NCBI GenBank assembly: GCA_043808785.1
Contig: JAZDEL010000005.1
Span: 6,483 to 38,482 of the forward strand
Origin: Candidatus Iainarchaeum sp.
Lineage (GTDB): Archaea; Iainarchaeota; Iainarchaeia; Iainarchaeales; JAZDEL01
DNA: 32,000 nt
Direction of reading: 5' to 3'
Both the position numbers and the translations under genes were made by a program. The notes beneath the pieces were generated by a model, which saw only the letters and a program-made list of their open reading frames with translations, did not search any database and had not been told where the DNA came from. This document shows, piece by piece, positions 1 through 32,000 of the stretch (positions are counted from its first letter, which is position 1; each line of letters starts with the position of its first letter).

Positions 1-422
1 GGGATGAAAAATATGCGCAAAGCCTCCTGCGCCTCTGCAGGAACATGGGCGTCGAAGACAGGGTTACTTTCGTCAGGGAGAGCATTTCAAGGGAGCAGCT
101 GAGGAACGCCTATGCTGCGTGCGACCTGTTCGTGCTGCCGAGCATCTATGAATCATACGGCATTGCCCTGCTTGAGGCAATGGCGCAGGGCTGCGCGGTG
201 CTTGCATCACGCACGGAAGGGCCTGCGGGAATAATAAGCGAAGGCGAGAACGGAATGCTCTTCGAGCCGGGCGGAAGCGCGGAACTTGCGCAAAAAATAG
301 GAAGCCTTATAGACGACGGCACTGCCAGGGCAAGGCTCGGCAGAAACGCCAAGGCTTACGCGCAGAACCTGCGCTGGGAAAAAATCGTATGCATGATAGA
401 CGCGGAGTACGGTAAATTATGA
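1..422 (+). CDS. Glycosyltransferase family 4 (GT-B fold), C-terminal part; the 5' end lies upstream of the window
   Basis: The frame is open from nt 3 to TGA 420-422. DLFVLPSIYESYGIALLEAMAQGCAVLASRTEGPAGIISEGENGMLFEPG is the canonical GT4 (Glycos_transf_1) E-x7-E donor-binding region. The stop overlaps the next start (ATGA 419-422). Confidence 0.85.
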   Translation, partial: DEKYAQSLLRLCRNMGVEDRVTFVRESISREQLRNAYAACDLFVLPSIYESYGIALLEAMAQGCAVLASRTEGPAGIISEGENGMLFEPGGSAELAQKIGSLIDDGTARARLGRNAKAYAQNLRWEKIVCMIDAEYGKL

Positions 423-2245
423 AAATCTGCATTGTCTGCGGAGGCTTTCCCCCTGACAAGTACGGCGGGGTAGAGAACAGCCTTGCCGCATTCAGGGAAG
501 CGATGGAGAAAAGGGGGCACGAGATAACCGTTATTGCGCAGGATTTCAGGGGGAAGAAAGGGCAAGGCAAAAACATGCACTGGTTCGATGTCGAGCCGCG
601 GAACCCTTTTCCGCAGATAGGCATGGTGGGCTTTTTTACCGATGCCCTGCAGTTTGCGAGATGGTATTTCGAGGTTTGGAAATTCCTGCGCAGGCGCGAA
701 TTCGACATCTACCACGGCCACCAGATATGGGGCTTTGTAGGCTGCCTTGCAAAAAAAGGGAAATGGGTTCTGACGCCGAGGAATGTTATCGTGCCGAGCG
801 CAAGCTGGCTGAAAAGCCTTTCGCACAAGGCGCACTACTTCATCCTCAGGCGTGCGCTGGACAAGGCAGACAGGGTTGTAGCAATAAGCGGGGTTCTCGA
901 GGAAAACATCGCACAGCACTCCCAAGCAAACAGGGCGAAGATAAGGAGAATATACAACGGCATAGACCTGCGCAAATTCAGGCGGCTGAAATTAAGGCGG
1001 GAAAGGGACGGCAAAAAGAGGCTCCTCTTTGCAGGCAAGCTGAAGCCCGAGAAGGGCGTGCTTGACGTGCTGCGCGCATACAGGCTGCTGAGGGAAAGGG
1101 GAATAGATGCGGAGCTTGTTGTTGCAGGCACCGGGGCGCATCTAGAAAGGCTGAAGAAGGAATATCCGGAAGTGAGCTTCCTCGGCTTTGTGGGGCAGGA
1201 GCGGCTTATAGAGGAATACAACAAGGCCGATGCATATGTAGTTTATGCCCCAAAAACAACCGCTGATGAAAGCTTCTGCAACAGCCTTGCCGAGGCAATG
1301 GCATGCGAGTGCGCGGTTGTCTGTTCCGACATACCGATTTACAGGGAAATAACGAAGGGAAAGGCGTTCTTTGCGGAATCCGAAAGCCCGGAAAGGCTGG
1401 CAGATGCCATCGAGGGCGCTATAAAGCGCAAAGACCTTGCGGAAATCGGCAAAGAAATGAGGAAGGTCGCGGAAAACTACTCGCTCGAGAGGTGCGTAGA
1501 GGCGCACGAGGCAATGTACCGCGAACTGCTTGCCGAGGGCAGGCTGAAGCCGGAAGATTATGGCGAGAACTATTTCCTGAACGAAACCCGCGGCTCCGCC
1601 GAGTTCAGGGAAAGCCGCGGGGAAATGCTCGGGGAGAAGCATGGCAGGGTTCTCTCGCTCCTCGAACCGAAGAGCGGCGAGCGCATCCTCGACATAGGCT
1701 GCGGCAGGGGCGAACTTGCATACCACGCAGCAAAGAGCGGGGCAACGTGCTTCGGGCTTGATTTTTCCCCCGCAGCGCTCCGCCTTGCGCAAGAAAAAAA
1801 CAGGGGGCGGCTTGTGCAGGGGGCTTGCACCGAACTTCCCTTCCGCAAAGGCGCGTTCGATGCCGCTGTGCTGGGTGATATTATAGAGCACATAGACAGG
1901 GAGGATGCGGTGCGCTGCATTGCCGCGGCGCACTTAGCACTGAAGAAGGGCGGCAGGCTCCTTATCCACACAAACAATGTGCGCACCGTGAAGGCTGCGG
2001 AAATTCTGGGGATAATTCAGGGCACAAGGTTCAGGAGGAACGACCCGAAGAAGACAAGGCATATAAACTTCCTTGGCAGGCTTGAGCTTGAGCGCATGCT
2101 TTCCGATGCCGGCTTCCGCTCAATGGCGTGGACCGAAAAAATCGGCAGGAAAAGGTTCAATTTTCCCGCGAGAGATGCCATGCTGGATGCCGCATGCAGG
2201 CTCGGCTTCGGCGCGGACCTCTTCGCCCTGGGGGTCAAAAAATGA
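419..2245 (+). CDS. Bifunctional fusion: GT4 glycosyltransferase (N-terminal ~375 aa) plus class I SAM-dependent methyltransferase (C-terminal ~230 aa)
   Basis: 608 aa. The N-terminus reads MKICIVCGGFPPDKYGGVENS and later ADESFCNSLAEAMACECAVVCSD (GT4). From about nt 1550 there is MT motif I ILDIGCGRGELA plus FDAAVLGDIIEHI and KKGGRLLIHT (Methyltransf_11-like). ATGA overlaps occur at both ends. Confidence 0.85.
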   Translation: MKICIVCGGFPPDKYGGVENSLAAFREAMEKRGHEITVIAQDFRGKKGQGKNMHWFDVEPRNPFPQIGMVGFFTDALQFARWYFEVWKFLRRREFDIYHGHQIWGFVGCLAKKGKWVLTPRNVIVPSASWLKSLSHKAHYFILRRALDKADRVVAISGVLEENIAQHSQANRAKIRRIYNGIDLRKFRRLKLRRERDGKKRLLFAGKLKPEKGVLDVLRAYRLLRERGIDAELVVAGTGAHLERLKKEYPEVSFLGFVGQERLIEEYNKADAYVVYAPKTTADESFCNSLAEAMACECAVVCSDIPIYREITKGKAFFAESESPERLADAIEGAIKRKDLAEIGKEMRKVAENYSLERCVEAHEAMYRELLAEGRLKPEDYGENYFLNETRGSAEFRESRGEMLGEKHGRVLSLLEPKSGERILDIGCGRGELAYHAAKSGATCFGLDFSPAALRLAQEKNRGRLVQGACTELPFRKGAFDAAVLGDIIEHIDREDAVRCIAAAHLALKKGGRLLIHTNNVRTVKAAEILGIIQGTRFRRNDPKKTRHINFLGRLELERMLSDAGFRSMAWTEKIGRKRFNFPARDAMLDAACRLGFGADLFALGVKK

Positions 2246-3387
2246 AAATAGCGTATGTTGTTTCTGGCTATGCCCCGCAATTGGGCGGCGCGGAACTTTA
2301 CACACAGGGGGTTGCGGAGAGGCTTGCGAAACGCGGGCATGATGTTAGCGTAATAACTTCCCGCCCTGCGGGATACGCGCATTTTGAGGAGATTAACGGC
2401 ATAAAGGTTTACAGGCTCCGCGGAACAAGGCTTCTGTTCGGGAAGATGGCGCTTTACCCCGAACTTAGGGCAACCATCGGAAAAATAATGCCTGATGCCT
2501 TGCACTGCATCGGGCACGGGCATCTGTATTCAATCGGCGCCGCAGGCGCGGCATCCAAACTCGGCATCCCGCTTTTCATGCATACATACGGCCCGCTTTC
2601 GGCGCACACGCAGCGCGGAATTCTTGAAAAGGCGCTCTGCGGAATTTACGACTGCATTGTGACCCCGCGGCTTTTCCGGAATGCGAAGGCAGTGCTTTAC
2701 AGGACGCCGGGCAGCGGGGAATGGTGCATTTCAAAGGGCGCGAAGAAGGCACTGCTCGGCACAACCGGAATTGACGAGACATTCTTTGCAAAAACAAAAA
2801 ATAAAAACCGCGGGCGTAGTTCAAAGGTTGTCGGGTTTGTGGGCACGATATGCAGGAGAAAGGGGGTGCAGAGCCTTGTAGATGCGGCACCGGAGGTAAT
2901 AAAGAGGCACATGGGCGCGGAGTTCGTTATTGTAGGCTCGGGCAATGCGGAGACGGACAAAAATTTCGAGGCGGAATTGAGGGAAAGGGTGCGGGAACAT
3001 GGCATAAGCGGGGCGTTCAAATTTATGGAGCCCATAATGCCTGACAGCCCTGAAAACAAAAAGAAAATCGCAAGGCTGTTTGATTCATTCGACGTTTTTG
3101 TGCTTCCCTCCGAATTCGAGGCGCCAGCGCAGGCAATGCTGCAGGCAATGGCGCGCGGCAAGCCTGTTGTGGTTGCCGGCATACCTATGCTGAGGGGGAT
3201 TGTCGGGGACGAGAATGCGCTTTTCATAAATCCGGGGGACAGCGGCATGCTTGCCGAAAAGATAAGCGCGCTTCTTGCGGACAGCGCGCTGAGGAAACGC
3301 ATGGGTGAAGCGAACATAAAGGCTGCAGGAAAGTTCTCGCTGGAACGCATAGCAGCTGAACTTGAGAAGGTTTACGGGGGATTTTGA
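2242..3387 (+). CDS. Glycosyltransferase family 4
   Basis: MKIAYVVSGYAPQLGGAELYTQGVAERLAKRGHDVSVIT and FVLPSEFEAPAQAMLQAMARGKPVVVAG are GT4 signatures. ATG 2242 overlaps the upstream TGA 2243-2245. The tracked start at 2128 lies inside the previous gene. Confidence 0.85.
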   Translation: MKIAYVVSGYAPQLGGAELYTQGVAERLAKRGHDVSVITSRPAGYAHFEEINGIKVYRLRGTRLLFGKMALYPELRATIGKIMPDALHCIGHGHLYSIGAAGAASKLGIPLFMHTYGPLSAHTQRGILEKALCGIYDCIVTPRLFRNAKAVLYRTPGSGEWCISKGAKKALLGTTGIDETFFAKTKNKNRGRSSKVVGFVGTICRRKGVQSLVDAAPEVIKRHMGAEFVIVGSGNAETDKNFEAELRERVREHGISGAFKFMEPIMPDSPENKKKIARLFDSFDVFVLPSEFEAPAQAMLQAMARGKPVVVAGIPMLRGIVGDENALFINPGDSGMLAEKISALLADSALRKRMGEANIKAAGKFSLERIAAELEKVYGGF

Positions 3388-3989
3388 TGGAAGGCATAAA
3401 CCCTTTCAGGTACCTGCAGAACGCGCTTTCCAAAATTACGCGCAAAAGGCGCATTGATTTTTTTTTGTCAAGCATGGAACGCCAAGGGAACGCCACTGTC
3501 CTTGATGTCGGGGCAAGCGCCAACTTCCGGCTTAAATGCGGCGGACAGGGCAGGCTAATCGCCCTTAACACAAGCAGGCATGCGCTTTCAGGGCTGTGCG
3601 AAACGCCGGCGCTCTGTGTTGTCGGGGACGGATGCGCCCTGCCGTTCAAAGACAAATCTGTCGACATGGCATTCTCGAATGCGGTTATTGAGCATGCAGG
3701 CAGCTGGGAAAGGCAAAGGCTTTTTGCGGATGAGATAAGAAGGGTGGGAAAAGGGTATATTGTGTGCACTCCGAACAGGCACTTCCCCTACGAGCCGCAT
3801 TTCCATCTTCCGCTTTTTCAGTTCATGCCCGCTGCCGTGCAGCGCTTCCTTAAGGGGCTTATGGGAAAGGGGCACCTTGAAGTGCGCCTGCTAAGCAGGG
3901 GGGAAATGAAGGGGCTTTTTCCCGATGCCGAGGTTTTCGGCATGACGTTCGACGCGCTACCTGAAGTGCTCATCGCGCACAGGAAATGA
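3387..3989 (+). CDS. Class I SAM-dependent methyltransferase (Methyltransf_11-like)
   Basis: VLDVGAS and VVGDGCALPFKDKSVDMAFSNAVIEHAG are SAM-MT motifs. ATG 3387 shares one nt with the upstream TGA 3385-3387; TTG 3384 is an alternative start. Confidence 0.75.
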   Translation: MEGINPFRYLQNALSKITRKRRIDFFLSSMERQGNATVLDVGASANFRLKCGGQGRLIALNTSRHALSGLCETPALCVVGDGCALPFKDKSVDMAFSNAVIEHAGSWERQRLFADEIRRVGKGYIVCTPNRHFPYEPHFHLPLFQFMPAAVQRFLKGLMGKGHLEVRLLSRGEMKGLFPDAEVFGMTFDALPEVLIAHRK

Positions 3990-3990
3990 A

Positions 3991-4186
3991 CCGCGGGCTT
4001 TGCGGCTTCGGTACCCGCGAATAGGCGCGGAGTTTGCTGTTTTGGTGCGGGGGAATCCGCGCGGTTTTTGCGGTTGCGACCCCTGTGAACCCGCGCGGAT
4101 TTTGCGGTTTCAACCCGCAAATCCGCGCAGGAACCAAGCAAATATGCGCGGGGGTTTTTTGTTTTCAGTCCCGCGAATCCGCGCAG
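3991..4186. repeat. Cluster of six copies (3 forward, 3 inverted) of a ~16-17 nt GC-rich motif CCGCGCGGnTTTTGCGG; REP-like palindromic repeats between convergent operons
   Basis: Forward copies: 3991-4005 ccgcgggctttgcgg, 4057-4073 ccgcgcggtttttgcgg, 4091-4107 ccgcgcggattttgcgg (the last two match 16/17). Inverted copies: 4015-4030 ccgcgaataggcgcgg, 4115-4130 ccgcaaatccgcgcag, 4171-4186 ccgcgaatccgcgcag (the last two match 15/16). Copies 4093-4107 and 4115-4128 form a 14-bp hairpin with a 1-nt bulge and a 7-nt loop. A T-rich run lies at 4155-4165. Confidence 0.7.
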
Positions 4187-5163
4187 GTTTCGCATATCGA
4201 GAGTTTCCGCATGCGCATCATCTCTCTTGCGCGACCGTATTCCTTGCTGCCCCATATGTCCCTGAAAGGAACCTCGAGCGCGTTCCCGAACCTGTACTTC
4301 GAATGGAAATCGTAGCAGCAGGGCGTGACCGTGCCGTCGACAAGCACAACGCCCTTCCTTATGAACGAGCAGCCCTTGTCCGAGGTGTTGGCGGCATAAT
4401 CTTTCGGCAGGAATTTTTCCTTCATGTCGGCAATTTCCCGAGGAGTGTAGCCCCATGAAGGTATTGCAAAGGATTTTATCGTGGCGGTCGCATCCAAGGA
4501 TGCGGCAAACTTTTTGAACTCATGCACCTCGTGCCTGTTAAGCTTTGTTTCAATCATCTGCAGCACAAGCTTCGGCTTTGCGCTGCGTGCAGCGCGCTTC
4601 TCCTCGGCAAATGCCGCGAGGTTTTGCATAACCTCCTCGAAATTCCCGCCCCTGCGCATTTTTTCGTAATTTTCCTTTGTGATGCTGTCAAGCGAAACTA
4701 TGAGCCTGTCAAGTTTCGCATTTATGAGCCTGCGGGATGTTTCACGGGTAAGCAGGGTTGCGTTCGTGTTTACAATCGAGTTAAGGTTTTTTGAGGATGC
4801 GTATCCGACCATCTCGGGCAGTTCGGGATTGAGCAGCGGCTCCCCCGCGAAAAACAGCCACAGGTAATGCACGGAACAAGGCAGGCCGTCCACGACCTTC
4901 CTGAACTCGGCAAGTTTCATAAGGCTTCTTTTGCGCTTAAGGCTTGCGTGCGGCGTAGTGCAGAACTCGCAGCGCAGGTTGCACGAGTTCACAGGCTCTA
5001 TACTCATGGCATGCGGCATGCCGGCAAGCCACGAGGGCGCTGCAAAAGCCATATGCGCGGTTTTGCCGAACTCGGCGCAGAGGAAATCACGCCAAGATTC
5101 CGCAGCCAGCCTTTTTGCAAAGCCAAATGCCCTGAGTGCATTCGCTTTTATGCCGCCGCTCAT
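4165..5163 (-). CDS. Radical SAM enzyme with SPASM/twitch-like C-terminal Cys-rich domain
   Basis: SIEPVNSCNLRCEFCTT contains CxxxCxxC. The C-terminus has CSFIRKGVVLVDGTVTPCC (C-x11-G-x4-C) and CETC. Start ATG 5163 overlaps the stop of the upstream GT (ATGA on the minus strand). Confidence 0.85.
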   Translation of the reverse strand: MSGGIKANALRAFGFAKRLAAESWRDFLCAEFGKTAHMAFAAPSWLAGMPHAMSIEPVNSCNLRCEFCTTPHASLKRKRSLMKLAEFRKVVDGLPCSVHYLWLFFAGEPLLNPELPEMVGYASSKNLNSIVNTNATLLTRETSRRLINAKLDRLIVSLDSITKENYEKMRRGGNFEEVMQNLAAFAEEKRAARSAKPKLVLQMIETKLNRHEVHEFKKFAASLDATATIKSFAIPSWGYTPREIADMKEKFLPKDYAANTSDKGCSFIRKGVVLVDGTVTPCCYDFHSKYRFGNALEVPFRDIWGSKEYGRAREMMRMRKLSICETCADSRD

Positions 5164-6266
5164 TCCACAGCCTCCCTGTAAATCGCGCCGAGCTTTTTGT
5201 TTACCGCGACTGTGCCGAACATTTCGTCAAAGCGCTTCCTGCCTGCCATGCCCATTTTTTTGCGCAGGCTACGCGACTCGATGAGCTGCAGCAGCGCGCC
5301 CTCCAATGCATCCGCGCTGCCCGGCCCAACAAGCACGCCAGTCTTCCCGTCCTCGACAATTTCGGGTATTGCGTTTATGCCTGTTGCAACAACTGGCAGG
5401 GAAAATGCCATTGCCTCCTGAAGGACGATGCCGTGTGCGTCTATAGGCGAGGGGAAGCAGAATATGTCAGCCTCGCGGTAGAAGCGCGGAATTTCCGCAT
5501 ACTGCATGAAGCCGTATTTCTTCACGCCCTCGATGCCGTTTGGCACCTCATCGCCGCTGCCCACAACAACAAGCTCCAGTTCCGGAAACCTTTTTTTCAG
5601 CCTCCCGAAAGCCTCGAGCAGCACATTCCCGCCCTTGCGCGCAAACTGCGTCGAGACAAAGAGGATGCGAAGGGCTTCGGCTTCGGCGGCGGCAGAATCC
5701 CGCCTGCGGGAAACCGTTTCTGGAATGTCGAGCCCCGGGGGAATTACCTCTATTTTCCCGTGGCCGATGCCCGGCACGCGCTCCTCCAGCGTGCGCACTG
5801 CATAATTTGAAAACGGAATCAGTTTTTTGCAGTTTTTTGAATTAATAACCTTCCGCAAAATGAAGCCTGCCCTCTGCCTGAGTTCCGGGCGGTTGCGGAA
5901 GTAATAGAATGTGTTTGCCGTGTCAAACGCAAAAACCCAGGGCTTGTTTGCGTGCAGCGGCGTAACCATTGAATGCACCAGCGAGATGCCGCTTTCATGC
6001 GGAAGGGAGAGGCGCCTCACAATGGGCAGGTTTGTCTTCAGCGCTGCCGAAACTGTTTTTGCAAGCGGAATTTTGTAGAGTGCGCCCGTGTATGAAAAGA
6101 CACTTGCAGGAACAAGGCGCCCGCTGTGGTCCGCGTTTATGAACTCGCGGTGCCCCGCCGTGTAGCTGCCGTAGAAATAGTTCACTCCGTCCGGCGGGCT
6201 GCCGAGAAGGTTCCTGAGATAGGTTGCCCCGCCCTGGCCCGGATAGCCGTAGAAAAAGACATTCAT
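5160..6266 (-). CDS. Glycosyltransferase family 4
   Basis: FCFPSPIDAHGIVLQEAMAFSLPVVATGINAIPEIVEDGKTGVLV is the GT4 E-x7-E region. ATGA overlaps occur with both neighbours (6263-6266 and 5160-5163). Confidence 0.85.
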   Translation of the reverse strand: MNVFFYGYPGQGGATYLRNLLGSPPDGVNYFYGSYTAGHREFINADHSGRLVPASVFSYTGALYKIPLAKTVSAALKTNLPIVRRLSLPHESGISLVHSMVTPLHANKPWVFAFDTANTFYYFRNRPELRQRAGFILRKVINSKNCKKLIPFSNYAVRTLEERVPGIGHGKIEVIPPGLDIPETVSRRRDSAAAEAEALRILFVSTQFARKGGNVLLEAFGRLKKRFPELELVVVGSGDEVPNGIEGVKKYGFMQYAEIPRFYREADIFCFPSPIDAHGIVLQEAMAFSLPVVATGINAIPEIVEDGKTGVLVGPGSADALEGALLQLIESRSLRKKMGMAGRKRFDEMFGTVAVNKKLGAIYREAVE

Positions 6267-7123
6267 TCCTGCCGCGCCCCCTTTGGAATTTCAAGCGTGC
6301 AGCCCGGCTTTATGCAGTAAACCCGCCCGCCATATTCGAATGAGAGCGGCACATTGAACCTCTGCGCATCAAGCCGCGAAACCGCACGCACAGTAAGGGT
6401 GCGCGCGGATTCGGAAACAGCCTCTATTTTAGAATTCTCCCTCTCGAGTATGTATTTTGCCACGTTCGCCATGGTATCTATCCATACGTCTCCGGAACGC
6501 AGGGACGCGAGGTGCCTGTCAAGCTGGCTCGGCATCGTGCAGTAGCTGTAACCTTTTTTTATGCCAATCAAGTGATGTATCTCGATAAGCCACCCCCCTG
6601 CGGACTTCTCAAGCCAGCCGTCCATTTCGCGCGCAGTGCTGCAGGTGCTTGAAAATGCGCCGAGGCACAAAAGGTCGTGGGGAGTGCTGCTGTTCGGCTT
6701 GTCTCCACGCACCCTCCCGGCAAGGTAGTGCCGCCTTGCCGCATTTCGGATGCGGTAGTTGTGCCTTGCATAAGGGTATGCGATTGTTTCCGCCCCGAGC
6801 ATGTGCCCCGACTCCGAAAGTTCGCGCAAAACCTCGCCCTGGCCCAAATCAACAAGGCGCCTGTGGGTCATGCCGTGGCTTGAGATTTCGTGCCCCGCAT
6901 TCCTAAGCGATTCCATCTCAGCAAGCGAGATGCACTGCGTGCCCTCGAACCGCTTTCCCAGCAGCCCTGCAATGACTGCAAAATTCGCCTTTATTCCGTG
7001 TTTTTCGAGTATCGGAAGCGCGGCATTCACGCTATCGCGCCAGCAGTCGTCGAAAAATATGGTTGTTGCAGTTGCCTTCCCGCCTGACCACGTGCAAATA
7101 CTGAAGTCGCCCCCATTCGGCAT
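6263..7123 (-). CDS. Polysaccharide deacetylase (NodB homology domain, CE4-like)
   Basis: TTIFFDDCWRDSVNAALPILEKHGIKANFAV and HEISSHGMTHRRL match NodB-domain motifs 1-3 (D-D, H-x4-H). I prefer ATG 7123 (MPNGGDF). The longer start at 7165 would run through the shared promoter. Confidence 0.75.
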   Translation of the reverse strand: MPNGGDFSICTWSGGKATATTIFFDDCWRDSVNAALPILEKHGIKANFAVIAGLLGKRFEGTQCISLAEMESLRNAGHEISSHGMTHRRLVDLGQGEVLRELSESGHMLGAETIAYPYARHNYRIRNAARRHYLAGRVRGDKPNSSTPHDLLCLGAFSSTCSTAREMDGWLEKSAGGWLIEIHHLIGIKKGYSYCTMPSQLDRHLASLRSGDVWIDTMANVAKYILERENSKIEAVSESARTLTVRAVSRLDAQRFNVPLSFEYGGRVYCIKPGCTLEIPKGARQE

Positions 7124-7185
7124 AGTCAGGTTAGGGGCAAAACAACTAATAAATATTGCTGTCACAGATATATCTGCGTGTTGCG
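7124..7185. promoter_or_regulatory. 62-bp divergent intergenic region with shared AT-rich TATA-like elements
   Basis: taataaatatt (7148-7158) lies about 25-35 nt from both ATG 7123 (minus strand) and ATG 7186 (plus strand). A second AT box, agatatatc, lies at 7166-7174. Confidence 0.4.
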
Positions 7186-8148
7186 ATGGAAGATGCGATA
7201 TTGGTTACTGGCGGCGCGGGCTTCATAGGAAGCACCGCAATAGCGGCGCTTTTGGGCGAGGGGGCGCGCATAGTTTGCGTGGACAATTTCAGCGACGACT
7301 ACGACCCCGCGCTTAAGAGGAAAAATATAAAGCCCTTCCTCGGCAACGAAAATTTCACGCTTATCGAGGCGGATATCCGCGACAAAAAAATCATGGAAAA
7401 GGCTTTCAGGAAGGGCAAATTCGCCAAGGTTCTGCACCTTGCGGCAAGGGCTGGCGTAAGGCAGAGCATTGCGCAGCCCGAACTATACGAGGACATCAAT
7501 GTCCGCGGAACCCTGAACATGCTTGATGCAGCAAAGGCGCACGGAGTGAAGGATTTTGTATTTGCATCATCCTCGAGCATTTACGGCGCGACGAAAAACA
7601 TCCCGTTCAAAGAAGGGGATGGCGGCATTGCGGTTTCCCCTTATGCCGTAACCAAGAGGGCGGGCGAACTTTACTGCAGTTACTACAGCAGGGCATACGA
7701 TATGAACTGCGCCTGCCTGCGCTATTTCACAGTTTACGGGCCGGGGCAGAGGCCCGCGCTTGCGATACACAAGTTCACAAGGCTTATAAGCGAGGGCATG
7801 GAAGTGCCGATTTACGGCGACGGCAGCAGCGCGCGCGATTATACTTATGTAAGCGACATAGTGCGCGGCACCCTTGCCGCGCTTGAATTTTCTGGAAAAA
7901 ACCGCGGCTTCCAGATAATAAACCTCGGCAACTCGCGCCCCGTGAACATTATGGAGCTTGTGGGGCTTATAGAGAAGGAGTTAGGAAAAAAGGCGAATGT
8001 AAGGCACGTGCAGGAGCAGGCAGGGGATGTGAAGGTTACGCATGCGGACATATCAAAGGCAGGGCGCCTGCTCGGCTACGAGCCGAAAATGAAAATCGAG
8101 GAAGGGATAGGCAAATTTGTCGAGTGGTACAATTCCGGGGGAAAGTGA
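7186..8148 (+). CDS. NAD-dependent epimerase/dehydratase (extended SDR; UDP-sugar / UDP-glucuronate 4-epimerase-like)
   Basis: MEDAILVTGGAGFIGS is a Rossmann GxxGxxG motif. SPYAVTKRAGE is the YxxxK catalytic motif. RYFTVYGPGQRP is typical of nucleotide-sugar 4-epimerases. Confidence 0.85.
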   Translation: MEDAILVTGGAGFIGSTAIAALLGEGARIVCVDNFSDDYDPALKRKNIKPFLGNENFTLIEADIRDKKIMEKAFRKGKFAKVLHLAARAGVRQSIAQPELYEDINVRGTLNMLDAAKAHGVKDFVFASSSSIYGATKNIPFKEGDGGIAVSPYAVTKRAGELYCSYYSRAYDMNCACLRYFTVYGPGQRPALAIHKFTRLISEGMEVPIYGDGSSARDYTYVSDIVRGTLAALEFSGKNRGFQIINLGNSRPVNIMELVGLIEKELGKKANVRHVQEQAGDVKVTHADISKAGRLLGYEPKMKIEEGIGKFVEWYNSGGK

Positions 8149-8924
8149 TGGGCGGCAAAAGCATGGCTACGGGAAAAGGCAGGGTTGATTGGCTCGGAAA
8201 GCACTTCGAATTCAATGCCAAAAAGTACGCATACTCCTACAGCAATTGGGAGCCGCGCAGGGCCAGGATGCTTGAAATAATGCCGCAGGAAGGCATATCG
8301 CGGGCGCTTGAAGCAGGCTGCGGGAGCAACCCCCTTATAGAGGCGCTTCCTGCAGGCGTTGAAAAATTCGGCTTGGATATTGCCCGCCAGCGGCCGAAGG
8401 GCGTGAAGTTCAGGCGGCACAATGTCGAGGACGGCATCCCTTTCGCGGACGGCTATTTCGATTTGGTTGTTGCGGGGGAAATTATAGAGCATGTTTACGA
8501 GACGGGAAGATTCCTGCGGGAATGCAACCGCGTTCTGCGCAAGGGCGGCACGCTCCTTGTCTCAACCCCTAACACGGGCTCGCTGCGCAACATAAAGGAT
8601 GCAATTCTCGGAAGGCAGCCGAGGTATATGGATTACGATGCCGTGCTGCGCCCACGCGACAGCGGGCACATAAGGCACTACTCGCGCAGCGCGCTTTTCT
8701 CGCAACTGTGGGAATGCGGCTTTTCTGCCGAGCGCCTGACAAGCGACTTTGTATATTTCCCCCTGCATTTCCACATAAAACCAATAGGCTGGCTTGGAGA
8801 GAAGCTTGCGGCGCTGGTTCCGCGCTACGGGGATTCGCTTATCGTGAGGGCGAGAAAGATTTCGGATCATAACTATTGCGCTCCAGGAAAGTTTTGCGGC
8901 TTTTTGGCCCAAGGGGTTTTTTGA
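8148..8924 (+). CDS. Class I SAM-dependent methyltransferase, paralogue 1 (MT1), with a 20-codon C-terminal read-through extension
   Basis: LEAGCGSNP and DLVVAGEIIEHVYETGRFLRECNRVLRKGGTLLVSTPN are SAM-MT motifs. ATG 8148 overlaps the epimerase TGA by 1 nt. MT1 has TCG at 8862-8864 where the paralogue has its TAG stop. Confidence 0.8.
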   Translation: MGGKSMATGKGRVDWLGKHFEFNAKKYAYSYSNWEPRRARMLEIMPQEGISRALEAGCGSNPLIEALPAGVEKFGLDIARQRPKGVKFRRHNVEDGIPFADGYFDLVVAGEIIEHVYETGRFLRECNRVLRKGGTLLVSTPNTGSLRNIKDAILGRQPRYMDYDAVLRPRDSGHIRHYSRSALFSQLWECGFSAERLTSDFVYFPLHFHIKPIGWLGEKLAALVPRYGDSLIVRARKISDHNYCAPGKFCGFLAQGVF

Positions 8925-9805
8925 TGGCCGATAAATTAAAAAACATAAAAGAAAAAATCAGGAAAGAACTGGCGAAAAATCCTGCTTATCTGGACGGCTG
9001 TGATGTGCCGGCATTAAAAGCGGTATTGTTCGAAACCGGCTCCGCCTGCAACAGGAAATGCGCCTGGTGCCCCAATTACACTACTGACAGAGGGAACCAT
9101 TTTTTGGGCGATAAAGTTTTTTATAAAGTAATGGCCGAGCTTAAGGAAATGAAATTTGAAGGGAGGGTTTCATTCAGCATGTACAATGAACCCCTGCTTG
9201 ACAAAAGGCTCCCGAAATTTATTGAACACGTGAGAAAAAACATCCCTTCGGCATATATATACCTGAACACCAACGGGGACGCACTGACCTCGGATGTCTG
9301 GAAAAGCCTTCGGGGGAAGGGGCTGGACTATGCCAACGTCTCCCAATATGACGGAAAAATAAATGAAAACATTGAAAAAATCCTGAATGGATTGGATTCG
9401 GGTGAAAGAAAGCATCTCGGCGCACATATTTTTGATTTGAACACCATTAACAACAGGGCGGGATTGATTAAATCAAGGGCGCTTGAGAAGCCTTTGCAGG
9501 AGAAGTGTTCCCGGCCTTCTTACCAATTGTGCATTAATTACAAAGGCGAAGTTGTTGTTTGCTGCAATGATTACCACGGTTCGGTTACGGTAGGCGACGC
9601 GGGCAAAGAATCAATAAAAGATTTGTGGAGTAATTATGTGTTTAAGTTCTACAGGAAGAAGTTATCGGAAGGGGACAGGGCGAGTTTGGAATTATGCAAT
9701 TTGTGCGATTTGTGCTCAAGCCCTGTGCCTCCAATTTATCCTAAGCCCTCATTTGCCGCGCGGGCGCGGCGGGCGCTGCGGCAAATTATAAACAATTATA
9801 AATAA
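8924..9805 (+). CDS. Radical SAM enzyme with SPASM/twitch-like C-terminal domain (markedly lower GC than its neighbours)
   Basis: FETGSACNRKCAWCPN contains CxxxCxxC. The C-terminus has CSRPSYQLCINYKGEVVVCC (C-x12-G-x4-C) and CNLCDLC. ATG 8924 shares 1 nt with the MT1 TGA 8922-8924. Confidence 0.8.
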   Translation: MADKLKNIKEKIRKELAKNPAYLDGCDVPALKAVLFETGSACNRKCAWCPNYTTDRGNHFLGDKVFYKVMAELKEMKFEGRVSFSMYNEPLLDKRLPKFIEHVRKNIPSAYIYLNTNGDALTSDVWKSLRGKGLDYANVSQYDGKINENIEKILNGLDSGERKHLGAHIFDLNTINNRAGLIKSRALEKPLQEKCSRPSYQLCINYKGEVVVCCNDYHGSVTVGDAGKESIKDLWSNYVFKFYRKKLSEGDRASLELCNLCDLCSSPVPPIYPKPSFAARARRALRQIINNYK

Positions 9806-9888
9806 TTGCAGCCAATTTTATTATTGCATTTAAAGCGCGGTTAAAGAAAGTTTTTGAGGAAGCTGTCGGATGATTGCGGGGTAATCGG

Positions 9889-11673
9889 ATGATTATACTT
9901 GGGTTCACGAACGGCCACGACTGCGGAGCCTCGATTGTGAGGGACGGGAGGGTTGTTGCGGCCGTAAACGAGGAAAGGCTTAACCGCGTGAAGGTGTATT
10001 GGGGCTTCCCGTGGCTCTCAATCAGGGAGGTTATGCGCGTTGCGGGGGTTAAACCTGGGGAGATTGACGCTGCCGCATATGGCGGCCTTGCCGACGCCTG
10101 CAACATCTGGCAAGTCAAGAACCAGTCGGAGGGCCTGCAGTACCCCTCGCTGTTCGGGATGAACTGCGGAGCCGTGAATTTAATCGAAAAAAGGGCATAC
10201 AGGCCGCTGCTGAGGAGGGGCATAATCAAACGTGGGAGCGCCGATGTCGCGCTCAAATATTTCCGGAAGGCGTTGCGCAGGATTGGGATTGCCGCTCCGC
10301 TTGCAATGGTCGAGCACCATGCCGCGCATGCTGCCTCGGCATATTACAGCTCGGGGCGCGAGAATGCCACGACAATTACAATTGACGGAATCGGCGACTT
10401 GCAGTGCGCAACTGTATCAAAATGCAAAGGCACGGAAATCGAGAGGATTGCATCAACGCATTACCATGGGGCATCACCTGGTGCCTTCTATGCGAATGTT
10501 ACAAATCTCCTCGGCTTCAGGCCCCTGAGGCATGAGGGCAAAGTGACAGGGCTTGCCGCCTACGGGAATCCGGAGGCAATTGAGTTCCCGTTTTTGGGCC
10601 TCGCAAACGGAGGAATGGAATTCAAGTGGGAGAATTACGAGGGCTATTTCCCGAGGCCGTTTGACAGCCTGTCGAATTTCCTTCTGTACATCAGGGGCGG
10701 CCTCGGCATTGGCGCAACAAGCAGGGCATATCTTGATGCAATGAGGGAAAGGGCCAAAGGGGCCAAGAGGGAGGATGTTGCGGCCGCCGCACAAAAGAAA
10801 TTCGAGGAGGTTATTTGCAGGCATGTGGAGAAGGTTCTCGAGGCAACCGGAAACGGGAACCTCTGCCTTGCGGGAGGGGTGTTTGCGAATGTGAAGCTCA
10901 ATCAGCGCATCCATGAAATCGACGGCGTTAGCAGCATTATGGTGCACCAGCATATGGGTGACGGCGGGCTGGCTGTCGGGGCGGCGCTGCACTATTACAG
11001 GGAGAAGCAAGGGGGAAAATGCGTAAAGCTGCCGCATGCTTACCTGGGCCCCGAGTATGGCGGGGGAGAGATAGAGCGCGAGCTTACGGCAGCGGGGCTT
11101 GAGTATGAGGAGCACGGGGATATTGACGGAAAGGTTGGGGAGGTGCTGGCCGAGGGCGACATAGTCGCGAGGTATGGCGGCAGGATGGAGTACGGGCCCC
11201 GTGCGCTCGGAAACAGGAGCATTTTGTGCCAGCCCACCGACCCCTCCGTAAACGATTGGCTGAATAAAAAGCTGAAACGCACGGAGTTCATGCCTTTTGC
11301 GCCAGTAACGCTTGGCCGTTATGCGAAGAAGTGCTACAAAGGCATGAAGGGGGCGGAGCAGCCTGCCGAGAACATGATTATTACCTTTGGCTGCACCGAC
11401 TGGCTTGCTGAGAACTGCCCTGCTGTCGTGCATGTTGACGGAACGGCACGCCCCCAGGTCATCGAGAGGGGCGTGAACCCCGGGTATTACAGGGTGCTGG
11501 AGCAATACCACAAGATTACGGGCCTGACTACGCTCATTAATACCTCATTCAACATCCACGAAGAGCCCATAGTATGCACGCCGGGGGATGCCGTGAGGGC
11601 GTTTAAGCTCGGGCATCTGGAGTACCTGGCTATCGGGGATTTTTTGGTTCGGAACAAAAGCGATAAAAACTGA
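9889..11673 (+). CDS. Carbamoyltransferase (NodU/CmcH/TobZ family)
   Basis: MIILGFTNGHDCGASIVRDGRVVAAVNEERLNRVK, HHAAHAASAYYSS and MGDGGLAVGAA give an ASKHA/Kae1-like N-domain typical of NodU-type O-carbamoyltransferases. TTG 9874 is an alternative start. Confidence 0.85.
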   Translation: MIILGFTNGHDCGASIVRDGRVVAAVNEERLNRVKVYWGFPWLSIREVMRVAGVKPGEIDAAAYGGLADACNIWQVKNQSEGLQYPSLFGMNCGAVNLIEKRAYRPLLRRGIIKRGSADVALKYFRKALRRIGIAAPLAMVEHHAAHAASAYYSSGRENATTITIDGIGDLQCATVSKCKGTEIERIASTHYHGASPGAFYANVTNLLGFRPLRHEGKVTGLAAYGNPEAIEFPFLGLANGGMEFKWENYEGYFPRPFDSLSNFLLYIRGGLGIGATSRAYLDAMRERAKGAKREDVAAAAQKKFEEVICRHVEKVLEATGNGNLCLAGGVFANVKLNQRIHEIDGVSSIMVHQHMGDGGLAVGAALHYYREKQGGKCVKLPHAYLGPEYGGGEIERELTAAGLEYEEHGDIDGKVGEVLAEGDIVARYGGRMEYGPRALGNRSILCQPTDPSVNDWLNKKLKRTEFMPFAPVTLGRYAKKCYKGMKGAEQPAENMIITFGCTDWLAENCPAVVHVDGTARPQVIERGVNPGYYRVLEQYHKITGLTTLINTSFNIHEEPIVCTPGDAVRAFKLGHLEYLAIGDFLVRNKSDKN

Positions 11674-11704
11674 TGCATGGCTTTTTTGCACAGGGGGCAC
11701 AGGA

Positions 11705-12481
11705 ATGGCCGGTGAAAGCAATGAAATGCTGACTGTGGATTACAACGGAATTACTGTCTACTACAAAAAGCATCTTGACGGAGGTGGCAGTACGTTCGGG
11801 CAGGATTACATTCCCGAGGTCGGGAAGCGCTTCGGGAAGGTGGGGAGGGTGCATGAATTCTGCTGCGGGCCTGCATTCATTGGATTTTCATTGCTTGCGC
11901 ACGGGCTGTGCGATTCATTGTGCCTTTCGGACATAAACCCGAAGGCGATAGAGATGTGCAGGCTCACTGTAAAAGAAAACCGCCTGGAAGGGGTTGTTGA
12001 TTGCTACGTTTCCGACTGCTTAAAGGGAATCCCGGAAACAGAGAAGTGGGATTTGGTTGTAAGCAACCCTCCGCACTTCGACGGCACTGAAGAGGATTAT
12101 GCGCGTGAAATCCGCAGCTATGACCCGAAATGGAGGATACACAAGGAATTCTATGAAAATATCGGCGGCTTCCTAAACGAGGGAGCATCAGTTTATTTCT
12201 ATGAAAACGGCCGGCAGTCAAACCCGGAAATATTCAAGGAAATGGCTGGGAAAGCGGGGCTTGAATTTGCCGGAATCCGCAGGCCGGGCAAGCTGGAGGT
12301 GATCCCCAGATGTCTTGCATGGAGGCTGCCCCGAGTGCTGCACAAATTCCCGAACATCAGAAAAATGGCCGGCATTGTCATTAGAAGTGCGAACTACCCT
12401 TTCTATTTTATCCACAGCAGGAAACCTGCTGCCGGGAGCGCAAGCAACCCTTCCCATTTTGCCCGCGGCAGGAAGTATTGA
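11705..12481 (+). CDS. SAM-dependent methyltransferase with an NPPH motif (amino-group N-methyltransferase type)
   Basis: EFCCGPAFIGFSLL is motif I. DLVVSNPPHF is a (D/N)PP(Y/F/H) motif IV, characteristic of MTs that methylate exocyclic or amide nitrogen. Confidence 0.7.
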   Translation: MAGESNEMLTVDYNGITVYYKKHLDGGGSTFGQDYIPEVGKRFGKVGRVHEFCCGPAFIGFSLLAHGLCDSLCLSDINPKAIEMCRLTVKENRLEGVVDCYVSDCLKGIPETEKWDLVVSNPPHFDGTEEDYAREIRSYDPKWRIHKEFYENIGGFLNEGASVYFYENGRQSNPEIFKEMAGKAGLEFAGIRRPGKLEVIPRCLAWRLPRVLHKFPNIRKMAGIVIRSANYPFYFIHSRKPAAGSASNPSHFARGRKY

Positions 12482-12522
12482 TGCTTAGCATGTGCCGCAC
12501 CGGGCATGAATGCGCGCATATC

Positions 12523-12567
12523 CCGCGCTACGGTGATTCGCTTATCGTGAGGGCAAGGAAGGTTTAG
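12523..12567 (+). pseudogene. Orphan 45-nt copy of the 3' end of the MT1/MT2 methyltransferase genes (PRYGDSLIVRARKV-stop), embedded in a 28-codon ORF at 12481-12567
   Basis: ccgcgctacggtgattcgcttatcgtgagggcaaggaaggtttag differs at 2 of 45 nt from the MT2 3' end (13293-13337). There is no upstream MT homology. ATG 12481 overlaps the preceding TGA by 1 nt. Confidence 0.65.
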
Positions 12568-12617
12568 CCCCGCGGCAACCCTTAAAAACAGGTCTGGGCA
12601 AATTCTATCGGTCGGAC

Positions 12618-13337
12618 ATGGGCAAAAAAAACTGCGAAAGCCAAAAGCCGTACTGGCTGGATGCGCACTTTGCATTCAACAGAGAGGGGCATACAAGAAT
12701 CCCCCCTTACTCAAAATCCGGCATGCACGACGTGCTTCTCTACAGTAGGCTTATAGACCTGCTGCCACAAGACGGTATTTCAAAGGCGTTCGAGATAGGC
12801 TACGGGAATAACCCTATTATAAGCTTCCTGCCAAGTGGCGTAGAAAAGTTTGGAATAGATATGGCTGACATAAAGCCAGATGGCATTAATGTCATAAGGC
12901 ACAATGTAGAGGACGGCCTGCCGTTCCAGAAAGGCTGCTTCGAGCTTGTGGTTGCCTGCGAAACCATAGAACACATATATGAAACAGGCAACTTCCTGCG
13001 GGAATGCAACCGCGTGCTGCGAAAGGGCGGCACGCTGGTTTTGTCTACGCCCAACATTGCTTCGCTGCGCAATATAGCAAGATGCATACGTGGCAGGCAG
13101 CTGAAATTCATGGGATATGATGTGAGAAGCGCAGATGGGCACATAAGGTGCTACACCCGCGGCTCGCTCTTCAGGCAGCTCGATGAATGCGGGTTTTCAG
13201 TAGAAAAGTTCACAAGCACCAAAATGTACCTGCCTTTGCACTTCCATATAAAGCCCATAGGCTGGCTTGGCACTAAACTCGCGCCCCTTCTTCCGCGCTA
13301 CGGGGATTCGCTTATCGTGAGGGCGAGGAAGGTTTAG
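12618..13337 (+). CDS. Class I SAM-dependent methyltransferase, paralogue 2 (MT2)
   Basis: FEIGYGNNP and ELVVACETIEHIYETGNFLRECNRVLRKGGTLVLSTPN are SAM-MT motifs. It is collinear with MT1 (8148-8924) through to PRYGDSLIVRARKV-stop. Confidence 0.8.
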   Translation: MGKKNCESQKPYWLDAHFAFNREGHTRIPPYSKSGMHDVLLYSRLIDLLPQDGISKAFEIGYGNNPIISFLPSGVEKFGIDMADIKPDGINVIRHNVEDGLPFQKGCFELVVACETIEHIYETGNFLRECNRVLRKGGTLVLSTPNIASLRNIARCIRGRQLKFMGYDVRSADGHIRCYTRGSLFRQLDECGFSVEKFTSTKMYLPLHFHIKPIGWLGTKLAPLLPRYGDSLIVRARKV

Positions 13338-13352
13338 TGCCGCTTTGGCGCC

Positions 13353-14378
13353 TTACTTCAGGGCACCGCAGCAATAAACCGTTCTGCACGGCCCGCCTAT
13401 TTTTCCGAACTCCCGCCTTTCAAGCATGCCTATCAGCCGTTTCCTCTTCTCTGATGAATATATCCGATCAATTGACCGCTCCCAAATATTGCCGAGAGCA
13501 AGCTCGTTGTTCGAATCGAGACAGCAGGCATACCATGTTCCATCCGGAGCTATGAATGCAACCGAATGCATCTTCTCGAGGCGCGGACACGAGTAACCGC
13601 ACAGGTCCGCGCTAAGGTGTGCCGCCGCATCCCTCTCAGCCCACCCGAAGACAGCACTCCTAAGAACCATATCGCGCGGGGCAAGCAGCCTGTTCAGGGG
13701 AAGCGCAAAAACCCGTGCCTTTTCTGCAGTTTGCCTGCTTATGCCCAAACGCTTCGCAAGGAGAAGGCAGTGCATCTTCATTTTTATTTCTGCAAAATCG
13801 TCGGGCACCTCAGCAAGGCGTGCGTCGCGCATCTTTGCAGGGTAAAACCCGAAAGCGCCGTGAATTGAATGTATGTAATCGTGCAAAGTCACCACATGTA
13901 TGCGCAGCGGCACCGCACTTTTCAGTTCGCGCCTCAGCCCGAGAAAAGCCTCGAGGTTGCGCATCGTGTTTTCAAGCGGAATGCGCTTTACATTGAAGTA
14001 GTTTTCCGCATTTGCGCCGTCAATGTTGCAGTGCACCTTGTCTATAAGCCCTTCCTCAAGGATTGTGCGCGACTTTTCTTCGGTCAGGTTCTGGAAATTC
14101 GTGAAAACGCCTGTTTCAATCCACGGGCATTCCGCCTTTATGTGCCTCGCTATTTCGATGAAGCGCGGGTTCAGAAAGGCGTCGCCGTTCTCGCCGAGCT
14201 GCATATGCGTCACGCTGTGCCGAGCGCGGAATTCCGGGGAGGAAAGCTCGGAGGTTATTTTTTTCGCAAGGCCGAGGGGCATAATCTTTTCCTTTATCTT
14301 CGCGCCCCGGTCCCTTGCGCAAAAAATGCAGTCTGCTCCGCATGCTAAGGAAAGCGAAAGGTTTACCGCAGTGAGCAT
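13353..14378 (-). CDS. Radical SAM enzyme with SPASM/twitch-like C-terminal domain
   Basis: LSLACGADCIFCARD contains CxxxCxxC. The C-terminus has CPRLEKMHSVAFIAPDGTWYACC (C-x15-G-x4-C) and CRTVYCC. I take ATG 14378; the tracked start at 14387 is a TTG. Confidence 0.8.
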   Translation of the reverse strand: MLTAVNLSLSLACGADCIFCARDRGAKIKEKIMPLGLAKKITSELSSPEFRARHSVTHMQLGENGDAFLNPRFIEIARHIKAECPWIETGVFTNFQNLTEEKSRTILEEGLIDKVHCNIDGANAENYFNVKRIPLENTMRNLEAFLGLRRELKSAVPLRIHVVTLHDYIHSIHGAFGFYPAKMRDARLAEVPDDFAEIKMKMHCLLLAKRLGISRQTAEKARVFALPLNRLLAPRDMVLRSAVFGWAERDAAAHLSADLCGYSCPRLEKMHSVAFIAPDGTWYACCLDSNNELALGNIWERSIDRIYSSEKRKRLIGMLERREFGKIGGPCRTVYCCGALK

Positions 14379-14540
14379 GTTTACCAATTCAAATTTGGGG
14401 CGGATGTGTTAAAAAACAAGCGCTAGGGTTAGTGCGAAAGTTTGTGCACGCCGCACCCCCTGCAATTTGCGCGAAAATAACGCCCGCGTGCGCGCCTGTT
14501 CCCGCGCGTTCATGCCTGTCCATGCCCGTCCAGATGCATC

Positions 14541-14612
14541 TATATAAACCGTTCATCCGCAATAGGTATAATTCCATTCAAATCAAATAAACAAAAGGAA
14601 AAACGAGGTGAT
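14541..14612 (+). promoter_or_regulatory. TATA-like box plus strong Shine-Dalgarno for the 14619 gene
   Basis: tatataaa lies at 14541-14548. GAGGTGAT at 14605-14612 is 6 nt upstream of ATG 14619. It is complementary to the 16S 3' end consensus. Confidence 0.5.
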
Positions 14613-14618
14613 TTTTGG

Positions 14619-15746
14619 ATGAAGATGAAATATGGAGCGGGCATTGCCCTGCTGCTTGCCGCAGCGGTGCTGCTTGGCACTTACGCGTTTGCGGAGGAGG
14701 CACTGCCTAACCATGAGGATGCCAATGCAACCGCGCATGAGCAGGACGGCGGCGCTTCGATAGGTGCGGATACTGTAGCCGATAATACGGGGGAAATTGC
14801 CGAGGATACCGCAGCGGATAATGGTACGGGCGATGCAGCAGCGAAAGCAATGAGGGAAAGGGCCCGCATTGCGGCAGAGGAAGCAAAGCAGGCAAGGGAA
14901 AAGGCAGGCAAAGGCAAAGAGGCTAAGGGAACCGATGCTGAAACCGTTTCAGCGGAACCCGCGGATTATGAAACAGTGCTTGCGCAGATAGGCGAGGGGC
15001 TTAACACAGAGGACGCGAAAAACCTCGGGGAAATAATGAGCGAACTTGCACACAGGCAGGCGCAGGAAAGGCAGGACGCGAACCTTACTGGAAGGGAAAG
15101 GGCCGAGTTCAACAAACAGCTCAACGCATACCTGAAAAACCTCAGGGCGGATATCAGGGTTGCTGTGAAGGACAAGAACCTTTCCGCGGTTGTTGCAAGG
15201 GAAATTGCAAGGAGGGCGGAGGTAGCAAGGGTAAAATCTGCGGCGGAACTGAGGCCAGAGGTTCTTCTCGAGGAGATTTCGGCAGTCTTCGGCACCGCGG
15301 ACGAGGCTCAGCTCAAGGAGATAAAGGACATTGTAAGGCAGCGCATAAGGAACAACATCCATTTCTGGAACAGGCTGCTCTACAGGCTGAAGAATGACGC
15401 GAAATTCAGGCAGCACTTCAGGGACATGGTGCATAAGTGGTACCAAAAGCAGTACCTGAATCAGCACCCCGAAATTGTTCGGCCCGAAGCCGCGACGGAA
15501 AACGTTGCCGCAAGGGCAATAAACCACGATTTCGTGAGGCAGCACCTGCTTGAAAAAATAAGGCAGCGCCTCAGGGACAGGGCGCACAATGCGAAGCAGG
15601 CAAGCATTATTCCAGAACTGGTGCAGGACATGGTGGACGAGAACGCCATAATCAATCCTGCGCTTGTGCAGGTGGATTCGGCAGCGGTTGCCGCCGAAGT
15701 GAACCCTGAAGCGGAAATAAACCCCGCGGTTGCACAGCCGCGGTAA
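14619..15746 (+). CDS. Secreted or anchored, highly charged alpha-helical protein of unknown function
   Basis: The N-terminus has a signal/TM segment, GAGIALLLAAAVLLGTYAFA. An acidic low-complexity stretch follows, then long K/R/E/Q-rich predicted helices. No enzymatic motif was recognised. Confidence 0.6.
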   Translation: MKMKYGAGIALLLAAAVLLGTYAFAEEALPNHEDANATAHEQDGGASIGADTVADNTGEIAEDTAADNGTGDAAAKAMRERARIAAEEAKQAREKAGKGKEAKGTDAETVSAEPADYETVLAQIGEGLNTEDAKNLGEIMSELAHRQAQERQDANLTGRERAEFNKQLNAYLKNLRADIRVAVKDKNLSAVVAREIARRAEVARVKSAAELRPEVLLEEISAVFGTADEAQLKEIKDIVRQRIRNNIHFWNRLLYRLKNDAKFRQHFRDMVHKWYQKQYLNQHPEIVRPEAATENVAARAINHDFVRQHLLEKIRQRLRDRAHNAKQASIIPELVQDMVDENAIINPALVQVDSAAVAAEVNPEAEINPAVAQPR

Positions 15747-15880
15747 ATTGAACATGCAGGCATGGGGAAAGGGGGCATGCGCCCCCTTGCGGCCTTCCTT
15801 TCCCCCGCACTTAGCCCTTAGTAACCCTTAAAAAAACAAATGCGTGAATACTATACATTAGTGCGTGCAGGGTTGTTGAC

Positions 15881-16519
15881 ATGAACCGCAAATTCGGGGC
15901 ATTGCTTTTTGCTTTTTCCGCACTGCTTATCCTCGGCTATGCTTCCGCGCTTTTGGGGAATTACTCGGTTGTTGTTGAGGAGAACGGCAACGCAGCGGTT
16001 GTGCTTTCTGTCGAGGGCTCGGGAACCGTTGATGTGCCTTTGCCGCTCGATACCGAGAATTATGCAATCGATGGGGCGCTTTACGTGCCCTCCGCAAACG
16101 GAGTCGAACTTTCCATAGATGAGGGAACGCCGGCAACGCTTATATACGACAGCGCACTGCTTACCTCCAAAAGTGCTGAAGGCTGGGCATTTGAACTTGA
16201 TTTGGGAGCCTTTGATTCCGGAAGCGTAACCCTCTTCCTGCCAAAGGACACGAGGGTAGCGTCAATGCAGCCAATGGGCTCTGTTTCCGACAGCGATGAC
16301 GCGAAGATTATAGCGTACACGATAATGAAGGGCACTGCAAGCGTCGGGGCGAACTACTCTTTTGTTTCCGCGGGCGGCGGCACCGAAGGGGGGGAAAGCG
16401 GCAAGGAAGGGCGGAGTGCGGACGGCGCGCTTATAATGGGCGCCGCAATAGCGATAGTTGTTGTGCTTGTTGTTGCGGTCATTGTGTTCATCTACCTGTC
16501 CTCTAAAAAAAAAGTTTAA
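15881..16519 (+). CDS. Type-I membrane protein: signal peptide, beta-rich extracytoplasmic domain, C-terminal TM helix
   Basis: The N-terminus reads FGALLFAFSALLILGYASA and the C-terminus GALIMGAAIAIVVVLVVAVIVFIYL followed by SSKKKV-stop. actatacatta lies about 25 nt upstream of the ATG. The gene ends inside or just after an A9 run. Confidence 0.65.
   Translation: MNRKFGALLFAFSALLILGYASALLGNYSVVVEENGNAAVVLSVEGSGTVDVPLPLDTENYAIDGALYVPSANGVELSIDEGTPATLIYDSALLTSKSAEGWAFELDLGAFDSGSVTLFLPKDTRVASMQPMGSVSDSDDAKIIAYTIMKGTASVGANYSFVSAGGGTEGGESGKEGRSADGALIMGAAIAIVVVLVVAVIVFIYLSSKKKV
16505..16513 (+). other. A9 homopolymer (A AAA AAA slippery context) at the junction of the membrane-protein ORF and the wHTH ORF
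   Basis: The sequence is tct aaa aaa aaa gtt taa. The -1 frame is open from 16507 through ATG 16582 to 16797 (KKSLTESIRLPNLRAGGFSKGQENL-MKALSENERK). Confidence 0.7.
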
Positions 16520-16581
16520 CTGAATCAATAAGGCTGCCCAATCTGCGGGCGGGCGGTTTCTCAAAAGGGCAGGAAAACCTG

Positions 16582-16797
16582 ATGAAGGCGCTTTCTGAGA
16601 ACGAGCGCAAAGTTATTTCGCTGCTTGCCTCGGCAGGCGGGGAAATGAAACGCAACATCCTTGAGAGGAAGAGCGGGCTTGCGAAGAGCTCCCTCGCCTC
16701 GTGCCTGAACATGCTTGAGAGGAAGAACGTTGTTATTATAGACAAGACAAGCACGACGCATTTCATACGCTTCACGGACTGGTTTAAGGAACTGTGA
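16582..16797 (+). CDS. Small winged-helix (MarR/TrmB-like) DNA-binding protein; possibly the cytoplasmic domain of the upstream membrane protein
   Basis: LSENERKVISLLASAGGEMKRNILERKSGLAKSSLASCLNMLERKNVVII follows a typical wHTH pattern. Confidence 0.7.
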   Translation: MKALSENERKVISLLASAGGEMKRNILERKSGLAKSSLASCLNMLERKNVVIIDKTSTTHFIRFTDWFKEL

Positions 16798-16801
16798 TGC
16801 A

Positions 16802-17296
16802 ATGACGCGCGAAAAAACAAAAAAAACCGTGCGCGGTTCGGTGCAGGGTTTGCGCACAGGCAAGCTGGCTAAAACAAAAACCAAACTCGGCGTTATGTGC
16901 ATAGTTTTTGCCGAGCCCGTGGCTGGAGGCGAACGGCAGTTCCTCCTCCTGCATCGCGTTCTCAACTGGAGCGGCTGGGAGTTCGTGAAGGGCGGAATCG
17001 ACAAGGGTGAAACCGCTGCGGAAGCGGGAAAGCGCGAGATAAAGGAGGAGGCGGGGCTGGGGAAGGCTGAGTTTGTGAAGGCACTCGAAGGGAAGCATGA
17101 GTGGGATGCGAAGGGCGTGCATTACGATTATTCAGTCCTCATCTTTCGTGCGGATGCGGATGAGAAGGTCAGGCTGCAGATAAAGCCAGTGAAAGAGCAC
17201 GATAAGTTCGGGTGGGTTCATCCAAAAGACGCAATGGCAATGCTTAAATACGAGAACGCCAGAATTGTTTTTGCAAAGGCGCTGGAGAAAATGTGA
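16802..17296 (+). CDS. NUDIX hydrolase
   Basis: GGIDKGETAAEAGKREIKEEAGL fits the Nudix box G-x5-E-x7-REUxEExGU exactly. ATG 16895 (MCIVFAEP) is a possible alternative start. Confidence 0.85.
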   Translation: MTREKTKKTVRGSVQGLRTGKLAKTKTKLGVMCIVFAEPVAGGERQFLLLHRVLNWSGWEFVKGGIDKGETAAEAGKREIKEEAGLGKAEFVKALEGKHEWDAKGVHYDYSVLIFRADADEKVRLQIKPVKEHDKFGWVHPKDAMAMLKYENARIVFAKALEKM

Positions 17297-17297
17297 A

Positions 17298-17747
17298 ATG
17301 CCCCGCAAACCGAAGTATTTGAGACCCAAGATAATTACATACGAACTGGGAAAGGGGCCTATTGATGAACGCACCAAAGCGGTTACTCTTGCGGAGAAAT
17401 TAGACCCTAATCGCGGCAATGAAATGACAACCATGGAAAAAGTGCTAAGAGAGCACAACAAGCGCTGGGGGCGTAAGCCTCTTGGGCAACTGCCTTTAAA
17501 AAAAGAACTGGCAATGTTCCTCAAAATACTGAACGCGGAACGCGGGTATGCAAGGAGCGCCCTCTCGCTCAAGAGATGGGCAAAATTACCTGCAGAAATC
17601 CGGGAATATCTTGAGATGAATAGATACATAATCAGGCTAAAAAAAGGGAACACGCAATATGTAGCGCTCAGCCGCGCGGGAATCCAAAGGTTTGCGGAAA
17701 TTGCAGACGCGTTTGAGCCAATTGAAAACGCCGCACAGGCGAAATAG
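17298..17747 (+). CDS. Hypothetical basic protein (possible DNA-binding), lower GC
   Basis: MPRKPKYLRPK starts 1 nt after the NUDIX stop. The protein is K/R-rich, with a C-terminal helix-rich segment LSLKRWAKLPAEIREYLEMNRYIIRLKKGNTQYVALSRAG. No family was recognised. Confidence 0.5.
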   Translation: MPRKPKYLRPKIITYELGKGPIDERTKAVTLAEKLDPNRGNEMTTMEKVLREHNKRWGRKPLGQLPLKKELAMFLKILNAERGYARSALSLKRWAKLPAEIREYLEMNRYIIRLKKGNTQYVALSRAGIQRFAEIADAFEPIENAAQAK

Positions 17748-17806
17748 GGGGCGAATGCCGCACATGGCGCGCGATAGGCGGCATTTTCCCGAAAATTTAA
17801 TGGTGC

Positions 17807-18136
17807 ATGACTATGCCTAAAGCCGACAATAAAAGATTGAAAAAGATAATCAGGCTTGCTAGACTTTACGACCGCAAAACCAAAACCCACAAACACACCT
17901 ACAAGGAAATCGCGAGTAGGCGGGAGGTAAGTGTGGCAAGGGTGCATGATATTTTGAAAAAATCAGGGATAAAGAGGAGGCCCGATTATTTGGAACTTAG
18001 CGGCGGCTACAGGCTCCCAATATACACTCTTGAAGATATTGAGAAAAAAATAGCCCGAAAAAAATATTTGGCGGGGGAGCGGAACCGCAGAAGAAGAAAA
18101 CCTGCAGGATTCGGCAAGATAAGGAGATTGCGATGA
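17807..18136 (+). CDS. Small HTH protein with a very basic C-terminal tail
   Basis: TYKEIASRREVSVARVHDILKKSG looks like a helix-turn-helix. The tail reads ERNRRRRKPAGFGKIRRLR. The stop overlaps the acyP start (ATGA 18133-18136). Confidence 0.5.
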   Translation: MTMPKADNKRLKKIIRLARLYDRKTKTHKHTYKEIASRREVSVARVHDILKKSGIKRRPDYLELSGGYRLPIYTLEDIEKKIARKKYLAGERNRRRRKPAGFGKIRRLR

Positions 18137-18408
18137 ACAAAAAACTGCACGCCTTTGTTTCCGGCAGGGTTCAGGGCGTGTTCTTCCGCGCGCATGCGAA
18201 AAGGCAGGCTGAGGCGCTCGGCATTTCGGGATGGGTGCGCAACCTGCAGGACGGCAGGGTGGAGGTTTTGGCAGAGGGCGCTGAGGAAAAACTGCGCGAG
18301 TTCGAGAAATGGCTGCGCTCGGGGCCCGATTCAGCGGAAGTTGAGCGCCTTGAAGCGAAATGGGAAACTGCAAAAGGCGGTTTTTCGGGTTTTGAAGTCA
18401 GGCATTAG
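18133..18408 (+). CDS. acyP: Acylphosphatase
   Basis: VSGRVQGVFFRAHAKRQAEALGISGWVRNLQDGRVEVLAEG carries the acylphosphatase signature (V-x-G-x-VQGV-x-FR and GWVRN). The length is 91 aa. Confidence 0.9.
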   Translation: MNKKLHAFVSGRVQGVFFRAHAKRQAEALGISGWVRNLQDGRVEVLAEGAEEKLREFEKWLRSGPDSAEVERLEAKWETAKGGFSGFEVRH

Positions 18409-18441
18409 CGCGCGGCGCGTTCAAGGCACAGGATTGCGCAA

Positions 18442-18909
18442 TCACGCCTGCTTCTGCACGGTAAGCGTTATCTCGGCACCGCCGAGCAGGCCCGAACCCG
18501 AGGAAGCGGAAACCTTTATCGTGTAATTCCCGCTCAGCACCGTCTGGCTCACCGGGTTCACTAAAAACTTTATCTCGCGGCTCTCCCCCGCGCCGAGCAC
18601 GGAAATCGTGTTCACTGTCTGCGATATCTGTATCGCGGACTTGTCCACAGCCTCCGCGGAAACAATAACGTTGTTCAGCACGCCGCCGGTTACGTTCGTC
18701 ATCTTCACATGCAGCCAGACGGTTTCCCCGCTTGTTATGGGCGTCTTGTCGAACCAAAGCTCCAATGGTTTGGGGGCAAAGAACTGCGCAACTGCAAAGA
18801 GCGCAACCGCAGCGATGACAACTATCACAACCGCGCCGAGAAGGATGACAAACCAGTCCCTGCCCCCGCCGAGCAGGTTTGCGCCAATTCCGCGGTCGTA
18901 TATGCCCAT
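18442..18909 (-). CDS. N-terminally anchored membrane protein with an Ig-like/CARDB-like beta domain
   Basis: The TM segment is WFVILLGAVVIVVIAAVALFAVAQFF. A beta-rich domain follows (LHVKMTNVTGGVLNNVIVSAEAVD and GNYTIKVSASS). Confidence 0.55.
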   Translation of the reverse strand: MGIYDRGIGANLLGGGRDWFVILLGAVVIVVIAAVALFAVAQFFAPKPLELWFDKTPITSGETVWLHVKMTNVTGGVLNNVIVSAEAVDKSAIQISQTVNTISVLGAGESREIKFLVNPVSQTVLSGNYTIKVSASSGSGLLGGAEITLTVQKQA

Positions 18910-18952
18910 GTGAAAAACCCCATAGAATACACGCAGAAGTGGTTAATTAAAC

Positions 18953-19255
18953 TTATGGAAGGGTAAATAGTTTGTCGTCCCCTTTCCCGTCAAGCCAGCC
19001 CGCCCTTACCCCCGCGTCAAGCCATGCGTGGGAGTAGGAGTAAGCCGCAAGCGCGGTCGGAAGGTCGCCTTTTTCCTCGAAATGCCGCGCATCCGAGAAA
19101 TAATTGCGCGCCATCGAGAGGAAATCCTCCGCCTTTTTTCGTTCCGCAGGGGTTATGCCCTGCAGGATGGAAGCCTTGCCAAGTGCTTCCTCAGTTAATT
19201 TGCGGTAGTGCTTAACCTTTTCCGCGAGTGCAATTTCATTTTTTGTTCCAACCAT
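18953..19255 (-). CDS. DUF357-family small archaeal protein
   Basis: DFLSMARNYFSDARHFEEKGDLPTALAAYSYSHAWLDAGVRAGWL matches my recollection of the DUF357 consensus (GD-x3-A-x5-Y-x-HGWLDAG). It overlaps the dph5 3' end by 20 nt. Confidence 0.6.
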   Translation of the reverse strand: MVGTKNEIALAEKVKHYRKLTEEALGKASILQGITPAERKKAEDFLSMARNYFSDARHFEEKGDLPTALAAYSYSHAWLDAGVRAGWLDGKGDDKLFTLP

Positions 19256-20021
19256 AAAAAACCCCCAAAGCCTCTGTTTCTTTCTCGTTAAGTTTCGCGC
19301 AGACTATAAGCGCAGCAGGGACTCCGAAATCAAATTCCGAAAGTTCCTGCGCGCTTCCCGCGCGGATTTTTTCGTTCTCGGAGCCTGCACAGGAGATTCC
19401 GATGAAAGTGCAGCCGCGCATAAGGGCGCTCTTACGCTTTTTCGCTATCGCGGCAAGGATTGAAATCGCCTCCCTTACCCCCATGCAATCGTGAATCATC
19501 CTGCCGTGCTGCCACTCGGATTTTATGTCGAGAAGGCAGAGCGTGTGCATGCCTGCTGAGCGGTTCTTTTCAATCGCCGTGAAGAAGGAATCGGGCGCAT
19601 ACCCCTTCTCAGGCCTCACAATTGTGACAGTGCGCCCGAACCTGTATTCGTCAATGCCTGTTTTCCCGAGGAATGAGAATGTGGAGATTCCTGGAATGAC
19701 CTCGCAGCGAACCCCCGCCTTTTTCGCGTCGATAAGCAGCTGAATGTGCGTTGTTGCGGAGAGCGGGTTGCCGAAAACGCAGAGCGCAACCGTGTTGCTC
19801 CTGGCGGTGTTGATGATGTCGGAAATGCCCCCGCCCTCAAGCTGTTCCCTGCCTAACTGGACAACGCTTCTGCCGAGGATTTTCTCAAGTTCCTGCACGG
19901 AACCCTCGGCATAAACAGAGGTGTAAGAGTCAATGAAAACATTGCCGCACCGCTTCAGCGCCTCTATCGCCTCAAGGCTTATGTGCTGCGGCTTAAGGCC
20001 TATTCCCACGATGTAAAGCAT
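19236..20021 (-). CDS. dph5: Diphthine synthase (tetrapyrrole-methylase fold)
   Basis: MLYIVGIGLKPQHISLEAIEALKRCGNVFIDSYTS and VFGNPLSATTHIQLLIDAKKAGVRCEVIPGIS are typical of Dph5/DphB. The tracked start at 20072 adds 17 non-conserved residues. Confidence 0.9.
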   Translation of the reverse strand: MLYIVGIGLKPQHISLEAIEALKRCGNVFIDSYTSVYAEGSVQELEKILGRSVVQLGREQLEGGGISDIINTARSNTVALCVFGNPLSATTHIQLLIDAKKAGVRCEVIPGISTFSFLGKTGIDEYRFGRTVTIVRPEKGYAPDSFFTAIEKNRSAGMHTLCLLDIKSEWQHGRMIHDCMGVREAISILAAIAKKRKSALMRGCTFIGISCAGSENEKIRAGSAQELSEFDFGVPAALIVCAKLNEKETEALGVFYGWNKK

Positions 20022-20103
20022 TTTTTTTGCCCCCTGCCAAAATAACCCAGCGGCAGAAACAATTAAATGCATAACCCGCGTAATTGGTTAAGGAGGCGAT
20101 AAT

Positions 20104-20871
20104 TTGATTTTTGGAAAAATGCCTTTGCTTGCTTTCTGCGCACTTGCGGCGTTTATGCTCGTGCTCTCGATGGGCGCGGTTGCCGTGGGTACGGAAAAGG
20201 GAAACGGGCCGGAGGCAAAAGAGAAGATAGTCCTCATACACTACAAGAAAGGGTTCGGCAAGCCCCCGGGGACAGGCGGGGGCAAGGACAAGGGCGGAAC
20301 CAAGTGCTACAATTTCATTGCAAACGGCGCGAAGTGGAAAAGCACGCCAGTGGATTACGTGATTGACCCCGACAACCAGGACGGGCTGCCTGACTGGTTT
20401 GTTGCCGGCGCGATACAGCAGGGGGCGGAAACATGGGATGCAAACACGTCGAAGGAGCTCTTCGGAACATACACATTCGACTACTATTCCAGCTGGGACG
20501 GCGACAGCGGCGATGCTCCCGACGGCAGGAACGAACTGCTGTTCGGAAACTACTGGGAGCCGGGGGTTATTGCAATAACCGTCATCTGGGGTTATTTCTC
20601 AGGGCCCCCAAACAAGCGCGAGATAACCGAGTTCGACGTGCTCTTTGACACCGACTACACATGGGGCGATGCGGATTACAACGGGGTGTCGGCAATGGAC
20701 CTGCAGAACATAGCAACGCACGAAATAGGCCACGGCATAGGCCTAGGCGACCTCTATGACACCACATGCATGGAAGAGACAATGTACGGCTACTCGGATT
20801 ACGGGGAAACAAAGAAGAGAACCCTGAATTCGGGGGACATAACGGGTTTGCAGCAGCTGTATGGGGCATAA
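20104..20871 (+). CDS. Secreted zinc metalloprotease, metzincin type (matrixin/snapalysin-like)
   Basis: The signal peptide is LLAFCALAAFMLVLSMGAVAVG. HEIGHGIGLGD (20719-20751) is HExxHxxGxxD, and a Met-turn candidate EETMYGY follows. TAAGGAGG at 20088-20095 is 8 nt upstream of TTG 20104; ATG 20119 is the alternative start. Confidence 0.75.
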   Translation: MIFGKMPLLAFCALAAFMLVLSMGAVAVGTEKGNGPEAKEKIVLIHYKKGFGKPPGTGGGKDKGGTKCYNFIANGAKWKSTPVDYVIDPDNQDGLPDWFVAGAIQQGAETWDANTSKELFGTYTFDYYSSWDGDSGDAPDGRNELLFGNYWEPGVIAITVIWGYFSGPPNKREITEFDVLFDTDYTWGDADYNGVSAMDLQNIATHEIGHGIGLGDLYDTTCMEETMYGYSDYGETKKRTLNSGDITGLQQLYGA

Positions 20872-20907
20872 TTCGGCATTGCCTGGCAGGGCATAATTAA
20901 GCCAAAA

Positions 20908-20982
20908 GCACGGGGGAATGCACGCGGGGCAATTGCGCCCTGCGCAACCCAAAAACGCGGGGCGCAATCCGCGCCCCCGTGC
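20908..20982 (+). terminator. 75-nt extended imperfect hairpin followed by a T-rich tract (terminator or small structured RNA)
   Basis: Pairings read by hand: 20908-16 with 20974-82 (9 bp), 20923-27 with 20969-73 (5 bp), and 20932-44 with 20956-68 (13 bp including one G-U). The loop is 20945-55. It is followed by cccttttt cttcttttcgttctt. Confidence 0.5.
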
Positions 20983-21015
20983 CCTTTTTCTTCTTTTCGT
21001 TCTTACATATCACGC

Positions 21016-21684
21016 ATGAAGCCAATGCTCAGGAAGTCGGAATTCGCGGCTTTCGCCATAGTCGTGCTTTCATTCGCTATTGCCGTTTATTTCTACCAGA
21101 GCCCGCTTATGCCCGATGTCATGCCATCGCACTGGAATGCTGCGGGGCAGGTTGACGGCTACATGGACAAGTTTTGGGGCATTTTCCTGATGCCGATAAT
21201 TTCTGCGGTTATGTTTGCGCTTTTCCTGGCGATACCGAGAATTGAACCGCTCAGGGAGAACCTCGAAAAATTCAGGAGAGAGTTCGGCATATTCGTGATA
21301 ATAATAATGGCTTTCATGGTTTACATATACCTCCTGACAATCCTGTGGGCGCTGGGGAAGAAGTTCAATATGGTACAATTCCTGATGCCCGCGCTTGCCG
21401 TGCTCCTCTATTATGCGGGCGTCCTGCTCAAGAAGGCGAAAAGAAACTGGTTCGTAGGCATACGCACGCCCTGGACATTGAGCAGCGACAGGGTCTGGGA
21501 CAAGACGCACAAGAGGGGAGGGGCGATGTTTAAGGTTGTTGCGCTGTTCACGGCTTTCGGCATTTTCATGCCCGAGTATGCGATATGGCTCCTGCTTGTG
21601 CCTGTCCTTGCCGTAGCCGTTTACCTTGCGGCATACTCCTATCTCGAATACAAAAAGGAAACAGGCAAAGGGAAGAAGAAATAA
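21016..21684 (+). CDS. SdpI/YhfL-family membrane protein with an N-terminal DUF1648 region
   Basis: MPSHWNAAGQVDGYMDKFWG is DUF1648-like. RNWFVGIRTPWTLSSDRVWDKTHK is the SdpI-family signature. There are multiple TM helices. Confidence 0.8.
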   Translation: MKPMLRKSEFAAFAIVVLSFAIAVYFYQSPLMPDVMPSHWNAAGQVDGYMDKFWGIFLMPIISAVMFALFLAIPRIEPLRENLEKFRREFGIFVIIIMAFMVYIYLLTILWALGKKFNMVQFLMPALAVLLYYAGVLLKKAKRNWFVGIRTPWTLSSDRVWDKTHKRGGAMFKVVALFTAFGIFMPEYAIWLLLVPVLAVAVYLAAYSYLEYKKETGKGKKK

Positions 21685-21694
21685 GGCAAGAAAT

Positions 21695-21738
21695 AAAACC
21701 AAAACCAACGCGCCGGTTGGTTCGCATTTTTTGGTTTT
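21695..21738. terminator. Bidirectional terminator-like hairpin between convergent genes
   Basis: A 7-bp stem AACCAAC/GTTGGTT (21703-09 with 21716-22, loop gcgccg) is flanked by an A-rich run (21691-21704) and a T-rich run (21727-21739). aaaaccaaaa (21695-704) is complementary to ttttggtttt (21729-738). Confidence 0.5.
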
Positions 21739-21762
21739 TAGTTTTCATGTCCATTTTTATTT

Positions 21763-22611
21763 TCAGAGGCACGTCCCCACGGCAACAGTGAACAAATCCC
21801 TCAGCCCCGGTGCGAAGCCCGCAATTGCAATGAAAACCTTTGCAAAGCCGCGCATATTCGGGTTTTCGGTTTCCTTATCCACGAAATAAATAAGCAGCAG
21901 CGCAAGCGCGACTTTCACAAGCGGGAAAAGCAGCGGGTGCACGCCCAGCAGGAAGCCTGAGGTGAAATGCTGCTCGCCGCACCTGTAGCCGATGCCAAGC
22001 GCGGAGGATGTCGCGACAACTGTTGCGCAGCCGTCGAGCGCCTGCCCCGCGAGCGCGAAAATGCCGAGCTTTTCCGCAAACAGGGGAGAGGCAAAAAGCT
22101 TTGCTGCGAAGTATGCCGCTGCAGTGAGCGCGGATGCCGCAGCAAGAATCGCGAGAAAACCCGCCAATTCGGTGAATTGCAGCATGTCGAACACGAGGAA
22201 GGGCAGGCACAAGCCAAGCCCGATTCCGCCAAATACCGATTCAAATTCCAGTTTCTTCGCATTTGCAATTTTCCGCGCAATAAGCAGGCAGGCAATCGTA
22301 ACCAGGCCGATTAATATCCATACCCCCGGGCTTATTGTGTAATACCATACCTCCCACGGGAAGGGCGAGCGGGGAAGGATGTGCAAATCCTCGAGAATGC
22401 GGAACGTGATGCCGAGCATGATGTACGGCATCAGCGCAAGCATAAAGCGCGCGTTGAATTTCACGCCCCTTCTGTCAAGCGCGGGAAAAATAACCAGGAA
22501 CGCCAAGCCTATGAGTATCGCTGCATACACAAGCGTGTTCACTATGTTGTAGCCGGAGTACTGCACAATCGGGTCCACAAAGAATTCCCGCAGGAACGAA
22601 AAAACACCCAT
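21763..22611 (-). CDS. Polytopic archaeal membrane protein (DUF63-like)
   Basis: About 7 TM helices. The N-terminus FFVDPIVQYSGYNIVNTLVYAAIL, then LDGCATVV, GEQHF and GFAPGLRD, resemble DUF63 conserved blocks. The family assignment is from memory only. Confidence 0.5.
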   Translation of the reverse strand: MGVFSFLREFFVDPIVQYSGYNIVNTLVYAAILIGLAFLVIFPALDRRGVKFNARFMLALMPYIMLGITFRILEDLHILPRSPFPWEVWYYTISPGVWILIGLVTIACLLIARKIANAKKLEFESVFGGIGLGLCLPFLVFDMLQFTELAGFLAILAAASALTAAAYFAAKLFASPLFAEKLGIFALAGQALDGCATVVATSSALGIGYRCGEQHFTSGFLLGVHPLLFPLVKVALALLLIYFVDKETENPNMRGFAKVFIAIAGFAPGLRDLFTVAVGTCL

Positions 22612-22651
22612 GTGAAGTTATTTATAGCAGGTCGGTTATTTAATTATTCGT

Positions 22652-23722
22652 ATGAAGTGCACAGGAATAAAGGTTCCGAAAAAGGATGCCCAGCATATGC
22701 ATAACTATCTCTCCGCACAGGGCCTCCTGCAGAGGGGTTGCGCGCCGGTGCGCATGAGTAAGCATGTGATTTTCCCGCTTGTGAGTAAGCCAAACACGGC
22801 ACAGCGGAGGGAATTGGGAAAAATGCTCCGCGGCATGAAAAAGTTCGCGCTTGCAAAACATGAATTCGCTTCCCGAAATGAAAAGCCCCGCTCCCTGAAG
22901 GAGGCGCTGCAGGGCAGGCTGAAAAAGGCGGAACTTGGGGCATTAAGCCGCGCGTTCGACGCCCTGGGAAATATCGCAGTAATCGAAGTCCCGAAAGGGC
23001 TTGTGAAAAAAGAAACGCAAGTCGCGCAGGCGCTCATGCTTGTGAACCCGCAGGTAAAGACTGTGCTGAAAAAAACAACCGCGCGCAGGGGCGAGTTCAG
23101 GGTTCAGGGCCTGAAGGTTATCGGCGGCGAAAAAAACTTTCGCGCGAATTATGCGGAACACGGGTGTAAATTCGTTGTGGATTTGGATAAGGTTTTCTTT
23201 ACGCCCCGCCTCGGCACGGAGAGGGGAAGGATAGCGAAACTGATCAAACCCGGCGAAACGGTCTCGGTTCTTTTCGCGGGCGCCGGGCCGTATGCAATCG
23301 TTTTCGCGAAGCATGCGAAACCCGAGAAGGTTTTCGCTGTCGAACTTAACCCGCACGCTGTGGAGAACATGAAGGATAACATCAGGCTGAACCATGTGCA
23401 GAACCTTGTTGTGCCTATTGAGGGGGATGTGAGGAAAATCGCGCCTGTGCTCCTTCGCTGCACCTCGGACCGCGTAGTTATGCCGCTCCCGAAAAACGCC
23501 GGGGATTTTCTAGGGGAGGCGCTGGAATGCCTGAAGAAGAAGGGGGGCGTTGTGCATTTCTACCACTTCGGGGAAGCGAAAGAGCCGTTTGCCGAGGCTG
23601 TTGCGCTCGTGAAAAAGGCGTGCAGGGGCGCAGGGAGAAAGTGCAGGATACTGCGCAAGGCGAAATGCCGCTCTTATTCGCCCGATACCGTGCAGGCTGT
23701 TGTGGATTTTAAGGCGGAATGA
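22652..23722 (+). CDS. trm5: tRNA (guanine37-N1)-methyltransferase Trm5 family (Met-10+ domain)
   Basis: FDALGNIAVIEVP, YAEHGCKFVVDLDKVFFTPRLGTERGRIAKLIKPGETVSVLFAGAGPYAI and VFAVELNPHAVENMKDNIRLN are typical Trm5/Taw2 blocks. ttatttatag lies about 25 nt upstream of the ATG. Confidence 0.85.
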   Translation: MKCTGIKVPKKDAQHMHNYLSAQGLLQRGCAPVRMSKHVIFPLVSKPNTAQRRELGKMLRGMKKFALAKHEFASRNEKPRSLKEALQGRLKKAELGALSRAFDALGNIAVIEVPKGLVKKETQVAQALMLVNPQVKTVLKKTTARRGEFRVQGLKVIGGEKNFRANYAEHGCKFVVDLDKVFFTPRLGTERGRIAKLIKPGETVSVLFAGAGPYAIVFAKHAKPEKVFAVELNPHAVENMKDNIRLNHVQNLVVPIEGDVRKIAPVLLRCTSDRVVMPLPKNAGDFLGEALECLKKKGGVVHFYHFGEAKEPFAEAVALVKKACRGAGRKCRILRKAKCRSYSPDTVQAVVDFKAE

Positions 23723-23760
23723 ACCTGCCACGAACCGCGGTGCAGGCTGTTGTGGATTTT
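23690..23760 (+). repeat. Perfect 21-bp direct repeat duplicating the last codons of trm5 (copies at 23690-23710 and 23740-23760)
   Basis: gtgcaggctgttgtggatttt occurs twice, 50 nt apart. Flanking similarity (cgatacc-g versus cgaaccgcgg) extends the match with indels. The second copy abuts a strongly AT-rich spacer (23761-23863) that precedes vapBC. Confidence 0.8.
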
Positions 23761-23863
23761 GCAGCGAGATAGCCGCTAATTAATCATGCAAATTTTAATT
23801 AAAAAAGTAATTTCTAATGAAAAGGTTTAAATATAATGAAGGCATAGATATATAGGTGGTTTC

Positions 23864-24109
23864 ATGGAAGTTCAGGTAACGGAAATAAAAATGTCAAAGG
23901 GCTTCCAGTTCACGCTCCCGGCAAAGACCAGGAAAAAGCACGGCCTGAAGCCGGGGCAGGAACTGAAGGTAATAGACATGGACAACGAGATAATCCTCAG
24001 GCCCAAAATGAAAAGGAGCGTGAGGGAACTGATAGGCAGGTTTGCGGAAGAGAAAGGCTTCGATTCCGCAAAAGAGCACGACATCATAGTGGCGGGGTTC
24101 GGCGGATGA
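23864..24109 (+). CDS. vapB: AbrB/SpoVT-MazE-type antitoxin (VapB-like)
   Basis: KMSKGFQFTLPAKTRKKHGLKPGQELKVIDMDNEIILRP is a swapped-hairpin AbrB-fold pattern. The length is 81 aa. The stop overlaps the PIN gene start (ATGA 24106-24109). Confidence 0.75.
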   Translation: MEVQVTEIKMSKGFQFTLPAKTRKKHGLKPGQELKVIDMDNEIILRPKMKRSVRELIGRFAEEKGFDSAKEHDIIVAGFGG

Positions 24110-24516
24110 AATTCATAGATACGTGCGTGCTCTATGCCTCGTTCTTCAGGAACGAGAAGAGCCACGCGGAGGCAAAGAGGCTTATGGAATCTATCCTCAA
24201 GGCAAAGGAGAAGGCGGTTTATTCCGACTACGTCCTGGACGAACTGCTTACCCTCGCGAAAAAAAGAAAGGGGCGGAAAATCGCCTCGCAAATACTTGAC
24301 GTGATGGTTTCCTCGGAAATCGAATTGATAAAAGTCGGCGACGGGAACATCAGCCTTGCGCTCGAGATATTCAGGGGCTACGAGAGCCTGAGTTTCACCG
24401 ATGCGACAAGCGTCGCCATAATGCTTGAAAGGGGAATAACCGAAATATGCTCATTTGACAGGGGCTTCGATGCGGTGCCGAAAATTTCAAGGATTGCGGG
24501 CGAAGCGGGGAAGTGA
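24106..24516 (+). CDS. vapC: PIN-domain ribonuclease toxin (VapC-like)
   Basis: MKFIDTCVLY (Asp5), VLDELL (Glu), SFTDATSVAIM (Asp) and CSFDRGFD (Asp) form the PIN acidic quartet. The length is 136 aa. Confidence 0.8.
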   Translation: MKFIDTCVLYASFFRNEKSHAEAKRLMESILKAKEKAVYSDYVLDELLTLAKKRKGRKIASQILDVMVSSEIELIKVGDGNISLALEIFRGYESLSFTDATSVAIMLERGITEICSFDRGFDAVPKISRIAGEAGK

Positions 24517-24595
24517 CGCCCATATAATGCTTAATGGAGAAACTGGCGAATCAGCAGGCATCCCTATGAAAAAAATTTCAGGGCGGAGATGAAAA

Positions 24596-25243
24596 ATGCC
24601 AATCCCAATTGAAATATTGCGGAAAGCATGGATGGACAAGCGTACCGGCCGTTTAGATTTAACGCACGAAACCCGGCCAAGCGCGGGCCCAATTAAAGAT
24701 AAGCCGCGCATTGAAAAATACGGGATAATAAAAGACAAGAAGAGTAAGATGATTCTGACAGTTAGTAGCCACCCGACACACATCGACGTGGTTGCATTTC
24801 CAAAGTTGGAGCATCTTGAAGCATTCAAGGCCGCGGCAAAGGGAGTTATGCATGGCGGAACGGCGGACTTCTATCCCGGCAGCATAGGTGCGATGCATCT
24901 GTTACTGTCCCCTATGGACGTTTCCGGACACAGCGCAGTGCTGCTTTTCATCCAGTCCCATTTCAAGACAAAACAGGACGCTCCTGGGCAGCGGGTTCTT
25001 TCGCGCCCACTTGCCACAAAATATGGCGGCTGGAGGCATCGGTGCTTGGATATGGCTGTGGAGTTTGCACTCGGCAGCGGGCGGCTTCTCGTAGTTCCTA
25101 AACATGTCGCGAGCCGTGGAACTGTTCTTCATGACCTTGACAAGGTTTGTTTGGCACACGACTTGAAGAGGTTTGGGGGAAAGGAGGCTGGCAAAATATC
25201 GTACTGGCGGGGGGGCATAAAAGTTGTGGAGATTGATGTTTAG
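24596..25243 (+). CDS. Hypothetical protein, no family recognised
   Basis: 215 aa with coherent codon usage. GGAG lies 8 nt upstream of the ATG. GC is somewhat lower than in the flanks, mainly in the first third. It follows vapBC on the same strand. Confidence 0.5.
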   Translation: MPIPIEILRKAWMDKRTGRLDLTHETRPSAGPIKDKPRIEKYGIIKDKKSKMILTVSSHPTHIDVVAFPKLEHLEAFKAAAKGVMHGGTADFYPGSIGAMHLLLSPMDVSGHSAVLLFIQSHFKTKQDAPGQRVLSRPLATKYGGWRHRCLDMAVEFALGSGRLLVVPKHVASRGTVLHDLDKVCLAHDLKRFGGKEAGKISYWRGGIKVVEIDV

Positions 25244-25250
25244 GCAAGCT

Positions 25251-25293
25251 GGTTGGCACCTTTTCCTGCAAAGCATGCCGCAGAAAGGCAACC
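25251..25293 (+). terminator. Imperfect hairpin followed by T-tracts downstream of the 215-aa ORF
   Basis: Pairings: 25251-55 with 25289-93, 25259-63 with 25284-88, and 25266-69 with 25280-83 (14 bp in total). It is followed by atttataaccttttttcattttcttttt, which also holds the TATA-like box for adk. Confidence 0.4.
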
Positions 25294-25332
25294 ATTTATA
25301 ACCTTTTTTCATTTTCTTTTTAGCGTGGTAAG

Positions 25333-26046
25333 ATGAACATAATTCTCCTTGGCGCACCGGGTTCGGGAAAGGGCACCGTTGCGCAGTTCCTTGTGGAAAG
25401 GTACGCGTTCACGCAGTTAAGTACGGGAGATATGCTGCGCTCGGAATTGAGAAGGCGCACGCCCCTCGGAAAGAAGGCAGGGCCCATAATGAAAAGCGGC
25501 GGCCTTGTTCCAGACGAACTTGTGGCGAAAATTGTCGCTGAAAGGCTTTCGGAAAGCGTTGTCAAGCACAAGCGCAGCTCACTTAGCTGCGGCGGGGATT
25601 GCTCGCACTGTGCAGGGCATGTGCAGGGCAGCGAGGGCATTGCCCTCGACGGCTTCCCTCGCAACCTTGGGCAGGCGAAAATACTGGATGAACTGCTTGC
25701 AAAGCACGGGCTGAAGATAGAGCTTGTCCTGCTGATAGATGTCGCGGAGAAGGAAATAATCCGCAGGCTTTCGGGAAGAAGGCAGTGCGAAAACTGCAAC
25801 AGGGTTTACGGCGTCGACATGAAGCCCGAGAAGGCGGGGATATGCGACGAGTGCGGCGGAAAGCTCATACAGCGCGCGGACGACAGCGAGAAGGTTGTTA
25901 AGGAAAGGCTTGCGCTTTACAAAAAGACGGGCGAGCCGCTCGTGAAATATTATGAAAAGCACGGCTGCCTCAGGAAAGTGAAGGGCGGCAAGGGCGTGAA
26001 GAAGGTTTACAAGCAGGTTGAGGAAATAATAAACGAAATGTACTGA
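25333..26046 (+). CDS. adk: Adenylate kinase (long, zinc-LID type) with an extra Cys/His-rich insertion
   Basis: The P-loop is MNIILLGAPGSGKGT. LSTGDMLR and LDGFPRNLGQA are Adk blocks, and the LID reads CENCNRVYGVDMKPEKAGICDECGG (C-x2-C-x16-C-x2-C). There are about 22 extra residues between the AERL and IALDGFPR blocks. Confidence 0.9.
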   Translation: MNIILLGAPGSGKGTVAQFLVERYAFTQLSTGDMLRSELRRRTPLGKKAGPIMKSGGLVPDELVAKIVAERLSESVVKHKRSSLSCGGDCSHCAGHVQGSEGIALDGFPRNLGQAKILDELLAKHGLKIELVLLIDVAEKEIIRRLSGRRQCENCNRVYGVDMKPEKAGICDECGGKLIQRADDSEKVVKERLALYKKTGEPLVKYYEKHGCLRKVKGGKGVKKVYKQVEEIINEMY

Positions 26047-26096
26047 GGCGGCAAGGGCAGAAACAGCGAGGGCAATGCTAAAAAGGGGTCGGGAAG

Positions 26097-26624
26097 ATGT
26101 CTTACACTGAAGGGGCAATAACACTTACCAAAAAATTCTGGGTTGAAATGCTGCTTGTGCTCGTGCTCACCGCTGCGCTGATTTTTGCAGTTAGCGTTCT
26201 CTCCGAGCCGCAGAGCGATGAGGACATGATTTCTCCGCTGTTCCTTGCCGCATCGATAGTGCTTGTTCTTGTGCCGTTTTTCACTTCCGCGCTTGGCGGG
26301 TTCATTGCCGCGGGAAAAACAGAAAAAATGCGCGAGGTTTTCTTCATTGCCGTGCTGCCAGTAATGCTTATTGCGATAGGCAGCATGCTGCTTGTGTTCC
26401 TTGACTTTTTCACGATTGCCGACGCGGACTGGCAGGAGCAGGCGGACATGTTTGCCGCGCAAATGCTGCTTGACACTGCGCCGAGCATTGCGGAACTGAA
26501 GGCTGTGAGCCTTTTCGGCGTTGCACCCGAACTGCTGCGCGCGCTGTTTGCCGCGCTCGGCCTTGCTATAGCGGGGGCGTGGGTAGGCGCTAAACTGCGC
26601 GGCAGAATGGGCGGAAAAAGGTGA
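26097..26624 (+). CDS. Hypothetical membrane protein (about 4-5 TM helices)
   Basis: Hydrophobic segments include MLLVLVLTAALIFAVSVL, LFLAASIVLVLVPFF, VFFIAVLPVMLIAIGSMLLVFL and LFAALGLAIAGAWVGA. No family was recognised. Confidence 0.6.
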   Translation: MSYTEGAITLTKKFWVEMLLVLVLTAALIFAVSVLSEPQSDEDMISPLFLAASIVLVLVPFFTSALGGFIAAGKTEKMREVFFIAVLPVMLIAIGSMLLVFLDFFTIADADWQEQADMFAAQMLLDTAPSIAELKAVSLFGVAPELLRALFAALGLAIAGAWVGAKLRGRMGGKR

Positions 26625-27607
26625 GCATATGCCCGCATGTGATGCGCTTACTGCAGTGGGCACTGCGCCCGAAGTGCTTAAACGGAAGTGAGAACTTGCC
26701 TGCGCCTGATGTTTTGATTGTAGGAAGCATTGCCCTCGACACCATTAAAACGCCCTTCGGAAAGGTTAAGGATGCGCTCGGCGGTTCCGCTGTTTACGCG
26801 GCATATGCCGCTTCGTTCTTCTGCAAGCCCGCAATAATGGGTGTTGTAGGAAAGGATTTCCCGAAGAAGCACCTTAAAATGCTCGAGGCGCGCGGGATTG
26901 ACACAAGCGCTGTCGAGGTGAGCAAAGGCAAAACATTCAGGTGGGAGGGCTTTTACGATTTCGACCTGAACATCGCGCACACGAAAAAAACAGAGCTCGG
27001 CGTGTTCAAGCACTTCAAACCCGAAGTGCCGGAAACCCTGCGCAATACGGGTTTTGTTTTTTTGGGGAATATTTCCCCGAAACTGCAGTTGTCGGTCCTG
27101 AACCAGATGGAAAAGAAGCCCGAACTTGCGGTAAGCGACACAATGAACTACTGGATATGCAAGGACAGGAAGGGCGTGCTCGAGGTCGTTAAAAAGGCGG
27201 ACATGGGGCTTATGAACGACGGGGAGGCGAGGATGCTTTTCCGCACAGGCAGCCTTGTGAAGGCGGCACGCGAGATACTGAAGCTTGATTCCGAGTTTGC
27301 GGTAATAAAAAAGGGCGAGCATGGCTGCGTTCTTTTCACGAAAGACACGCATTTCGCCGCGCCGGGTTACCCGCTTGAGAACGTGCTCGACCCGACCGGG
27401 GCAGGAGATTCATTCGCGGGCGCATTCATGGGCTATCTTGCGAAAACCCGCAGCCTCACCGAGCCGAACCTGAGGAAGGCAGTTGTTTACGGCTCCACTG
27501 TTGCGAGTTTTGCTGCGGAAGGTTTTTCGCTCGGGAACTTAAGGAACAAAACATTCGGGGATATCGAAAGCCGATATCTCCAGTTCAGGAAAATAGTTGA
27601 ATTTTAG
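26621..27607 (+). CDS. PfkB-family (ribokinase-like) carbohydrate/nucleoside kinase
   Basis: VLIVGSIALDTIKTPFG is the N-terminal beta1 motif. DPTGAGDSFAGAFMGYLA is the PfkB ATP/anion-hole signature. GTG 26621 overlaps the upstream TGA (GTGA); ATG 26642 is the alternative start. Confidence 0.8.
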   Translation: MSICPHVMRLLQWALRPKCLNGSENLPAPDVLIVGSIALDTIKTPFGKVKDALGGSAVYAAYAASFFCKPAIMGVVGKDFPKKHLKMLEARGIDTSAVEVSKGKTFRWEGFYDFDLNIAHTKKTELGVFKHFKPEVPETLRNTGFVFLGNISPKLQLSVLNQMEKKPELAVSDTMNYWICKDRKGVLEVVKKADMGLMNDGEARMLFRTGSLVKAAREILKLDSEFAVIKKGEHGCVLFTKDTHFAAPGYPLENVLDPTGAGDSFAGAFMGYLAKTRSLTEPNLRKAVVYGSTVASFAAEGFSLGNLRNKTFGDIESRYLQFRKIVEF

Positions 27608-27667
27608 CAGGCATTTGGAAGGGCGGAAATAGTGGAATTTTAAAACCTTTTGACTGGGGGTTAGGTT

Positions 27668-28915
27668 ATGAACTACGATGTAAAGGGCATGAAACTCGCC
27701 GAGGCGGGCGCGATGCAAATAGAGTATGCCGCTTCCCAGATGGGCGCGCTGCTCGAGGTAATTAAGCGCTTTGAAAAGGAGAAGCCTCTCAAGGGCGAGC
27801 GCATTGCAATGGCGCTGCACGTTACAAAGGAAACCGCAATGCTTGTGCGCGCGCTTATTGCGGGCGGGGCGAAGGTTGCAATAACTGGCTGTAACCCGCT
27901 GAGCACGCAGGACGATGTTGCCGCCGCGCTTGCGAAGGACGGCGTGCAGGTTTACGCGCACAAAGGGGAAACGCGCGAGCAGTATTATGAATTCATCAAT
28001 AAGGTGCTGGACATAAAACCGACGGTCACAATCGATGACGGCTGCGATCTGATAAGCGAAATCCACCAGAAAAGGACCGAACTGCTTTCGGGGTTAAAGG
28101 TCGGCACGGAGGAAACCACCACGGGCGTGATAAGGCTGAGGGCAATGGAGAACGACAACGCGCTGAAATATCCCGTGATTGCGGTAAATGACAACAAGAC
28201 AAAGCACCTGTTCGACAATTATTACGGCACGGGCCAGAGCACTATCGACGGCATCCTCAGGTGCACAAATGTCCTTTTCGCGGGCAAGATTGTTGTTGTC
28301 TGCGGCTACGGGGACTGCGGCAGGGGCGTTGCCTCGCGCGCGCAGGGCATGGGTTCGGAAGTAATAGTCTGCGAGGTAGATGCGGTAAGGGCACTGCAGG
28401 CAAGGATGGACGGGTACAGGGTTATGCCGATTGCGGAAGCCGCAAAGCTCGGGGAAATTTTCATAACCGTAACGGGAAACAAGCACGTTATCCGCACCGA
28501 GCACATAAAGGAAATGAAAGATAACGCGATTTTGGCCAACTCGGGGCACTTCGATGTGGAGATAGATGTGGCGGGCCTTGAGAAGATGGCAAAAAGCAAG
28601 AAGAGGATAAGGCACTACCTTGATAAGTACACTCTCGCGGGCGGAAAGAACGTCCTGCTCTGCGGAGAGGGGAGATTAGTGAACCTTGCAGCTGCGGAAG
28701 GGCACCCCTCGACCGTGATGTCGCTGAGTTTCTGCGGCCAGAGCCTTGCTGCCGAGTACGGGGTAAAGAACAAATTAAGGGCGGGCGTGCACCAGCTGCC
28801 TGCCGAAGTCGATAACATGATTGCGGAACTGCAATTGAAGGCGATGGGCATTTCAAAGGACAGCCTGACTGCTGAGCAGAAGAAATATTCGGAGTCATGG
28901 AAGGAAGGGACATAG
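27668..28915 (+). CDS. ahcY: Adenosylhomocysteinase (S-adenosyl-L-homocysteine hydrolase), short archaeal-type form
   Basis: LKGERIAMALHVTKETAMLVRALIAGGAKVAITGCNPLSTQDDVAAAL, VVVCGYGDCGRGVA (NAD site) and HFDVEID are all hallmark SAHH blocks. The length is 415 aa. Confidence 0.95.
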   Translation: MNYDVKGMKLAEAGAMQIEYAASQMGALLEVIKRFEKEKPLKGERIAMALHVTKETAMLVRALIAGGAKVAITGCNPLSTQDDVAAALAKDGVQVYAHKGETREQYYEFINKVLDIKPTVTIDDGCDLISEIHQKRTELLSGLKVGTEETTTGVIRLRAMENDNALKYPVIAVNDNKTKHLFDNYYGTGQSTIDGILRCTNVLFAGKIVVVCGYGDCGRGVASRAQGMGSEVIVCEVDAVRALQARMDGYRVMPIAEAAKLGEIFITVTGNKHVIRTEHIKEMKDNAILANSGHFDVEIDVAGLEKMAKSKKRIRHYLDKYTLAGGKNVLLCGEGRLVNLAAAEGHPSTVMSLSFCGQSLAAEYGVKNKLRAGVHQLPAEVDNMIAELQLKAMGISKDSLTAEQKKYSESWKEGT

Positions 28916-28928
28916 GGGCTGAAGAAAA

Positions 28929-29297
28929 ATGGGGAAGCCATTGCTCTGGCAGCCGCACGACCCTAAAACAAAACTAAGGAGAAACCCGTTCAGGGTTTGC
29001 AAAGATGCAGTAATTGCCGCAACCAGTTCTGCCAAAGAAGGGCGCGTAAAGAAGGCGCGATTGAAAATCGGCGGCAGGCATATAAATGGGTATTTATTGA
29101 ATAACGTCATATTGGATAATTTTTTTCCGCCGTGGAAATATTCGCAAGTATTCTTCCAGCCCATTACGGAATCAAATGGCTATGCATATTATACGGAATA
29201 TAACAGAAAAGGCGAGAAAGTGCTTGTCAGGAAGCCTGTCAAAAGCAAACTAGTGGCTGAACTCACAAAGTTCTGCAAAGAGAATGCGAAACAGTGA
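28929..29297 (+). CDS. Hypothetical small protein (orphan, low GC)
   Basis: 122 aa and basic. GC is clearly lower than in ahcY, especially over 29090-29300. No motif was recognised. The competing antisense ORF 28895-29164 looks less protein-like. Confidence 0.4.
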   Translation: MGKPLLWQPHDPKTKLRRNPFRVCKDAVIAATSSAKEGRVKKARLKIGGRHINGYLLNNVILDNFFPPWKYSQVFFQPITESNGYAYYTEYNRKGEKVLVRKPVKSKLVAELTKFCKENAKQ

Positions 29298-29332
29298 TTT
29301 ATTTAATCGTTTCAAGTGCTTCGGGCACCGCC

Positions 29333-30046
29333 CTACTTAATCGCTTCCCACATTATCTCGTCCTTCGGCTGCACAACAATCCCGCGCTCCGTAATTTCGA
29401 AAGGGTGCACGGTTTTCGAGTGGTTGGTGCCGCGCATTTTCCTCACGAAAAGGCTGCGGTGCGGCGGCGTGAAATAAAGCGCGATTATTCCGTCCGCCAC
29501 GAACTCCTCTATGCCGAAAGTGCTGAACTGGGTTTTGTCGCCCTTGGTTTCGGAAGTGAGCAGGGTTGTGCAGTTCAGGTCCTTGAGCGCGTTCGTGAAT
29601 TTGAAAAGCGCGTTCCTGAGTGTGCCCTCATCCTTGAGCCAGACAGCGAAGGCGGAAGTGCTGTCCACGGCAAGCCTTTTCGCGCCTATCTCCCCTGCCA
29701 TATCCGAGATTGTGCCTAACTCGGCATCTATCTGCGCACCCGCGTCCCCGTCATCCTTGATGTTCTCAAGGTTAAGCCTGTAAATGCGCATCAGGTTCCT
29801 GTCCTGCAGTTTCTTTATGTCCCACTTGAAACTTGCCATGTTCCATGCGATGTTTTTCACGTTGCCCTCGAGGGTTATGAAAATGCCCGGTTCCGAGAAA
29901 TCCAGCGCGCCCTGGTAAATGTACTGCATGCCGAGGATTGTTTTTCCGCAGCCGCTCCCTCCCCCCACAAGCACGGAACTGCCCTCGGGAACGCCGCCCT
30001 GAACCAGTTCGTCAAGCCCTGGAATGCCTGTTTTAATCCTTCTCAT
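29333..30046 (-). CDS. Single-domain KaiC-like / RecA-superfamily ATPase
   Basis: MRRIKTGIPGLDELVQGGVPEGSSVLVGGGSGCGKT (Walker A), RLAVDS (Walker B) and SLFVRKMRGTNHS give the typical KaiC/RadA-like (COG0467-type) layout. The length is 237 aa. taataaat lies about 27-34 nt upstream of ATG 30046. Confidence 0.8.
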   Translation of the reverse strand: MRRIKTGIPGLDELVQGGVPEGSSVLVGGGSGCGKTILGMQYIYQGALDFSEPGIFITLEGNVKNIAWNMASFKWDIKKLQDRNLMRIYRLNLENIKDDGDAGAQIDAELGTISDMAGEIGAKRLAVDSTSAFAVWLKDEGTLRNALFKFTNALKDLNCTTLLTSETKGDKTQFSTFGIEEFVADGIIALYFTPPHRSLFVRKMRGTNHSKTVHPFEITERGIVVQPKDEIMWEAIK

Positions 30047-30122
30047 GCAAAAACCAATCCCCGTTCCTTCGGTAATAAATGAACTGCCAGACTTATTAAA
30101 CCTTTTGATGATGGTTTTGGGT
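30047..30122. promoter_or_regulatory. Divergent promoter region between the KaiC-like ATPase and scpA
   Basis: Two AT boxes are present. taataaat (30073-30080) would serve the minus-strand gene. cttattaaa (30092-30100) lies about 23-31 nt upstream of ATG 30123. Confidence 0.4.
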
Positions 30123-31064
30123 ATGAGAGTAGGCAAGAAAACTGCGCAGGTTCGCGGAAAGGGAGGCGCCGAGGCAAGGGTTGGCGGAAAAAGCGGCACC
30201 GCTGCCGCCGGGTTTGCAGCGGCAGAAGCCGCTGAGGGCGCCGATGACGGCTTCGAAGATGCCGCAGGCGCGGAAGGAGAGGGGGCAAAAGGCGGGCGCT
30301 TAGGCGGCGCAGGGGGCCTCGGGCGCGCGCAAGGGCGCGATATGGGCGCCGGGGAGGGCGCTTCTGCAGTGCTTCCCCAGGGCGAGGTAAACCTCATAGA
30401 CCTCATAGAACAGCCCGAATGGAAAAGCATACTTATAGACCTCGTCAAAAGCGAAAGGATGGACGTATGGGATATAGATATTGCCCTGCTTGCGGACAAA
30501 TACCTGAAGAAGATAAATTCGATGGGCGGCAACGACCTGCGTGTGCCTGCGAACGCAATCCTCTGCTCCGCAATCCTGCTGAAATTCAAGTCCCGCATAC
30601 TGAGGCTGAGCGACATTGACGAGGAGCTTGCGGAGAAGGCCGCTGCGGCGGATGCGGAAAGGCGGATGCAGGCAATAGACGGCATGCTCCCCGAACTGCG
30701 CAGCATGCACCGCGGAAAGGAGGGCAGGGTTTCGCTCGACGTGCTTGTCGAGAGCATTGAAAAACTTCTTGAGAGGAGCGGCAAGGGCAGGAAGCCGCTC
30801 GAGGCCGCCGAAAGACCCGAGTTTCTTATACCCGTCCTGCGCGAGAACATAGAGGCGAAGATGGACGGGGTTTACAAACTCGTGAAAAAAGGCGCGGATA
30901 GTAAGGGCATTGTTCTTTTCTCCCAGCTTGTGAAAGGCATGAAGAAGCCGATGGACATCGTGATGGTTTTCTTGCCCCTCCTCTTCCTCGCGAACAAGGG
31001 AAAGATAGACGTGTGGCAGGACGAATTTTTCGGAGAGATTATGATTCAGATGACTAATGAGTAG
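30123..31064 (+). CDS. scpA: Segregation and condensation protein A (kleisin ScpA) with a Gly/Ala-rich N-terminal extension
   Basis: LIDLIEQPEWKSILIDLVKSERMDVWDIDIALLADKYLKKI is the ScpA N-terminal block. VFLPLLFLANKGKIDVWQDEFFGEI is the C-terminal winged-helix block. ATG 30342 is an alternative start that would remove the extension. Confidence 0.8.
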   Translation: MRVGKKTAQVRGKGGAEARVGGKSGTAAAGFAAAEAAEGADDGFEDAAGAEGEGAKGGRLGGAGGLGRAQGRDMGAGEGASAVLPQGEVNLIDLIEQPEWKSILIDLVKSERMDVWDIDIALLADKYLKKINSMGGNDLRVPANAILCSAILLKFKSRILRLSDIDEELAEKAAAADAERRMQAIDGMLPELRSMHRGKEGRVSLDVLVESIEKLLERSGKGRKPLEAAERPEFLIPVLRENIEAKMDGVYKLVKKGADSKGIVLFSQLVKGMKKPMDIVMVFLPLLFLANKGKIDVWQDEFFGEIMIQMTNE

Positions 31065-31096
31065 TATTTAAAATACCATTTACCACATATAGGTTC

Positions 31097-32000
31097 ATGG
31101 AAGAAGCCGGGACATGGGAAACGGAAGCGTTGCGCGTTGTCGATTCCGCGACACGGAAGCAGCTGATTGAATACGACAACGAGCGCAAGGCGCAAGGGAT
31201 AAAACTGAACACGCGCAAAAGTTTCTGGCGCGCGATTATCCTGATTTCCGCAAGGGCAAAGAAGCCGATTGGCAAACTCAGCAAGCAGGAATTAATCGCG
31301 GTGTTCAACGCCCTCCTTTCTGAGAAGAAAACCAACTATGGGAAACTGTATGCCCTCAGGGATGCGCTGATTGAGAAGCGCACGCTTAGCACCAGGGAAA
31401 TCATGGCGCTATTTGAGACGGGAAAAGGTCAGCCGCTTTCGGACGTCCACGCGAAGAACCTCATGAAAAGCCTTGCCGAGAAATACTCCTGGGTGAAGCT
31501 GGTTCGCGGCTCGAATGTCGGCCACACCGAGAGCAGGATTGAGCTATCGGGGAAACCCGAGAAGGATTTGAACACCCCCATCCAGCAGTATGCCAGAATT
31601 TCTGTCGAAACGTATTTTTCGCAACTGCAAAAATTCCTAATCTGGCTGAACAACAACGAGATGCCCGAGAGCATCAGCTGGTTCAAAAAACCACGGAAGC
31701 ACGACAACGGGATACAGAACAAGCACTTGTGGACTGAGGAGGAGGTTAATTCTGCTATCGAGAAGGAACCCTCCGCACGGGGGAAGTGCATCTGGCAGGT
31801 GCTTTACGAATCCGCAGCGAGGAACCAGGAGTTCGTGGACCTGTGCATAAACTCCATTACCAAAAACGGCCAGACTTACATTTTGAGCTTGAAGGGAAAG
31901 ACAGGCGCCCGAGAGGTTCCGGTTGTTGCTTCTATTCCTTACTTGAACTCGTGGCTGAGTTTCCACCCGAACAAGGACGACGTTAGCTCCCCGCTGTTCC
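31097..32000 (+). CDS. Tyrosine recombinase / phage-type integrase (XerA-like), 5' part; continues past the window end
   Basis: This ORF is not in the supplied track. My hand translation from ATG 31097 is open to nt 32000 (301 codons). VLYESAARNQEFVDLCINSI and LKGKTGAREVPV match the box-I Arg region of tyrosine recombinases. tatttaaaata lies about 25 nt upstream. Confidence 0.7.
   Translation, partial: MEEAGTWETEALRVVDSATRKQLIEYDNERKAQGIKLNTRKSFWRAIILISARAKKPIGKLSKQELIAVFNALLSEKKTNYGKLYALRDALIEKRTLSTREIMALFETGKGQPLSDVHAKNLMKSLAEKYSWVKLVRGSNVGHTESRIELSGKPEKDLNTPIQQYARISVETYFSQLQKFLIWLNNNEMPESISWFKKPRKHDNGIQNKHLWTEEEVNSAIEKEPSARGKCIWQVLYESAARNQEFVDLCINSITKNGQTYILSLKGKTGAREVPVVASIPYLNSWLSFHPNKDDVSSPLF

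Follow-up and report, generated by a model that had tools for sequence, protein, structure and literature searches.

Three twitch-type radical SAM enzymes embedded in a sugar assembly and tailoring island of a "Candidatus Diapherotrites" archaeon

Among the described systems closest to the locus analysed here are the archaeal agl clusters, such as the aglB-linked cluster of Haloferax volcanii with its AglP methyltransferase, or the cluster of Sulfolobus with the GT4 enzyme Agl16. Soluble GT4/GT2 enzymes, a nucleotide-sugar epimerase and SAM methyltransferases there give a tailored oligosaccharide on dolichol phosphate, and the clusters vary strongly between related strains. A 2024 review makes no mention of radical SAM enzymes, carbamoyltransferases or deacetylases (PMC11407970). 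The 2-deoxystreptamine aminoglycoside pathways (butirosin BtrM/BtrD/BtrN, tobramycin TobZ) and sugar radical SAM enzymes of the DesII, BlsE, SpeY and HygY type offer another model; BtrN acts at a sugar carbinol carbon and carries a Cys4-ligated auxiliary cluster (PMC10337720). A further model is the rhizobial Nod-factor set NodB/NodS/NodU.

The DNA belongs to a "Candidatus Diapherotrites" (DPANN) archaeal MAG. Proteins of the window (the whole 32-kb stretch analysed), the carbamoyltransferase included, are 100% identical to NCBI proteins from a Ca. Diapherotrites MAG, and dph5, Trm5b and KaiC genes in the window also back an archaeal origin. Housekeeping genes (NUDIX, acylphosphatase, dph5, Trm5b, adenylate kinase, AdoHcy hydrolase, KaiC) fill 14.4–32 kb. 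Directly downstream of the island lie genes for two proteins that are secreted or anchored and carry N-X-S/T sequons; both are conserved in the relative L001. The island itself spans about 14 kb, with a GC content of 54%, and comprises 14 genes:

1–422, plus strand: GT4_a, C-terminal 139 aa of a GT4 glycosyltransferase (Pfam Glycos_transf_1, 99.7 bits, 3–422)
419–2245, plus strand: GT4-methyltransferase fusion, 608 aa (Glyco_transf_4, Glycos_transf_1 and Methyltransf_25/11/23)
2242–3387, plus strand: GT4_c glycosyltransferase, 381 aa (Pfam GT4 N- and C-terminal domains)
3384–3989, plus strand: MT_d, small class-I SAM methyltransferase, 201 aa (Methyltransf_11, 33.4 bits, cut-off 21.2)
4165–5163, minus strand: rSAM1, radical SAM enzyme with twitch-type C-terminal domain, 332 aa (Pfam Radical_SAM and SPASM)
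5160–6266, minus strand: GT4_e glycosyltransferase, 368 aa (Glycos_transf_1, 112 bits)
6263–7123, minus strand: CE4 (NodB-homology) polysaccharide deacetylase (Polysacc_deac_1, 58.9 bits, cut-off 23.1)
7186–8148, plus strand: extended-SDR, nucleotide-sugar 4-epimerase-like enzyme (Epimerase, 206 bits)
8148–8924, plus strand: MT_f, class-I SAM methyltransferase (Pfam Methyltransf_23/11)
8924–9805, plus strand: rSAM2, BtrN-like twitch radical SAM enzyme, 293 aa (Radical_SAM and SPASM; PDB BtrN 4m7t)
9889–11673, plus strand: NodU/TobZ/NovN-family O-carbamoyltransferase, 594 aa (Carbam_trans_N, 131 bits; Carbam_trans_C, 187 bits)
11705–12481, plus strand: MTS/HemK-type methyltransferase with NPPH motif (PF05175 MTS, 46 bits)
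12618–13337, plus strand: MT_g, class-I SAM methyltransferase (Pfam Methyltransf_23/11)
13353–14378, minus strand: rSAM3, divergent twitch-type radical SAM enzyme, 341 aa counted from the ATG at 14378 (Radical_SAM, 35.5 bits; SPASM, 33.5 bits)

An earlier note on this DNA had read these genes as a sugar-tailoring island, and Pfam found each domain that it had assigned in the place where it had put it. The genes form operons with overlapping starts and stops. In the three transcription units with more than one gene, adjacent genes share 4 or 1 nt at their junctions, which supports the translational coupling that the note had proposed; the fourth unit is rSAM3 by itself. GT4_c overlaps its neighbours by 4 nt, and GT4_e is coupled to both rSAM1 and the CE4 gene.

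The count of only four glycosyl transfers proved too low, because the window begins inside the first GT4 gene and a further GT4 lies upstream in L001. GT4_a, the start of which is upstream of the window, is 88% identical to a 377-aa GT4 of L001 (L001 875–2008), and that gene is preceded by another GT4 (L001 1–878). The island thus extends upstream of nt 1 and, with the upstream gene of the relative counted, has at least five glycosyltransferases; the ratio of tailoring steps to glycosyl transfers is therefore less extreme than had been claimed. The five class-I SAM methyltransferase domains include one fused to a GT4 and one with an NPPH motif. In the fusion protein the GT4 occupies aa 1–372 (419–~1540) and the methyltransferase aa ~407–570 (~1640–2130). 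The two halves are separate, overlapping genes in L001 (67% and 62% identity), and the sequence that joins them in the fusion is a linker that has diverged, as opposed to a 1-nt indel.

The remaining sugar enzymes are members of ordinary families. GT4_c is 62% identical to its L001 counterpart and 51% to a fragment on the Micrarchaeota contig L014; GT4_e is 83% identical to L001 and, over its full length, 38% to the L014 neighbour of the rSAM1 orthologue. MT_d has 58% identity to L001. The CE4 translation (71% identical to L001) keeps intact FFDD and H-G-M-T-H metal/catalytic motifs. The SDR enzyme carries GxxGxxG, SSSSIYG and YxxxK but no TDE dehydratase dyad; its PDB relatives are the UDP-GlcA/UDP-GlcNAc 4-epimerases BcUGAepi, MoeE5, WbgU and WbpP, and it scores 196 bits against the GalE model TIGR01179, under the cut-off of 262. 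MT_f and MT_g are paralogues (59% identical); MT_g is convergent with rSAM3 and weakly matches the sugar O-methyltransferase RebM, 3bus, in the PDB. That the carbamoyltransferase is of NodU/TobZ type was confirmed by its PDB matches NovN (1e-68), GdmN and TobZ (7e-59). The MTS-type enzyme has PDB 9l4q, of unknown function, as a match (E 3e-50) and is 84% identical to an L001 gene that is likewise placed after the carbamoyltransferase; from the NPPH motif, which is typical of N-methyltransferases, it is predicted to be one, as the note had proposed. Since no island enzyme reached an NCBIfam equivalog cut-off, all substrate assignments are inferred.

What is unusual, and uncharacterised, is the embedding of three radical SAM enzymes among these genes. 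All three show the cysteine pattern of the single-auxiliary-cluster "twitch" architecture of BtrN, in agreement with the earlier reading; a conserved pair of adjacent cysteines takes the place of the Cys-Phe of BtrN. In rSAM1 the CX3CX2C motif (C61/65/68) and C265, C282, C283, C324 and C327 are invariant across 50 homologues; its best PDB sequence matches are the sugar-acting enzymes DesII, BtrN and BlsE, and its AF2 model (pLDDT 85.6) has the SPASM/twitch fold. rSAM2 is a true BtrN homologue (4m7t, E 2e-31, full length), and all seven cluster cysteines (those of the radical SAM cluster and four of the auxiliary cluster) are invariant in its family. The cysteine pattern of rSAM3 aligns with BtrN. 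Its family, with 87 representatives at E<=1e-30 among 1.84 billion, is small and contains natural GT4-rSAM and methyltransferase-rSAM fusion proteins.

Synteny with L001 covers 12 of the 14 island genes, rSAM1 and rSAM3 (73% identity) among them. Order and content are largely kept, with rearrangements, and the clustering is therefore not due to chance; together with the domain content, this synteny bears out the assignment as a sugar assembly and tailoring island. The exceptions are rSAM2, which is missing, and the MT_f/MT_g pair: at the MT_f position only an N-terminal remnant is left, and the L001 copies sit on the opposite side of rSAM3. Island genes are 54–88% identical to L001, in contrast to 82–90% for flanking genes, and the island shows indel and duplication remnants. 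rSAM2 is a variable accessory gene; its GC content of 44.3%, compared with 54% for the island, and its absence from L001 indicate that it was probably acquired recently. The three radical SAM enzymes claimed for the island are thus all present, with two syntenic in L001, but rSAM2 is not a fixed part of it. The locus is plastic, rSAM2 and one methyltransferase copy forming an accessory module, as is expected of a surface structure under diversifying selection.

Parts of the island recur elsewhere in DPANN archaea. The core genes for SDR, rSAM1, GT4_e and GT4_c are found again on L014, and three other DPANN contigs have rSAM1 orthologues adjoining GT4, SDR and PF00953 genes. On the DPANN contig L016 an rSAM1 homologue is flanked on one side by a GT4 and on the other by a PF00953 polyprenol-phosphate HexNAc-1-P transferase; a GT2 gene lies upstream. 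A Nanoarchaeota contig (L012) has a carbamoyltransferase homologue in one locus with STT3/AglB, PF00953 and GT2 genes.

We consider it probable that the island serves, in the cytoplasm, to assemble and tailor a surface oligosaccharide, built on polyprenol (dolichol) phosphate and destined to become an N-glycan or glycolipid. The SDR epimerase would supply a UDP-Gal(NAc)/GalA-type donor, and the GT4 enzymes would lengthen the carrier-linked chain. The CE4 enzyme may strip the N-acetyl group off a HexNAc residue. The NPPH methyltransferase would act on nitrogen, either that of the freed amine or that of a carbamate, the latter being suggested because its gene directly follows that of the carbamoyltransferase. 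O-methylation, or C-methylation beside a keto group, may fall to the Methyltransf_11/23 enzymes, and the carbamoyltransferase would O-carbamoylate a hydroxyl, with carbamoyl-AMP as the intermediate. The twitch radical SAM enzymes are predicted to abstract a hydrogen atom at a sugar carbinol carbon, leading to a ketone, as with BtrN, or to inversion; for inversion, the hydrogen could come from a conserved Cys beside an auxiliary-cluster ligand. If this is true, sugar diversity would be gained after glycosyl transfer, and not at the nucleotide-sugar level, in an anaerobic, genome-reduced cell.

Some findings count against a surface glycan. As the note had already observed, the 32-kb window holds no flippase, oligosaccharyltransferase, priming transferase or polymerase. 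The structure search with rSAM1 did not separate sugar-acting from peptide-acting SPASM/twitch enzymes, its more distant bacterial relatives (~33% identity) have non-glycan neighbourhoods, and some rSAM2 homologues are isolated genes.

It is unlikely, but worth serious consideration, that the product is not a protein-linked N-glycan but a polysaccharide, secreted or capsular, or else a glycolipid of the membrane, with Wzx/Wzy-, ABC- or synthase-type export encoded elsewhere. AglB is absent from the window, mixtures of GT4, CE4 and methyltransferase genes are common in exopolysaccharide loci, the best (though weak) NCBIfam matches are EpsE, PEP-CTERM stp2, HfsH and VpsD, and in the metagenomic locus L013 this mix is accompanied by LPG_synthase_TM proteins and a PMT_2 GT-C enzyme. 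However, neither the window nor L001 has a polymerase, chain-length regulator or ABC exporter, and homologous genes are tied to STT3 and PF00953 in L012 and L016. The downstream sequon proteins, conserved in L001, also speak against it, only suggestively.

The earlier note was also reminded of aminoglycoside-type tailoring, and a diffusible aminoglycoside-like or pseudo-oligosaccharide natural product, made by BtrM-, BtrN- and TobZ-like, deacetylase and N-methyltransferase steps on a cyclitol or free sugar, would account for the full-length homology of rSAM2 to BtrN, the TobZ, NovN and GdmN matches, the matches of rSAM1 to the natural-product enzymes DesII, BlsE and SpeY, and the 9l4q match, a sequence that we take, by impression only, to be actinomycete-like in appearance. 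The resemblance is one of families only; the window and 20 kb of L001 contain neither a 2-DOI synthase nor an aminotransferase, and no gene for resistance or export. Of the island genes, only the BtrN-like one is both dispensable and low in GC, and the DPANN relatives of rSAM1 and the carbamoyltransferase adjoin PF00953 and STT3 genes. Paromamine deacetylases of aminoglycoside pathways are of LmbE/PIG-L type, a family other than the CE4 of the island. With no secondary-metabolite scaffold genes visible and DPANN genomes being small, such a product seems quite improbable.

Peptide maturation is the best-known role of SPASM-domain radical SAM enzymes, and the three of the island might mature a ribosomal peptide (RiPP/glycopeptide) that the glycosyltransferases decorate. 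The fold matches of rSAM1 include SuiB, anSME, SkfB and EpeE, one distant rSAM3 relative has a PqqD peptide-recognition domain, and the GT4s weakly match TIGR04157, a glycosyltransferase family neighbouring radical SAM genes (48–57 bits, cut-off 400). But Pfam detects no PqqD/RRE domain in the three enzymes, the intergenic gaps hold no plausible precursor ORF, and protease and exporter are absent; the four or five conserved C-terminal cysteines indicate a twitch domain, unlike the two-cluster SPASM of most peptide maturases. Together with the BtrN homology of rSAM2 and the GT4 and methyltransferase fusions in the rSAM3 family, this makes peptide maturation very improbable.

The radical SAM genes might also have a housekeeping role in cofactor or metalloenzyme maturation, unrelated to sugars, and lie among the sugar genes by chance. 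Top NCBIfam matches to a tungsten-cofactor oxidoreductase maturase and NirJ/AhbC-type models (all far below cut-offs) and distant bacterial relatives in unrelated contexts might point that way, but this reading is scarcely credible and largely refuted by the conserved synteny of rSAM1 and rSAM3, the 4-nt overlap of rSAM1 with GT4_e in one operon, the recurrence of rSAM1 orthologues beside GT4, SDR and PF00953 genes, the fused relatives of rSAM3 and the overlap of rSAM2 with MT_f inside an operon.

Taken together, the observations of the earlier note were confirmed and its interpretation is in part supported. The locus had not been recognised as a characterised one, and we likewise found no curated equivalog model or paper that describes it, and thus no characterised counterpart. 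With the Nod-factor system the island shares predicted de-N-acetylation, N-methylation and O-carbamoylation of a HexNAc-containing oligosaccharide, and membership in the CE4 and carbamoyltransferase families is shown. It lacks NodC (the GT2 chitin-oligosaccharide synthase) and NodA, scores only 21 against a cut-off of 240 for NodB and 134 against 1000 for NodU, and its N-methyltransferase is MTS/HemK-type, not NodS-type. With the aminoglycoside pathways it shares GT4, a deacetylase, a BtrN-homologous twitch enzyme with all cluster cysteines, a TobZ/NovN-type carbamoyltransferase, an N-methyltransferase and the same likely chemistry at sugar carbinol carbons (PMC10337720); it differs in having no visible 2-DOI synthase, aminotransferase, resistance or export genes, in its CE4 deacetylase, its DPANN host and the accessory, inserted nature of its BtrN-like gene. 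The enzyme mix, claimed to be unusual, recurs in part in the unrelated L013 (JGI 3300007070, contig Ga0073929_1000067), an uncharacterised metagenomic glycan locus. There a carbamoyltransferase gene (47% identical to that of the island) directly follows an SDR gene, with GT4s, Methyltransf_11/23 methyltransferases and a CE4 deacetylase in one co-directional cluster. In contrast to the island, L013 carries GT2s, PMT_2, LPG_synthase_TM and YdjC proteins and no radical SAM genes. Compared with agl clusters, the island window is without AglB, priming enzyme and flippase, Agl equivalog cut-offs are unmet, and its twitch radical SAM enzymes, NodU-type carbamoyltransferase and CE4 deacetylase occur in no described agl pathway (PMC11407970). 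In contrast, its GT4s, epimerase and methyltransferases, its strong variation between relatives, the weak match of GT4_c to the Agl16 model (54 bits) and the STT3/AglB and PF00953 neighbours of the DPANN homologues of its carbamoyltransferase and rSAM1 are all features that link it to the agl clusters.

ORF listing and Pfam scans placed all domains named in the earlier note at essentially the coordinates it had proposed, and the island (nt 1-14387) can be laid out as follows.

Genes of the island, with coordinates, strand and product
up to 422, plus strand: GT4_a, a glycosyltransferase, C-terminal part (run 1)
419-2245, plus strand: GT4-methyltransferase fusion protein of 608 aa (run 1)
2242-3387, plus strand: GT4_c, a glycosyltransferase (run 1)
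3384-3989, plus strand: MT_d, a small methyltransferase (run 1)
7123-6263, minus strand: CE4 deacetylase (minus-strand run, first gene)
6266-5160, minus strand: GT4_e, a glycosyltransferase (minus-strand run, second gene)
5163-4165, minus strand: rSAM1, a radical SAM/SPASM protein (minus-strand run, third gene)
7186-8148, plus strand: extended-SDR epimerase (run 2, first gene)
8148-8924, plus strand: MT_f, a methyltransferase (run 2)
8924-9805, plus strand: rSAM2, a radical SAM protein (run 2)
9889-11673, plus strand: carbamoyltransferase (run 2)
11705-12481, plus strand: MTS/HemK-type methyltransferase (run 2)
12618-13337, plus strand: MT_g, a methyltransferase (run 2, last gene)
14378-13353, minus strand: rSAM3, a radical SAM protein (stands alone)

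Junctions within the runs are gene overlaps of 4 or 1 nt, so the operons are indeed translationally coupled, as had been claimed. Housekeeping genes make up the other 17.6 kb of the window, with diphthine synthase, Trm5b and archaeal KaiC as archaeal markers, and neither tRNA nor Rfam features were found at the island borders. A "Candidatus Diapherotrites" MAG in NCBI has proteins 100% identical to the carbamoyltransferase, to rSAM1 and to rSAM2, which places the window in a DPANN archaeon. None of the island's proteins reached an NCBIfam equivalog cut-off.

Several further features were recorded along the window. The convergent intergenic region between MT_d and rSAM1 (3992-4193) holds 3 to 5 copies of a repeat of about 34 nt with the palindromic core (G)AATCCGCGCGG...TTTTGCGGTT; near-matches to the core number 13 in the whole window, 7 of them in this region. 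It could serve as an array of terminators or regulators, or represent a small repeat element. At the same site, the contig of a relative carrying a syntenic island (L001) has a gap of just 99 bp. Directly downstream of the island, 14619-15746 encodes a 375-aa signal-peptide protein, Ala/Glu-rich and with four N-X-S/T sequons, and 15881-16519 encodes a 212-aa protein with a signal peptide, a C-terminal membrane anchor and two sequons. Neither has a Pfam match; L001 keeps both, at 52% and 88% identity respectively, and they are possible candidates for glycan acceptors. Among the housekeeping genes, a plus-strand run at 25333-28915 comprises the genes for adenylate kinase, an uncharacterised protein of 175 aa, a PfkB-family kinase and S-adenosylhomocysteine hydrolase. 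This resembles a set for the SAM cycle and adenosine salvage, and the island, in which eight domains use SAM, is about 11 kb away. The same part of the window also has a matrixin-like (Peptidase_M10) protein and a toxin-antitoxin pair of the MazE-like/PIN (VapBC) type (20104-20871 and 23864-24516).

To characterise the three radical SAM proteins, they were aligned with BtrN. It can be seen that, first, the CX3CX2C motif is present in all three. Secondly, each has Cys at all four positions that bind the auxiliary cluster of BtrN. Thirdly, the full 7-Cys SPASM set occurs in none of them, the C-terminal pattern being the BtrN-like C...C...CxxC. Therefore rSAM1-3 are of the twitch type, as had been guessed from the sequence. 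The likeness is closest for rSAM2, in which C58, C62 and C65 of the 309-aa ORF align with CNRTCWYC of BtrN and four C-terminal Cys align with the four of BtrN, all of them invariant in 40 family members. In a phmmer comparison with BtrN (PDB 4m7t), residues 50-281 of rSAM2 matched residues 28-259 of the chain (E 2.1e-31), which is full-length homology. The auxiliary cluster of BtrN is ligated by four Cys (PMC10337720), and rSAM2 is likewise predicted to bind a single auxiliary [4Fe-4S] cluster through a four-Cys twitch domain. The rSAM1 family keeps C61/65/68 and C265/282/283/324/327 invariant over 50 homologues, and rSAM1 matches the twitch region of BtrN at E 8.6e-9. The match of rSAM3 to BtrN is weak (E 0.007), its twitch assignment resting mainly on the Cys pattern.

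All three proteins have a Cys-Cys doublet where BtrN has Cys-Phe. The second residue of the doublet does not vary in the rSAM1 family, and conservation in the rSAM2 family is at least 90%. Sugar epimerases use Cys as a hydrogen donor. In the sugar epimerase NeoN this is Cys249 (PMC10991966); because of this precedent, the extra conserved Cys of rSAM1-3 could mean epimerase chemistry.

By sequence, the best matches of rSAM1 among solved structures are the sugar-acting enzymes DesII, BtrN and BlsE. A structural model of rSAM1 (pLDDT 85.6) retrieved SuiB, anSME, DesII, BtrN, BlsE, SkfB, EpeE and SpeY with Foldseek at TM 0.5-0.6, that is, the whole SPASM/twitch group including peptide-acting members, and therefore the fold is not decisive for the substrate. 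A single-sequence AlphaFold model of rSAM3 (pLDDT 33) was discarded. The rSAM3 family is rare: a threshold of E<=1e-30 gave 87 representatives out of 1.84 billion. In one of its members the radical SAM part is fused to a GT4 and in another to a methyltransferase, and PqqD occurs as a domain in a more distant relative. The partner domains of the fusion proteins P0408 and P0416 are only distant relatives of the island's methyltransferase and GT4 domains, so the fusion evidence for rSAM3 holds at the family level only. Another protein of this family, P0442 (664 aa), contains an intein with a LAGLIDADG domain.

The other tailoring enzymes were also assigned to families. The carbamoyltransferase has Kae1-like Carbam_trans_N (131.1 bits, cut-off 24) and YrdC-like Carbam_trans_C (186.6 bits, cut-off 27) domains and matched the structures of TobZ, NovN and GdmN at E 1e-57 to 1e-68 over residues of about 135-590; for NodU proper (equivalog NF041651) it scored 133.8 bits, below the cut-off of 1000. 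The CE4 protein, of the NodB-homology group, reached 58.9 bits for Polysacc_deac_1 (cut-off 23.1), its translation showing the Asp-Asp (FFDD) and His-x3-His (HGMTH) motifs, and fell far below all cut-offs of the NodB, PdaB and HfsH equivalogs. In the SDR protein the translation contains GGAGFIG (GxxGxxG), SSSSIYG and YAVTK (YxxxK), and the Asp-Glu dyad of dehydratases is absent. It scored 206.6 bits for the Pfam Epimerase family, and UDP-GlcA and UDP-GlcNAc 4-epimerases are among its nearest solved relatives; the score for the GalE equivalog (TIGR01179) was 196.2 bits, below the cut-off of 262.3.

An NPPH motif is present in the MTS methyltransferase. Enzymes of this family (RsmC/PrmC) methylate exocyclic amines and the glutamine amide. 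A match to a solved structure is strong (PDB 9l4q, E 3e-50) and concerns an entry without described function, on which a literature search found no paper. The gene follows that of the carbamoyltransferase by 31 nt, in the window and in L001 alike. MT_f and MT_g are paralogues, 59% identical, and each adjoins a twitch radical SAM gene (rSAM2 and rSAM3 respectively); rSAM3-methyltransferase pairs are likewise present in L001.

L001, a Logan contig, has the island and the flanking genes as in the window, and the degree of conservation was compared gene by gene. Identity is 82-90% in the flanks and 54-88% within the island. Better kept (79-88%) are GT4_a, GT4_e, the carbamoyltransferase (79%) and the MTS methyltransferase (84%), whereas rSAM1, MT_d, GT4_c and the SDR gene are far more diverged (56-63%). 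Where the window has the GT4-methyltransferase fusion, L001 has two separate genes that overlap. A frameshift artefact as the source of the fusion was rejected: the junction in the window is a diverged linker. rSAM2 is missing from L001, and MT_f at that site is cut down to an N-terminal remnant. Of MT_g, a remnant of 17 codons is left at the place that the gene has in the window, and on the other side of rSAM3 there are two methyltransferase copies and a remnant of the rSAM3 N-terminus. With a GC content of 44.3% (GC3 52%) against 54% (GC3 about 65%) for the island, and absent from L001, rSAM2 looks by its composition like a recent acquisition. One more GT4 gene lies upstream of the GT4_a homologue in L001; therefore the island runs past nt 1 and comprises at least five GT4s, rather than the four glycosyl transfers counted before. 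Such a patchwork, with some genes kept, others replaced, and with duplications and remnants, is typical of surface-glycan loci.

The neighbourhoods of homologous genes were then considered. The rSAM1 clade is DPANN-restricted at 43% identity or more. Besides the relative in the syntenic island of L001 (57% identity), one in Micrarchaeota (L014, 45%) is accompanied by an SDR gene (52%) and by orthologues of GT4_e (38%) and GT4_c (51%). Another (L016, 43%) has a PF00953 polyprenol-phosphate HexNAc-1-phosphate transferase gene directly upstream, a GT4 gene on the other side and a GT2 gene upstream. For the carbamoyltransferase, a relative in Nanoarchaeota (L012, 43%) lies 8.6 kb from STT3, in one locus with STT3/AglB, PF00953, GT2s, B12-radical SAM genes and a second carbamoyltransferase. 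A further relative (L013, 47%) directly follows an SDR gene in a cluster of GT4s, Methyltransf_11/23, CE4 and a PMT_2 GT-C gene. These contexts show that the island's less common enzymes are tied to carrier-linked glycan assembly, and in DPANN to N-glycosylation machinery. Of the enzyme mix which the earlier note called unusual, the non-radical part recurs elsewhere, as in L013; the three twitch radical SAM enzymes are what is unusual.

Some of these loci deserve mention on their own account. Together with STT3/AglB and PF00953, the L012 locus (1-21758) has a pair of NodU-type carbamoyltransferases and, in addition, three radical SAM genes of the B12-binding kind, and carbamoylation with radical chemistry may be common in DPANN glycan loci. 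One carbamoyltransferase homologue, P0013 (912 aa), contains an intein with a LAGLIDADG domain.

Bacterial rSAM1 relatives of about 33% identity (L009, L011) have unrelated neighbourhoods, and those of Chitinophagaceae were dropped as a functional lead, their neighbours being non-glycan genes. In L009 and L010, both from Chitinophagaceae, the gene of this large bacterial family (about 342 aa) immediately follows one for an SLT lytic transglycosylase, and L009 also has a GH25 muramidase gene close by; this branch might have a cell-wall-related role.

Relatives of rSAM2 at 50-64% identity (L002-L006) are found in scattered contexts. The closest (61-64% identity, and besides them one fragment of 81%) are on unrelated metagenomic contigs. 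In Planktothrix a relative adjoins a GT2 gene, in Chlorobaculum it is an isolated gene, and in metagenomic DNA it belongs to a cluster with many genes for NTP-transferases, aminotransferases, sulfotransferases and more radical SAM enzymes. In contigs L005/L006 (about 23 kb), a dense co-directional cluster at 1-16747 contains the rSAM2 homologue P0125, three other radical SAM genes (one B12-binding), an NTP-transferase, aminotransferases, a methyltransferase, a sulfotransferase, a GT8 and many ORFs without a Pfam match. P0125 occurs on at least 24 contigs, and the cluster looks like another uncharacterised sugar-tailoring cassette.

Wider scans added little. A genome-contig scan with the GT4-methyltransferase fusion returned two unrelated bacterial GT4 loci and nothing else. 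A metagenome scan with the rSAM1-clade alignment returned 80 loci at 25-33% identity, the shared patterns being generic radical SAM motifs; a partner match was found in 1 of the 80 (L079), a weak GT4 at E 6e-8.

The island is probably a surface-glycoconjugate locus; that its product is specifically an AglB-dependent N-glycan is held with lower confidence. Domain scans of the window found no flippase, oligosaccharyltransferase or priming transferase, in agreement with the earlier note; a carrier-priming enzyme (AglH-type PF00953 or GT2 Dol-P glycosyltransferase) is absent from the window, and AglB/STT3 was found neither in its 32 kb nor in the 20.6 kb of L001. With the transfer or export genes not visible, a polysaccharide or glycolipid product is a real alternative. 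A RiPP system, with the radical SAM/SPASM proteins as maturases, is disfavoured by the twitch architecture, by the lack of a PqqD domain in all three proteins and by the gaps between genes, which hold only compositionally implausible small ORFs and no precursor-like ORF. The earlier note also raised a resemblance to aminoglycoside tailoring. However, domains of a 2-DOI synthase (DHQ-synthase-like) and of an L-Gln:2-DOI aminotransferase (DegT/aminotransferase) are absent from all ORFs of the window and all called genes of L001, which together show about 34 kb, so that rSAM2 lacks in both the 2-DOS context that goes with 2-deoxy-scyllo-inosamine, the substrate of BtrN; homologues of rSAM2 occur in varied non-aminoglycoside contexts, the gene itself is dispensable, and genes related to those of the island adjoin STT3 and PF00953. 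Therefore, it seems unlikely that the product is aminoglycoside-like. Chance adjacency of the radical SAM genes to sugar genes is refuted by the conserved synteny. An anti-phage defence system was excluded at the level of PADLOC models, which gave no full-length match: the only matches were of the radical SAM core to pVip (residues 59-212) and of methyltransferase domains to mad2, and GT4-conflict matches were outscored by generic Pfam GT4 models.

What has been observed directly for a surface glycoconjugate is the domain content, the cysteine architecture, the operon structure, the synteny and the context. From these we infer, in the scheme that follows, which substrates are used, in what order the steps occur and what the final acceptor is. 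The island would act as an assembly line on a lipid carrier, where the GT4s would lengthen an oligosaccharide using UDP-sugars, one of them provided by the 4-epimerase. The chain would then be edited: CE4 would take off an N-acetyl group, the NPPH methyltransferase would methylate nitrogen, on the freed amine or on a carbamate, and the carbamoyltransferase would place a carbamoyl group on a hydroxyl. The Methyltransf_11/23 enzymes would methylate oxygen, or carbon beside a keto group, and oxidation or inversion at carbinol centres would fall to the twitch radical SAM enzymes. The GT4-methyltransferase fusion here and the GT4-rSAM and methyltransferase-rSAM fusions in the rSAM3 family suggest that the enzymes tailor the chain as it grows, and not the nucleotide sugars.

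Nucleotide-sugar pathways are for the most part missing from genome-reduced, anaerobic DPANN cells. A bolder and still doubtful proposal is that rSAM1-3 edit sugars after transfer, oxidising or epimerising carbinols of a carrier- or protein-linked oligosaccharide, while the paired Methyltransf_11/23 enzymes might methylate the activated position, and that rare sugars are made in this way, with nucleotide-sugar pathways bypassed. If this is true, surface-glycan biosynthesis would gain its first radical SAM enzymes in the rSAM1 clade and the rSAM3 family, and no carbamoylated glycan would have been assigned to an archaeon before this product. Post-transfer editing would then explain how very small anaerobic genomes achieve glycan diversity. 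If sugars are not edited after transfer, the island is one more variable surface-glycan locus. The scheme predicts mass signatures of +14 (methyl), +43 (carbamoyl) and -42 (de-N-acetylation); a radical SAM step should leave either a shift of -2 or an epimer.

The cell surface is where DPANN archaea, which live attached to host cells, meet the partner on which they depend. Literature searches found no glycan structure or pathway for DPANN. Searches for radical SAM enzymes in archaeal N-glycosylation and for carbamoylated archaeal glycans found none, which is weak evidence with incomplete coverage. The island offers worthwhile enzymes to study and a first way into the surface chemistry of DPANN, and does not overturn expectations; rSAM1-3 are compact, uncharacterised candidates for new carbohydrate radical chemistry, from families with natural GT4 and methyltransferase fusions.

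No description of the island's gene set was found in the literature, again weak evidence given incomplete coverage, so the view that it matches no characterised locus still stands. Its tailoring steps resemble those of NodB/NodS/NodU and its radical chemistry that of BtrN/DesII/HygY-type sugar enzymes. However, the window lacks AglB, the scores for the Nod and GalE equivalogs fall short, and the core genes of 2-DOS aminoglycoside clusters are absent; therefore the island cannot be assigned to an agl, Nod or aminoglycoside system. Taken together, it operates in the manner of an archaeal agl or a bacterial surface-glycan cluster: its class, the variable surface-glycan island, is ordinary, and the unusual part is that a DPANN archaeon carries three twitch radical SAM enzymes, all uncharacterised.
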